NCBI GenBank assembly: GCA_964036045.1
Contig: OZ038378.1
Coordinates: forward strand, 58,156,001-58,220,000
Length of the DNA stretch: 64,000 nucleotides
Reading direction: 5' to 3'
From: Eutreptiella sp. 'Long Island Sound 2002'
Taxonomy: Eukaryota > Protista > Euglenida
Shown: positions 1 to 64,000 of the stretch, piece after piece
How positions within the stretch are numbered: position 1 is the first letter of the stretch
Layout: each line of letters begins with the position of its first letter
Translations under genes and position numbers: made by a program
Notes under the pieces: model-generated
Seen by the model: only the letters and a program-made list of their open reading frames with translations
The model's database searches: none
Told to the model about the DNA's origin: nothing

Positions 1-316
1 AGTAGGTAAGCCAAGTGGCAGGACGATACGTTGTAGGTGCTGGTGACTTGGTTGATGTCGGTGTCAAGGGCTTGTTCTGAATACCTCCTTATCAGATGTG
101 GTGCTGGTGGGGAGGGCTTCTGTTCGGTGTTCAAGTGGCAATGTGAACATGAACAGTCAAATGGACATGGGACACTGAGTAGGAACGATAGTTTCACGAC
201 AGAGGAGTTTACACCTGCCAACTGCCACATGTGCAGAACTGCTAGGGCAGCTCCAACTTGCTTAGGGTAGGGGGGCATCCCATCCCAGACCCCTTACAGG
301 GCGGGGGTGTCTGATA

Positions 317-2237
317 CAAGGGGGGGGTCAAATGCAGTGAGATGGAATGGGGATACAAAAAGGTTGCGGCAAAAATTTCTTTGCTTTGTACGCTAAACAG
401 TGATAGAATGGTACATTTTGTAGCATATGGTCCTGTGTGCATACAGTCTTCTCTTGTGCTTTGTGTGTTTGCTAATTGCACAACAACCTCCCTTGTAAGT
501 TGTTTAGGAAAATCAGGAAACGGCAGACGACAAGTTTTTGAATCACCTCGAAGAGAGGTTGTTAGATCAAGCGCAGGCGCGTGCGTCATATACCCCCTTT
601 TTTGGGGTCATTCGCGTAGCATACCCCAAGGCATGATATTGGATGTCCAACCCCTTGTAAAATCATTATTTTGCCCAATAAGAGCATCCCCCAATGGATT
701 TTTTGATTTTGAGGCCTCTACCCCCTAAAACTGGATATCACTTTTTTGAGGGGGGGGGGTCAAAAGTTTTTGCTTAATAGGCTACCAGCAGTGGGGACGC
801 ACGGCGCTGCTAACACGGCCAGCGGTCCAATGGTAACGCAGCCGATACCAGCTGCGCAGGCGTCGGTTCGAATCCTGCTCCAAATACTTTTAGCGCCGCG
901 GTCGGCGGCGGCTTCAAAGTGGGCGGACTGGGGTTCGAACCGCCGACCCCACGGCTGCTGGTCGGCCGCGTTGCCGCTCGGCCACTACTTGAACTGCGGT
1001 GAAGGGCCTCCCTGCTGCTTGGGGCCGCATCTGCCACTGACAAAAAACCCAAACTGTGTGTATCTGTCTGACTGCCTGCTTGCTGGCCCAGGGACTGATT
1101 GGCTGACTGTCAACCTCTCTTCGAGGTGCACTGCCGAAGGCAATATAATTTTTTTCGGTATTGGATATTGGATGGATTGGCCAAAGGATAGAATTAACAG
1201 CTACCATCCAGAACGCACTGGGAATCAACAGCACAGAACAAAGCCAAAAAAAAAGGTGAACGAAAGAAGAAAGGGGCAACAAGTTCATTGCACACGCATT
1301 TTACCCTAGAGAAAAACTGTGCACAGGCATTTTTTCCCGATATACTACCCCCTGGTAGTGGGTGGAAAAAGGACCCCTAGCCAGAAATTTTCTTTCCACC
1401 CCCCCACCCCCCCCTGCCCCAGACAATCCCACACCCTCACAGCCCCTTGTAGCCATCTGAAACCACCCGCAATTAGAAGCAACACCAGCAGCACCATCCA
1501 CAAGGCACAAGGAATTTACAGTAACCATCCAGAAAGCACCATGAATTATCAGCAACCATCCACAAGTCACCAAGAGTTAATAGTAACTATCCTCACGCCA
1601 CAAGGAATCGACAGCAACCTGAAGCCGTCCACCACAAGTGCACAAGCACAAATTCTGTTCTTCGCACATTGTGTGCAAGAAAAAAGTTCAAACCTCAGCC
1701 GCTGCTCTGTAATGCAGCCTATGCGTGTGCGATACAGCCCCCCGTGCCCCAGACAATCCCACACCCTCAAAGCCCCTTGTGGCTTCAGGTTGCTGTCGAT
1801 TCTTTGTGGTTTCAGAATAGTTACTATTAACTCTTGGTGACTTGTGGATGGTTGGTGATAATTCATGGTGCTTTCTGGATGGTTACCGTAAATTCCTTGT
1901 GCCTTGGTGGTTTCGCTGTTAATTCCCAGTGCGTTCTGGATGGTTGCTGTTAATTCTATCCTTTGGAACAGACAATACCGAAAAAAATTCAAAAACTTGT
2001 CGTCTGCCGTTTCCTGATTTTCCTAAACAACTTACAAGGGAGGTTGTTGTGCAATTTGCAAACACACAAAGCACAAGAGAAGACTGTATGCACACAGGAC
2101 CATATGCTACAAAATGTGATAGACATGGTCCTCTTTCTTATTTACCATTCTATCACTTTTTAGCATACAAAAACAAAGAAATTTTTGCTGTAACCTTTTT
2201 GTCTCCCATTCCATCTCACTGCATTTGACCCCCCCTG
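317..2237. mobile_element. Non-autonomous TIR DNA element (Tc1/mariner-like ends) with ~230-bp TIRs
   Basis: Starts CAAGGGGGGGGTCAAATGCAGTGAGATGGAATGG and ends CCATTCCATCTCACTGCATTTGACCCCCCCTG. TA flanks both sides (315-316, 2238-2239). About 317-545 is the reverse complement of about 1990-2237. Confidence 0.75.
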
Positions 2238-2635
2238 TAGGGTTGGAGCCCGCCCTAGTTCACTCCGGCCCCAGTCTGCGTCAGGACTGTTAAGTCTCAT
2301 GAATGCAATTGGCAATCAGCCCCATGAGCACCAGCAAATTCTTTTTGCACCGGCCGCAATTGTAGGTCGCTGCCTCTCTCCACCGGGGTCTGGTGCTCTG
2401 ACGTCGGTTGAATTTAGTGATGGCAGCTGGCGCTGCAGACTGCAGATTGCTGCTTCACTACAGGGGGAACGTTAGCGCGCCGGGCATCTTTTTGGACCCG
2501 TGCCCCTCTAGTGGCCTTTTAGGGGGTGCGCTAAGGGGGCGCACTTAGCACAGTGCAGCTATTTGGGCGCCTGGCTGTACTAGAGACCCACACTTTGAGA
2601 TACTAGGAGCATCATGGTGACCCCTAGCGTAGGTT

Positions 2636-3280
2636 TTGACTTCTGATTTTGTCTCCTTTGTTGGGGACCCCCGAGAATGCAGGGGTGACGTAGCATTTCC
2701 GCCCTCTTTTGGGCCCCAACCTTCCGGTGCTATTGAGGATGTTTTGATTTGGGATGGGTACGGACCTTCTCGTACCCGAGGTGATTTCTTTGATTTTGAA
2801 GTTGGGGGCCATGATGGCGCTCATAAAGGCCGGATTCATGTCGTTGTGCCATTCATTGGAAGAAAGAATGGCACTTTGACAGCCCGCCAACAAGGTTACA
2901 ATGATGTCCATGGGTGGTACAGGGCACGCATTGAGCAGCTGTTTGCTCGGTTGTGGCATTGGGGTTTGGTTAGGAACATCTGGCGTGGCGGCCCCAATGA
3001 GTTGCACCAGTCAGTCCGCATTTTGTTGCATTTCACTCAGTTTTGCATCCGGAGGCAAGTCCGTCACCCCCCCTACGGACCATGGGAGCATGTCCCGCCT
3101 CAGGTTTGGACTGACCAAAGCAACTCAGCCGCCACGCAAGATGAGGCAGAGGATGAGGCGGAAGTGTGTGTTTTGTGTTGCCAAAGGCGCTCCACCGTCG
3201 CAGTTTGTGATGAGTGTAAGGAGCACTATTGTAATGAATGTATTGACACCCACACTTGTGGGACCAATGTTGTTTGTTAA
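2636..3280 (+). pseudogene. PIF/Harbinger-like transposase (DDE_Tnp_4 nuclease, C-terminal half) with C-terminal Cys/His finger
   Basis: HDGAHKGRIHVVVPF...QQGYNDVHGWYRARIEQLFARL matches the DxxY...PF...yN..h...R..iE..Fg.L signature. It ends CVLCCQRR...CDECKEHYCNECIDTHTC. The upstream frame is broken. Confidence 0.72.
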
Positions 3281-3974
3281 TTACACTACAAATGACAGTT
3301 GGAGTGGTTGAAGTCACAGATATTGCTTTATTTTGCAACGTGCTTTGTAGGGAAGGTGTGCAGTGCAATGTGGTCTACTTGGGGGGCTTCTCCATGAGGG
3401 TAAATCTGGGGCTGAAGTCGGGATAGTTAATAGAAAAGTAGCGCGCCGGGCGCGCGCCGGGCAAACATTCCCCCACAGTTTTGGTGGAGTGGGGTCCAGC
3501 AGTTTCATTCTCCATTGAATCTGTCTGTTGTTTTCAGGCCCATCGTTATTTCAATGTGGAGCCCTGGGTTGGTATGACGCTGTGGTGATCTGTGAAGACT
3601 GGTTGCAGGGTGTTGCCATCCCTGGTTGTCACGCGCGTTGTGCCCTTGAGCACGGCCTTTGAGCATGAACTCCGATGATGAGCTGGACGACGCAGATTTA
3701 CAAGCAGAAATTGAGCTGGACGACGCAGATTTACAGGCAGAAATTGAGCGATTACAGAATGAAGTTGCTGAACCCTATGATGACTTGGATTCTGGGGACA
3801 ACGGATACGAGGACACTCCACTGTCTGTGCTGCAGGTATTAGGGACACTGAAACATCATGCCTTTTGGATGGAGGAGTGCGTCAAGAGATGTGAGATGTG
3901 TGGAGGAGTGTGCAGGAATGTGGGTAGAGATGTCTGTACGGATACGTGAAGGATTGTGTGCCGCAATGTGTGGA

Positions 3975-4165
3975 TAGGGACAGCCCATGGAGGGGTATGA
4001 GGGTTGGGAGTTGGTCCCTGCCAGCGCCGATTACACCCAAGTCCCAGTGTGTGATGGATAAGGACGGCCCATGGAGGGGTGTGGGGGTTGAGTGTCGGTC
4101 CTTTCCAGCGCCGGCTACACCCGAGTCCACACGTGTGGGGGATAGGGACGGCCCATTCGGAGTTG
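3975..4165 (+). repeat. ~84-bp tandem repeat, about 2.4 copies
   Basis: GGATA(G/A)GGAC(A/G)GCCCAT recurs at about 3971, 4055 and 4140. Confidence 0.6.
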
Positions 4166-5154
4166 GTCCCTCCCAGAGCTGGATATGCCCGAGTCTTCAT
4201 GTGTGGATCACATAGCGAGCACAAATGAAGTATCAGGGGCACATGGACCATGAAGGGTTTTATGATTCTCCTAATGGTGGATCCCAGCATTGCTTTTCCC
4301 ACACTTTCACACACATTCATTCGGGCAATCCTCACCATTGTGCAAATGCCCCCGTAGGTTGTGTATTTTGTTATCTCTTCACTCTTGTCATCTTTTTTTT
4401 CTTGGCAGGCAGCTCTGTCGCCAAGGAGCATGTGTTCTGCCCGCAGGTATGAATAAGTCAGAGGGACCATTTTTCCCCTCTGCTTTCTCTTTTTCCGTGC
4501 ATGTTGTCATCTTTGCACTCAATGAAACAACTAGTGGAGTAGGCATCTACCTTTATGTAGGCAATCTGCTCAGCACCACCCCACCAAGACAGATGCTCCA
4601 AGCAACATCATTCGAATTGGATTATGCCATGGCAAGGCTTCTGGGCTTTGGGCAATGTAACCCATGGTTTTGTACGGGATTTCTCCATGGGGGGACAACA
4701 TGGTGGGATAATACCCCATACCTCACGTAGAAACTCTCAAAATTTGTCCCAACAAGGAACCTTGCGAGCGTCATTAACCAATTGTCCATTGGTCAGCACA
4801 CTTTGGGCTTGCAGCCAAGTTGTCGGTAGGGCTCCTAAGTGAGCGCTCTAGTCATGGATGTGCTGTTATGAAAATGCACGCTGTTCACCAATAAGTATGG
4901 TCAAACATATGTTAACACCATTTTCACCAAAAAAGGCTTTCTCAAAGTCAAGCACATGTTCAATGTAGAAGGGCAGGTTTCAAATGCGTTTCTCAAATTG
5001 TTGCCGCCAACCTGGCGTGTTGGTAATTCAAAGGGCACCCAAGGGTAACAAAAGCCACCAGTCAATGACTGGTCGATACCGTTAGTGCAAGGGGGTCCTT
5101 TAGGAACCACCTTTTTTTTGTTAAGCACCGCCGTTAATGACCACTGTGAGGGAC

Positions 5155-5380
5155 CACTAACCGCCAACCACCAACTGCCACCAACTGCCAACTGCCACGT
5201 GCCAGCAGGAACCAACCACCAACCGCCAACCACTGCCAACCGCTACCAATCACCAATCACCAACCACCAACCACCAACCACCAACCACCAACCACCAACC
5301 GCCACCTACCGCCACCAACCGCCAACCACCAATCGCCAACCGCCACCAACCGCCTACTGCCAATCGCCACCAACCATGGT
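5155..5380 (+). repeat. Low-complexity ACCAACC(G/A)CC minisatellite
   Basis: Degenerate CCAACCACC/CCAACCGCC/CCAACTGCC repeats are directly visible. Confidence 0.85.
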
Positions 5381-5817
5381 TGAACATATGAGCTACACGC
5401 GGTCTTTTTGCAAATCTGCTGTTTTGGGAACACTTTTTTTTTCTCATTAAGGACCCCCCTGCACTAGTATGGGCCAACGCGTGGGCCAAGTCGGAGTCTT
5501 GACCCTCATTACACTTTGTCCCAAAGATGCCCCAAACCCAAGCTAGATAAAGACATTTGGGCCCTCTTCGGGATGGCCAAGCTGCCCCTGTCTCTGCGGG
5601 ACCTGGTCTATCAATTTATCTGGGAAAGGTTGCAAATACAAAGCCAATTCCTTTGGCTCCAAACCAAGCAACGCTTGCTATGGGCAGGACACTAGCCGGC
5701 GCAACAAGCACTTAGTGGTGGTCTCTATTTCAAGCAACTTTAAGCCTCCATACATGCATGTTTTGGCGATTGGCGAGTTTCAGGATTGAAAAGGAACTAG
5801 ATGTGCCTCCGAATTCG

Positions 5818-8050
5818 CCTAATGGTCTATGTGGATGAAAATTCGACTATTGTCGCATGTCGCAGAGCGACCACATTTGCAACACATGCCACTAGTGGTG
5901 ACAGTGCCATGCATGGCACCGCATTCCAGTGCAATGCTCTTGTGTCCAGTTTGTATATCGCAGTGCAGTGCAGTGCAGTGCAGTATGGCTGTTGTGTGCG
6001 AGTGTGTGCAGTGCAGCGCAGTGCAGTGCAATGCAATGTGTTGTGTACCAATGTGCACAATGTAGTGCAGTGCATGTAACACAGTAGGGCTGTTATGTGC
6101 CACACCTTTTTATTTGTGTTTTCATTTGACGACTATTTGCGTCATTGATCTTCATCACCCTCAGTTTTCGTGTACATAAGAGCAAACCATATTGTGAATG
6201 CTAGGGTTGGGGTCATGGTTAGTGAATACGGTAGTATGCTGCGAGAACGTAGCCTTAGTTTGCGCAGTGTTGTTACCCATGCGAGCCACGCTACGCACTA
6301 GCGGACACACAACGGTTGATTAGGCAAGGTTTTGCCTATTGTGTAACAATGGACAAGTTTGGACCCCATTACTATAGGAGAATAATCTCCGGCATCTCAA
6401 TAATTTGTTCTGTTGCTTCCATCGGTGTCTTCTGTCTCCGTTTCTGTTGGTTTCTTTGTTACCCTCGTGCTTGCTGTGTGCTTGATGTAGCATAGACAGT
6501 GCATCCGGGCGAGGTATTAACAAATATTTCTTCGTTGCGTTCAACATTCAGCACCCTAAAATTCTTTCGTGTCAAAGCTGGCGTCTAAACCTCAGATATG
6601 CTCGTACCACCATAGTACCATTGTATGTATGAAATTCACCCATGTTCTGTGCACTTTTCTGCTCCGGGTGCGCATTTTTGTGCATGTGATGGCTTTGGCA
6701 ATTGAACGACTTTGATTGAGTGTTCCATTCTATAGTGTTGTTATGTCCATTTTTTGTAAGAAGAATTGTGGGTAAATAGAGGGGTTGTATGCGGAAGATT
6801 GAAGGTGCAACAAACCAGGAGGATGCTGCCCTAAAGAATGGCCCATACAAGGCACCAAACTCGCTCAAATGACTCTTGACAGGTTATTCGTATGTAAATG
6901 AGCTTTTGCTCAACAAGCTGGTGTCACAGGGGTACTCCTTGTTTATGGTAGTATCATTTCAAAGCGTTATTTATATGATGCAGTGTTGGAGGGTGCAAGT
7001 GGCAGAGGCACGGGTGATGTATTCTTTACTCCACTATGAAACTTTTTGAACTAAGTAGGCAAAAATTCGCCTACCTAATGATTAGGCCAAAATTCGACGA
7101 TCCCATATCGGCAAAAATTCGCCTAGGTGTTTCATGAAGTTGCGTGGAAATTTATTCATTTAATTTATTTCTTCAAGAAACCCATTGTCGATCATGTCCA
7201 AACATTCGACGGTTAGACCTATGGTTGAATTTGGGACTGTGGTTGTACAAGCTCCTGTGAGCTTCACATGCAAACTAGCGGACCAAATTGACACAACTGA
7301 CAGATAGAATCAAGGACCAAGCGACTGACAAGGTGCATCCTGGGTCTTTGCAAGCTTTACTATGGTTTGGCCGTATGATGGTGCACTGTGTGACATAGGG
7401 AGCGGGTTCCATTCCCGCCGCACGCAAGGTCTGCTACGGTCTGCCCGGCACATCCTGTTGAGATTATTCTATTGTAGTGATGGGGTCCAAACTCGTCCAT
7501 TGTTACCCAATAGGCAAATTTTCGCCTGAACAACTGTCGTGTGTCCGCTAGTGTGTAGCGTGACACACATGGGTAACAACGCAGGGCAAACTAAGGCTAC
7601 TTTCCGGCAGCATACTACTATATTTAGTAGCCATAACCATAACCCTAACATGCAACATACGGTTTGTTCTTATGTACATGAAAAGTGAGGGTGATGAAGA
7701 CGAATGATGCAAATGGTCCTGACATGTAACTACAAATGGAAAAAGGTGTGGTACACAACAACCGTACTGCACTACACTGCACTACGTTGTGCACAGTGGT
7801 ACACAACAACCACACCGCTTTGCACTGCACCGCATTGCATTGTACACACTGGTACACAGCTGGTACACAGCAGCCACACTGCACTACAGCGCACTGCATT
7901 GCACTATCCACGCTGGTGCACACTCACACTTCTGTGCAGTGCAGTGCATTGCACTGTGGCCATTAGTTGCATGTGTAGCAACTATTCCTTCACTCCAAAC
8001 ACCCCATTATGCGACAGTAGTCCACTTTTTCGTCTATACCCCCCATTAGG
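5818..8050. mobile_element. Foldback-type element with ~500-bp inverted arms containing (CAGTG)n
   Basis: About 5818-6318 is an imperfect reverse complement of about 7531-8050; the ORF-track translations mirror each other. Termini and TSD are unresolved. Confidence 0.6.
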
Positions 8051-8626
8051 CCAATTTTCACCCATTTGGCGGTAATCACTACATAATTCCTCGTGCTCCA
8101 CACAAAGTAGGCGAATTTTCACCTAATTTTGGCCATAAGGCAAAATTTTGAATAAATGTGTTGATTGAAATTTCACCTATTTAGTTCAAAAAGTTTTGCA
8201 GGGGAGTAAAGAATGCATTGCCCATACCTCTGCCACCTGCGCCCTCCGACACTACATCATACACACAACACGTTCGGATGTTATTACCATCGGCAAGGGA
8301 AAACCCTCTGACAGCACATTGTTCGCAAAAGCTCATTTACATACCAAGACGTTGTAAACAGTCATTTCGCCGGTTTTGGTGCCTTGCATGGTCTATTTTT
8401 CGAGGCGGCCTCCTCCATGTTTCCTGCACCTTCGGCTCTCCTTGTGTAACCCCCCCCGTTTTTTGTACATCGGTTGATGGTATGAATATGCTAAATCAAC
8501 ATTTCACCAAAAAATTTTTTTTGGTAGGAGACACTTTGGGCCACCTAAGATATTGGGTTTTTTAGCCCGTGCTAAGGGCAGCTTTTGGGCCTCGTTCGCC
8601 TACCATTTTTTGTGCGATTTGGTTCC

Positions 8627-8810
8627 TCAAGCCGGGTCACACAATAGAGGTTCAAGCAGGTTCACACAATGGAGATCCAAGCCGGTTCACACAATGGAGA
8701 TCCACGGCGGTTCACACAATGGGGGTTCAAGCCGGTTCCCACAATGGAGATCCAAGCCGTTTCACACAATGGAGATCCAAGCCGGTTCGCACAATGTAGA
8801 CCCAAGCGGA
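8627..8810 (+). repeat. 25-bp minisatellite, about 7 copies
   Basis: Unit CAAGCCGGTTCACACAATGGAGATC. Confidence 0.85.
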
Positions 8811-11559
8811 GCGCTTCATTGTAAATGGGGTGACAAAGACCTTAGTAAAATGAAGCCAAAAGGTAACAATGCACCACAGGCAACAACGACAATGCTTGCA
8901 CAAAATGTCAACAACCGGTAAGCCTTTCTTTTCAATGAGAAGTTATGTAGGTTAGAAGCAATGACACTTCCAATGCCGATTTCGGCTATTTACCACCAAG
9001 AGATCATGTAGGACACTCTTGGAGGTCTGTCCTCTCAAATAAGCTGGGTTACCCGCCCACCGTGCCAGGAGGCCGTTTCGCCTGTCCGCTTTGCACCGAG
9101 CGGTAGGTCCTCCTCCGGTTGGAGGATAATCAAACCTGTGGAGTTGTTCCCCCATTGCCACGGTTTTGCATAAGGGCACGGGGATCTATGGCCCTTCGGC
9201 TCATGGGTGAAGTACCTCCTCTTCCCCCCAAAATTGGTGCAAGGGAGCAACTGCTCCTTGCCGTCGACCTTCATTGTCCAGGGGGATGCCTACCTGAGGT
9301 TGGAGGCCATTGGTCCCTGCTCACCATCTCTTTGGCCACTCCGCCTGCTCCCCCCTGCCAACGTGGGAGACGCTTTTGAATACCACCTACCAATTGAGGG
9401 GGGCACACTGTTCGAATTCCAGACCCCCCCGTCACACACACACACACACACACACACCCTCACGCCCCAGACACCCCAAAGTTTTTTGAACCCGTCTTTC
9501 TCCAAATTGAGATTTCGGGGGAAAGTGTTGGGGCCGAAGTCACCGAAAAAAATTTTGGCCTCTTGATGGGTTTTTTTGTTTGTACCCGACGTGTCTATAC
9601 TCACAAATACTCAGAATTTGGTGGAGAATTCACAAATGGGTGAAAAAAAAAACCAACAAATTTTTGATCGCCAACCTGACCTCCTGGTTGGACATTGGCT
9701 GATGGGAGCCTGAGCTCAAGGGAAATTTTTTTCCGAAAAATCTTTTACGCCAGTTGTGTATGTTCTTAATGATCAGTGTGTCATGGGGATTATTTGGAGG
9801 TATGTATGTTGGGGTACCCACGGACCCCGCTTGGGAGCCCGCCGCTTGACGAGCTAACCCCCCCCCCCCCTCCAAACCCCCAAAAGTTTTGGCACCCGTT
9901 TGGTGTCTGCAATTCGAACAGGCCGCCCCCGTTGCTAGCAAGTCATTTTTCCTTGCAGTGTCACCGTTCTAGAAGTGCTATGGTTACCACCGACAAAACG
10001 GTTCAAAGATTCATCTATTGCTGCCTACTCATGTCCATCAAAACATATCCGTGGTTCTGTACCTTTGCAATGGCAAGGTTCAAGGGGGGGTAAGCAATGA
10101 TGATGCCACGGTGATCATCGGCGAGGATCAATTTGGGACAAGACGTGTCATTAGAGTGTTCACAAGTGGGCTCCATGTTCAATGAGGGCATAGGAAACTC
10201 CAACAACAAGTGAATGCGAGGGCCGCTAACAAATGAGAACCATCTATGGGATTTCCGCGCACTACAATGCCTTCATTCACGGGACCTCCTCTGTATTGCT
10301 GGTGGCCTGCACTATGGCAACACTTGTGCTCATCCCAAGGAATTGTGTGGTCATGTGCATGTTGCACTAACCCATGGCCATGGGGCGCTTGTTGGGGGGT
10401 TTGTTGAAGGGGACACATAGTCGCTCGACACATGCGACCATAGTCACTTGTAAGTCCGCGAAATGCAGTAGTGGTTGGAGTCCCTTGGGAATGATGTCTC
10501 TGGATGGCCCAAGATTTTTTCAAGCACGGCCGTAGATTGGGCTCCGGCAACATGTAGGACCGAACTCATCCAGGCTGGGCCATTGCAAACAATTGGGCCC
10601 TGCTACAATTCGTTGATCAAACATACCAGCGGGCGGACCCCCCAAGGTTTGCGGAAGTGGCCGGTAAATTGCTGCACGTTTGCACTCAAGGCCCGGCCTC
10701 TTAGTACCTGTTGAGTGTGGAGAGGCGTATGGATGCAATGGTGGGGGACATTGCACCTCTCAACTAAACCATGTTTTGCAACCATGTTTCTGAGAGCATC
10801 AACTGGTTTCCAAAGTACATGGCCATAATCATAATAGCAACCAGGGCTTGGTGTGTGTGTGTGTTTGTGTGTGTATGTGTGTGTGTGCTGCTCCTCCTCG
10901 CGAAGGGAATGGATGTTTTCTTTGGCCGCAGAGTGATAGTCATGAAGCGGGGGGCAGCAGTTCAAGCCCAGTGGATTTAGCGCTTCACATGTTTTGGCAT
11001 CCATTGCCTTCTAATTCATTGCGCACGCGATGTTCACTTTGTGAAGGCTATTGCAAATGCAATTCCAGCTACGTGCACCAGGAAGCGGTATGTATGCATG
11101 TTCTGAAGTGATGTACAAGTGATCTATTGCAGCTGCTTGGTTTTCATCTAGATTTGATTGTGTCCCGCTGGACCCGATTCAACTAGACAGCATGTCCAAC
11201 ACTTCGACTAGATTACTTCAAAACCCGGTTCCATCTATGTCCACATGTCGTGAAGATCAATATGGCAGGGGGAAACCCGTGTGGAGTGAGGGTGGTGTGG
11301 AGGAACAACACTAGGGGAATACACCGGGTGGCACCGGGGGAGCGAGCTGTGTAGCAAAGGAAACCTGCAATTTGGTTGCAAGCACTAGCAATTTTGTAAC
11401 GGGTGCAAAATTGGGACCAAAAGCGCACCGTTGCGGGTTTGGACCCAGGCTGTCGTGGCATGTTTAGGCGGAAAACAACAAGAGGAGCAATGGTGTTAGA
11501 AGTGCAACCGCCCACCCTCCTGATGAGCCCTCAGGGAGAGTCCGGCTTCTAGTTGGACG

Positions 11560-12895
11560 CCGCCACAGACTGCCATCCTTGAGTTGTACCATTGCCTTTG
11601 GCAAGTGCTTCTACCCCCCTCCCTGCACCGCCCAATTGCTATCCATAGCTGCCAACTCCACCAACTCAGTCCAAGCGGCCAAGGATCCGTGGCACTCGTT
11701 CCCCGACATCTACAAACCTTCCCTTCCCCTCCACTTTGGACTACCTCCCCACCTTGGTCGGGCCTGGGTATGAGTCCTTGGTGTCCGTCGCGGCCCCTCT
11801 GCCCCCCTTACCCCGTCCATTCGATCAATTTTTTTGCGCAAGCCCACCTAGACGACCCCCGGTGGACCGCTGCCTTTAACATAGCCCCCTCCTCCTCCTT
11901 CCCCATCAAGGGGTACCAAGATTTGCAACACATCATCTCCACCGACACATTGCATGCCGTGATAACCCGCCTATATAGCCGCTAATCACCCGCGCACAAA
12001 TCTAGGAGCTAGTGCTCTTCACCAAGCGGCTCTGGCCACGTGCACCACAACGGACCTCGGCTCGTTGCACCTAGGTTCCGCCACTCGCCCGTACGTCCCA
12101 ACTCCCCATGTTCACTAACACTTTTATTGCCCCGGCTACAGTCGCCCCCCCCCCCCCCCCGAGCGCACGGGCCCCCATCCCCTCAACTTGTAGGCCCCAC
12201 CGCGGTCCCTATTTCGCTCCCGTTGGGACTCCATCTCCCGCCCTCAAAGTTGGCTGGGTCTCTGGGCATAGGCAGGGCGCCCACCCCTCCGTGGCTCACT
12301 CACACACCCACAATCTTCCAACGGTTTTCTACGTGACGGATGCCAAAATGCACAGTTGTGGACCCGGTTATGCCCACGTCATGGCAAGGAAGCTGAGTTG
12401 CGCTCACTGTAGGGGCCGTGCTGCTCCCTTGGGGCACCCTACACAACGCGAAGGCCGTGGCACTCCGCCGAAGAGGGCCACTAGCGCCTAGCAGGAGGGG
12501 GACAATCATCCGTGCAGGGCTGCGGTCAAGGCCGTAACACGCTCCAAGAGAATGTTGTGGCTGCTTGCCGTCGGTATCTAGACGTGCAACACCACTAAGT
12601 CGCGGGCAAAAGTTGTTGGGGAAACATTTTCAAAATATGCTGGCAGGGTTTTGAGAAAAATGTGTGTGTTCACTAGGCGGCCTGCTTGGTATAGTTGTGG
12701 CGAGTTGAAGAGGTTCTGCGGCCATTGTGCGGCCGCAGGCACTACCCACAATTACCTCGTTTGCGGCAATCTTTTGAGGAGGCAATTTGGGGTCTACCAC
12801 ATTTATTACTTTGCAAGGAAGTGGAGAGCCCTGTAAAAGTTCTCCTACTTCACAATGCTTGGGCGTCACAAGTTGCCCACCCTCTAGGACCCGGT
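11560..12895 (+). mobile_element. Highly decayed non-LTR retrotransposon remnant with possible RNase H-like segment
   Basis: Fragmented frames include PTVFYVTDAK (RNase H-like first acidic motif). There is weak peptide similarity to 49400-51000, with many stops and frameshifts. Confidence 0.3.
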
Positions 12896-13063
12896 ATACG
12901 CGCGATGTGACAATATTCTACATTTCTACTTTGAGTATGCTATTTGACATATGTGACCAAAGTTGTTGGCAGAGCTGTGTGACACCCGTTGAAATACGTG
13001 TTGATGTGTTAGCCTTGTGTATCCACTTCTTCTACTGTGTTGTGTTTGACGTTTTTTTGAAGC

Positions 13064-13362
13064 TGGCCGAAACTGAGGCCAGCTTTTGGGTAATATTGCA
13101 AACAACTATGTGTATATGCAGTTTTCCACCCTTCTGGCCAAAATTTCGGCCAGCTTTTTGGTTTCCTAGTGAATAGGCATTTTTATTTTCATTTTTCTTA
13201 GGGCTGGCCGAAATTTCGGCCAGCTTTTTGGTCTGTTCACTATTCAAGCACTTCTTTTCCGGTTTTTGGTCGGTCTGGCCAAAATTTCGGCCAGTTTTTC
13301 CCATTTTTGAACATTTAAGCAATTATTTCCCCTTCAAACAGACCTGGCCGAAATTTCGGCCA
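13064..13362. repeat. Array of five 18-bp palindromes TGGCCGAAATTTCGGCCA with unique ~52-bp spacers
   Basis: Copies start at 13064, 13135, 13205, 13276 and 13345 (periods 71, 70, 71, 69). Confidence 0.92.
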
Positions 13363-13434
13363 GCTTGCAATTGTCATTGTTCATGAGTATTACAGCTTAC
13401 ACTCCTACATAACTGTTTTCTTGTCTCAGCATTA

Positions 13435-15638
13435 ATGTCTTCTGCTATTTCTGTCAATGTTGTACATGCTGCAGCTACTGGTGCTTTTGCTACTACAGCC
13501 AAAGGGCTGTTGCGAAATGCATTACGTGGTGGGACTCTGCAAAAGCTTTTGCAATTCTGCCTCATGTTGCGGAGGAATCGCAGGAGGCGGCACTCCATGA
13601 CACAGTTGAAGGCTGCCGCCACTGAGAAGAAGCCCCCACGATGGTACATGACATTTTTGTCACAGTTCCATGCCCGATACTGCCTGCTGCGTCGTATGGC
13701 CCTCCCATACTCTAACTGTGGGTCTGGTCACAACTGGGGTATTATGTCCTGCCGCCAACGCCGTAAGGTAGGAGTCCTTGGTCAGTGTAACACGAAACAG
13801 GAGTCCATTCACCATCGTGCTGGACTAGCAGCACACAACTTGTGGAACACCATGCACCGTAGGCAAGTTTGTATATGGTTTGATAACCTGAGGCGTTACA
13901 AGTCGGGAGCTGATCCCCATTCACCTGACTTAACCCTAAACTGTACAGCTGTTGCTGTTTTGCACACTACTACCCTACCTGCATACCGGGGTCTGCCGGA
14001 GCTGGCCGAAATTGAGGCCAGGGTACCAAAGGTTGGAGATGACATCTATCGGTCACATAGAGCATTGTTTGATCGTATTGATGTTGCCAACCAAGGTATT
14101 CAGAGAGTTTGGGTCGTGCTCGTTTAGATATTGCCAGAAAAAAGGTTCGTTCCCTCAACTGGAGACCCTTTTTCCTGTCCGAGCTCCGCTCCGGCACACA
14201 CAAAGAGCTTTTGCAACTCGTGGTTGATTTGTCATGTGTGGAACACCGCACTAGACACTGTGTTCCGCTGCTTGTGGACATGAAAATACACTTTGCCCTA
14301 CTTAAGCTGTGTTATGGTGCCGCTTATGTTCCGTGGAATGTACCACAACTACTGTTGGGTTTTCCTTTGGTGTACGGAGTATGGCATAGCTATAAGTAGT
14401 GTGTTGAATTGATCTACAGGGCGTTCCTGCCGTTCATTAAGTTTTTGGAGCAGGGGAATAGCCTTCAAGTTGGGTCTATCCTCCCTCGCAAGGTCAAGGT
14501 CATCCATATGGAGAAGACGTTGCTTGGACTCATGCTAGCCACATCGTCCAATAGAGGCAAGCTAGATGAGCGCGCATCTGCCCTGCTCAGTAGCCAGCGG
14601 GACTTGACACCCATTCAACGCAAGGGTTTGCGTATGTTATTAGCCCTTAAGGCTTTGCTGTACACATACTGTCGAGCTGCTTTCAGCATTGGGACTTTGG
14701 TTCGTGAGTGCAACTGGGAGGGCCGGGGGGCAGGTTCCGGGATTGTTGCTAAGCAGGCACTTGAGATGTCCCTACTGCTCATGCTGAACATCCTAAAGCC
14801 CGAGGAGCAGTTAGCCACGGAGTATGTGAAAACCACTGCTGTTGCTCTTTTGTTTTGGAGTCAGTGGCATTCTGCCTCCCTAGGGTATATCCAATCCGAG
14901 GAGCTGGGTGAGGCACTTCTGAGTCGGTTCTCAGCCCACTGTCGCCGCAACACAGCCTGTGCCAGTGTCCTACAGTCTTCTGATTTGTTTCTGACGCTTC
15001 CCCCTGTCCAACCGGGAGAGAAAGTTTTGCGTGGTGTGCTGACTGAGAGATCCGTGGCAATGTTTTCTGCCAATCTTAAACAATTCATCTTGACCGCCCA
15101 TACACAGAGCCTGCCCATATGTGTTCCCGTTCCGGACTACAAAGTTGAGGTGAGAAGACTAGATGCAGCTGAGGATCTGACTTTCCCCGGTACAATGTCT
15201 AGGACACGAATCACCACAGACCGGTTACAATCGGTTCTGTTGCATGCAATGCAAAATCTGCTTGCGCGTACCAGGGTTCGTGAGGGTGTTGAGGATTTTT
15301 TACAGACAAATGCACCCGCTCGCACTGCTGCCCAGCAAGGGGTATTGCGTACTGCACATGCTTCTATCCGCACTGCCAACCGTGCACCGCCTGCTGCTCC
15401 TGGTGGGATTGCCTTGCCCCCAAAGCCACCCCCGAAGCCCCGAGCCAGAGCCCCCCCAGTACCCCCCCCCAGCCCCCCCCCCCCCGCCCAGTACCCCCAC
15501 CCCGCCCCCGATGATTCCGTTGCCATCGACTCTTGTGATAGTGACCGGGATATTGATTGTGATGCAGACAGCGTTGCCTCCTTTGAAGCCCTAGATGAGG
15601 CAAAACACATCAGTGTGGATACCCAGGACTGGGACTGA
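13435..15638 (+). pseudogene. DDE transposase, CMC/Transib/RAG1-like, with a frameshift near 14127 and a stop near 14397
   Basis: Motifs are CIWFDN (D1), PLLVDMKIH (D2), YGVWHSYK (xxH) and IQSEELGEALLSRF (E; resembles Transib SEEAxEA). All align with the copies at 38.2-41.5 kb and 55.2-56.6 kb. Confidence 0.65.
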
Positions 15639-15731
15639 TTTCTGTTTGCAGCTGTGTTTGTCACTGTGGTATGGGTTTTGCCACGCATTGCCAGTGATTT
15701 TGGTGTTTCTATTTGCTGTTTCATGTTTTTC

Positions 15732-15888
15732 TGGCCGAAATTTCGGACACACTTGTTGTTTGGTCATATGGCTACCCCCGGAACACAAATGACATGCGGT
15801 TCTGGCCGAAGTTTCGGCCAGCCCCTCAGAATACTATTTCTGCACAGTGGTTTAGCATGCAGAGCAGTGCTGGCCGAAATTTGGGCCA
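15732..15888. repeat. Second intergenic cluster of three 18-bp palindromes
   Basis: Copies at 15732, 15803 and 15871 (periods 71, 68). Confidence 0.9.
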
Positions 15889-16007
15889 TGTTATCCGATT
15901 TTCCTGTCAGGCGGTCCGTTTTGGTCCTTTTTTGGTTGATCCGCGCTTGTTATTTGCTATTTGGGAACTCTCCCCTCATGAAATGTTGCCGTGTAGCATC
16001 TTATTTG

Positions 16008-18399
16008 ATGACTGAGCCTGGAGAGGTATCACAGGACGTGGCTGCTTCGCCACATGGTGAGCCTGCAGCAGACAATGGGCAATCTCAAGTGCAATCCCAG
16101 TCTCGAGAGGACCAGGCGAGCACAGAGGGACTTCAAAAGAAGCCTAAGGCCGCACCAAAGAAAAATTCAACATCCTCCATCAAGTTATCCAACTGGGTTA
16201 CGTCAACGACGAAAATAAAGGTTCGCTGGGACCCGATTATTATTGACCACGACCGAAAATTTGGGCAGGTCCGTAGGATATCGGATGATCGCGTGCAACG
16301 CCGCTACGACGATCTGAAGGCAGCCCCGCCTGTGGATTACATCCAGGATCTCCTTTTTTATAAAGTCACTCGTATGTGTGTTGTGGTATTCTTCTCGATG
16401 GTACCGTTTTTGTGCCTGAATTTTCGACCCTGCTGTTTCGAATATTCATGTTGCGCAGCCACTCGCTGGGTTCTGTTGGGGGGTCAGCATGTTTACACTG
16501 CTGCCCAAAAACACAAGACGGAATTTGAGATGAAAAATATGGAGACTCCGGATTGGACCCTGGTATTTGGTGGTTATGAAGTCAAACAGGACTGCCCCCT
16601 GCGGACTAGGCGCCGGCTTGCAGGCTTACATCAAATCCAGACCACTGCTGGCTCAGCATCCACCACATCGGAGCATATGTCCCTACTCCTGGATAGGCTT
16701 GAGGATGAGGATGCCAATGAGTACACCCTTTACCATCACATTACTGTTATGCTTGAAGAGTGTGGTGTTACTGCCGAGGAAGGCACTGTGGTGTGTTTCG
16801 TTTATTAATTCGGTTTCGTCGATCGACCTAGCCGAAATTTCGGCCAGCTTCTGTGTTCCACACGTTCTCCTGTGCAGACTGCTGTTGCCAAACGGTGGGT
16901 TGGCGTTGGGCGTTTGGTGAAATTTGTGGGTCTTGCTGCAGTAGACGCCATGGCAGCCATGGAGAAGCGTGGATTACATCCCGCACGGGGTACGTTCAAG
17001 GAAGTGGAAGGCATCACGCTTGACCGACTTCGCGACATCGTAGGTTACATGGATGGGACAAAAAGTACCCTACCTGATCTCAAAAAAAATTTTAAAAGAT
17101 GTTAAAAGGGCCCAGATGTGGTCCTGGCACATTCTTCATCCCGAGGCGGTTGCCAATGGGCTTGTGAACAACACCAAAGGTATGTTTTGGTCAAACAGGG
17201 GTTTGTATTCGAATAAATCGACCGACGTGGCCGAAATTTCGGTCAGCTTGTGTGTCGTTCAAGTAATGCACAATAGGAGCCCACCGCGTGATACCACCTG
17301 TCTGCAGCTACACTTGGTACTATCGAGATGGCCAAAAGGCAGTGCGCTATCGCATCACACCTGAAGGTAGCCTATGGCAGCTGGACCTCGACTGAAGAAA
17401 ACCCCTGGCCACCGTGGTCTGCAGTAATTAAGGCCCCTCTTTGGAAGGAACCCAAATATGAGGTTTGCGGGGATTGTTGCAGAAGCCTGTTGCTAAGCCT
17501 GTTTGTGAAAAATCTGATACTGGTCTGGTTAGTATCCAGTGTGCTAGGGAGTCCCTCGTGGAGACAAGCACAAGCAAACTCATTGCAGAGTCAGGGCCGT
17601 GTGGAACTGATGGCAATGCGTTGTGGAGTCCTTGTTCCCAGTATCATTAGTTCACTGCCCTTTGGTGCTTGTGTCATTGAGTTGCCCCGCCTCTATACAG
17701 CTAGCTGGTTTGCATAACCTGGTTGCGCAGGTGCTTCTGTCCGGTGTGCCTGTGTTCATTGCGGGTGCCACTGTTGCTGCTTTGAAGGCCACTGTGGCTG
17801 AGGATATGTATCAGTGTGATGTTGCAATTTACAATTTGTCAACCAAGACCCCGTTGTATACTTCCACTTCCCATCTGGTTTCCGTTTGTTGTGCCACCGC
17901 CTTTGATAACAGGATGCCCCGTTACGTGGCTTATACTGAAGGACCCATGTCGTCTGTGATGCCTGTTGAGATATTCTCGATTCTTTTGAGCCTGGTTCCG
18001 GTCCCAGAACGGGCAGGCAATTGGTTTCTGCTGGGGACTCTGTCTGTGTATTTTGCAAGCATGATGTCTACCAGGTTTTCGAAGGACTGTAATGTTGTGT
18101 GTGCCCTTTTGGGTGAGGAGACTGTTGTGCCTGATGAGTTTGTTCTGTCCATAAGAGCGGCTATCACCAACGCTGACACGTGCCCCCCCAAGTCATGGGA
18201 GGATGTGTACCATGATTTGGGGGCAGGTTTTCCTGTGGATTGTTCTGGGGTTAGGTATGTAGATGAGGATCCTGAGGAGCAAGATGGGGAGGCAGAGTCG
18301 CAATCAGAGACACACACTACAAAGAAGAAACCCAAAACTGCCCCTGCCCCCTCACCCAGTGGCACGCAGTGCGCTCAGGCCACCCCAGCTTCCTCCTGA
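16008..18399 (+). pseudogene. Multi-exon gene: ParB/Srx-like N-domain, helical region, possible degenerate DNA-methyltransferase-like C-terminal region
   Basis: GQVRRISDDRV...WVLLGGQHVYTAAQK...RRLAGLHQ resembles ParB box I (QxR) and box II (G.hR..A). GT-AG introns lie at 16372-16458, 16791-16877 and 17180-17263, with a frameshift near 17095. The C-terminal block aligns with 42956-43810. Confidence 0.5.
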
Positions 18400-18622
18400 G
18401 GCACTGTGGCCCCTACTGGCAGAGGTATGAATGCTTTTGTGAATCATTTTTTACCATCCCAGGGTGGAAACACACAATCACAGAACTCTGCCACTGCCAA
18501 GCCTTGTGCTGCAGCCCATGCCAAGCCTCCTGCCAACACAGGTGCTAAGAAGCCCCGTGCATCTGGTCAGCGCAAGCGCTAATGCCAGTCCTACTGCTCA
18601 TATTGAGTGTCAATATGAAGTC

Positions 18623-18944
18623 TGGCCGAAATTTCGGCCAGCATGCAGTCCTCAGCCTCTTCAGCCTCTTATTATTGTGTCTCCCCATAGGCACTGCAAA
18701 AGTCTGATTTGATTCGTCAGGTGGCAAGTATTTGCTTGTAATTGAGTATATTATGTTGCACACCCTGTTCAAATGTCACTGCTCCTGTGTTCCTTGCTCA
18801 TGTCTACTGTCATAGGTACCCATTTCAGTGATCATATTCGGAGTTTCGATGGACCTGGCCGAAATTTCGGCGAGCTTAGGCCTGTCTGCCAAATAGGACC
18901 ATGTGTTTGGACATTTTTCGAAGAGCTGGCCGAAATTTCGGCCA
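18623..18944. repeat. Downstream copies of the 18-bp palindrome
   Basis: Copies at 18623, 18856 and 18927; the last pair is 71 bp apart. Confidence 0.9.
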
Positions 18945-20746
18945 GGCTGGTTAAAATAGGAAATAGAAGTACATGCTTTGGGGATAGTTTTCTGTGTCCT
19001 TCGATGAAAGGTATGTTTGGGGTTCCCTTATCTGTGATGTATAGGGGGGTTCTGTGATCACCATGGAACAGAGGGGAGAGAAAAAATAGCCCCCCCCCCC
19101 CCCCCCCCGCACTGGAATGCAGTGGTCTAAATGTAAAACAACACTATATTTTGGTGATTGAATATCTTTATTTTGAAAATCTGTGTGTTTCCAGAAATGC
19201 AAATAATGGCATATATTTGAAGTACACACCTTGTTTTTGCATGTTGCCACCAGGGGGGTTTGGATACCCGAAAAATAACACCCCTTTTCACATACTTTTC
19301 CCCTCACTACAACATGGACTTCCGTGGGCCATAGCGCCAGGTGGGGAGTGGGCAACTTGTGACGCCTAAGCAATGAAGGGGAGTCACCAGAGGTTGGAGC
19401 ACATGTTGCGCTACAGCCTGGTGCCCAAGCCTCCTGTAGCTGAAGCTAGTTGTGCAAGTGGTGATGTAAAACCACACCATGATGATTCTGTGACACCAAA
19501 CGGGTGGGATGTAACGTGGAGGGCGCAATTGGGGAGGGGCCCACGCTTTTAGGAAGCTAGGCCGGGCGTGCCACGGCACGCTTTCTAAGCAAAACGGACC
19601 ACCGTGGAACCCTTGAAAGGCGGCTCCGATGTTGCAAGTGAGGAATATGAAGATGGATGGTGAACGATCGCGTTGGTTGCTTGTGGGACAGGGTGCCTAT
19701 CGCGGACTAGGGGGGCGGGCGTTTTGGCGGCGGTGGGTGTGAATGACAACTAAATTGACATGAATGCGTACCTAATTAGTATTTCGTTCACGGGGATCAT
19801 TTCTACTACAATGTTGGCGAGGTAATTTTACCGTTTTGCGCATCATTTGGACATGGTGGGTTCGTTGGAGGTTTGTTCTCTGCTCGATGATGTGGAGCGA
19901 AATAATGGCGAGAGTTGAAGACCTCAACATGCTACGTATCAAGCCAAAAACATTGATTTCTCTTGGTAATTCCCAGTTGCGGCACTCTCACATGAGCTAG
20001 AGTTGCCCATTTCAATGGCCCCTTAACCCCCGTTTAGAAAGGGTACCCGTACGCTACAAGCGGGGAGTGGCCCTTTGCAACCGGGGGCCAGCAAGGCCCT
20101 GGGGCGGGGTGGCGAGGGGTGGGTGCGGGGGGAGTTGCGTTCAGGTATGCGAGGTTCTGGTGTTGGGCGTTGTGGTATGGGAGTTTAGGGCTGTGGGTCA
20201 AAATGCCTCCCATAATCCCCCCCCCCCCCGCACCCCAACCGCACACTTGAGCAAACGCTTAAAGTGCGGGCTCGAGGCTGTTTTCATATGCTTAATTTTT
20301 GAAGGGGTGCAAAAAATATTTCCAGGTTAATATCAAACGTTAATTTTCATATTTGGAACGCCGGTCCAAAAGTTAAATGTCAACCTCCACGTATTAAACC
20401 AAGTAGTCGAAAAATTAACCTTAAAAAATGGGGGTAGTGTGGGCGTTTTGTGTTTGCGCTTGTCCTGTCCGGATGTCTGAGGTGTCATGCAAGGGTGTGT
20501 GCCCTAGTGGCCTAGATTAAAGTCAATATGTTTAATATTTGGCCAAAAATTAACACGTTAATCTCAAGTTTCAATTTTTGTAGGGGGGGTTAGGGGGTTT
20601 GCCGTGAAAATTATGACCCCCATGGGTTGCCTTATAGGCTTGGGTGTCATTTCCCCCCAAGGGTTGGTCGGGGGGTCCTACCCATATGGTTGTTTCAAAA
20701 TGTTAAAATGGCTCTCGGCTTTAATTTTTGTTTTTAATTTTTTCAA

Positions 20747-20897
20747 CATGTTCTCGCGTCCGTCCATGGGGCAATCCAGATTCACAGGCATGAAGCAGGA
20801 GATGGCGTGCTTCAGCCCAACGGTTTGCAACTCCAGCGGCACATCCCGATGCCAAAGTTGTGGCTGATCCGACGTTGCCCGGACAAACCTCACACCC
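20747..20897 (-). pseudogene. N-terminal half of a PhyH-type 2OG-Fe(II) dioxygenase domain (displaced by inversion)
   Basis: Translates as RFVRATSDQPQLWHRDVPLELQTVGLKHAISCFMPVNLDCPMDGRENML (HxD motif) and joins in frame to 21214 when the inversion is undone. Confidence 0.75.
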
Positions 20898-21213
20898 CCA
20901 CAAACGAAGCGTCTAACCCCCCCAACGCAAACCCTACCACCGAACCCACTAACCCAAATAATCCCACCAACCCCACTAACCCCCCATCCGGACCCGCGAA
21001 GATGTGGGACCCCACTACGGGGTCCCATGAGGTATGAGGGCCCGGATAGGGACCCAATGGGCTACAATGGCCATGGACAACATACATAAGCACACACATG
21101 ATGCATTACATGTTGCGTTGTGCCATTGTTAGGAGGGTTAATATTTGGGGAAATGAGCTTGTAGTTGTGAGATTAATATCAATGTCGGGGACATTTTAAT
21201 TTTTAACTTTTTG

Positions 21214-22755
21214 TACGGTTCTGGCTCTGGTGTTCCCTATCCATGGCGGAAGGTCTCGATGAGTATGCTGGCGGGCGACTTGTGGGTCCTGAGCAGTTCC
21301 GTCATTCACCATCGTGGGGCTGTCCTTAGAGATGCGCCGCCTGGATCAACCCGTATCATCGCCTTTGCCGCCATTGCCACACGCCGCGTCGACTACGAGA
21401 CCACCGTGCCGATCATCCCGCCACCTTGGGCTGAAGCCCCCGCACAACAACCGTCGCCACCGTCCCCGAAGGACATGCATTGTACAACAGCGCAGTGCAA
21501 CCGCGTGGTGCACGCCAACCCGCCAGTGAAGTGTTTCGCCTGTGACGAACGTCCTCTTTGTGCTATACATGTCGGGCAACTCTGTGAAGACTGTCACCGG
21601 GATTCTAGGGATCCTGCTGTGGAGGCCACCCCTAGACCTGCTGTGGAGGCCGTGGCGATGTCAGCTGAGGGAGCAGAGGAAGTCGATGAGGATGTGTGGA
21701 CGCAAAAGATTGTGGAGGAGGATCTTTGCGGGTTTGGTGATGACACACACCTTTCCCATTTGTCACCGGAATCATGGAAAAGGCGGTTGCCGCACTGGAG
21801 GGTGGCATCCCACAGCTCAAGCCATACACGGCCATCAAGGGGAAGGCCCGAGCAGAGCGGCGGCACCACATACAGACCATCACGCGGGAATTTTTAGTGG
21901 ATCCGCAGGCAGTTGTCGTTGAGGGTGGTGGGGGGTTGTATATATGTTTCGCCGGGCACGACGACGATGAGGACCCTCGTGTAGTGCTCGCAATCGGACT
22001 GTGGGCCGCCGGTAGGAGATTGAAGTTATCAATACGGCAGATGTTGACCCTGCCGCGCGAATGCAAGCGCCGTGATCTTGCCGAAGCGCGCACAAGGATA
22101 ACACCGTACTCCACCACAACCTACGCTATCAATGGCCCCAACATGATCGAGCGGCGGTGCGCAGCGACAGCAACACTAGATGAACTCGTTGGTACGCAGT
22201 CGAAAATAGCCGAGACCCTAGGGGAGCTTGAAGTGGAAACTGAGAAGATTTGGATTTTCAAATGTCCTGATGCAACGTCATTGTGGCACACATCGGTCAC
22301 GAAGATTGATGTTTTTGTAAACTGCTAGGCCTCGGGGTTTTCTGCTGCAGGGATATCCATAAATGGGTGATGTGGGCGTACATGGATGGGCCCGATGACG
22401 CCGCATGGCTGCAGGCTTTAGACGAGGATGCGGGCCTAAATGCCCAAAGCATCTACCTACATGAAAGTTTTACATTCCGTGTCAAAAATGAAACCAAAAA
22501 GTTTTCATGTAAATTGACCGGGGATGGGAAACTAATGATGGTGACGAACGGGGGTGGGGAAGTGTTGGTGGGGCTGCCCCAACGCCACCGGGTTGGTGCC
22601 GACAGAGGGCACGGTAAACAAAATTCTATGGGGGGCATTTCTTCGAAGTTTGTGTATTCGCATTGGAGACTATGCACACGCAGGTTGTAGGGTAACGAAT
22701 GCTTTCAAGAAGCGCCTAACAGAAACGATTACCACGTTAACAATGGGTGTTGTTG
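21214..22755 (+). pseudogene. C-terminal half of 2OG-Fe(II) dioxygenase, Cys-rich Zn finger and truncated RAG1/Transib-like transposase
   Basis: AGDLWVLSSSVIHHRGA...TRIIAFA, then CTTAQC...CFACDERPLCAIH...CEDC, then CPDATS, MDGPDD, KLTGDGKLMM...GGGKCWW.C and IGDYAHAGCRV. Frameshifts occur near 21745, 22350 and 22560, and there is one stop. Confidence 0.7.
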
Positions 22756-22759
22756 GTGG

Positions 22760-24480
22760 CATTCTTCTTGCCCGCCGCCCGGGCCTCTTCCCGGTGCCGC
22801 TCGGCCTCCTCGGGGCTGGGGAAGAGGAGGGAGCGGCTCACCTCGTAGAGGGTGGTGCCGCCCGGGTATTCCACCCAAACGGCACCGTACTTCCGCCTGT
22901 GGATACCACGGACGGTGCCCCTCTCTCCCCCGTTGGGGTAGGGTACGTGGACGACCGTCCCGACGATCGGATCCCCGGGACGGTCGTCCTTCTTCTCGGC
23001 ACCCTTGGAGGTGTCGGTCTTGGTGGGGGCGGGGAGGTTTGCGGTGGCGGTCTTGGGGGGGTTGGTGGGTTTGGGGGCGGGGACGGCCTTCGTAGGGCGT
23101 GCGGTGGTGGTGGTCGGGGGGGTTTGGGCTTTTTGGGCCGGGGGATCGCCCCGTCGTCGCTTTCGTCCGACGACTTGAAAGAAAACTTTCGTTTCTTGGG
23201 GGCGGGTTTGGGGGGATTGGGCTTCGCTTGGGGGGGGGGGGGGGTGGTGGTGGACGCCTCCCCCCCTCTTCCCCCTCGCTCACCCCGCCCCCTCCCATGC
23301 TCCCCCACATCTCCTCATCCTCCCCCCCCGCATACCCCACCTCCTGCATGCGAGCCCACTCCCTGGGCCGCAAGTGGCGCGGCGACACCCATACGCCGCT
23401 CACCATGCGCGATGTCACCCAGTCGTGGAGACCGCGCAAGAGAGCAAGGCCCAGGGGTGGATCCCGGGCCACAATGCGATGGAGGGGCCCCAAGCGTACT
23501 TCTTGGGAGGCCTCGGCGTCTCGCCAGGCCACCCGAATGGGCCTTGCATTCGTTGCGTTGACCACGACGTCGATGACCTGAAAAAAAATGAAAAAAAAGT
23601 ATGAATTTTTTTCCGGCAACTTTTTTAATTTTTCGACCTTAATATTAACTCTTAATTTTTAATATTTCGACCGGCGGTGCAAAAACTAGATATTAATCTC
23701 GAACAATTAACCGTGGCGACCTAAAAATTAATGCAGGCAGCCAAGCAACATACCTCGAAACTCCCGTTGGTGCCGCCTGCCTGCACTGCCCCCATGGCCT
23801 CCCGGCAGAGAGAGGCGGCACTGGGGGCCTCCACAAGGGCCACAGGGGCTCCCGCGCTGGCCATCGGGGCCGCCTGGGCCGCCGGTTTGGCCACGTTCAC
23901 GGCCACCGCGGCCGCCTTGACCGCGCGGGACTGGGAGACCAAGCCCTCGTACGAGGGCAGGCACCCCGGGTCGTAGATGGGGCGGGGTAGGTCCGGGACA
24001 GTGGCGCAGTCCACCCCGAACGACACCACCTTGCCCTGGCGCCACTGCCTGACCCAGCCAAGCTGGGCCCAGTGCTGCAGCAGCACCAAGTAATGCGGCG
24101 TCCCATAACGGACGCCGCGAGGGTCAAAAAGCAAAATCAGTGCGGGCAAAGCGCCCGCACTGATTGCCTTTGGCATGGGGGCAAGGTGGGCACCAAGGAG
24201 GGGTTTCCAGAACAGACCCCCCCCCTTGGAGGCATCTATACCCCAGGTGCCTCTGTGTTCTCCCTCCTTCCGGCGAATCAAACACCGGACTAACCTCCGA
24301 AAATCCACATGACTGTCATGTGGCTATGCGGGGGGACGAAAAAACTGGTTGGTCCCCCGCGCACCCCTGCTCCAGCACTTGGGGTGACCGGGGGATCGGC
24401 TCCGCCTTCCGGGTGGTGGCAGACTGGGGGCCCGGGGCTTTGAGAAGCCACTAGGGGAGGGGGGGGGGTGATTGGGGGGG
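22760..24480 (-). CDS. Second gene of element C1: unknown protein with Pro-rich linkers and two possible Tudor/SH3-like beta-barrels
   Basis: Conserved with the C2 copy. An in-frame GT-AG intron lies at 23578-23753 (FE|VIDVVVN). Some homopolymer frameshifts are present and the start is uncertain. Confidence 0.5.
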
Positions 24481-24675
24481 GGTCAACAACCTCAACTCCA
24501 TCCCCGTCCCCGTCCCCGTCCACCTCGTCCACCACCACTTCCCCCTCCCCCTCTTCCTTAACCCCCCCCCCCCAGGCTGGCCTGTACCCCCCCTTGCCTC
24601 TGGCTCCTCTCCCTCTCTCTCCTCTCGCTGTTCTCCTTCTTCTTTTTCTTCTTCTCCTTCCTCTCCTTTTTTCGC

Positions 24676-27027
24676 CTATCCGAGGAGTCTTCGCTTGACT
24701 CCTCGGTTGGCGGTTGTGCGCCCGGTGGAGGAGGAGGTGGTGCTGGCACTGCTGCAGGAGCTGCTGCTGCAGGAGCTGATGGTGCAGCTGCTACTGCCAG
24801 TCGCCGCTCCACTTGCGCCACCTAAAAGAGTGAGAGGACAAAGAAAAATCAATTTTTATGCCCCTGAGTTATATTCTTGAAATTAATGTTATCTATCGAA
24901 AAATTAATTTATATATCGAATATTAATGACCGTGCCTATTAATATTAATCTCGAAATATTAGACAAGTTGCCGCAAATATTAATTCGTATACGCAAGCTA
25001 GCCTGCACAAGCAAAACACACTAGGGCTTCGTCGTTCGCTTTGAGCATGTCGGCCAACATCTTTTGCATGGCCGAGTCGTCCATGGCAAGGAGAAAACAA
25101 ACCTAGTGGTGGGGAAGCAAGGGTGGAGGGCGGGGGGCTATGGGTGGCCATGAGTTTGGCCATGGTTCATGGGGCGGTATGGGTCCCGTAGTTGCGTAGC
25201 GGGAGGTCAAATTTTAAAAACCACCACTCCCACACTTCTGAAACTACCTCCCCCTCCCGCTCCAGTTGGGTTGCCCCCGGCACCCCCCCCCCCCCCGGCC
25301 CGAGTGGTCATTGTATGCGCGCTTAAGGATGGCGTTGAGGCTCTCAACGACATCCGCCCACACGGCACCCAAGCCAACCCCCAAGCGGCGTGCATTGGCC
25401 ACGGCCTCGGTGACATCCTCCTCCAAATAGAGGAGGTATTTTGATTGACAGGCCTCCTTGCAACAATGTGCACGGTAGGCGCGTGCCACCTCGGCCGCAC
25501 GTAGGTCCCCGCGGGGCGGCTTGTCCGTGTACAACTCCCGGAGGAGGTCACGCATGGCCACGACGGATTGCCATTCACCATCCTCCGGGAGGTAGTCCAA
25601 CAACGGACCAAGTTCCTCCCACGCGAGGGACAACGCACGGGCCTCCTCCCCGTCGGGTGCCCCCGTCGCACCCAACTTCACACCCGTGCGGGCCCGGTAG
25701 AGAACACGTTGTACGGCGACGGTGTTCTCCTTGGGGGGGTCCACAAGGCGTGTGTCGATGAACACCACTTTCAGCCGGCCAATGGCCATGCAACAATGGA
25801 GGATGCATAGGAAAGCCATGCACCGGTCAACCACAATTTGTGGATCCCCTATGCATCCCCCATTCCCCAAGCTACGGCCGGTCTCCCTGTAGCGGCGACG
25901 GGCCGCCTCCTCACGGGCCAAGGTGCGCCGGGTCGCCACCTTGACCCATGCTGCCGCAACCTTGTCCCACACCCCCATATTGTAAATTGAGCCCACCAAG
26001 GGCGAGGTGGACACACCGATAAGGCGCCGCACCAACGGTAGGTCTTCCCCGATGACCAACCTGCTTGGCACCCACCGCGACACCCAATGAAACTTCTCGC
26101 ATTCTTGTATGGACTGCAATACCTACAAAAAGGACATGGATTAATATTTACATTAATTTCTCGAGATTAATATTAAGTTAATTTTTCAGTCGGCGTTAAT
26201 ATTAACCGAAAACTAGATATTAATCACGAGAAATTAATGCAAAAACGCAAAAATTAACAAACAACGAATGGGCCACAAACCTTCAAGTTATCGGCCCATA
26301 TCGTTGCAAGTGCCGCCATGTCCTTGTCCCCGCACACGGCCATCCGTATCACCCGCAAGTACGCGGGTGTGCGGCCCCGTGCGCCGTGGTTGAGGAGCCC
26401 AATGGAGAGTTGGGTCCAACTACCACCGGCGCACGGGTACGCATCCCCACACACAATGAAGGTGAGGGGCCTTGTCCAATCGATGGTGTCCACTAGGGAT
26501 GGGCGTGATTGGACGTACCGGGCCCATGAGGGTAGCGGCCAAGAGCGCCCACTCGCGGGGGGATCGGGGACGGACACGGGTGGTCGTAGGTCAAGGGGGG
26601 TGACCAAATCTTTCCATGTGTCCGTGAACGTATCCCGAGTGGGGATGGGGCTGGGGAACGGGAGGCCCGTTGCGGCCGTGAAGCCCGACCCCCGGCGGCT
26701 CATGTACTCCGACACGTGCCGGAAGCCGAGCTCGGGGACGTTCAAGTCCATGAGGAGGCCGATGAGGTCCGGGGCCGCGAAGAGGTGGGAGGCATATTGC
26801 TTCACCGCCTCCACTTGCCGAGTACGAATAAGGGAGGGGTAGCCAACCTCCATCGCCTCGGACCATCGTGCCCGGGCCAAAGGGAATGAGGTCACCCACT
26901 CACCAAGGAGTTGGGAGACCAAAGGGTCCCGCAAACTCTTGGGCCCACTCAAACGCACGAGCGTCATTGTAAGCTCGGTAAGGGTGTCCCGAGAGAAAGG
27001 CATAACAAGGGCTATACAAGGGAACAT
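24676..27027 (-). CDS. Intron-containing DDE transposase of element C1 (RAG1/Transib/Chapaev-like core)
   Basis: Motifs are IV(C/R)GDAYP (D1), VIG(E/G)D..VRRLIG (D2), CILHCCMAIGR and DVVESLNAILKR (E). A GT-AG intron lies at 26123-26280 (NLK|VLQS). The last exon is inferred and a frameshift occurs near 25285. Confidence 0.72.
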
Positions 27028-27309
27028 GGTGGTGTGGAGGGGGGGGGGATGCGGGCAACCGGAGGGGGGGTGTCCAACACACCCACCAACACAACATTGG
27101 AACCTCTCTACTATACCGTTGTGCAACAATATACCACGTACCACCCCTTATAGGTCCGCATATGTGAATGGAAAAATGTGTACAAATGGCCCAATTGCAA
27201 AAATTTGACTTTAACCTCTTAATATTTGCGAGATTAATATATTAACGCCTTCATATATTAAAAATTAAAATTAGTATATTGACTTCAATCTAGGTCACTA
27301 GGGTGCGGT

Positions 27310-28620
27310 TGTGGGGGGGTGGATATATGGTGTCTTGCGCTGTGGTGTGTGGGGCTGCGGTGTAAAAGATTGTGGTGTAGGCAGCTGTGGTGTTTGGGGC
27401 AGTGCGCAGTGTTTTGGGCTGCAGGGTGGTGGGCTGCAAGATGTGAGCTCTTGCGCGCGGTTTGTGATGGTTCGGGCTGTTGGGGGTAGGCTGAGGGCTG
27501 TGGTGTTGTGGCATAAGGGGTCACGCCACACAACCCCGACGGCCCCACCACCCACCGCACCACCTCCCATAGCCGTAAACACCACAGCTTGGCACACCAC
27601 AACGCCATGCCCTGTAGCCCCACACTCTGCGTCTCAACACACCACGGCCGAATACCAACAGGACCACACCCCACACACCACACACCACACACCCCGCACA
27701 CCGCACACGATAGCTGCCCATACCACACGGGCTGTGGGGTGTTGCTCTGCCGGTGCGGGGCTGTGGTGTGTGGGCCTGTGGGGTTTTGGCGTGAGGGGTT
27801 TTGGTGTGTGGGGCAGTGAGGTGTGGGCCTATGGTGTTTTGGCCTCTGGTGTGCAGTGGTGTGGCCACATCACATGCAACATAAAAACACAACAAACAAA
27901 AAAAATTAAAATTTGGGACCCTGCAATTGATGTTTGCAGGTCAATATCCTGGAGCCAAATATGAATTAACATATTAAATATTAATTGTCGCTGCCGTTAA
28001 TATTAACCTACAAATAAGAATATCACCGATTCAAATATTATCTTTGAAGAAAAATGCATAATACATAGTGACACGCGCCAAGTGGGCATGCATACATTTG
28101 GTGCCACACCATTTGGGGGCTTGGGAGGGGTGGGGAATTTTGGGGGCTCTTAGGGGCTCGGGAGGGATTGCACGGGATGTGGACACAACATACACCAACC
28201 CGCTGGCCAAGTTTGATGGATGTTTTTCTTTGGGTGAGCGAGGGGTTGCCGGGGGGGGGGGGGGGTTCTGGAGGCTTTTTGACCCACAGCCCTAAAAACC
28301 ACACCCCCACAAACCCCAAGCCTAGAAACCACACACCCTAGACCAAAGCCCCCCACCCCCCACCCCACAGCCCAAAGCGTCACCGCCTCACGAACCACTA
28401 TACCAGGGGGGGGGTCAAAAATGAAGCCAAAACTAGCCCCTTTATCTTCTTTTGGGCAATCTGCATGACGTGAACAACAGACACACACACAGACACACAC
28501 ACACACATATCTACAACTTTTTCGCTTTTTTCCATCATGAATCTTCATGTCCACCATCCTAAAAAAAACTGCAAACAATGTGGAAACGGAAAAGGGCATA
28601 CCCTCCCGAACCTTAACCGG
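27310..28620. repeat. Dispersed TG/CA-rich low-complexity repeat family
   Basis: 28290-28620 is similar to 44900-45400; related tracts occur at 47720-48100. Confidence 0.55.
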
Positions 28621-28732
28621 TAGGGCAAGAGGAGGATAGAGGAAGGAGGTCAGAGGGATGTGTGTGTGAGGCGATAGGTGTGTTGGGTTGCCAATATCAT
28701 TGGCCGTATGTGTGTGTGTGTGTGTGTGTGTA

Positions 28733-29482
28733 CCCTTCGTGAACGGGGGTTAAGTGGCCGTTTGAATAATTGCGTGAATTTCACGCGAATTTGACCCATT
28801 TTTGGTGTTTTTTTTTAAAACACTACATTTTAGCTTCAATATGACGTACTAGAGGGGGCGAACCTCAAGTCCTATTTTCAGTCCCCATGATTCAGTGAAA
28901 GTCCCACCCCAAACGGACCCATCAGGCCCAAACGTCGCCCAAAAAAAATCCTGGAATTATGTCCCGGTACCCTTGGGCCCATATTTGAGAAATTCGTACG
29001 AATTTCGTACGAATTTCGTACTAATTTGTAGGAAATTCGTACGAAGTTCATACGAAACTCGTGCAAATTCGGCAGATTCGTACAAAATTCAGGCGAATTT
29101 CGCGCGTGCTGTCTGCGAATTTCGTCAGAATATCCAAACTCGTACGAAATTTGCGCCAATTTCGCACGAATTTCGTACGAATTTGCAAAATTTTCAAATT
29201 TCCGAAGAAAAAAAATCACCCAAATTCACGTGAAATTCACGCAAATTCACGCATGCTCGAATTTGGCAAAGTTGTGTTACGTTCACGGTGATTGAGCCCA
29301 ACATTCGCAAGCTACCAACAAGGTTAAACATCAAGTTTCAAGACATTTCTAAGCACAACATTTTGGCAAAGATGGCACAAGAAATGCAAACGATCGCGCC
29401 AAGTTACGAGCAAAACAAAGCAAAGATTGCTGAAATTCACGGCACCGTGAATCTCGGATTCAAACGGCCGATTCACGAAGGG
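28733..29482. mobile_element. 750-bp MITE with CCCTTCGTGAA TIRs, TA TSD and internal (TTCGTACGAA) repeats
   Basis: TA|CCCTTCGTGAA...TTCACGAAGGG|TA, plus subterminal GGCCGTTTGAAT and ATTCAAACGGCC. Confidence 0.8.
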
Positions 29483-29879
29483 TACATCTGTGCTTCTTGA
29501 AAGGGCGCACCAGGAAAAGGTGCATAGATGCTATATATTTCATATGTAGAGCACACCATGGGCACCACCAATGAGGCGGCACAATAGGCGCTCGTAACCC
29601 CTGATGACCAACTCATCGCGCACACATAGTTGCATAGTAAAATGTCTTGCATCCTTGAATAGCCTGCAACGCGGGGGGAAAAAAGTTAATTTTTGCGTAA
29701 TTTTTTTGAGCCTAACATTAGATTACCTTTTCAGTTCTGATTAACATTTGCCAAATACAAAACGTTAACCCCGAGAACTAAAGCAAAAACTAAAGGCAAA
29801 CGAAACAACCGTATACGTGGGGTTTGCAGACCAAGGGCTAGACGCTATTCGATGTAGCGGGCCCACAATTGCAATGGCC

Positions 29880-30600
29880 AAGAGCAGCCACTTGTGGGGG
29901 GATCCGCCACGGACATGGGTCGATCTAGCGTAAGCGGCGTCACCAACTCCTTCTAATTGTCCCTGAACCGAAGGGGCGGGGAAAGGGGAGGCACGTCGCG
30001 GCGGTGTAAGCGGCCCCCCGGCGGGTCATGAACGCCGACACATGCCAGAAGCCGCCCTTGGGGACATTCAAGGCTATAAGTGACCCGATCAATTCGGGCG
30101 CCGGGAACAGGATGGAGGCATATTGCCTCACAACTTCTATTTGCTTGTTGCGGTTGATTGGAAGTTGGGCAACTTCGGTGGCCTCGTACCACATCGCCTT
30201 GGACAAAGGGGATGAGGTCACGGACTCACCAAGGAGTTGGGAGACCAAAGGGACCCGCAAACTCTTGGCCCCACTCAAACGTGTGAGTGTCACACTCAGC
30301 TCGAGAAGGGTGTCCCGAGAGAAATGGATAACAAGAGCTATACAAGGGAAAAAGGAGGTTGGGAGTGGGGTGAGTGGGGCTACATAACCACCTACACGAC
30401 TATACAACCCCCGTGGTACCCTGTTAAGCACCCTTTGACCACCCAAACACTTGAAGTGGGCACGGTACACGCACCAGCAAAGCGCTGCAAATGACCCAAA
30501 ATTGGGTTATCGTGGTAATATTTGGCAGGTTAATTGTTACCCTCTTTCATGTATCAAAAATCAAAATGAACCATATTGGTTTTAACGTAGGTCTCCAGGG
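29880..30600 (-). mobile_element. Element C3: diverged 5' fragment of the C family (TIR plus start of transposase)
   Basis: FFPCIALVIHFSRDTLLELSVTLTRLSGAKSLRVPLVSQLLGE matches C1/C2. TIR variant ATATTGGTTTTAACGTAGGTCTCCAGGG lies at 30573-30600. Confidence 0.75.
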
Positions 30601-31615
30601 GCGGCGTAGAAGGCAACAGTGAACATGCACGTCCGTGCGCACAGAGGAGACCCCTTGACGTAAGACTTCCACCTTTCATGAGCCCAAAACGAGCAACACA
30701 ATGACCCCTTGCCTAACCTTCAAACTCCAATGTATGTGCCATTCGTGATGTACACATGTGTGATCTATTTTGTGTGGTCGTTGCTCTACCAGTGTTCCAA
30801 CAACTTGTACAAGTGGTGTTTAGGTGCTATTCCGACGAACGCTTTTTTTGAAACCAAACTTTTTTGCGTGGAAATGCACCAAACAACAAACATGAAACTA
30901 TTCGCGAAATGCTTATGGGCTGGCAAATAACACCTTCTGCTATCATGTTTGAATGGACTTCGTTCACGGTAAACGGAGGTCGAAGTATTTTACTTGATCG
31001 CCGGAACAAGACCACCCTAAAGACCGTAGGGTTCGGCTGCTTACTGGGGTCTTGTAAAGATTACGTCAACTTACCCCATCCCTAGTTGAACTACCGGGAT
31101 CTAGTAGGGCCTCATGTCCCGCCACTACTTCCGTCACCACCGCCACCACCCGTGCCACCAACACTAGGGGCAACACTCAGAAGGTACCCTACTCACCTAG
31201 ATTAAACCCAATATATTTAATATTTGGCCAAAAAATAACACGTTAATCTCAAGTTTCAATTTTTTTAGGCGGGGTTAGGGGGTTTGCCGTGAAAATTATG
31301 ACCCCCATGGGTTGCCTTACGGGCTTGGGTGTCATTTCCCCCTAGGGGTTGGTGGGGGGGGTCCTACCCATGTGGTTGTTTCAAAATGTTAAAATGGCTC
31401 TCGGCTTTAATTTTTGTTTTTAATTTTTCCATTAATATTTGAAAAGTTAAAAATTAAAGCCGTCGCGGGCATTAATATTATTTCACAAATATTAACTCAT
31501 TTTCCCAAATATTAACACTCCTAACAATGGCACAACGCAACATGTAATGCATCATGTGTGTGTATATGTATGTTGTCCATGGCCATTGTGGCCCATTGGG
31601 TCCCTATCCGGGCCC

Positions 31616-33490
31616 TCATACCTCATGGGACCCCGTAGTGGGGTCCCACATCTTCGCGGGTCCGGATGGGGGGTTAGTGGGGTTAGTGGGGTTAGTTGGG
31701 TTAGTGGGTTCGGTGGTAGGGTTTGCGTTGGGGGGGTTAGACGCTTCGTTTGTCGGGGTGGGGGGTTTCGCCTTCTTCTTGCCCTCCGCCCGGGCCTCTT
31801 CCTGGTGCCACTCGACCTCCTCGGGGGTGGGGAAGAGGACGGAGCGGCTCACCTGGTAGAGGGTGGTGCCGCCCGGGTATTCCACCCAAACGGCACCGTA
31901 CTTCCGCCCGTGGATACCAGGGACGGTGCCCCTCTCTACCCCGTTGGGGTAATGTACGTGGACGGTTGTCCTTCTTCTCGGCACCCTTGGGGGTGTCGGT
32001 CTTGATTGTGGGGGGGGTTTGCGGTGGCGGTCTCGGGGGGGTTGGTGGGTTTGGTGGCGGGGACGGCCCTCGTAGGCCGTGCAGTGGTGGTGGTCGGGGG
32101 GGGTTTGGGCTTTTTGGGCCGGGGGATCGCCCCGTCGTCGCTTTCGTCCGACGACTCGAAAGAAAACTTTCGTTTCTTGGGGGCGGGTTGGGGGGGGTTG
32201 GGCTTCGCTTGTTGCGGGGGGTTCGGGCGGTGGTGGTGGACGCCCCCCCCCTCCTCCCCCTCGCTCACCCCGCCCCCTCCCATGCTCCCCCACATCTCCT
32301 CATCCTCCCCCCCCCGCATACCCCACCTCCTGCATCCGAGCCCACTCCCTGGGCCGGAAGTGGCGCGACGACACCCATACGCCGCTCACCATGCGCGCAG
32401 TCTCCCAGCCGTGGAGACCGCGCAGGAGAGCAAGGCCCAGGGATGGTCCCCGGGCCACGATGCGATGGAGGGCCCCCAAGGGTACATCCTGGGAGCCCTC
32501 GGCGTCTCGCCAGGCCACCCAAAAGGGCCTTGCATTCGTCGCGTTGACCACGACGTCGATAACTTGAAAAAAATGGAAAAAAAAGTGTGAATTTATTTTT
32601 TCTGCGACTCTTTTAATTTTTCGACTGTAATATTAACCGTTAACTTTTAATATTTCGACCGGCGGTGCAAAACTTAGATATTCATCTCGAGAAATTATTG
32701 CTGGCGACCTAAAAATTAATGCAGGCAGGGAAGCAACATACCTCGAAACTCCCGTTGGTGCCGCCTTCCTTCACTGCCCCCATGGCCTCCCGGAAGTGAG
32801 AGGCGGCACTGGGGGCCTCCACAAGGGCCACAGGGGCTCCCGTGCTGGCCATCAGGGCCGCCCGGGCCGCCGGTTTGGCCACGTTGGCGGCCACCGCGGC
32901 CGCCTTGACCGCGCTGGACTGGGGGACCAAGCCCTCGTACGAGGGCAGGCACCGCGGGTCGTAGATGGGGCGGGGCATGGCCAGGATAGTGGCCCGGTCC
33001 ATCCCGTGCGCCACAACCTTGCCCTGGCGCCACTACCTGACCCAGCCCAGCTGGGCCCAGTGCTGCAGCAGCACCTGGTAATGCGGCGTCCCATAACGGA
33101 CGCCGCGGGGGTCAAAAAGCAAATTCAGTGCGGGCAAAGTGCCCGCACTAATTGCCTCGGGCATGGGGGCAAGGGTGGCACCAGGGAGGGGTTTCCAGAC
33201 CCAGACCCCCCCCCTAGAGGCATCCTTACCCCAAGTTCCTCTATGTTCCCCCTCCTTCCGGCGAATCAAACACCGGATTAACCTCCGAAAAATCCACATG
33301 ACTGTCATGTGGCTATGCCGGGGGGGGGGGAGGAAAAAACTGGTTGACGCCCCGCGCACCCCTGCTCCAGCACCTGGGCTGACCAGGGGATCGGCCCCCC
33401 CTTCCGGGCGGTGGCAAACTGGGGGCCCAGGGCTTTGAGAAGCCACTAGGGGAGGGGGGGGCTGATTGGGGGGGTCAACAACCTCAACTC
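31616..33490 (-). pseudogene. Second gene of element C2 (homolog of 22760-24480)
   Basis: Same peptides as the C1 gene, with an internal stop and an altered splice acceptor near 32563. It ends in PTN repeats and GSHEV*. Confidence 0.5.
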
Positions 33491-33668
33491 CATCCCCGTC
33501 CCCGTCCCCGTCCCCCTCGGCCACCACCACTTCCCCCTCCCCCTCATCCTTAACCCCCCCCCCCAGGCTGGCCTGTACCCCCCCCCCTGCCCCTGGCTCC
33601 TCTCCCTCTCTCTCCTCTCCCTCTTCTCCTTCTTGTTTTTCTTCTTCTCCTTCTTCTCCTTTTCCCGC

Positions 33669-36017
33669 CTATCCGAGGAGTCTTCGCTTGACTCCTCAGT
33701 TGGCGGTTGTGCGGCGCGAGGAGGAGGAAGAGGCGCTGGTGCAGGAGCTGCTGCTGGAGGAGCTGCTGGTGCAGCTGCTACTGCCAGTCTCCGCTCCACT
33801 TGCGCCATCTAAGAGAGTGAGAGGACCAAAAAAAAAAGATTCATTTTTATGCCCCCGAGTTATATTCTTGAAATTAATATTATCTATCGAAAAATTAATC
33901 AATATATTACATATTAATGACCGCGCCTATTAATATTAATCTCGAAATATTAGACAAATCGCCGCAAATATTAATTCGTATACGCAAGCAAGCGTGCACA
34001 AGCAAAAAACACCAGGGCTTCGTTGTTCGCTTTGAACCTGTCGGCCAACATCTTTTGCATGGCCGATGCGTCCATGGCAAGGAGAAAACAAAGCTAGTGG
34101 TGGGGAAGCAAGGGTGGAGGGCGGGGGGGCTATGGGTGGCCATGAGTTTGGCCATGGTTCATGGGGCGGTATGGGTCCCGTAGTTGCGTAGCGGGAGGTC
34201 AAATTTTAAAACCCACCACTCCCACACTTGTGAAACTACCTCCCCCTCCCGCTCTAGTTGGGTTGCCCCCGGCATCCCCCCTCCCCTGCCCGAGTGGTCA
34301 TTGTATGCGCGCTTAAGGATGGCGTTGAGGCTCTCAACGACATCCGCGCACACGGCACCCAACCAAACCCCCAAGCGGCGTGCATTGGCCACGGCCTCGG
34401 TGACATCCTCCTCCAAATAGAGGAGGTAGTTTGATTGACAGGCCTCCTTGCAACAATGTGCACGGTAGGCGCGTGCCACCTCGGCCGCACGTAGGTCCCC
34501 GCGGGGCGGCTTGTCCGTGTACAACTCCCGGAGGAGGTCACGCATGGCCACGACGGCTTGCCATTCACCATCCTCCGGGACGTAGTCCAACAACGGACCA
34601 AGTTCCTCCGACGCGAGGAACAACGCACGGGCCTCCTCCTCGTCGGGTGCCCCCGTCGCACCCAACTTCACACCTGTGCGGGCCCGGTAGAGAACCCGTT
34701 GTACGGCGTCGGTGTTCTCCTTGGGGGGGTCCACAAGGCGTGTGTCGATGAACACCACTTTCAGCCGGCCAATGGCCATGCAACAATGGAGGATGCATAG
34801 GAAACCATGCACCGGTCAACGACAATCTGTTGATCCCCTATGCATCCCCCATTCTCCAAGCTACGGACGGTCTCCTTGTAGCGGCGACGGGCCGCCTCCT
34901 CACGGGCCAAGGTGCGCCGGGTCGCCACCTTGACCCATGCTGCCGCAACCTTGTCCCACACCCCCATATTGTAAATTGAGCCCACCAAGGGCGAGGTGGA
35001 TACACCGATAAGGCGCCGCACAAACGGTTGGTCTCCCCCGATGACCAACCTGCTTGGCACCCAGCGCGACCCCCAATGAAACTTCTCGCAGTCTTGTATG
35101 GACTGCCATACCTACAAAAAGGGCATGGATTAATATTTACATTAATTTCTCGAGATTAATATTAAGTTAATTTTTCGGTCAGCGTTAATATTAACCGAAA
35201 ACTAGATATTAATCACGAGAAATTAATGCAAAAACGCAAAAAACGAACAAACAAGGAATGGGCCACAAACCTTCAAGTTATCGGCCCATATCGTTGCAAG
35301 TGCCGCCGTGTCCTTGTCCCCGCACACGGCCATCCGTATCACCCACAAGTACGCGGGTGTGCGGCCCCGTGCGCCGTGGTTGAGGAGCCCAATGGAGAGT
35401 TGGGTCCAACTACCACCGGCGCACGGGTACGCATCCGCACGCACAATGAAGGTGAGGGGCATTGTCCACTCGATGGTGTCCACTAGCGATGGGCGTCATT
35501 GGACGTACCGGGCCCTCGGGGGTAGCGGCCAAGAGCGCCCACTCGCGGGGGGATCGGGGACGGACACGGGTGGTCGTAGGTCAAGGGAGGTGACCAAATC
35601 CTTCCATGTGTCCGTGAACGTATCCCGAGTGGGGATGGGGCGGGGGAACGGGCGGCCCGTTGCGGCCGTGTAGGCCGACCCCCGGCGGCCCATGTACTCC
35701 GACACGTGCCGGAAGCCGAGCTCGGGGACGTTCAAGTCCATGAGGTGGCCGATGAGGTCCAGGGCCGGGAAGAAGTGGGAGGCATATTGCTTCACCGCCT
35801 CCACTTGCTTAGTACGAATAAGGGAGCGGTAGCCAACCTCCATGGCCTCGGACCATTGTGCCCGGGCCAAAGGGGATGAGGCCACCCACTCACCAAGGAG
35901 TTGGGAGACCAAAGGGTCCCGCAAACTCTTGGCCCCACTCAAACGCACGAGCGTCATGTTAAGCTCGGTAAGGGTGTACCGAGAGAAAGGCATAACAAGG
36001 GCTATACAAGGGAACAT
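33669..36017 (-). CDS. Intron-containing DDE transposase of element C2
   Basis: IVRADAYP, VIGGDQPFVRRLIG, CILHCC and DVVESLNAILKR. An intron lies at 35112-35270, and frameshifts are present. Confidence 0.7.
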
Positions 36018-38201
36018 GGTGGCCGGGGGGGGGGGGAGAATGCGGGCCACCGGGGGGAGGGTGTCCAAGACACCCAGCAACACAACATTGGAACCTCTTT
36101 ACTATACCGCTGTGCAACAATATACCACGTACCACCCCTTATAGGTCCTCATGTGTGCATGGAAAAATGTGTACAAATGGCCCAATCGCAAAAATTTGAC
36201 TTTTAACCTCTTAATATTTGCGAGATTAATATATTAACGCCTTCATATATTAAAAATTAAGATTAACCATCTTGACTTTAATCTAGGTCACCGGGGTAAA
36301 ATGATGTGCCGGCTGCTCATATTGGCTAGCAAGATTAGGAGGGGAGGCTTTTTTTCAACCAAGTGGAGGTAGGGTAGCCTCCTTGATTTGCAGGGCTTGG
36401 CCTTAGTCCTTGTGTGTTCCTTCCCCCTGCTTTGCCTCCTTAACCCCTTCTTTCGTCCCCGGCTTGTGTTTCGTAACCCCCACCTTTGTCATCCCGATTG
36501 TCCCCGCGTTCTCCGTCATCCCAGTTGTCGCTGTCAGTGTTTGCACTTTGGCTTCCTGCTTGGCCAGCTTCATCTCCGCTGCCTCCTCACTATTAAGTAG
36601 CAAAACCCGCTCCATCTCATACCACTCTCTAAGAGCGTTCTACCCCTTCCCCTTCTTTTCGTGAAACATGTAGCAACACGTAAAATGGTCCCTTGTTGCT
36701 CACCCACCTTCGACACCGGGTCGTCCTCTTCTCACGACGCACCACTTGTCCCCCTCCCCCACTTTACCCGCGATGGGGAGGCCGCCACTTGTCCTCCTTC
36801 CCTTTCTCCTTCTCCATCGCCTTTGCCGTCCTCTTTCCTGACTTCATCCTCTTCTCTGCGTCCAGCTTTGGTCTCCTCGTATGTACCACATCGTCGGATT
36901 CCCAGTCCTTCGACTGTTACTGAGAAATGAGCCGCGTTAGGGTTGCGGTAGGAAGCTATGGAGTGGAATTCTGGTTGGGCAAAGAATTGGAATGGGGGCT
37001 GGGGCTAGCGAAATAGGTTCTCAAGAGCCGTTCTACATGCCGGCTAATTATAAAACGCGCACTTGCACTTAGATTGTCTGTAGACAAACTATTAGAAAAT
37101 AGTTGGCAAGAACGATGAAGCATATACATTCTAGCCGGCGACCGTTCAAACAAGGCGTTAAGTTTCCTATCGCGCGGAGGAACTCGTCCAAGGCACATTG
37201 CCGCGGATTGAAATGCCCTCTTCTTCCCATGCCGTGTTGGACACCAAGTGACCTTCGACATGGGGCTAATTCGCTACTGAGGATGACGGTGACGGGGGAA
37301 GGGCTGGTGGGGGTTTGTGGGGGGCACGTACCCAAAGCTTCGTTACCCGGTTATGGCATCGCAAAGCTGGCCATGGTAGCTGGGGCACAGTGCGATGGAC
37401 ATATTGTTACGCATATATTGCATTGGAGCGAATGTCTCAACACATCTCAACAATTTTACATTTAGTGTTCTAATCAAACTGACGTAGACACCTACAAGTA
37501 TATTTTAATGCAAAGTTGGCCTGTTGCGCTCTGCAGAGCGCTCCAAACCCTGTCTGTACGAGTCGGCCCGTCATTTCTTTCAATTCCTATTCCATTCACT
37601 CTGGAGAACGCAAATCTGGCCGAAGAACTATTTTGCAATACATTTTTTTGGTTGATGAAATTATGTATGGATTGTCATTGGGTTTTCGACAGTCGTATGG
37701 GACAGTACATGGCTGGAGGGGACACCAGGAGCTATAAGGTGACAAGGTATGGTACATTTACATTTTGTGACATGTATGTGTGGTTCCCCTAATTGTTAGT
37801 ACGATTCAATGTCCTGTACCAAAGAGTAGTACAACCATTCTTCACCAGTTGCCCGTGTTCCGCTCTGCAGAGCGCAAATTCTTACAACGGCATGAAACTT
37901 GGTGCTTTTTCTAAGTTTGCCGACTGGAGCGCTCTGCAGAGCGCATTTAACGTGATATGCTCAATGGAGATCCCTGTTTTTGGTTGTTCCGCATTGTTTG
38001 CGCTCTGCGGAGCGCAAAGTTTCCTACTGTCCTTGTTTTGGTAGCACAAATGTACTTGTTGTTCAACGATTTAACGTGGCATGTATCGCCGCAACGTTAC
38101 TTGACCGGTGTCCCTTCATTTAGTTTGTTTTCAGGCTTGTTCGTGCCATGGATGCCTCACTGCTCCGCGCCTTCTTGTAGGAGCGAGAATACAGTTCAGG
38201 T

Positions 38202-41200
38202 TTGGATGTAATGCAGCATGCTTGTTCCCATGGTGGTTATGCCTTGCAGTTCGTTGAATTTTTTATGGCACTGAGGGCTGATCAACATCATTACCGAACT
38301 TTTGGAGACGTTCAACAGATGTTGATAGTTATGAAGGTAACGGGTAAAGGTTTGCCTTGGTTTAATCAATTGTGCCAGGTGTCATACAATCTTTATTTGT
38401 TATTGCATAAGCAATGGAAACCCCGTACCAAGCGTAGTTCTGCTGAGGCTGACGTTCCCATCTCTCGTGCAGCACGCCGTAAATTATCCTATACTGGTTT
38501 ATGTTTGTACGGTGCCCCCACTTTTTCACAGCAGGCCGCTGATGTTGCTGCTCAGCGTTCAGACGAGCTTTCTAGTTCACCTTGTGTTGTGTGGTATGAC
38601 AACCGGTACAGGAAACATTGGTTACCCACCTCATCTGGTGCCAATGCATCCTTGAACTACTGTGTATTTGCAATTGTGCCGCTGCGACCCGAACATGATA
38701 TTTTTCCACGATACCCTCAACTGGGTAGTTTGTCTTCCAAAACAGGGGACATAGCGACATCGGTTTTTCAAATCATAACACAATGCTTGCTAACTTGGAC
38801 AATGCACTAAACGGCTCCCTTGCACTATGAGATGCAAGGTGCCCCTTAGATGTGAAACGCAAAGGGGTTGAGAGTTTGCAGTGGAAACCCCTTCTGCTTT
38901 CCCCACTGCTCACTGGCACCCAATGCGATCGAGCGCGAATTTTGAAGTTTGTGGCCAGTCTGCAACAGAAGTCCAACCGGGTTCTGCCTATGTTGCCCAA
39001 TACACGGGGGGGGGGGGATTTCGTGGTGGAAGAAACGGTGTCTGGAAAAATTTACTACGGCCAATTCTAGCGCAATTTTCCCCATCATTTTTAACGATTG
39101 TGGCACAATTTTCCCATACTTTTTTTTGGACATCAAGTTCAAAATTTGTACCCTGTCCGGGGGGGGGGGGTATGATCGGGGGAGGGGAGTGCAGAATGAA
39201 ATACGTCATGTGGATGTATGGTCTGGTTCGATTCTGTGTCGTCTGCTGTGGATACTGCTGCAATCAACACAGGGTTGTATCCTTCAGGGCACTTCAGGCT
39301 GCCTACCACATGTAGTTGCCAGTTAATAGTGAGCGCAGTGTCAACTGACACTGTGTTCTCTGTAGGTCGCTGTTCGGCAAAGGCAGCTGCAGCCGAGTAC
39401 CTGGATGAAGACGTCCACATTCTGTTGCACAACTTTTTCCCGACCGAACCCTGCACCTGTACCTCCGCCTTGACAGCCTCCAATGCAACGTTTTTTGGTG
39501 AACTCCTCTTTGGTGCAGTCATCTGATGTTCAGCGAGACCTAGAGAGGGCTGCACAAGCTGTCAAGGCCAAGCAAGCGTAGCGCAAATCCAAGAATGTTG
39601 ACAAGAAGGACAAATATTGGCTAAAATGGGGCGATGCTGAGAGGCGTGAGTGTGATGACATTGATTTCAAACGGGACATGAAAGGCATACGATGAACAGT
39701 GCACCACTGTCTTGTTGAAAAATGGATTTTCCCGATTCCGGGAACTTGCTTCGAACCAGCCACCACATTGCGTCCCTGTGGTGTGCCAGCTGGGGTGGCG
39801 CGCTTGCTTGTCGATGAGGTCAAACGTTCAGTGGCTGCCACGGAGCGTCCTCCTAGTACCACCCTTCCGCTGTCCAAGAAACGGCGGATTTGAGTTTTTT
39901 TGTTTTGAGTGGCGCCCATGATTATCTGTGTCTGTAGGTACAGCTGGGGCAATAATGTATTTGATAGATGTTGTCACTCTTTTGCTGGCAATCTGTTTTC
40001 TGTGAACTGCCCGACAATGTTTCAAGAAAAATAGTGGGGGGCCACAGCAGAAAATACCCAAAAGCAATTGCAAAAGGATGAAGAGCAAGGCCCAAGGACT
40101 CCTAAGTTGGGAGTTGCGACCAGGGTCAGCGGCTGGGCGCAATCAGTAATTTGGATGCCACTTGCAGTGCAGGGAACTGCGTGGACCTGAGCAAACTAGA
40201 CCCTCATCACATCTTTTCCTCAAGTGGTGTCCCCCTCAATAAGGAGAGCCGACCTTAGGCCTTGCCCTTCACCATGGAAAAGGGCGTCGCAATTTTGCCC
40301 ATCACTTTTAACGATTGTGGCAGAATTTTTCCCCCGCGGAATTTTTCCGGGCAGAATTTTTCCTATACTAAAATCCCCCCCCCCCTGTATGAAGATTTCT
40401 TACAGTGTGGCAAAAATGTTGTACTCTAGTACATGTGACGTCTACAAGCTTCATAATGTTATCCGTTACTGTCCTATGGTGTATGGTGTTTGGCATGCGT
40501 ACAAGTACTGCTGTGAAGCACTGTATCGCAAATTCTTCTCTCTATGTACCTTTTCGTCATCTAGTCCACAAGGTGCTCATACGGACGTTTACACACACCC
40601 CAAGCTGATTTGGAAGGAAAGGCTGTTCATGAGTCTGTTACTCGTTGCCCCCCAATACTTGCAACAGTTGAAACAAAAACTTTGCGCTCTGCAGAGCGCT
40701 CCAGTCGGCAGTAGGTTGGTACTGCAACAACAGTGTTCGCAACAAACAGAGGCAATGTTCAACTTGTTGAATGATTACGTTCCCAGTTTGTTTATTTTGG
40801 GTATGCTAGTCCGTGATTGCAACTGGTGTACGGCGCGAAGAGTTCAAGTGCCTCACCCAGCACAATTGTTGTGGAATATGTCTATGCTGGTTGTATTGCG
40901 ATTGTTTGATGGTTCCGAGGGTTGACACAAATATCTCAAAACCTTGGCAGTAGCAAAACTGTTGTGAGTTCCATGGCATGGTACAGCCTCCCCCAGTACG
41001 CACAACGAGGAACCTCGTGAGGCCATGCTCTCTCGGTTTGCTGAGAAGTTGCGGCAATTCCCATCCACCTCGTGCAAACTCGAGGGGACCATTGACCTTT
41101 TCCTGCTGGTTGCCCCGGCCGCGGGGGGTAAAAAAGATTTGCCGAAAAGCAGGCTTTAGTAGCGCGTTGTAGATGCCATTCGGATGCACCTTTCAATGTT

Positions 41201-41540
41201 TGTGCGGGATGCGGACCGTGTCCCCCATCCAGCTGTGCAATGGTCATCTGCTCCTCAGGTGAAGGTGGTGGGTGCCTGGCCGGAGTCCATGGCTCTCCCG
41301 GGATCACTGGGGGATCGCTTTTCAACCCAACGGCTGCAAGATTTTCTGGTGAAAACATTACACACATTTGCAGGTGCTGTGGATGTGAACAATAAAACTG
41401 TAGATGTGCTTAATTTATTGTGTCCACGGTATACTCATCGGGAAATAGCCGCGGCCAAGGCAGAAATGGATCACAACTTTAGGCAGAACCCCCTCCCACA
41501 ACGATACCACTGGCGTCGACCCCCCCCCCTCCTCAGCCCC
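38202..41540 (+). pseudogene. DDE transposase of element B, interrupted by a TIR element
   Basis: VVWYDN, KGVESLQWKPLLLS, MLPN|MKISY, YGVWHAYK and NEEPREAMLSRF align with the element A transposase. Confidence 0.65.
39003..40387. mobile_element. 1385-bp TA-TSD TIR element inserted in the element B transposase
   Basis: TA|CACGGGGGGGGGGGGATTT ... AAATCCCCCCCCCCCTG|TA. Removing it and one TA restores the frame (CCC AAT ATG AAG ATT). Confidence 0.85.
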
Positions 41541-41559
41541 TGCTGCACCACCTGCCCCC

Positions 41560-43810
41560 CCTGTTGGCGGGAGTACGAAAGTGAGGAGTTGAAGCAAGAT
41601 GAAAAAGTAGCCTTGATGGCTGCGCTACGAAAGGCTGGCCAGATCCGTGGACCCGAGAAATCGGTATACTGCCTGTCCCCATCAAAATAGTGGCGTTGGT
41701 GAATTTGCGCTCTGCAGAGCGCTTCGACTGCATGTGTCCTAAATATGATGGTAGTTATTGAGGTCTCGTACTTATCGCGCCCTGGAGAGCGCAAATCTGG
41801 AAACCCCCTTCGTTTTTGGGTGTCAGGAGAACCTGTGGAAAGCCTGGAGACCCCTGCAGCGCCTGGTGGTAGCAACGGAGAACGGATGTGAGGATGGGCT
41901 GAAGAATTTCCCGAAAGTCTACAAGGAAGGTAATGTCCTGCCGCTCAATGTGTCCCAGGGTCACAAAACACGTCACCAACGGTCCTGTATACCATTGTTA
42001 GTGCCTGCAGGGATTACCTGTACCACCCTTCGCCCTATATTGGGCCTGGATGCGGACCACTGCCAAGAGATCATCCACTACATGGCATCGGACAAGGCAT
42101 TGTTACATGGGTTCAACAAATCATGCCGGAGACTGAAGCATGACCGCAACTGGGAGTACGTGTACCTCCATCCAGAGAATACCATGATCCACGAAACTCA
42201 AAGTATGCCTGCTCTCAAATCCTGCCCGTTAAGCAACCGTGCCATCCTCTTGTGCTCTGCAGAGCGTAAAACTTCCTGTACCACCAAATCAGCCATTAAA
42301 TTTCGACCTGTGCATCAATTTGCGCTTTGCAGAGCGTAAAATTTCCTGTACCACCAACTGCTACATTAAACGTGCAGAGCGCATCGCTACCGAAATGTCA
42401 CTTGAACCCCCTGTGTGGATTTGTTTATGCGCCCTCCCAGGAAAACCAGAGGAACTGGCACGTGTACGGAAGCTGATGACCAGAAATACAGCAATTAAGT
42501 CGAATTTTGGCAAGTGGGTCCGGTCAGCGAATTCCGAGTATCCTCCTTGGTCTGTTGTGGAGAAGTGTAAGCTGTGGGCAAGTGAGGAGTGGTGTTCCTT
42601 CCGACTGGCTCTATCAAAGCCGCAAGTGATACCAAAGGTGGGCATCAGTGGAGAGAAGCTGGCAATGCTGACGTTGAACGAGATGGGTGCATCACCATCA
42701 CTTCTGGAGACGACTGAGGCGGGCGACGCGAATGACGCCATGGGAGAAATGAGGATCTTCTCATTGGGTGGTACCAGGGGCGTGCCAGCTGGCGACGCAG
42801 ACCCTCCTTTTGCTGCGGTATGCACTGCCATAGCACAATTCTTTGTCTCGATGTCTCGATGTCCAAATTTAGTTTGACCCCCCCCCACGGGGGCCTGTTG
42901 CCTGTCTGCCCCCCCCCCGCACTGCCTCACCCACTCCTGGTCCCTCCCCGTACCCATGCAGATCCTTGTGGAGCTTGAGGATGAGTACATGGGTGAGGTT
43001 CATCCCTTATTGGACACAATATTGGGCAAGGAGGTCCCCATAGCTATTGTGGGTCGTGGCAAGGCGCTGAAGTTCTTCATCGACCAATTGCGTGGGCTGG
43101 ATAGCTGCGATGGCTGGCAATTGGTCTCAACTACTACCTACGATAAGACTACTGGCACTCCTATTATGCGGATGGTGGAGAGAACGGTGCATTTTGGAAT
43201 CCCCCATAAGTTAGGCATAAAGGTACCCAGTTTTTTTTTATATGATCCAAGCGAGTACAAGGCACCCCTCCCACTCCCTGTTGTTGGTTGGTTCCTGAAG
43301 GCTCTGAGGGTTGTGCCCAGGCATACACAACCTTCCGAGGAATCTGCTTGGATTCTGGCTGGCACGTCTAATGTTACGATGCCCTGTCACCTCTTCAGAT
43401 GCCTGACGGAATCAACTTGTGTTGTGGTCGCATACACAGGCAAGTATGCTGACAAGCCTGAGTTCGTGAGCCAGCTAGGGACCACCATAGCACATATGGA
43501 CTGTTTTTGCATTGTGGAATGGCTGGAGTGGTTCCATTGCATCGATGAGGGATGTTTGTGTGAGGCAGCCAAGGCACAGCCCCCAGAAGAGGAGAATTCT
43601 GAGGATGAAATTGAGCAGGTCGATGTCCTCGATGCACCTGCTGATGATCTAGTGGCCAGCAAGCGCAAGACCTCAGGTGGCGATCCTCGTCCCCCAAAAG
43701 AAGAAAAACACCGAACACCTCTCAGACACCCGATGCCACTTCTGCCATGGATGCTTTTGGCCGCAAAAGCCAAGCAAGCGAAGCCATCAGCAAAGAAGGG
43801 CAAGAACTGA
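41560..43810 (+). pseudogene. Second gene of element B (ParB-like region plus possible methyltransferase-like C-terminal region)
   Basis: GQIR and PFVFGCQENLWKA correspond to GQVR and WVLLGGQHVYTAA in A. The C-terminal block PLPVVGWFL...SAWILAGTSNV...CVVVAYTG...PEFV aligns with PVEIFSILL...GNWFLLGTLSV...CNVVCALLG...DEFV. Confidence 0.5.
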
Positions 43811-46325
43811 ATTCTCTGAGCCCTTTTTGATGCGTGCATGTTATATGGTTTCAATTTTTTTGCGCTCTGCAGAGCGCAAATTTTGCAACTTGTACGTTTT
43901 TGGGCCTGCTACTGTGCCTGTTCGTACGAGAAGTGCTTCCTGCTTGCGTCACGTTTTTGAATCCGGCCTTTGGGGGTCCATCCTTGTCGCATTGCAATTG
44001 ACACCACTGATACGGTGTAATGCATTTCTATCAGAAGCATTGGTGTCTTTGTCTATTTGAAAACGTACCCGCAGAAATTCTCAATCTTGCTTTGTATGTT
44101 TCATGTGTGACATACATGCACATCATCAGAAAACCGTTTGTTTCGTCTTTTGTAGGTGGCTCATTTTCAAGTCGGAGTATGCAAAGAAAAGGCGCAAAAC
44201 CTACAAAAAGTGGTTGTTGGAATCACCAGTAAAAATGTCGTTGACCAACATCACCAATTTTGGGGTTGAAAAACAGCATTTTGAAACGGTGGTCCCATGC
44301 GCCCCGGGAGTGCTATGCCCGTGACCTAAAGAGTCGGCTAAGACCCTAGGCCCTCAACGGACCTCCCCACAGTTCGCCCCGGGCGCCGCTGTCCCCCGGT
44401 GGCAAACGTGCACGCGCCGCTGGTAGTAGGGGGTGCACCTTTGATTTGGTGCACCTCCGCATACAACTGTCAACGGACAATCGTCTCGTGCTTCCTCAAC
44501 AGCACCGGCTTGTGGGGACGGACAACATTAGGAACAGTCATGTCCATGGTTGTGGCGTACCTTGCTTGAACATCCCTTGAGGCTGGCCATTCCCTTCCAC
44601 GGCTTGTGGCTCGTTTGTTCCTTGGGTCACTTGCAGAAAATTGTTTTTGATGTGCGCATCCCCGGTCCGTTGCGTTGCTTCTCTTTTCCAACTACGCGCG
44701 CTGCTGGCCCCCATGGGACAAATTTCACGCTGCACTTCTCCTGGGCGTTGGACATGCGCCAGCCCACACACTATGGCACTACAAACCACAGCAGCCAACG
44801 CCACACCCCTGCATGCGACAGACCTGGAAACCAGCCCTCAACAAACCACAACGCCTAACACAACACCCCCACATACCAAAGCTCTGGAACCCCCCCCCAC
44901 ACACAACACCATACACCACAACACTAGAAATCACACCCTGAAACCAAAGCCCGAAACATCACACCCCCACACACCACAGCCCCAGAAACCACATCCACAC
45001 AAACCACAACCCACGCACCACTGGCCCACACACCACAGCCTTGATAACCACCCACCCCCACAGCACAGCCGTGCGAACCCCCCCCCTCTCCCCACAACAC
45101 ATCCTCAGACACCACATCACCAAACATCACCACCCTACACACCACAATGTGAAGGGGGGGGTGGGCCAATAAAGTTGGAACTAGCCCCTATGTTTGCTTT
45201 GTGGCAATGTGCAAACCATAGCCTACAAGCAAGAGATGAACACACACACACATACCCACACATACATACCTACAACCTTATCCTCTGTCCCATCGTGAAT
45301 CTTCATTTTCATCATCCTTTAAAAGTTTGCACAAAGAATGGGCCATACCCTCCCAAACCCAAACCACAAGGAGAAGGGGGGGGGGGGGCAGCAATGTGGC
45401 CATGGAGGACAAGCATGAGTACAAAAACTTGGTGCGCGGGTAAATGTTTTCTTGTTATGCATTTATAGGGAACTCAGGTACGGTTAATTTTTGCAGAAAA
45501 ACATTTTATTTGTACGAGGTTAATGTTAACGTCGGCGACACATTAATTTTTGGTATTTCAAATTTTAATGAAAAATTAAAATCAAAGATGAAACCCGAGG
45601 ACCATTTTAATTTTTTTTTCCAAAGAAACAGGTGAGACCCCCCCGCACCCGATGCCGTAAAGCACCCCATGGGGGTAGAGATTTTCCCGTCGAAACCACT
45701 CAACCCCCCTGCATCCAACGACAAAGTCAAATGCAGCATTGTGCATTTTGGCATCAAGTCGTGTGTTGGGGTGTGACACGAAACCCTGCTACCGATGGAC
45801 GTCCGGACATGCTCTCCAAAATTGACACATTGGGAGGGGTGGATTGGCTGTCGCCGTCGTAGTGGTAGCCCTACAGACCAGTGTTAGACCCGATACTTTT
45901 ACTATTTGGTCAAATATTATTGCGCTAACCCAAAGTTGACCCTTATGGGGGGGAGTGTTTCCCATTTGTGGGCTAGCCATGCAACCCATGGAAATTCGCA
46001 CAGGGCATATTGATGTCCATGTTCTGCACGAGTGCCGTCACACCACCTCTTAGAACTGCAATCTTCGTTGTGTCACTCTCTAAGTCTTGCGGCACATGGT
46101 TTGCAAGGTGTGATGATGCAAAATCATATACCGGGCACTTGCGCACCATCAGCGACAATATCCACAGCTCCTACAGCCCCCACGTCCAGGGCATTTGGAC
46201 TCGCGTACTACCATGCTTCCAAAGAGTCCATCTACTCAATAACACAATCGAGCCTTGGGTGCGTAACTACTTCAGCATTTTCATGGTCAACAACGTAGGA
46301 GATGCACAACAACCCATCTAATATG

Positions 46326-46475
46326 TTTGTATCATCTGACATGCTTAACATGTCCGGGGCGTCATCATGACAAGCAATGCTTGTACATGAAAATTCTACC
46401 ATAGTGACATGTTTAACATGTCCGGGGCGTCATCATCACAAGCAATGCTTGTACATAAAAATTCTACCATAGTGA
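46326..46475 (+). repeat. ~68-bp tandem duplication
   Basis: TTAACATGTCCGGGGCGTCATCAT...AAAATTCTACCATAGTGAC occurs twice. Confidence 0.85.
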
Positions 46476-49399
46476 CTCTCAGAAGCAATACAACAACTTA
46501 TCGGCTATACAAGAGAGGGTGCTTTTACCATACGAGGGTTACCACCCCCCCACCATGATACACCCCCCCCTAGGGACCTCAAAAAATCCGGATACCTAAA
46601 ACCGCTGGGGTGGCTCACAAGGGGGGCATCCTGCCTTTTGGTTTTTCTCTTGTTGTCATTGTTGAAAGTTTGGCAGCCTCATAGCAAGGTTGTTGGTTTT
46701 TACCTTCTTCCATTGGGAGGTAGAAGCTCCAATGTATCGTACCGTGCATGAGCAAAGGGGGCGACAAGCCGCTCAAATCTTCTTCAGCACCGTGCCCTAC
46801 CTAGGCTAAGGCAAGATACTCCAACATGCTGCCATTTGCGGACCGCAATGCTTTCGAGCACGGTGTTGTCCAAGTATTGTCTCATCCTGGTGTATGGTAT
46901 TGTTTTCGTTAGTTTGAGGTCGAGCAAATATCGGCCAAGGAAAAGCGGGGTGGATGCCGTGTGTGTGGGTGCACGCAACCAATCTCTCCTCCGCTTAAAC
47001 AAACAACCCACAACCCCCCCCCCCCACCTCCCCGATTAATTTCGTCCCACACGCCACGAAAGAAATTTGGTGGCGACATTTTGGTGCTTCGTTTCCGAGA
47101 AATTTCCCAGATCTTCAAGGTTTTTTAGATGTTCAGCATTCCACACCGTTGGAGCGTTTTTAGCACCCCTTGGATGGGTAGATTAAAACCAAAGTTTTTG
47201 TATCTTACCCAAAGCTTAATACGTTAACCTCATGTTGATGCTAAATTGGCCATGGATGAAGACGTGGACCCCCCCCCCCCCTGAGTGCTGTTTGCGCAAG
47301 GACATGGAAGAGCGAGCACTGATCATACCTAGGTCTCGCGGGACCATGAGGTTTTGATTCAGTGATAGGGGCGGGCAAAGGCACAAAGAGTGCCGACTCT
47401 CATGCCAGCACGAACGGGGCTGCTGTGCTTACATCGCACGTGGATATCCCTCGTTAATAGTTAACCCCTAACCGATAACCCCTTCACCTAACTGGTCGCA
47501 CAAAGTCGAGGACTTTAATCGGCCCCTGCTCTGGTGAATAGTACAACGCACACACACACACACACACACACGCACCAAGACATACACATGATGTTCGCAT
47601 CACCCCACACCGACCCCCTCACAGACCGATCTTTTCTTTCCCCTTCCTCCGTTCTCACCTTGCCTTGCCGCTTATGACTAGGTCGGTATTCTATTTCTTT
47701 CGGCAAGTTTGCTGAAGGTATTTTCTATGCTTATGTATTGTATGCTGGGTGGATTATAGCGTACGTATGCTTGTGTCCGTGTGTGCCTGTGAATTCGACT
47801 ATGATTGTCAACAACCTGTAGTGTCTGAGGCAGTGGTGTGGCAGCTTGTGGTTGGTAGGGCTGTGGTCTGTGGGTCTGTGCTGCGTGGGGCGGTGGTGTG
47901 TGGGGTTGTGGTGTCTTGGGCAACGGTGTGCGGGCCATGGTGTGTAGGGCTTTGGTGCATAGTGTTGAGCAGCACACTGTGGCCAGTTTTGTTGATCGCT
48001 TGCCCCCAACAAAGATCCCCCCCCCCCGCCCCCCGCGGTGCCCATATTGTGAGGTTTAGCAGATATGCGTGCCCCATGATGTGGTTTGTCATCTTTTTTG
48101 TTGTTTTTTAGGGTAATGTTTGGGGCACTTCGTTCGATATTGTGTGATTAACATTAACGCCGGTTAATCTCTAATACACTCATTAATTTCTTGGACGACA
48201 ATATTGATCTCAAGCAATTAACCCTACGGTGCTTACCGTTTTTAGATTTCTTTTCTCCGATGATCCAAAATAATGTTGCAAGGATCCGCTCATCATCTCA
48301 AGTCCTGCAAGAGGGTTGTGGCGGCTGGTTTATTTTGGTGTTAGTTGGTTTGTTTTGGTCGTGGTTGGTCTGTTCTGTTGCTGGGTATTCGAGTTTGGTG
48401 CCGGTTGCTCTATTGTTGTGCCAGTTCGTCTAATTTGGCGTTGGTTGGTCTATTTTAGGGCTAGTTGGTGTGCTTTATTGCTGGTTGCTTGGTTTGTGTG
48501 CTGAGTGGGCTGCTTCTTCCACTATTCATTGGTGCGCCTTGGTGGTGGTTGCTTCATTTTGGTGCCGGGTCGTGTCTTTGGGTGCTAGGTGTTCTAGGTG
48601 CATCGCTCAATCATGAGCATATTGTGCCCGCTAGCGGCTTTGAGTTGGTAAAATGCTATAAAACACGTGGTTGAGGGGTTGCATTGCTGTTGAGCGGGAT
48701 CTTTAGGCCCACACACCCGTCCCTCGTGACCGAACTCACCCCATTGTACCCCGGATCTGTCAAGCTGCATCACATGTGCCTGTAAGTCACGCACTACGAT
48801 GCAATTGTGTTTTTGTTCTTTTGTGCTTTTTGCATACCAGGTGGTCTTCTTTTAACGTTGGGAACAGAATTGCACCCTAGTTTCTTCGAGGTTGACTTCA
48901 AAGGTCGGGGCGGGGGGTGTTTTTTTTTTGTGCGGCGCCTTCCTCTGAGGAAGCTGACCTACACACTGTTGAGCTGTCAGCGCGCCGGCTCACTGACCTC
49001 TCACTTACCTCCCACAAAGTTTACAATTACATCTCAATATTAATCTGCTTTGAAGGTCATTGACCGCCCGTTCAAAAGTGCAGCCTTCGTGAACCAGTCG
49101 GTTGCTTGAGCCATTCACAAATATGAAATTTTTTGCCATGTTTTGCCCACTACTTGGTGCCATTGTGTGTGTTTCTTGTGTTGCCCCAAATATGGTTCAC
49201 TGACATGGTCTATCTTTGCGTAGGTCACCAAAGTACCCTCGAATTTCATTGAAATTTGCAACTAAAGTTTCCACTCCGTTCCGGGCTCGTTGGTCATTGT
49301 GAACTTTGTATGAACGTCGTACAAATTTTGTACAAATCTGCAGTGCCCATTTCATGTTCTTAGCTGTGATCGCTTTTTATGGGTATAACTCAACCTTTG

Positions 49400-51000
49400 T
49401 CTTGGCTTGCCTCTTTGTAGTCGTGCCCCGACCCCTCCTTGAACACGAATTCTAGGGACTTGGCTCTGCAACATCACATCATGGAGGAGGCGCTGTACGA
49501 GTCCAATGACCGGGTTGGTAAGTTGATTGGTGCATGGGTTGCATCCTTCGAAACCCCTAGCCCACCCCCCGCCCTCTGAGATCGTACATATGGACCTCCG
49601 TGCCCCCACTTGCAACGCCTACTTTGTGTTGGAGGGCATTGGCCACTTGCTCGCGCGGACACTTTGTACACAAGTTCGCACAATGCAGATGACGCGCCTG
49701 CTCCCCTCCTCGGCCCCTATTGACAATCTTTTGGGCCTCATACAATCCAACTCTGTTTGGAAGACCAAGGAGGCCTGCATTTAGGTCTACCCGACGCATG
49801 GTCTTTGGTGTACAACCCCCCCACCACCACCCACTATGATACAATACCCCTGCACGATTATACTACTCACCTTGAGGTTGACCATTTTTTTGTTTCTTTT
49901 CTCTTGGCATCTTGCCAAAGCCCTGATGGTGGCAGGATTTGGGTGTTCCCTCCCCGCACCCCACCATCCCACCCAAAGTCCACATCCCCGACATGACCCA
50001 CGACACGTGGTACTCGAACGTATCGCTCTGATGGTGCTCCGGTGCCTATAGCTCCTTCCTTTCCCACGAGCCGTGTATGAGTATGGAACCCCTTGTAGAC
50101 TCCTCCCCTTAGGTTTAGTTGTGACCCCAACCTTGACCTCAACAAGGTCCGCCCCACCTAGCACTCCGTGAACTTCATACGTGGCTATGGTTACATGGTG
50201 TAGCGTTCGTTGGTGGGTATGTTCGGCTATGAGGTGGGGTGGGGGAAGGTCATGAAGGCCTAGGGAAAAGGGGAGGAGAGGGTGGTGGCGAGAGAATTTG
50301 AAATTTTGTGCAACGCTAGGTTGCCTGACTAGCAAGGTAAGGGTGTCTACTTCCCCCTGCGTTGGTCGAGCAAGGCGGCATTGTGTTCGGCGGTGGGGCG
50401 GCGTTTGTTGACAAACTTATTGCCGAACTAGGGGCACAGTGTGCTGCTGCCTGCTGCGCACCTGCACGCGATGACGCCGGGGGCAGCCATTGTGGCTTGT
50501 GTCCAAGATGCTCCTGAACTTGAACACACCGACGTCTCCACGCATCCATGAGTACTCCCCCATTCGGAGAAGGACATATTGGGATGCCAGTTGAGCACTT
50601 TCTTTTGTCTTTCACTGGGGTATGAGGTGGAGGTGTATGCACGAACGGCTACGGGGGGGTCCGGAATGGTGGGACACCATTGACTTGCGGACGGGCGGCA
50701 TGCCTCTCATGTTATTCATCTGCACGCACTACGGGTCCCGTGTAGTTAAGGGGACCAAAATTGTCTTCAAGGTGCCTTCTTTACCCTTTGCACCCTAAAC
50801 CCCAAGCACCGTTGCCAGTGGCACAGCTCCAACAACCTCGACCACATCCCCCCCTACGGTGCCATTGAGTTCGCAGCGGACTTGGGCCTTTTGGTCCTTC
50901 CTTGTGTGGGAGGGCTACTGTGTGTTGAGAAGGGGACCATCGCAAGTGTGGGCTTGTGGTCGGGGAAGGCAGCCTAGGCCATGTTGGGCAACGCCAGTGC
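49400..51000 (+). mobile_element. Decayed non-LTR retrotransposon remnant, probably related to 11560-12895
   Basis: Broken frames include LVYNPPTTTHYDTIPLHDY and a VYFP...GGGAAF RNase H-like segment. Confidence 0.3.
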
Positions 51001-52632
51001 TCTAACCCCTCCCCGCCAACATGGGGTTCTGTGTGGCCTTCACTTCACGTGCGCCGCACGCGCAGGTGATGTACGCTACGGAGCACTCTATGGTTCTTTT
51101 AATTTCAGGGTGTCCGCCATGTGGAGCTTGTGAAGGATGCGGTGCTGGAAGCCATCACCCCCATCCAATTTGCCATTGTCTGGGTGACACCGTAAGCGAA
51201 GCCAGGTTCGATCTGGCACCTCATCAATGCATGTGCCGCCCCGGAAGAAACCCAAGCAGGGCAAGAGTGGCAGCCAGAAACGGATATGGCCGTGTGACTC
51301 CTAGGTGTGCCTCTTATGCTGTGCAAGGTTTTTAATTCAACTTTTGTAATCTAACTTTGTAAACGTGCTTTTTATTCTTTTAGACGTATCATGATTGATC
51401 AAAATTCCACCTTTTTAAATTAAGTCTAGAGTTGAATGACAATTTTCGATTTGTTGGGAAAAACAACAAATGGATATCTTTAAATTTTGCTTTTGTCTAG
51501 TATTTTAAGATGAGTAGATTATATTCCTCGGATCCGCTTTCTTGGAGGAAATCTCCAAACAATTTTTATTTTTGCAAAGACGCATATTTGAATCTTTTCT
51601 TGTTGGAGATGTTAAAAAAGTCCCCAGGATGCCGAAGTAAATGATTTATTCAAATTCTACTCCGTTTTATTATTTCGGGAGGTTTCTCAAGTTCACTTCA
51701 ATGGAAGGAGTGCGGGGATAGATGGAAAAACTTCTTTGCGAAAGGTTTATCTAAGTATTTGACCGCCCCCTTGCTCGGGGCTGCCTGCCGCCACTTTGAG
51801 GGTTTATGGGTGCCTGGTTTGGGTGGGGAGCGAGTGTGTCCCGTGTGTGTGTGTGTGTGTGTGTGTGCGGGCTCTCGAAATTAGCGCGTCTCTTCTTCGA
51901 CGGAGGCCACTAATTTTGTGTAGGGTGTGCTCGCGCTGTTGGCTTCCAAAGGGTCATCACTTTGTGGTGACCCCTGCCATCACACAAGTCTGCCGGGTCT
52001 CACCTACCGCAGATTCCACAGAACAGCGGAAGAATGCTGCTTCATGGGGCGTCACACACCAGGCTACCTGGCACGCTTACCCATGCTCCAGCGATGTTCA
52101 CAACACAGCCCGCCGCCATGCTTGTGGTCCATGGTAACTAGGCGGGGCGTACGCCACTCGTTTGCGCCTGTGCCCTGCGGTGGCGCAATCGCGCAGTGTG
52201 GGGAGCCTGTTGTTTGCGTGTGGCTGTGGTTTATAGGGCCTGCGGGACTTTTCCGTCCCCCATGACTGGAAATAGGTCTTTGGCAAAGGTACTGATGCAG
52301 CCCCCTTGGGCCATAATCTGTGTGTCCGCCGCCGGCCTGAGGCTTGTGTTCAGACTGCCGGTGAGGGCGCGTTGCAGGAGAGCCTCTTCCACCTCCTGCG
52401 GGGTTTTGCGTGCTCCGTACACATACGGCCGCTATGTAGCTGGGCGTGTTTGCGAGCGCGTAATCCATGTGGCTTTGTCGTACTACGTGAGCGTGCGAAG
52501 GTAGTGTATCATCATTTAAGTGCAGGTACAATAGGGCCTCCTATTCATGCCACACACTGCTTGACCGCCCAGTGGGATCAGTGCTCCGCCCCTTGTCATA
52601 TGAGTCACAGGGTGCCGACAACCCTTTTTGAC

Positions 52633-52911
52633 CTATTTTTCTAAGTGTTTGAGGGCGAGCCGGAGCACGCGTGCTTGCTCCTGTAATGATAGCGAGTGGC
52701 CCCGAAACCTTGCCTGGGGGGTTGCTGGTAGTGTTCTCTCAGAAATTTCCTCAAAATCGAGGGCCAATTCTAAAAAGGTGATTGTGCCTCGTTCGTCCGG
52801 CCAGCGCAACGCTCTGAGCCATCGGAGAAGATTGGTCATGAAGGTGAGTTCCCATGGCCAATTGTGGCCTGTTTGTGTGTGCCCTCTTCCCTTCCCTCCC
52901 AGCCTCGACAT
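52633..52911 (-). pseudogene. Possible retrotransposon ORF fragment
   Basis: Protein-like ORF WPWELTFMTNLLRWLRALRWPDERGTITFLELALDFEE. The retroelement assignment is from recollection and is not verified. Confidence 0.3.
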
Positions 52912-53174
52912 TGTATGTTGTGTGTTGCAGTGTTTGTATGCCTATGCCGAATTGTATGTCTGTTAGGGGAGGGGGGGGGGTACATATGTGTATGCATGCA
53001 TCAAGTGTGTTGGTTGCTATGAGTGTATATGTCATGCACCCCACCCCCCCGACGCAAGTTCATTATTTGTGTTTTGTATTGTACCCATTCTACGAGTCCA
53101 GACTAGAACGATTGGAGTTCTACCCTGATATTTTCTAGGCTAGAACGTCTATCCACTCTACACCAGTCTACAGC

Positions 53175-53380
53175 CCATGCGATGAATCGTAGGCGGGTCT
53201 ACACCCATCAGGGATTCATCGCATCCACTCTAGACCAATGTAGAACCCATGCGATGAATCCTAGGAGGGTGTACAGTCCCCAAGGATTCATCGCATCCAC
53301 GCTAGACCAACGTGGAACCCACACAATCAATCCTTGGGTCTACACCCATCTGGGATTCATCGCATCCACTCTGGACTAGT
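53175..53380. repeat. 72-bp tandem repeat, about 3 copies, each with an internal hairpin
   Basis: TGCGATGAATC-24 nt-GATTCATCGCA in units starting at about 53175 and 53247; the third unit is degenerate. Confidence 0.85.
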
Positions 53381-53649
53381 GTACAGCTTGTTTCAAAATG
53401 AGCCTACGGGTGTTTCACTCTCCGAAATCCAAACCAAATTCCACAAACCGGAATCAAAGGAAGGCAGGGGCCATTGCGATGCGAATTATTGAATTCTGAG
53501 TGGCAGTTGAAAGCTTTTTCGAATGAAGGCCCTCATCACCAAATCTTAGTTCTTAGATACAAAGAATGTATCCGGCAGCCAAATCACAAGGAAATAGATA
53601 ATAAATGAATGCACAATTCAGAAAAAAATGTCAAAAAACTTGGGCAGAA

Positions 53650-54860
53650 AGTGTGCGCTTGCGCCAGTGAGGGAAAATGCGATTAAGATGAGGCAGCGGC
53701 CATTATTGTGGCAAAAAGTCGGAAGTTGGCAACTGACGTAAGGCTCTGGCGAATTTTGGTAGTGATTCTGGATCAGGCTATGGGTACAACGCCGTGGTGT
53801 GGTGCCCTGAGAGCAAATGAAGGAGCCGGGATGGCCAAATTCCCTGGGGCTGGATGCCGAGGCCCCTGGCGCACACGATTGGCCTACGACAGACGGGCAG
53901 ACAAAGGTAGCATGACAAGTTCGTGATGTGGGTTGCGGTGTAGAGGTTTCCTGTGCCAGGGGATGGGGGGTGTGGAAACCCAGATACCTCTGGGGTAACC
54001 CCAAAAGGCCACCGCCCCTGCAGACGTTCCGAGGCCAAAAGAAAATTGCCTTCATGGCTGTAGAGCCAGAGGAAGCGGATGATTTCTCCCACCACCCAGC
54101 CCACCTTGGCAGATCTAGGTGTGTTGGACACCCAGGGGATGTAGGTGCAAGTGTTGGTAGCCTTGAAATAGACCCTTGTGCGAATGGAAGAGATGGAAAT
54201 TAGGAAGAGCTCCATGAACAGTATGTTACTCTTTTGCATAACCTGCTCATAACCGAATCTAAGGTTCCCATATGTGTCTTGCAGTGCACTCCTAAGTTCT
54301 GGTTCAGATTCCCAGGGATGGATCAGGACCACATCATCAATGAAGCTGGAGACATGCATCGGCTGGTTACCCTATTTGACCGGATACTGGATCTCTTTGG
54401 CACACAGGGACATATTCGCCCAGCTGGGCGCGCAGTTTGTGCCCATGGCCTAGCCACTGGTCTGGAGGTAGATACCTGCGCCCGGGTTGAGGAACACACA
54501 GTGGTGGTAGGTGGTGTTGAACAGGATTTTTCCCAGAGTCATGTTGTCTCCGTAGGTCATGTCCAAGGGGAACATCGGAGCAAATGCTCCAAAAGTATCC
54601 TCAGACAGGGGGCCTTTCAGGAATTGAAGTTTTGCCCCCTTTGGTCCGGGTACTTTCAACTACTGTCCCAAAAAGGTGAACTCCTTCCTCTTCTCCGCGC
54701 ATGCATTCCCAATTTCCCTCTAAGAGCGGTTCCTCTCCGAACAACAAGGTCCTTGAAAAACTCGGTTTCCGTGCCCACACAATTGAACAAAGAATTGATT
54801 TTGAATGTGATATGACATTGTTTCATTTCCATTCTATCACCAATTCTCCCCAAGAAAAAA
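53650..54860 (-). pseudogene. Penelope-like element reverse transcriptase core and thumb
   Basis: ITFKINSLFN (degenerate motif A), YLQTSGLAMGTNCAPSWANM (motif B), SSFIDDVV (motif C), thumb VYFKATNTCTYIPWVSNTP...GWVVGEIIRF, then LLGYP. Confidence 0.8.
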
Positions 54861-54865
54861 GGGGT

Positions 54866-54866
54866 T

Positions 54867-54902
<36 letters not shown>
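54866..54902 (+). repeat. (CT)n microsatellite at the junction of the two oppositely oriented PLE segments
   Basis: Seen directly. Confidence 0.95.
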
Positions 54903-54904
<2 letters not shown>

Positions 54905-54906
<2 letters not shown>

Positions 54907-55170
54907 CAAAATTGAAGATTTCATGAAAAATCATGTTCTTGTCCAAGGAGATAAAGATGGAGCATTTGTGATCATGAGTACAAGCACGTACCAAGCGGAA
55001 AACACACACCACATGAAACATACAAAGGGTGGCAAACCGGTGTATGCTAAGCTAGGACCGTGTGACCATGCCGACCTATGCGAATCCAAAGCGCCAGCGT
55101 GGCATCGGCACCTTCAAGCATTGATCACGAATTACTTGCATGATGAATCACTTTCCAAAACTATGAATTC
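54905..55170 (+). pseudogene. N-terminal segment of a Penelope-like RT in opposite orientation
   Basis: HVLVQGDKDGAFVIMSTSTYQ matches the PLE i.paDKg...Vim....Y motif. Confidence 0.65.
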
Positions 55171-56600
55171 TCGTACTGCAATAGTGTCCTTGAACTGGAG
55201 TCTTTTTTCTTTTATGGGAGTGGAAATGTGGAACTCATGTATGTTTGCTTGATTTTGTCAAGTGACTAGAACATTTGCAGCTCAAGACAAGACGGATTGT
55301 GCCATTTCTGATTGATATGAAGACTTTTTATGCATTGTTGAAGATGTCTTACGGAGCTAGCGATGCCCCCTGGCACGTAGACTAGATTCTCTTGGGAAAC
55401 CCATTAATTAGTGGAGTCTGGCACCCATACAAGTACTGTACGGGAATGACCTACAAAGCATTGGTACCAATCGTTAAATTTCTTGAGCAAGGTTTAGACC
55501 TGAAGCTCGGGGTTGGGGTGGCACTTAAAGTGAAGCTGCGTCATATGGTGAAAACAATTGTTGGGCCGATGCTTGCCCATGCTGCCAACAAAACTCGGTT
55601 GGATAGTGCACCACAGGTACTCATGGACAATTATAGGAATGCTGACTGATGTGCAAAGGGTTGGTCTCAGATGCCTCCTGGGACTGAAAGCCCTATTGTA
55701 ATCCTATTGTCCAGCACTGCTTGCCCTGGGTGTTCTTGTTGGTGAGTGTAATTAGAATGGTCGGACAGCCTCTTACACCTGTGCTGCAAAAAAATATGCT
55801 GCAATGAGTGCCGCTTTGCTGAGGCACATAATACCTTTTGACAACTCGCTGACTATTGAATACCTACATACAATTACTGTGGCAAGATTGTTAATTCTAG
55901 TGTGACGCGCACAGCCGGGCACTTGGCTTTGTATTTTTTGAAGAGTATGGCAAAGCAATGTTGAGCCGCCTACTCATGAGGTCGGAAGAGGTTCGCAATA
56001 TGCACTCGGATATTTTCTTACCGCTCCCACCCACACTATCGAGAAAGAAAATTGTGCCGGTGTCCTGACTGAGAAGTCCGTCGACAAGTACACCAAGAAT
56101 GTTTGCCTGTGCATCCAGAAGGTATCACATGGCTGGTTCCCTGTTCACATTTTCCTAGAGGACAGATATGTGGGCAAACGCCTTGATGAACCCCTTGCCA
56201 CGTAGGGACTTGCAAAGCACGCTTTGCTGTGTGGCCCCTTAAGTTGGGGTTAAGGACTTGCAATCCATGCTTTGTTGCGTGTGCGAGGAGTGTTGTCCCA
56301 TACTAAGGTTCAAGAGCCCGACTTTGCCAGATTGGTTAGATGTTGCCTCAACTGTCTCATAGCACGGACACGACAACCAAATCGTGTGGAGGATTTTCTT
56401 AACACCTATGCTCAAAAGCGTCACAATGTGGATCACAAGCAACACAGTGTTTAGTACCATTACATTAACACATCAGGTGCCCATGTCCCAAAAGCTCAAG
56501 CGAAGCAAGCCCGTGCGCAGCATGCCCACCCCCCCCCCCCCACCAGCCCCCCCCCTGCCCCCCCCCCCCCCCGGCCTCGTGACCTAGCACCAGTATAAAA
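55170..56600 (+). pseudogene. Third copy (fragment) of the A/B-family transposase
   Basis: VSLNWS, IVPFLIDMKTFYALLKMSYG, GNPLISGVWHPYKY, FFEEYGKAMLSRL and NRVEDFLNT align with elements A and B. Confidence 0.7.
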
Positions 56601-59229
56601 ACACTCCAGAAAGATGGTAGGTCAGCGGCACGGATCCCATGTGCACTGCCACCGCCAGAGGGCAAGGGACAGGGTGGCGCACTAGGCGGTAGCCTTGTCC
56701 CACGAGAGACAAGACCAAACAAGACAGGGCAGGGCCAGGGACTGGCGCCCACTTTGTTGTGCCTCGCACATGTGGCAGTCAAGCGCTCCGACGGACCAGC
56801 GATTAGAGTTTGAGACCCTGGTTCCATGGCGTTGTTCCGGCATTGCGACACGAGGGTGGACTCAAGGAGCAAGCATGCGGTGGAGAATAGTGGAGATCAA
56901 TCGTACAGGAGTAAAGGCCGTGGTGCACGTCTAGCCGCTGTAGCAAGGTTGCACTGTGCATCCTTGCGGCTGTTGAGCTATGGCCGGCTACATGCAGGGG
57001 GGTAGGCGGCCGACAACGGGACTAGCGGGACGGAGGAGAGAGGACAAAGTAGTGCTAGCGGAAGGGCGGCCATTGTGATCAATACGGGTGTAGAGAGCAA
57101 GAGAGAGGGGCTAGAGGTAAGAGGCTGTGACCGTACATCAATATTTGCCAAGATGGAGCGGCTCCTAGTGAGCAAGGGAGGGCACAGTGCAGACTGAGCA
57201 CAACACCACAATTCCTTTGTGCAGAACGACAGTGACACAATGGCACAACCCCCCCATCTGCAACATGATGCCGGGAGCCGTGTGTGACGGCCACAGAGTG
57301 GACGTGGGGCCGCTCCGCCAAGAGGTACAATGGAACCACGTGAGCGTGATGCACGTCATCCGCATCGATGATGTCTATATGACGCCGGACGCTGAATTAG
57401 CGGGAGTCGTGGACGGGGCAGGCACCAGGTGGATGGACTGCTGCGTGTACGGCGATGTGACGCCGACCTTGGGAGGATTCCCTGCAGCATTCACGATGCA
57501 AGACAAGCTCCTATCGGTGCCGCTCGCGATGAGGATACTCTCGGACACACAAAAGGCGGCGATACCCGCGGTATCAGGCACGGAGAGTGCCCACATCCAG
57601 TCGGCCAAGGACGCAAGATGTGAGCTCCAGGCGTACATGACGGCCGACCCCCAGAGGTGGCAGTCAAAGGCCACATGGCAAACACCCTGCCCCCACAAGC
57701 CGACCTCTTCAAGAACAAGCAAGTAACCACCTATTTTTGTGACGCCCATTGGGAACATATTGCACTTCATTTTTCCTTTGCTGAAAGGGGTCTTGACCCT
57801 CATGCGGGAAACTTGGCTCTTTAATGCTCATTTTTCTACATGCCATTTCCACATACCTATTTGTGTCATTACACTTCTTTGTGTGTATCCACCCAATTAC
57901 ATGGTGCAATTTGCAAGTTTTTTTTTTTGCGCCGAGGACTTGGATTTTGTGTCGTTGATGCCTACCTTGTCCAATGTCTCTTGTGATTCTCCGGTGTCGC
58001 CAACTTTTTTTCCTATATAGTTTGGGGTCCCAAAAATAGTAGGAGTTATGGAACCTTCCTTTGCCCATTAATTTTAGGAGCAAGGTTTGTGCAGCGTGAG
58101 GAGGTGCAATTTGAGGAAAGTTTCAAGGAACACCATCGGTGAGCATTCCACTACCAAGATATTTCAAGGGAGGAGGTGGCACAGCCCCTTTGGCACCCTC
58201 CTTTGTCCTCCCACCACCCTTACACGCATCGATGATGCAAGGAATGAAGGGTGAAGAAAAGTGAAGGGTAAAAAAAACAGTGCCTCCACTTTGCGGCCAT
58301 TGGTGTGCCTCGCAAGCACACCCGGCACACCATTCCAAGGGAAATGAGCAAGTTCTAGAGGTTGGTGGACAAGGAGATTGTGTTTGAGCTTGATCAAGTG
58401 ATCCTCTACATGGAAATTGGTGACACATGCGCATGCCGTATTGTTGTCCCATCTGTTAGAGTCTTGCACGAGAAGATGCAAGAGGTTGAACCCGCCTTGC
58501 CACCAAGCAATATGGCTTGGAGCCATCACCATATTTTTGTGCTTAGCAAGGATGATTGAGTGCGGTTGCAATGGTTTGTTTTTCGTATTGATCCTCCTTT
58601 TGGGTTCCTTCCCAACGGGGTTTGGGAGCCCTTGAGCTCTATTGCATTCATCTGCAACTTTGTGGTGGCGCCCAAATGCACCAACCACTTGTCCTTGGGC
58701 TTCCAAGCTGACATTGACGGTTTGCCATGTGGTTGTGAGAGCGTGCACGTCTCAAGTTAAGTGGTTGAATATCAGGGTTTTTTTGAGGATGTTCCCCTCA
58801 CGCAGATGACTGTAAGCTATGTGAAGCACATATTGAGCGTGGTCAATGTCAATGTCTTTGGACGGCTCACAGGGGGTCGTGTGACAATCTTGAGGGGGTG
58901 ACTCTTAATGAATGTCTAGATACCCTGTTTCAACTCCATGTTGTCTTTAGGCAACCACTTCTTCACGGGTGGTGAAGGGGTGGTAGGTATAAGACTCCAC
59001 ATGTCCGCTCCTATATTTACTGCCTTGTTGCCTTTAGGCAACCACCACGGCTACGGTGCCATTGTAGTGGACACGGGGAGGACGTCTCCTCGGTTCTGGT
59101 ACGCGACCCCCCCCCCCCTCCCTGCCCTCCGGGCCCACTTAGTTGCCAAGGGTCAACAGCTACTAGCCATACATATGGTGGCGCCAAAGGCGCCCAAAAA
59201 TATTTTCTTTCATTTTGTCCACTTTGCAC

Positions 59230-59355
59230 CCCAACACTATCCTTGAACCCAACCTTGACTCTAACACCCACCCCAACCCTCAGCCTACTCCTAACCCTAC
59301 CCCCAAACCTCACCCGTGACCCCAACCCTAACCCTCGCACTAACCCTAACCCTAA
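59230..59355 (+). repeat. Degenerate interstitial telomere-like (CCCTAA)n tract
   Basis: CCCCAACCCTAACCCT...TAACCCTAACCCTAA; a second tract lies at about 60510-60560. Confidence 0.7.
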
Positions 59356-61693
59356 TCAAGACTGAATATTGGGACCGAGCTGGTGGGGGAGGGAACATCA
59401 GCTATGACTGGTGAGGGACATCAAGAATGATTCACACATTGATGGCTCTTGACAAAGTGAAATCAGCTTGCAAGTGAACCCCATCACCACGAGGCCCACT
59501 TTCAAGACTTTTTGGACTTCTGAGGGGCCAAAATGCCCCAAAATGGGCTCAAAATGGGCTCATTTCACCCGTTTGTGCACCCCATATGGTCTAGGATGAG
59601 GTTTGGAAAAATGCGTTTTTGACCCATTTTTGACCCATTTTTGGTCCCAAAACAGCTCATTTTCAAGGCATTTTGGGATGTTCGGAGGACCAAAATGGGC
59701 CACCACAAGCTCAAAACGGTCCAAAAACACTTGTTTTAGCATCGCACATGGTCTGGGATCATTTTTGAGAAAAGTCATCTTTTTGCCCCTACTGGACCCT
59801 GTTGACCCATTTGGGCACCCACATGTTTGGGCTTGAGCTTGCAGCTTGCCGCAGCCTAGTGGGCCTAGGTATTGGGGTCTAGGCGTCCTTTGAGGCAATT
59901 CTGAGGGGTGGAAACCACAAAAAGTGGGGGGTTGTGGGTGGAGTAGGTGCCCTGGGAATCGCATTTTGAGCCATGTGGCCAAAGATATGGCCTATTCTTG
60001 GTTTGTGGCTGTCGGCATTTGGAGCTTCTGGGGGCCTTTTTGGGCCGTTTCCGGGACATATCATGGAGTCAGAGGGCCGCAAAGAGCTCGTTGACATGGG
60101 GAAGTCAAGCCACATGTGCAGTGTACCCACCGTTTCCCTTCGTTTGGCCGTTTTGAATGTGTTCCAGGGCTTTTTTGGCCCAAAAATGGCTGTTTTTGGC
60201 CCTAAACTGCAGCTTTTGAAACTGAGGTCCGCCACTTGCGAATCCCGTTCCCGGCCGCCACCGTTGAGTTTCTTGCTCAAACTTTGTGTGATTGTACTTC
60301 ACACCCATAGGTATCATCCACCAAAATTTCATCTGAATCTGAAGCACCACGACGGAGTTCTGATTTTTCCCCATTTCGCGCGTGCTGCTGCTTGCTTGCT
60401 GCTTGCTGCTTGCTGCTGCTTGCTGCTGCTGCTGCTAAACCTGGTAGGTCCACCCTAGACCCTAAAAAGGGTTATAAAACCAAGACTGGTTCCACCAGCT
60501 CGGTGACCGTAGCCCTAACCCTAACCCTAGCCCTGCCCCTAGCCCTAGCTCTCACTCTAGGCTCGGGTTAGAGTGAGTGTTGGGGTCGAAAATGGAGAGC
60601 AATGATGTGGCAAAAGCAGCCATGAATGAAATCTGGGGAACTTGTTCAGCCCAATTAACATGGCTGGCATAGCCAAACCAACTGGCTGCAAAGGTTTGGG
60701 TTAGGTTTATGGTGATGGTATGGTTAGATTGAGGGCAAGGGGAGGTAAGGGGAGCCCCCCCCCCCCCCCGCCCCCCACCCCACCACCCCAAATCGCCCCA
60801 CCTGGACACTCCCTCCCCAACCTGGACCCCCCCCCCCAAACCGACCGTCCCAACCGCCCGACCCCCCCATCGCCCCTCCCTGAACCCCCCCTCCAATGCC
60901 CCCCCCCCTTGGGGGCCTTTGGCCCACTTCTACTTGGGGGGGGGGGGTCGCGCATAAAAGCGAGGAGACATCCCCCCCGTGGTAGTGGAGTGTGTAGCCC
61001 CCGCTGTTATTGCAACCACCACTGCTAAGGTGCCAGTGTAATGGAGTGTATAATCCTGCTGTTCTTGGCCGCAGGACATTCAACTCCACTTTTTCTCGAA
61101 GCAATCATTCTTCTAGAAATGCTCAGGGGGTGGACCGTACAAACAACCCGCAGAGTGTTACCTTTGCCGAACCCTTTTAATTGGTGGTCACATAAAGGGT
61201 TTTGTGCTCTTTGCATTTGACATCCTATTGTTGAGGTTACAATGGGGTGCCGTACAGAACCAGGAAGTGTATGTATTGCAATAAAAGAATCACTCGCATT
61301 ACTGGACAAAATTTACTCACAGACTCACATAGGCGCTTTTTTGTGGGGGTGCCTGCTTTTTGAGAAATACTTGCCTTCACAAAAACATTTAGTAGTTGTG
61401 TTTACAGCCAAGAAAATTCTTGCCAAAAAAAGCCAAGAAAATACAATTTTTGGGCGGTGAGTTTGATTTACATTTTCCTCCGGCAGCAGCAATAAGAGGA
61501 GGTGTGTGTTGCTCCTGTCCTTCCAGCCTGGTAATTTGTTTCGTTTCGGCCTGAGTTGCTGCAGGTGTCCCTGCCATGTCTTTGCATTTGGATGTTGTTG
61601 TATGGCAATTTTGTAGGAGACAGTGTCGTGGGGGTATTTGTCATGGATGTTGTGTGGGTTGCGGTGTGGATGCTGGAGTTTGTTTGTTGCCAG

Positions 61694-62143
61694 GTGCACA
61701 AGGTCGATTTTGCCAATGGTAAGAAAGATACAGAGCTTCGGAAGGAGTTGAGGCGAAAAAATGAAGAGATTGCCGAGCTCAAGTCAATGCTCAGCATGGG
61801 TAAAGGAACAGTAGAGGCGGTGAAGGAGCAGAAGTATCTGGAAGCACTGAAGAAAGTCAAGCAAATGACAGTCAAACTGGAGAAGGAGAAGAACAGCAAC
61901 AACAAATTGACCAGACAGTTGGTGTCCATGGAGAAGCAGCTGCTTGACGTCCAGAACCTGAACATCCTTCCTTCTGCCGGGGCGCTGGTGAGTGAGCTGG
62001 CGAGTGTAATGCCTGGGAGTGACGAGGACATGCAGCGGCAGTTCAAAGAGGCCAAGCAGAAGGTCGAGAAGGCAAACAAAGTCATTGAGCACATGCGGCG
62101 GCAGAACCAGGACATGACTATGGAGCTGAAGCGGACCAAGCAG
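61694..62143 (+). CDS. Probable internal exon of a host coiled-coil protein (weakly CCDC13-like)
   Basis: A 450-bp phase-0 segment bounded by CAG| and |GT, with strong AAG/GAG codon bias and a heptad-rich peptide (ELRKELRRKNEEIAELK...KQMTVKLEKEKNSNNKL). Confidence 0.7.
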
Positions 62144-62714
62144 GTCCACTGTTGTCCACTCACATCCAACAACAACACACACGTCCACCTGTGTCCACCC
62201 ACTACTCTCCAGCTACGCACGCACATCCATCTTCATGCACCCGAAAGCACCCTTACCCCACGGCGTTGTCCGCCCACTGCCACCACTATCCATGCTTATT
62301 CCCCTGCATGTACCCGTCCACCCACATGACTCCCGAACTCCGTCTAATTCCACCAACGTCGACCGACATTGGCACAGTGTATTTTGTATTATACGTGTAG
62401 AGTTTTTCTTTGCGGTAAATGTGGGTAACAAAAATCGTCACACCATGGAATTTTTTTTTGCGGGAATTACGTGTCAACCTATACTCGCATTTACCGCAAA
62501 AAAAAATTCAACGGCGCTATCGCAAAAAAAAAAAGCATGACATTGCAATATTTTTGTACGCGCGTATAATGCAAAAAAAAAATTGCACGACTTGACAATT
62601 TTTTTGTACTCGCATTTACCGCAAAAAGTGATTTTATTGCTTTACCGCAAAAAAGTTGCATGACTGTATTGCAGAAAAAAGTTACACGTTTTACAAAGAA
62701 TACATACATATAGC

Positions 62715-64000
62715 CAATCTGCCCACTCCTGGGCCATTGCTGATTTTGTCCCCCGCCGTGCAGCGTTGAAGACCCCCCAAATGGCAGGGGTTATGTAGCC
62801 ACGAGGCCCACTTGCAGGCCACTTCTGATTCTTGTCTCCGGCTCTGAGAGGTTGGGGATCCCCCAAACAGCAGGGGTTATGTAGCCACCAGTCCCGATTG
62901 TGGGCCACTTCTGATCTTGTCTCCCACTTTGAAACGTTGGGGACCCCCTAGATGGCAGGGGTTATGTAGCCACCAGGCCCACTTGTGGGCCACTTCTGAT
63001 TTTGTCCGCCGCTTTGAAACGTTGGGGACCACCTCAGACGGCATGGGTCATGTCGACACGTGGCCCACTTGTGGGCCACTTCTAATTTTGTCCCCCCGCT
63101 GTGAGGAGTTGGGGACCCCCCAGACGGTAGTGCTTATGTGGTGCCACTTGTGCGCCACTTCTGGTTTTGTCCCTGGCTCTGAAGTGTTGGGGACCCCATA
63201 CTGCAAGGTTATGAAGCCACCAGTCCCAACTGTGGGCCAGGTCTGACTTTGTCCCCCCACATTCAAGTGGCGGGACCCCGCAGACGGCAGGGGTTATGTA
63301 CCCACTAGGCCCACTTCTCGGCCACTTCTGATTCGGTTGTCCGCTTTTAAGTGTTGGGGACCCCCTCCCCCCCCGGACAGCAAGGGTTATGTAGCCACCG
63401 GGCCCACTTGTGAGTCATTGCTGCAGCGGTCCCCCGCTTTGAAGAGCGGGGTACCTCCTAGAGTTGAGGTGTTATGTATCCAATCCGCCCACGTGTGGGC
63501 CACTTGTGAGTTGGTACCCCGCTCTCAAGCGTTGGGGACGCACGGCACTGGTTATGTAACCACCGGGCCCAATTTTGGGGTACTACTGACTTAATCCCCC
63601 GCTCTGAAGCCTTGCGGACCCCCTAGATTTTATGGATTATGTAGCCACCAAGCCCCATCGTGGGCAACTTCTCATTTGGTCCCTCGCTTTGAAGAGTTGG
63701 GGATCCCCTAGACGCCAAAGGTTATGGAATTAATTCGTACACTTGTGGGCCACTTCTGATTTTGTCCTCCACTCTCATGCGTTGGGCACGCCCCAAACGG
63801 CAACGGTTATGTAGCCACTAGGCCTACATGTGGGCCACTTCTGATTTCGTCCCCCACTCTGCAGCGATGCCCCCCCCCCCCCCCCAAACGGCAGTGGTTA
63901 TGTGGCCACCAAGCCCCCTTGTGGGCCTCTTGTGATTTTGTTCCCCGCCTTGAAGGTGTGGGGACCCCCAAGACGGCGGGGTTTGTGTAGCCACTAGGTC
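62715..64000. repeat. ~85-bp satellite array, about 15 diverged copies, running off the window
   Basis: GGTTATGTAGCCAC...GTGGGCCACTTCTGATTTTGTC...TTGGGGACCCC recurs every 85-86 bp. Confidence 0.95.

Follow-up and report, generated by a model that had tools for sequence, protein, structure and literature searches.

Elements A and B

The window, that is the whole 64-kb stretch of DNA that was analyzed, includes two elements, A and B, which are diverged and defective members of one superfamily of transposons with two genes, terminal inverted repeats (TIRs), and a 3-bp target-site duplication (TSD). Element A is a real cut-and-paste transposon, present in very high copy number, with the following components.

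12857-19371, plus strand: element A, a two-gene TIR transposon, full-length but defective, high-copy
12857-12880, plus strand: left TIR, 24 bp (GCTTGGGCGTCACAAGTTGCCCAC), ends defined by two-copy comparison
13064-13362, unstranded: 5' subterminal array of five palindromes (13064, 13135, 13205, 13276, 13345)
13435-15638, plus strand: gene 1, putative transposase, frame broken in the window copy
15732-15888, unstranded: intergenic array of three palindromes between gene 1 and gene 2, spaced 71 and 68 bp
16008-18399, plus strand: gene 2, accessory gene, frames and splice sites read from the sequence
16185-16757, plus strand: predicted ParB/Srx-fold domain of gene 2 and the helices that follow it (AF2 model, VIA, Foldseek)
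18623-18944, unstranded: 3' palindromes at 18623, 18856, and 18927, the last two 71 bp apart
19348-19371: right TIR, inverted repeat I7, 93% complementary to the left TIR

An independent copy, L004:4421-10958, is collinear with element A (93.7% over 6554 bp) and shows the same 5' palindrome arrangement. The flanks of the two copies part exactly at the TIR ends, the 3-bp TSD being AAT in the window (12854-12856 and 19372-19374) and TAT in L004, and this comparison corrects to 12857-19371 the extent of 12.9-19.0 kb given in the initial annotation. The depth of element A summed in the DNA run is very high, with many internal-deletion joints and derivatives that retain the ends. The sequence of the TIR is unrelated to the palindrome, leaving room for a second DNA-binding specificity.

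Gene 1 of A shares 92-94% identity with P0093, an intact ORF of 722 aa that belongs to a cluster of 267 sequences. In the window copy of gene 1 the frame shifts near 14113 and is interrupted by a stop codon at 14397-14399, a position occupied by Y in B and in intact copies; a degenerate palindrome is found at 14003, within the coding sequence. Gene 2 includes exon 1 (16008-16371), exon 2 (16459-~16788), exon 3 (~16878-17179, in which the frame shifts at an A-run near 17082), exon 4, which starts at 17307, and a C-terminal ORF (17623-18399). Introns 1 to 3 have GT-AG borders and each contains one palindrome, at 16413 (degenerate), 16829, and 17228, located near the center in introns 1 and 2. 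The homologues P0181 and P0214 are devoid of the intron-1 segment, and the exon-2 border, 'G..VC', is the end point of many ORFs homologous to gene 2. Spliced RNA was looked for over A and none was seen, the metatranscriptome contigs being unspliced.

Element B is an old copy of a sister family, with the following components.

37526-43903, plus strand: element B, defective and old, from a sister family of low copy number, left limit provisional
37526-38015, unstranded: 5' palindromes at 37526, 37596 (degenerate), 37860, 37929, and 38000, spaced 70 bp and 69 and 71 bp
38163-41690, plus strand: gene 1, homologous to the transposase, split into 38163-38995 and 40389-41690
39004-40388, unstranded: unrelated high-copy transposon nested in gene 1, with G-run TIRs and bounded by a 49-nt inverted repeat
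41707-42337, unstranded: internal palindrome pairs, 41707 with 41777 (intergenic) and 42252 with 42322, each 70 bp apart
41836-43810, plus strand: gene 2, homologue of the part of A gene 2 that starts with exon 3
43862-43877, unstranded: 3' terminal palindrome, 22-bp perfect (TTTGCGCTCTGCAGAGCGCAAA)

The right end of B, formerly placed at 44.3 kb, is near 43903, as the depth falls after about 43900 and a GCAACTTGTACG box resembles the TIR of A. On the left side there is a TIR-like box at 37840-37852, yet the palindromes at 37526 and 37596 are located further left. An inverted repeat (I5) pairs 37844-37878 with 43859-43893. The nested transposon, whose own depth reaches 15000, is absent from other B copies, in which the joints are 38993>40391 and 38995>40388. 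Gene 1 of B shows 28% identity to P0093 over 365 aa (tblastn, E 5e-29), also matches the profile, and reads the palindrome at 40684 in frame.

There is no DNA similarity between A and B. Both genes nevertheless share collinear protein blocks, which upholds the earlier view of two homologous elements with the same gene order. P0220 bridges exons 2-3 of A to positions 42010-42210 of B, so that the start of B gene 2 is the equivalent of exon 3 of A; contigs from other B copies are collinear at this start. A PPW block (B 42494-42709) matches A and the related families C and D, and the C-terminal gene-2 ORFs of A and B are collinear with 20% identity (E 0.049). The 42252/42322 palindrome pair is located in the gap between two conserved blocks of B gene 2, where family D is uninterrupted.

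Palindromes

The palindromes are 18-22-bp long, perfect, and specific to each family. Motif A (TGGCCGAAATTTCGGCCA) has 13 matches with up to 2 mismatches, against 0 by chance, all within 13135-18944, and a 14th, degenerate copy (3 mismatches) at 13064 extends the full span to 13064-18944. Motif B (GCGCTCTGCAGAGCGC) has 10 matches at the same threshold, against 0.01 by chance, all within 37526-43877; with a further degenerate copy at 37596 (4 mismatches) the total is about 11. Both counts (14 and about 11) agree with the initial annotation, as does the confinement of each motif, since neither occurs in the window outside its own element; the same was true of seven other loci that were checked. 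By a wide margin these motifs are the most repeated perfect palindromes of at least 12 bp in the 64 kb.

Wherever neighboring copies are less than 150 bp apart, in A and B alike, the distance is 68-71 bp without exception (71, 70, 71, 69 / 71, 68 / 71 for motif A and 70, 69, 71 / 70 / 70 for motif B), values that coincide exactly with those first reported. TRF describes the 5' array of A as a tandem repeat with a period of 70 bp and 77% matches, and the spacers also resemble one another. It could thus be argued that the arrays are a by-product of tandem duplication of a unit of ~70 bp, minisatellite-like, non-coding, and able to form hairpins or cruciforms. The palindrome would then have no dedicated protein reader and would be maintained by structure or replication slippage. 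The variable number of units between families and copies (for example, a 45-bp indel in B and 7 or more units in L005) fits this possibility, and so does a comparison of two copies of A, in which conservation is not higher at the palindromes than in the rest of the non-coding DNA (94.4% vs 92.9%, p 0.5). We regard it as very unlikely: single palindromes are also found outside the arrays, in coding sequence, introns, and the 3' region, and B has the same spacing with an unrelated sequence. Across families, moreover, the spacers cannot be aligned while the CGAAATTTCG core and the symmetric arms of the palindrome are kept.

Most copies are located in transcribed non-coding parts, including one in each of introns 1 to 3 of A gene 2, a distribution that would also fit reading by a host factor, or RNA hairpins in introns or UTRs that affect splicing or small-RNA silencing, in either case with no part for a protein of the element. 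A motif private to each family suits a reader encoded by the element better than a host factor common to all. In addition the stems do not exceed 8-10 bp, gene 1 is preceded by the 5' array, and there is no match to an Rfam family, so that a host or RNA function seems very unlikely to us.

The ParB-like region of gene 2

A structural check of gene 2 had been called for in the initial annotation. An AF2 model was obtained for A gene 2 that spans exons 1-2 only, with the ParB region at about residues 60-250 when the ORF is read across intron 1; the mean pLDDT of the model is 78.7, with values of 86-98 within the domain. VIA aligned the model with Myxococcus xanthus ParB (7bnk_A) over 95 residues with an rmsd of 2.4 Å and a Z score of 10.0. 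The best 30 matches were all ParB, Noc, KorB, PadC, Srx, or serine kinase, and the next match, an unrelated one, had a Z score of 3.6. Foldseek searches of PDB and Swiss-Prot ranked ParB and Noc first with probabilities of 0.96-1.0. According to this model, the N-terminus of A gene 2 has a ParB/Srx fold. The helices at residues 198-251 of the same exons 1-2 model align with the start of the DNA-binding regions of KorB and pNOB8 ParB (Z about 8).

At the position of the GERRxRA box A reads GGQHVYTAA (more broadly GGQH[V/I]Y[T/E]AA), and across 30 gene-2 homologues the sequence is [GA]GQH.., with the GERR arginines missing. Judging from these alignments, the canonical CTP-binding GERR box, which serves CTP binding and clamp closure, is not conserved in gene 2, an absence that counts against the explanation preferred below, as does the lack of any Pfam or PDB sequence match to a ParB HTH. 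The element has two genes, and none of its ORFs has a Pfam match to ParA, the usual type of ATPase partner, or to any other ATPase. No gene-2 piece of A or B has a Pfam methylase match at E<=10. For a 2OG-dependent oxygenase domain there is no Pfam match in gene 2, and an Atlas feature search gave results that are not credible (scores 0.44 and 0.72).

A profile of the ParB-like domain detects A at E 2e-60 and the families C, D, E, and F, with no match in B. The proposal that each element carries a ParB-like gene consequently holds for A and is not supported for B, whose gene 2 starts at the equivalent of exon 3. With phased palindromes and no ParB/Srx domain in B, the reader may be the part of gene 2 common to A and B, or the transposase. 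These 11 palindromes at equal spacing in an element with no detectable ParB/Srx domain also weigh against the preferred explanation.

Related families

Five related families have palindromes that are variants on the common CGAAATTTCG core with arms changed symmetrically: CTGGCCGAAA|TTTCGGCCAG in A, CTGGACGAAA.. in E, TTGGGCGAAA.. in C, AGACCCGAAA.. in G, and CWATCGAAA.. in D. ParB, Noc, and KorB bind palindromes as dimers, and a common core with symmetric differences in the arms is what recognition by a dimer predicts. The divergence of the motifs follows that of the proteins, in parallel as had been anticipated for gene 2, but common descent would produce the same pattern whichever protein binds. 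The arrays have a spacing of 67-75 bp in families A, B, C, E, and G, in keeping with the idea that spacing is preserved while the motif changes. The exception is family D, with 18 palindrome copies irregularly spaced, because of which the ~70-bp spacing is not universal; this too speaks against the preferred explanation. In other samples, short contigs (L005 and L006) carry ParB-like ORFs that are flanked or followed by palindromes of their own.

The transposase

Gene 1 would encode a DDE-type transposase outside the catalogued families, with gene 2 as the accessory gene. No match at E<=10 to EnSpm-type or other transposase Pfam models was found in 22 family members, and the element termini are GCTTRGGCG..., not CACTA/CACTG. 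In the Atlas language-model search, DUF6589 (PF20231) accounts for 69 of the 100 nearest clusters (highest score 0.93, 178 features shared); the Pfam HMM of this family gives no match. The AF2 model of the transposase is poor overall (pLDDT 53) and includes a helical N-terminal domain (residues 7-89, pLDDT 63-85).

Through this N-terminal domain the transposase itself could bind the palindromes, as in Ac, P, and Mutator, and the ParB-like protein would then do other work, for example on chromatin or in a nucleotide-dependent process. Every palindrome-bearing family has a transposase homologue, the ParB-less B included, and the arrays are located at both ends and are kept by the internal-deletion derivatives. 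Binding to ends, however, does not need palindromes far from them, as in the gene spacer and the gene-2 introns; a perfect dyad of 20-22 bp is seen more typically at the sites of dimeric HTH regulators than at the end sites of transposases; and the ParB-like ORFs of L005 and L006 have adjoining palindromes. We consider binding by the transposase rather unlikely, while giving it real weight.

Comparison with known systems

The pairing of a ParB-like protein with inverted-repeat arrays is not new, as it has been proposed for PAG3, an accessory gene of red-algal Plavaka (EnSpm/CACTA) elements that occurs with Zisupton, Fanzor, and MULE elements as well (Petroll et al. 2025, bioRxiv 10.1101/2025.02.11.637652; Curr Biol doi 10.1016/j.cub.2025.04.044). 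PAG3 has an N-terminal ParB-like domain with M. xanthus ParB (7BNR/7BNK) as best structural match, the gene adjoins tandem inverted-repeat arrays, and the protein is proposed by the authors to bind the transposon that encodes it (bioRxiv 10.1101/2025.02.11.637652). A gene 2 is likewise an accessory gene of a DNA transposon with a ParB-like N-terminus, adjoining inverted-repeat arrays, and a best match in the same family of M. xanthus ParB entries. The elements described here differ in having 6.5 kb and two genes, as opposed to 17-19 kb and four genes in Plavaka, a transposase that does not match the EnSpm or Plavaka Pfam models, palindromes about 70 bp apart and spread through the element, and a host from a different eukaryotic lineage. 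The C-terminal 2OG-dependent oxygenase domain of PAG3, for which the Pfam and Atlas searches of gene 2 gave nothing credible, may be a further difference. ParB-like modules thought to bind and modify the DNA of their own element are also known in the accessory protein of Ectocarpus Sola1-1_Ec32, where the module is joined to a DNA-methyltransferase (PMC12477816), and in the ParB-HTH/Dam fusions of chlorophytes and chytrids (PMC4738411). Gene 2 resembles them as a ParB-like module on a eukaryotic transposon, and is distinguished by having no detected methyltransferase, and by superfamily and gene orientation.

With ParB-parS, Noc-NBS, and KorB-OB of RK2, gene 2 has in common the N-terminal fold (Z 8-10) and a predicted cognate DNA that is a short perfect palindrome in several copies. 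As between parS and NBS, specificity would differ at a few symmetric base positions, and as with KorB, whose operators are partly at promoters, the sites are scattered over the replicon or element. Besides the replacement of GERRxRA and the missing ParA partner and HTH match, gene 2 departs from bacterial ParB in its C-terminal region and in having many sites at fixed spacing, as opposed to few sites followed by spreading.

En/Spm TnpA and VANDAL VANC are accessory proteins, not transposases, that bind family-specific motifs near both ends and counter silencing. The elements described here are similarly two-gene transposons with repeated family-specific motifs, and their 3-bp TSD is that of CACTA elements. 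The resemblance is limited to function: neither sequence nor fold is related, the elements described here lack CACTA termini, and their motifs are perfect palindromes, found at internal positions too.

Proposed function of the palindromes

With about even confidence, we propose that in this two-gene superfamily the palindromes are most likely sites for a dimeric protein encoded by the element. The strongest candidate for this protein in families A, C, D, E, and G is the product of gene 2, whose predicted ParB/Srx fold precedes helices in the way seen in ParB, Noc, and KorB. If bound at the subterminal arrays, in the spacer between gene 1 and gene 2, and in the introns, the protein would mark the DNA of its own element; it could help to bring the element ends into contact, as TnpA does in En/Spm, and could in addition control or protect expression, in the manner of KorB on RK2 or VANC in VANDAL. 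What survives of the original interpretation is the homology of the transposons, the private palindromes, and the fold in A; a ParB-like gene in both elements and a universal spacing do not.

A more elaborate and, in our opinion, unlikely version is that a dimeric element protein reads the private palindrome, with a specificity shifted repeatedly by symmetric changes at half-site positions -6 to -9, and coats the element as a filament or wrap with a ~70-bp repeat. This distance is about seven helical turns, and would have been kept in five families despite unrelated spacers or palindrome, while the symmetric specificity shifts would let each family tell its own copies from those of relatives. 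If so, the system would be a eukaryotic counterpart, lacking the CTP box, of the ParB/KorB partition and regulatory complexes, used for self-recognition or anti-silencing by a transposon.

If the proposed binding does not occur, A and B are ordinary transposons with subterminal repeats. Discrimination between self and related families and escape from silencing by transposons are known in few cases (TnpA, VANC), and it is only recently that algal transposons were seen to carry ParB-like genes together with inverted-repeat arrays. This genome has a natural specificity series, with at least five related palindromes (symmetric changes at one to four bases), a further palindrome that is unrelated, and one ParB-less family, all in compact elements of 6.5 kb, which makes the proposed binding and the ~70-bp spacing directly testable.

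Elements A and B

The window includes two diverged and defective transposon copies, elements A and B, in which a transposase gene (gene 1) is followed by an accessory gene (gene 2).

12857-19371, element A
16372-16458 and 16789-16877, introns 1 and 2 of A gene 2
about 37526-43903, element B
39004-40388, unrelated high-copy element nested in B
41836-42210, B counterpart of A gene-2 exon 3

The limits of A were defined by comparing its flanks with those of an independent copy at another locus (L004), which is collinear with window positions 12855-19370 at 93.7% identity. This comparison also defined 24-bp terminal inverted repeats (TIRs, GCTTRGGCGTCACAAGTTGCCCAC) and a 3-bp target duplication, AAT in the window and TAT in L004. 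Summed over the contigs of a DNA run from the source organism, depth across A comes to 3e4 to 1.5e5, and many contigs connect its two ends across internal deletions; its transposase ORFs belong to a cluster of 267 sequences at 90% identity. Family A is a very abundant cut-and-paste transposon that also exists as non-autonomous derivatives. In the window the copy of A is defective: its transposase has a frame change near 14113 and a stop at 14397, where B and intact copies have a tyrosine, and gene 2 has a frame change within a run of A near 17082. Either frame change may stem from an error in a homopolymer or in the assembly, whereas the stop results from a substitution.

No DNA similarity was found between B and A, and their proteins are collinear. 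The transposases share 28% identity over 365 amino acids (E 5e-29), and B gene 2 has blocks in common with A and with the related families C and D, which bears out the initial annotation of two homologous transposons. The B transposase gene is split by the nested element, which is absent in other B copies. This 1.4-kb element has TIRs that begin with a run of 11-12 G, and in the DNA run it reaches a depth of 15000, far above that of the host B, with many internal-deletion joints. The depth over B is 200-900, compared to about 40 for the contig matching perfectly, and B is therefore a low-copy family; its copies differ from each other by 5-15%. Depth drops past about 43900, beside a box (GCAACTTGTACG) resembling the TIR of A; brute-force inverted-repeat matching between the B flanks found nothing at 16/20 matches, leaving only a TIR-like box. 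An exact look-up of six B ORFs in the protein collection found none, and a JGI metagenome scan with the B-array DNA pattern was empty.

Pfam searches using six full-length transposases and 22 aligned transposases, as well as every large ORF piece from either element and ten gene-2 homologues, returned no credible family. A language-model search with the transposase points to DUF6589. Since AF2 modelled the transposase at a pLDDT of 53, with a disordered catalytic core, and a wide VIA structure search with this model gave only helical noise (Z<6), the transposase was placed in no superfamily and the label 'CMC/Transib-like' was not adopted. The 3-bp target duplication of A fits CACTA, but its termini and transposase protein do not. 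A third, truncated transposase fragment (55206-56511) belongs to the C-like family of the superfamily that A and B share, being 64-70% identical to family-C proteins; it begins at about residue 190, has no palindromes around it, and is followed by a long C-run at 56525-56572.

Element-specific palindromes

Motif A (TGGCCGAAATTTCGGCCA) has 13 matches with at most 2 mismatches in the window (0 expected), all confined to 13135-18944, and one copy with 3 mismatches at 13064 brings the total to 14. Motif B (GCGCTCTGCAGAGCGC) has 10 matches at the same threshold, confined to 37526-43877, and 11 when a copy with 4 mismatches at 37596 is added, so that the initially reported numbers (14 and about 11) are reached once the degenerate copies are included. 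Among the perfect palindromes of at least 12 bp in the 64 kb these two are by far the most repeated, and several copies reach 20-22 bp as perfect palindromes. In both elements every distance between neighbouring palindromes less than 150 bp apart is 68-71 bp, exactly as first listed. Each motif had been described as restricted to its own element; neither was found elsewhere in the window, and 70 kb of other fetched loci include none except motif A in another copy of A, at relative positions identical to those of the window copy. Conservation between two A copies did not differ significantly between the palindromes and other non-coding DNA, a comparison that is uninformative because decay after insertion is neutral. 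A search of the whole window against Rfam gave 0 matches.

Location of the palindromes in element A
Upstream of gene 1; 5 copies
Within the transposase coding sequence; 1 degenerate copy
Spacer between gene 1 and gene 2; 3 copies
Gene-2 introns 1, 2 and 3; 1 copy per intron
Downstream of gene 2; 3 copies

The palindromes of B have the same layout, with one of them read in frame inside the transposase. The TIR of A is unrelated to motif A. Gene-2 introns 1-3 of A are of the GT-AG type, the donor being GTATGT in the first and the third, and introns 1 and 2 are only 87-89 nt with a palindrome near the centre of each; no RNA support was found for these introns, the metatranscriptome contigs being unspliced and possibly DNA. 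In a subfamily about 60% identical (protein cluster P0026-P0035) intron 1 contains an intact palindrome, while that of A is degenerate, and B has a two-palindrome interruption at a place where family D has none. The palindrome units may have been created or retained as short introns.

The palindromes are best explained as candidate binding sites of an element-encoded dimeric protein; that the arrays are a by-product of tandem repetition, or that they are read as RNA or by a host factor, is less likely. By binding at the palindromes, the candidate protein would mark the DNA of its own element, and such marking could serve end pairing and/or regulation or anti-silencing.

The ParB/Srx fold of A gene 2

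Pfam and PDB sequence searches with gene 2 found no ParB match, the PDB search with the single sequence and with a 31-sequence profile giving only chance matches to eL39, and for this reason the fold was sought by structure prediction. An exhaustive HMMER search identified 83 gene-2 homologues, mostly ORF fragments, in this genome and in other metagenomes, with the pattern ..GQVR..(D/E)..V......PP......Y.L.GGQH...A.......P.W..........TRR.LAG.H. The AF2 model obtained from their alignment has a pLDDT of 86-98 within the domain. Comparison of the A model to Myxococcus xanthus ParB by VIA-align gave a Z of 10.0 over 95 residues at 2.4 Å; the top 30 matches were all ParB, Noc, KorB, PadC, pNOB8-ParB, sulfiredoxin or serine kinase, the next one had a Z of 3.6, and Foldseek agreed. 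From these results A gene 2 has an N-terminal domain of the ParB/Srx fold. The protein is not a canonical ParB: it reads GGQH in place of the GERR arginine box, and A lacks the ParA partner.

The ParB-domain profile detects A (E 2e-60), as well as families C, D, E and F (E 1e-10 to 1e-38), but has no match in B. Through a bridging homologue, P0220, the B segment 41836-42210 was recognized as the counterpart of A exon 3; only 145 bp, containing two palindromes, separate it from the transposase stop, and this junction is collinear in contigs of further B copies at 88% identity. What B retains of gene 2 is its middle and its C-terminal part. The initial proposal of a ParB-like gene in each element, to be checked by structure prediction, is therefore true of A only. 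An Atlas search with the C-terminal ORF of gene 2 from each element gave nothing usable, and neither Pfam nor Atlas showed a methylase or oxygenase signal in the C-terminal domain, which leaves the suggestion of a 'degenerate methyltransferase' unsupported. A JGI metagenome scan with the ParB-domain profile was empty.

In the A-type families the ParB-like gene-2 product would most likely be the protein that binds the palindromes. The main rival is the transposase, which stays a live candidate because B keeps its palindromes and their spacing intact without a ParB domain. Should gene 2 be the reader, the same observation points to a reading part downstream of the ParB/Srx domain.

Palindromes across related families

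Loci of related families were retrieved via diverged proteins.

Palindromes and their spacing (bp) in related families
Family A, window; half-site CTGGCCGAAA; spacing 68-71
Family C, L001; TGGGCGAAATTTCGCCCA, half-site TTGGGCGAAA; spacing 70, 69
Family E, L003; CTGGACGAAATTTC.., half-site CTGGACGAAA; spacing 69
Family G, L005, another sample; AGACCCGAAATTTCGGGTCT, 9 copies, half-site AGACCCGAAA; spacing 67, 68, 75, 67, 136
Family D, L002; YWATCGAAATTTCGATWR, 18 copies, half-site CWATCGAAA; spacing irregular, 25-64
Unnamed family, L006, another organism; TTTCGCATATGCGAAA flanking a ParB-like ORF on both sides

The core CGAAA|TTTCG is kept across related families and the changes in the arms are symmetric. 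The lower the ParB-domain identity to A, the more half-site changes there are (one in E at 60%, two in C at 53%, three in D at 31%), which is the tracking of palindrome and gene-2 divergence that had been anticipated; identity to A is 36% for G and about 30% for L006, whose motif is unrelated. This series fits dimer recognition with drifting specificity, although common descent would produce such a trend regardless of the binding protein. The accompanying claim, that spacing is kept while the palindrome sequence changes, holds for A, B, C, E and G, with about 70 bp, and fails for D.

Gene 2 of family E (L003:10714-13644) has an insertion between exons 1 and 2 encoding a 976-amino acid ORF with a weak MULE (PF10551) match. 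Immediately upstream of the family-C element is an element of family F (L001:329-4080), which belongs to the same superfamily; it consists of a transposase followed by a ParB-like gene, with no abundant palindrome and only three copies of TGCTGGNNCCAGCA.

The idea of a ParB-like protein binding its own transposon is already in print. Petroll et al. (bioRxiv 10.1101/2025.02.11.637652) described PAG3, which has a ParB-like N-terminus (best match 7BNR) and a 2OG oxygenase and is adjoined by tandem inverted-repeat arrays in red-algal Plavaka elements, and proposed self-binding and self-modification. A ParB-like and methylase accessory gene was reported in Ectocarpus transposable elements, citing green and red algal cases (PMC12477816). 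What is new here is that a compact element has just two genes, one of them for an uncatalogued transposase, that the spacing near 70 bp is conserved, that symmetric palindrome variants form a graded series, and that a sister family lacks the ParB domain. This transposon system lends itself to a direct test of binding.

Other features of the window

22759-27304 and 31770-36297, 4.5-kb direct duplication, 92% identity, GC-rich (about 59%)
20499-21211 and 31184-31768, shorter pieces matching the duplication, one inverted
59270-59355 and 60510-60560, interstitial telomere-like (ACCCTA)n and TAGCCC/TAACCC repeats
62721-63998, 85-bp satellite, 15 copies, about 67% identity, extending to the window end

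The 4.5-kb duplication is probably a further large element present twice, and is adjoined by the gene initially annotated as dioxygenase/RAG1-like. Other short arrays, each based on a different palindrome, are found at 28989-29071, 7056-7125 and 60168-60218 (GAAATTCGTACGAATTTC, TAGGCGAATTTTTGCCTA-like and TTTTTGGCCCAAAAA), and private palindromes may be common among the transposons of the Eutreptiella genome.

What the first reader, a model, noticed from the sequence alone, without database searches (positions are those of the whole stretch)
13064..13362. CRISPR-like architecture upstream of the element A transposase
Five 18-bp palindromes are separated by 51-53-bp spacers that are mutually dissimilar apart from a short GCTTTT start. 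Ordinary tandem duplication would conserve the spacers too, so selection on repeat plus distance is implied. The array sits directly 5' of the transposase ORF.
Basis: seen in the sequence. Interest (0 to 1): 0.8.

Follow-up and report, generated by a model that had tools for sequence, protein, structure and literature searches.

The report
Transposon's private palindrome docking array
The five evenly spaced palindromes are not a CRISPR-like memory array but a fixed, selectively preserved set of protein docking sites built into a very abundant cut-and-paste jumping gene of a Euglena alga, of a kind already seen in other transposons.

Summary
The five 20-bp palindromes (CTGGCCRAAATTTCGGCCAG, starts 13063-13344, spacing 69-71 bp) are real. 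They end 72 bp before an ORF whose intact relatives fold as a DDE transposase.

They are not CRISPR-like. The genome is a 2.28-Gb Euglena-type eukaryote. The array belongs to a 6.5-kb two-gene TIR transposon (window 12858-19370, 23-bp TIRs, 5-bp TSD) with 1664 first-look candidate copies in the genome. All 12 copies I compared carry the same spacers and the same 14 palindrome positions. The spacers still show weak similarity to each other, as expected of an old 70-bp tandem duplication.

- Between two lineages the palindromes differ at 6% of positions and the spacers at 27%.
- A relative in the same window (transposase ~29% identical) keeps the 69-71 bp period with a different palindrome.
- A gene-less 3.9-kb derivative keeps only the ends and arrays, and carries about 30 palindromes.

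Best reading: private docking sites for an element-encoded dimeric DNA-binding protein. The reader protein is not identified.

This scan has already met this transposon family on other DNA of this genome. A 2025 preprint reports similar inverted-repeat arrays in red-algal transposons.

The parts
12853..12857 (.). 5' target-site duplication CAATG
   Evidence: The same 5 bases occur at 19371-19375. All 12 copies examined have a perfect 5-bp TSD.
12858..12880 (+). 5' terminal inverted repeat (23 bp, CTTGGGCGTCACAAGTTGCCCAC)
   Evidence: Genome copies begin exactly here.
12858..19370 (+). Element A: a 6.5-kb two-gene TIR DNA transposon. This copy is decayed.
   Evidence: Full-length copies are 94-96% identical with sharp ends, and the first look found 1664 candidates.
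13063..13363 (.). The flagged array: five 20-bp palindromes at 13063, 13134, 13204, 13275 and 13344, 206-506 bp inside the 5' end and 72 bp upstream of the gene 1 ATG
   Evidence: Positions and spacers are the same in 12 copies. The palindromes are conserved like the TIR, the spacers are not.
13435..15638 (+). Gene 1: DDE-type transposase of an unnamed family. It is broken here by a frameshift near 14115 and a stop at 14397-14399. Other copies carry an intact, intron-free ORF of about 738 aa.
   Evidence: AF2 model pLDDT 87.9. P element and Hermes transposases match at Z 9.1-9.2. D150, D232, D282, E490 and E493 are conserved.
14002..14021 (.). Degenerate palindrome (2 mismatches) inside the gene 1 coding sequence
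   Evidence: It sits at the same element position in all copies.
15731..15889 (.). Second array: three palindromes (15731, 15802, 15870; spacing 71 and 68 bp) between gene 1 and gene 2, about 90 bp upstream of the likely gene 2 start
15978..18579 (+). Gene 2: multi-exon accessory gene of unknown function.
   Evidence: No Pfam or PDB-profile match. A homologue lies next to the transposase in L018, and there is a weak match in element B.
16828..16847 (.). Palindrome in a probable intron of gene 2
17227..17246 (.). Palindrome in a probable intron of gene 2
18622..18945 (.). 3' subterminal palindromes at 18622, 18855 and 18926 (the last two 71 bp apart), 425-750 bp inside the 3' end
19348..19370 (-). 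3' terminal inverted repeat
19371..19375 (.). 3' target-site duplication CAATG
37526..43877 (+). Element B, a comparison element of the same family with a different private palindrome (GCGCTCTGCAGAGCGC). It has 10 sites, and the close pairs are spaced 69, 71, 70 and 70 bp.
   Evidence: Its transposase homologue is about 29% identical.

Best explanation
The array is the 5' subterminal and promoter-proximal cluster of 'private' protein-binding sites of a high-copy cut-and-paste DNA transposon of a Euglena-type alga.

Shown:
- The element has 23-bp TIRs and a 5-bp TSD, and it encodes a DDE-fold transposase of a large unnamed family plus a second gene.
- It carries 14 copies of one 20-bp palindrome at fixed positions. 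Five lie upstream of gene 1, three upstream of gene 2, two in probable gene 2 introns, three near the 3' end, and one degenerate copy lies in coding sequence.
- The palindromes are conserved between lineages like the TIR, while the spacers drift.
- The ~70-bp period is kept in a distant family member that has a different palindrome.
- A gene-less derivative consists of the ends plus amplified arrays.

Inferred:
- Each palindrome binds a dimer of an element-encoded DNA-binding protein.
- The TIR and the palindrome are unrelated sequences, so two specificities are needed. My best guess is a two-component logic like En/Spm. The transposase core would read the TIR. The palindromes would be read either by the gene 2 product (about 45%) or by the transposase's own variable, basic, helical N-terminal domain of about 90 aa (about 30%).
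- Sites 70 bp apart (about 6.7 helical turns, so every third site faces the same way) would let bound dimers assemble a higher-order complex. That complex would mark the element as 'self', recruit or pair the ends for transposition, and control the two adjacent promoters.
- Non-autonomous copies would compete for the protein by multiplying sites.
- The array itself grew by tandem duplication of a 70-bp unit.
For: - Site statistics: 14 sites in the window against 0.02 expected, and at least 9317 sites in the genome against 0 for the reversed control.
- Element borders, TIRs and 5-bp TSDs hold in 12 of 12 copies.
- Site positions and spacers are identical in 12 copies.
- Divergence between element A and the non-autonomous lineage: palindromes 6.2%, spacers 27.3%, TIR 4.3%, Fisher p=6.7e-5.
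- Element B has a different palindrome but spacings of 69, 71, 70 and 70 bp and the same layout: upstream, in the coding sequence, intergenic and downstream.
- Other relatives carry their own palindromes: L018, the metagenome relative L029 with 8 sites upstream of the gene and 1 in the coding sequence, sharing a CGAAAnTTCG core with element A, and L030 with 3 sites.
- The 3.9-kb non-autonomous element has the same TIR, perfect TSDs in 6 of 6 copies, 29-31 sites, 73% of neighbour distances within 62-78 bp, no gene, copies 97-99% identical, and is built only from the non-coding, palindrome-bearing parts of an A-like element.
- Transposase fold: AF2 pLDDT 87.9, and the top 21 rows of an unbiased search of 48,161 chains are all DDE transposases or integrases, with the P element at Z 9.1. 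Acidic residues are invariant.
- The N-terminal domain varies across the family. A basic NRRxRR patch is present in the lineages examined with a GAAnnTTC-core palindrome (A, L018, L029) and is altered in element B.
- Precedents: VANC motifs (PMC5735166), Plavaka PAG3 with tandem inverted-repeat arrays (10.1101/2025.02.11.637652), and Hermes subterminal repeats (PMC10368747).
Against: - No binding protein is identified.
- Gene 2 has no Pfam match, no PDB-profile match, and no homologue outside this organism's assemblies.
- The N-terminal domain of the transposase has no significant fold match.
- The link between the N-terminal basic patch and the palindrome type rests on one contrasting lineage.
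- Arrays sit just upstream of both genes, so a purely transcriptional role through host factors cannot be excluded.
- In the metagenome relative L029 the spacing is 86-250 bp rather than 70, so the strict period may be specific to Euglena.
- There are no expression, methylation or binding data.
Confidence: 0.65

Rival explanations
1. The palindromes are enhancer or promoter modules read by host transcription factors. The GAAnnTTC core resembles a two-unit heat-shock element. On this view the arrays simply drive gene 1 and gene 2.
For: Arrays end about 70-110 bp upstream of both gene starts. The CGAAAnTTCG core is shared by element A and L029, and GAAATTTC by L018.
Against: Each lineage has its own palindrome. 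Element B (GCGCTCTGCAGAGCGC) and L030 (TCCGCGCAnnTGCGCGGA) lack the GAA/TTC core, so several different host factors would be needed. The gene-less 3.9-kb element keeps and multiplies the sites to about 30 although it has nothing to express. Sites also lie near the 3' end and in introns. A full heat-shock element needs three units and only two are present.
Confidence: 0.15
2. The sites are read by the accessory (gene 2) protein only for epigenetic self-protection or self-modification, as with VANC or PAG3, and play no part in the transposition chemistry.
For: 13 of 14 sites lie in non-coding DNA including introns, and arrays form by tandem repeats, as described for VANC targets. ParB-like accessory proteins next to tandem inverted-repeat arrays are reported in red-algal Plavaka elements. 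A partner gene is conserved in three Euglena lineages.
Against: Gene 2 shows no detectable ParB, methyltransferase or oxygenase domain by sequence and no effector domain is known. It remains unknown whether the distant relatives L029 and L030 have a partner gene. This overlaps with the best explanation and differs only in the downstream effect.
Confidence: 0.3
3. The array is a neutral old minisatellite, a 70-bp tandem duplication with no function. The palindrome merely looks conserved because all copies are recent.
For: TRF reports period 70 with 77% matches. Residual similarity among spacers is significant. Copies within the genome are young, so their identity alone says nothing.
Against: Between lineages about 20% diverged, the palindromes differ at 6% and the spacers at 27%. 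The same period with an unrelated palindrome occurs in element B. Single sites occur at nine other fixed positions. Distant relatives have their own palindromes.
Confidence: 0.04
4. The palindromes act as nucleic-acid structures rather than as duplex binding sites. They could be RNA hairpins in the leader or introns, used for processing or small-RNA production, or DNA cruciforms.
For: Each palindrome can fold into an 8-bp stem with a 4-nt loop, at -13.9 kcal/mol. Sites lie in the likely 5' leader and in introns.
Against: Sites also occur downstream of gene 2 and in both orientations in gene-less elements. Stems of 8-10 bp are short for Dicer-type processing. Conservation covers the whole 20 bp including the central AATT, which would be the loop. 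No compensatory changes were seen, and variant sites such as GAAATTGAGG break the pairing yet recur at fixed places.
Confidence: 0.06
5. The array is a CRISPR-like adaptive array that acquires spacers.
For: Only the superficial repeat and spacer geometry supports this: a 20-bp repeat with 49-51-bp spacers.
Against: The genome is eukaryotic. Spacers are identical in 12 copies. The array is an internal part of a transposon that gave 1664 first-look candidates in the genome. No ORF in the window matches any Pfam family, Cas families included. Rfam finds nothing.
Confidence: 0.005

Closest known systems
En/Spm (CACTA) subterminal repeats bound by TnpA, with TnpD as transposase (from general knowledge; TnpA is treated as a transposon-encoded regulator in 10.64898/2026.08.24.746577)
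   Same: It is a two-gene element whose short repeated motif is distinct from the TIR. The motif clusters in both subterminal regions and overlaps the promoter. Non-autonomous derivatives keep the motif-bearing ends.
   Different: TIR and TSD differ (CACTA with 3 bp there, CTTAGG with 5 bp here). The En/Spm motif is 12 bp rather than a 20-bp perfect palindrome and has no strict 70-bp phasing. There is no sequence relation, and here sites also lie between the genes and in introns.
VANDAL (Mutator-like) elements and their VANC anti-silencing proteins (PMC5735166)
   Same: Family-specific short motifs accumulate in non-coding regions, introns and upstream regions. They multiply by tandem repeat formation and are read by an element-encoded accessory protein that co-evolves with them.
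   Different: VANC motifs are 8-9 bp, are not palindromic and are arrayed in one orientation. The superfamily differs. No VANC homologue is present here and no methylation data exist.
Plavaka elements of red algae with accessory protein PAG3 (ParB-like N-terminus plus 2OG oxygenase) and adjacent tandem arrays of inverted repeats (bioRxiv 10.1101/2025.02.11.637652). Also the ParB-like plus DNA methyltransferase accessory gene of Ectocarpus Sola1 (PMC12477816).
   Same: A eukaryotic DNA transposon carries tandem arrays of inverted repeats next to an accessory gene. The accessory protein is proposed to bind, and perhaps modify, its own element.
   Different: The transposase family differs (Plavaka is CACTA-related and Sola1 is another family, whereas this family is unnamed). 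A ParB-like domain in gene 2 could not be confirmed here. No oxygenase or methyltransferase domain was detected.
hAT element Hermes: subterminal repeats bound by BED domains of a transposase octamer (PMC10368747)
   Same: Its fold is among the nearest to the transposase here (Z 9.2 over 297 residues). Multiple short subterminal sites are needed to assemble the transpososome.
   Different: Hermes has an 8-bp TSD, a BED zinc finger, short non-palindromic repeats close to the ends, and no second gene. No hAT dimerisation domain is detected here.
Bacterial ParB-parS partition sites
   Same: Both use clusters of 16-20-bp palindromes read by a dimer.
   Different: That system is prokaryotic and serves partition. 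A ParB fold in gene 2 is unproven here.
CRISPR arrays
   Same: Only the geometry is shared: short palindromic repeats separated by spacers of similar length.
   Different: Spacers here are invariant between copies. There are no cas genes, the host is eukaryotic, the array is part of a mobile element, and the repeat is shorter than typical CRISPR repeats.

Membership tests
CRISPR array | Spacers differ between arrays or strains because they are acquired from foreign DNA | tested here: not met
   All four spacers are the same, apart from point mutations, in 12 genomic copies.
CRISPR array | Prokaryotic or viral host with cas genes nearby | tested here: not met
   The genome is 2.28 Gb and carries about 5600 copies of the Euglena spliced-leader 23-mer. 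No Pfam match was found in 26 ORFs of the window.
Tandem repeat / minisatellite | Head-to-tail units that align over their whole length | tested here: inconclusive
   TRF reports period 70, 2.4 units and 77% matches. Spacer similarity is weak but significant. This points to a tandem-duplication origin, now diverged outside the palindrome.
Class II TIR DNA transposon | Terminal inverted repeats, target-site duplication and many dispersed copies with identical ends | tested here: met
   The TIR is 23 bp and the 5-bp TSD is perfect in 12 of 12 autonomous and 6 of 6 non-autonomous copies. The first look found 1664 and 4744 candidates respectively.
DDE (RNase H-fold) transposase | RNase H-like catalytic fold with conserved acidic residues | tested here: met
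   The AF2 model has pLDDT 87.9. The top 21 of 48,161 PDB representatives are all DDE transposases or integrases. D150, D232, D282, E490 and E493 are conserved in at least 57 sequences. Which residues form the catalytic triad is not resolved.
hAT superfamily | 8-bp TSD, BED finger and C-terminal hAT dimerisation domain | tested here: not met
   The TSD is 5 bp. None of 64 family members has a Pfam match. The similarity is at fold level only (Z 9.2).
Transib / RAG1 | 5-bp TSD, CAC-starting heptamer-like termini and RAG1-like core sequence | tested here: not met
   The 5-bp TSD is met, but the termini read CTTAGG. There is no sequence match to RAG1 or Transib chains in the PDB. Fold Z is 8.0 for one Transib entry and 5.3-6.3 for the others.
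P element superfamily | 7-8-bp TSD, THAP domain and GTP-binding insertion | tested here: not met
   The TSD is 5 bp and there is no THAP or other Pfam match. The similarity is at fold level only (Z 9.1-9.2).
CACTA / En-Spm / Plavaka | CACTA-type termini, 2-4 bp TSD (8 bp in some), and Transposase_21-like core | tested here: not met
   The termini read CTTAGG and the TSD is 5 bp. No Pfam match was found.
ParB-parS-like module (as proposed for algal transposon accessory proteins) | An accessory protein with a ParB/Srx-fold N-terminal domain | tested here: inconclusive
   Exon-wise Pfam scans (E up to 10) and a PDB profile search gave nothing. A probable intron splits the candidate region.
ParB-parS-like module | Clustered palindromic sites in the same element | tested here: met
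   There are 14 sites in element A and 10 in element B.
VANC-type private motif system | Family-specific motif enriched in the non-coding parts of the element, including introns, and multiplied by tandem repeats | tested here: met
   13 of 14 sites are non-coding. Arrays are expanded in the non-autonomous element. Different lineages have different palindromes.
VANC-type private motif system | A VANC homologue and loss of DNA methylation at bound sites | not testable with these tools
   There is no homologue by sequence and no methylation data.

The most novel reading that the evidence does not exclude
The palindromes and an element-encoded reader may form a co-evolving self-recognition code in a previously unnamed superfamily of eukaryotic DDE transposons. 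The strict 70-bp phasing would build a defined higher-order nucleoprotein scaffold, with every third site on the same face of the helix. That scaffold would license only 'self' copies for transposition or protect them from silencing. Each lineage would escape cross-mobilisation by changing its palindrome.
Probability: 0.25. Interest if true: 0.75.

Novelty: new variant of a known kind. Interest (0 to 1): 0.42.

Why it matters
The result removes a false CRISPR lead. It documents, with numbers, a clean natural case of a transposon carrying its own address label. The label is a 20-bp palindrome conserved like the TIR, kept at a fixed 70-bp phase across lineages whose transposases are only about 29% identical. 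Gene-less hitch-hikers have amplified it to about 30 copies.

The transposase family is large (1323 representatives at 50% identity) and has no Pfam match in any of 64 members scanned. Its fold is closest to P, hAT and Transib transposases. Many copies with open reading frames exist in this genome, so the system may be open to experiment.

If the reader protein can be identified, the family would give a tractable model for two questions. One is how transposons tell self from non-self. The other is how binding-site spacing organises a transpososome or a regulatory complex.

Tried and rejected
- **Dinoflagellate origin.** The DinoSL 21-mer has 0 hits, so I rejected this. The Euglena spliced-leader 23-mer, which I recalled from memory, has about 5600 hits against 0 for the control.
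- **Sirevirus-LTR-like palindromes** (my first guess from memory). Rejected: the element has TIRs and no LTRs.
- **Pfam scans.** 26 window ORFs, the intact transposase, the gene 2 exons and 64 family members gave no match.
- **PDB sequence and profile searches.** Transposase and gene 2 exon 1 gave nothing meaningful.
- **Rfam on the window.** Nothing.
- **First AF2 run.** With 11 sequences it failed (pLDDT 37.6). Only the 64-sequence alignment gave a usable model.
- **ESM-Atlas feature search of the largest gene 2 exon.** Scores reached only 0.83 (AAA-like), below the meaningful range.
- **Atlas fold library.** Not installed.
- **Word searches with gene 2 exons.** Hits came only from the same organism's assemblies.
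- **Relative contigs.** Those for P0021, P0024 and P0028 were too short to show flanking arrays.
- **Literature.** A search for the palindrome string found no paper.
- **N-terminal domain and Cmr5.** The weak resemblance to CRISPR-associated Cmr5 (Z 4.6) is a generic helical-bundle match and I did not take it as evidence.
- **Gene 2 spliced model.** Exons were searched apart by reference.

Full report
**1. The observation**

The region 13063-13363 holds five copies of a 20-bp palindrome, CTGGCCRAAATTTCGGCCAG. They start at 13063, 13134, 13204, 13275 and 13344, spaced 71, 70, 71 and 69 bp. The first copy is degenerate. Allowing up to 3 mismatches, the window has 14 sites against 0.02 expected from shuffles.

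The other nine sites lie in the same 6.5 kb:
- one at 14002;
- a second phased trio at 15731, 15802 and 15870;
- singles at 16828, 17227 and 18622;
- a phased pair at 18855 and 18926.

TRF finds a period-70 repeat with 77% matches over 2.4 units. Spacers 2 and 3 align at z=3.9. The six pairwise spacer scores together give z=5.0, or z=2.6 after the shared first 10 nt are removed. The array therefore most likely began as a tandem duplication of a 70-bp unit.

**2. What the array sits in**

The genome has 2.28 Gb in 2317 contigs. The palindrome, allowing up to 1 mismatch, occurs at least 9317 times, against 0 for the reversed control. The dinoflagellate spliced leader is absent. The Euglena spliced-leader 23-mer, recalled from memory, occurs about 5600 times with 0 in the control. 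The host is therefore a Euglena-type euglenid, as earlier notes of this scan also say.

Searching the genome with window 12000-20500 gave full-length copies that are 94-96% identical. All start and end at the same bases, and there were 1664 first-look candidates. The element is window 12858-19370. It has 23-bp TIRs (CTTAGGCGTCACAAGTTGCCCAC). Its 5-bp TSD is perfect in 12 of 12 copies and reads CAATG here.

Intact copies carry an intron-free ORF of about 738 aa (gene 1). The window copy has a frameshift near 14115 and a stop at 14397-14399. A second, multi-exon gene follows. I searched its exons one by one by reference and made no joined model.

**3. Gene 1 is a transposase, structurally**

Gene 1 has no match in Pfam or in PDB sequences. 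A profile search of 1.84 billion representatives found 1323 relatives at E<=0.001, so the family is large and unannotated.

With a 64-sequence alignment, AlphaFold gave pLDDT 87.9 and pTM 0.84. Foldseek's weak top hits were Hermes, P element, RAG1 and Transib. VIA-align gave Hermes Z 9.2 (297 residues), P element Z 9.2 (342 residues) and Transib Z 8.0. An unbiased search of 48,161 PDB representatives placed only DDE transposases and retroviral integrases in its top 21 rows, with the P element first at Z 9.1. D150, D232, D282, E360, E490 and E493 are invariant or nearly so.

The combination of CTTAGG ends, a 5-bp TSD and a partner gene fits none of hAT, P, Transib or CACTA (see the membership table). 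I could not compare it with Repbase.

**4. Not CRISPR-like**

In 12 copies the four spacers are the same apart from scattered point mutations, and all 14 palindromes sit at the same element coordinates. Nothing is acquired. The host is a eukaryote, and no window ORF matches any Pfam family.

**5. The palindromes and their spacing are nevertheless under selection**

(a) A 3.9-kb non-autonomous relative (L019:2693-6615) has the same TIR and a perfect 5-bp TSD in 6 of 6 copies. It carries 29-31 palindromes and no gene. Its copies are 97-99% identical, and there were 4744 first-look candidates. It is assembled only from the non-coding, palindrome-bearing parts of an A-like element, several of them duplicated in both orientations: the 5' end and array, the intergenic array, the 3' region and the 3' end. 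Of its neighbour distances, 73% fall within 62-78 bp.

(b) Its first four palindromes sit at positions 206, 277, 347 and 420, matching element A's 206, 277, 347 and 418. Comparing the majority states of the two lineages gives these differences (Fisher p=6.7e-5):

| Region | Differences | Percent |
|---|---|---|
| Palindromes | 5 of 80 | 6.2% |
| Spacers | 42 of 154 | 27.3% |
| TIR | 1 of 23 | 4.3% |

(c) Element B lies in the same window (about 37.5-43.9 kb). Its transposase is about 29% identical and its palindrome is unrelated (GCGCTCTGCAGAGCGC). It has 10 sites in the same layout, and close neighbours are 69, 71, 70 and 70 bp apart. Over elements A and B the eleven short spacings average 70.1 ± 1.0 bp.

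(d) Other relatives carry their own palindromes:
- L018 (transposase 46% identical) has CTGGACGAAATTTCCCCCAG-like sites spaced 69 bp upstream of the gene.
- The metagenome contig L029 (relative P0038; family members outside this lineage are 21-39% identical to the element A transposase) has eight TGTCCGCGAAnnTTCGCGGACA sites upstream and one in the coding sequence. Their spacing is 86-250 bp.
- L030 has three TCCGCGCAnnTGCGCGGA sites.

Element A and L029 share a CGAAAnTTCG core, and L018 keeps the inner GAAATTTC.

**6. Mechanism**

The following is shown:
- The sites are element-specific, palindromic and conserved like the TIR.
- They are placed in both subterminal regions, immediately upstream of both genes, and in probable introns.
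- They are retained and multiplied in gene-less derivatives.

The following is inferred:
- They are docking sites for a dimer of an element-encoded protein.
- The TIR bears no resemblance to the palindrome, so two DNA specificities are needed, as in En/Spm (TnpD for the ends, TnpA for the subterminal motifs).
- Candidate readers are the gene 2 product and the transposase's own N-terminal helical domain of about 90 aa. That domain is confidently modelled (pLDDT about 90), varies across the family, and carries a basic NRRxRR patch. The patch is kept in the lineages examined with a GAAnnTTC-core palindrome (A, L018, L029) and is altered in element B. That rests on a single contrast.
- Seventy bp is about 6.7 helical turns, so every third site shares a face of the helix. 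I take this as a hint of a defined higher-order assembly, not as evidence.
- Likely roles are marking self copies, recruiting or pairing the ends, and regulating the two promoters.
- The gene-less elements argue against a purely promoter role.

**7. Comparison with the literature**

- The Hermes octamer uses several BED domains on subterminal repeats (PMC10368747).
- Red-algal Plavaka elements carry a ParB-like/2OG-oxygenase accessory gene next to 'tandem arrays of inverted repeats', proposed to bind and modify the element itself (10.1101/2025.02.11.637652).
- Ectocarpus Sola1 carries a ParB-like/methyltransferase gene (PMC12477816).

The present case is a new variant of this known theme, in an unnamed transposase family. 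I could not confirm that gene 2 is ParB-like. Its homologues come only from this organism's assemblies.

**8. Earlier notes of this scan**

The same family, with its 'private palindromes', 5-bp TSD and CTTAG ends, has already been reported from other windows of this genome. This finding is therefore not the first sighting.
- a quantified contrast in conservation between palindromes and spacers;
- conservation of the 70-bp phase between elements A and B;
- the gene-less element made of arrays;
- a high-confidence transposase model with unbiased fold evidence.

**9. Verdict**

The CRISPR reading is wrong. It is a new variant of a known kind, of moderate interest.

Noticed in passing
window 37526-43877: Element B is a second member of the same transposon family. 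It has a different private palindrome (GCGCTCTGCAGAGCGC, 10 sites) and the same 69-71 bp phasing. A gap of 334 bp between its first and second upstream sites suggests an insertion or lost units.
   Followed up: partly
window 55206-56421: This is a third, fragmentary homologue of the transposase (residues 246-630, 30-48% identical). I found no obvious palindrome array upstream of it.
   Followed up: partly
L019:2693-6615 (G000:C1:15669692-15673614): A 3.9-kb gene-less element has the same TIRs and about 30 palindromes, with long internal inverted duplications that give it a foldback-like build. Its copies are younger (97-99% identical) than the autonomous ones (94-96%).
   Followed up: yes
whole genome: Most of the 66 best-scoring transposase matches in the genome are open frames of 704-775 aa without stops. 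The family may still be active.
   Followed up: no
window 8602-8829: There is a tandem array of a 25-bp unit (about CAAGCCGGTTCACACAATGGAGATC) with at least 7 copies, outside element A.
   Followed up: no
window 19090-19109 and 12145-12160: There are two homopolymer C runs: about 20 C inside the 3' non-coding part of element A, and 16 C upstream of the element.
   Followed up: no
whole genome: The Euglena spliced-leader 23-mer occurs about 5600 times, dispersed on both strands of chromosome-size contigs. That is far more than expected for a simple SL-RNA gene cluster.
   Followed up: no
The three long ORFs I scanned in 21211-23561 gave no Pfam match. The claim was not examined further.
   Followed up: partly
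model mca5bdc00d749, residues 1-91: The N-terminal helical domain of the transposase aligns weakly with CRISPR-associated Cmr5 (Z 4.6 and 3.9). This is probably a generic helical bundle and I did not take it as meaningful.
   Followed up: no
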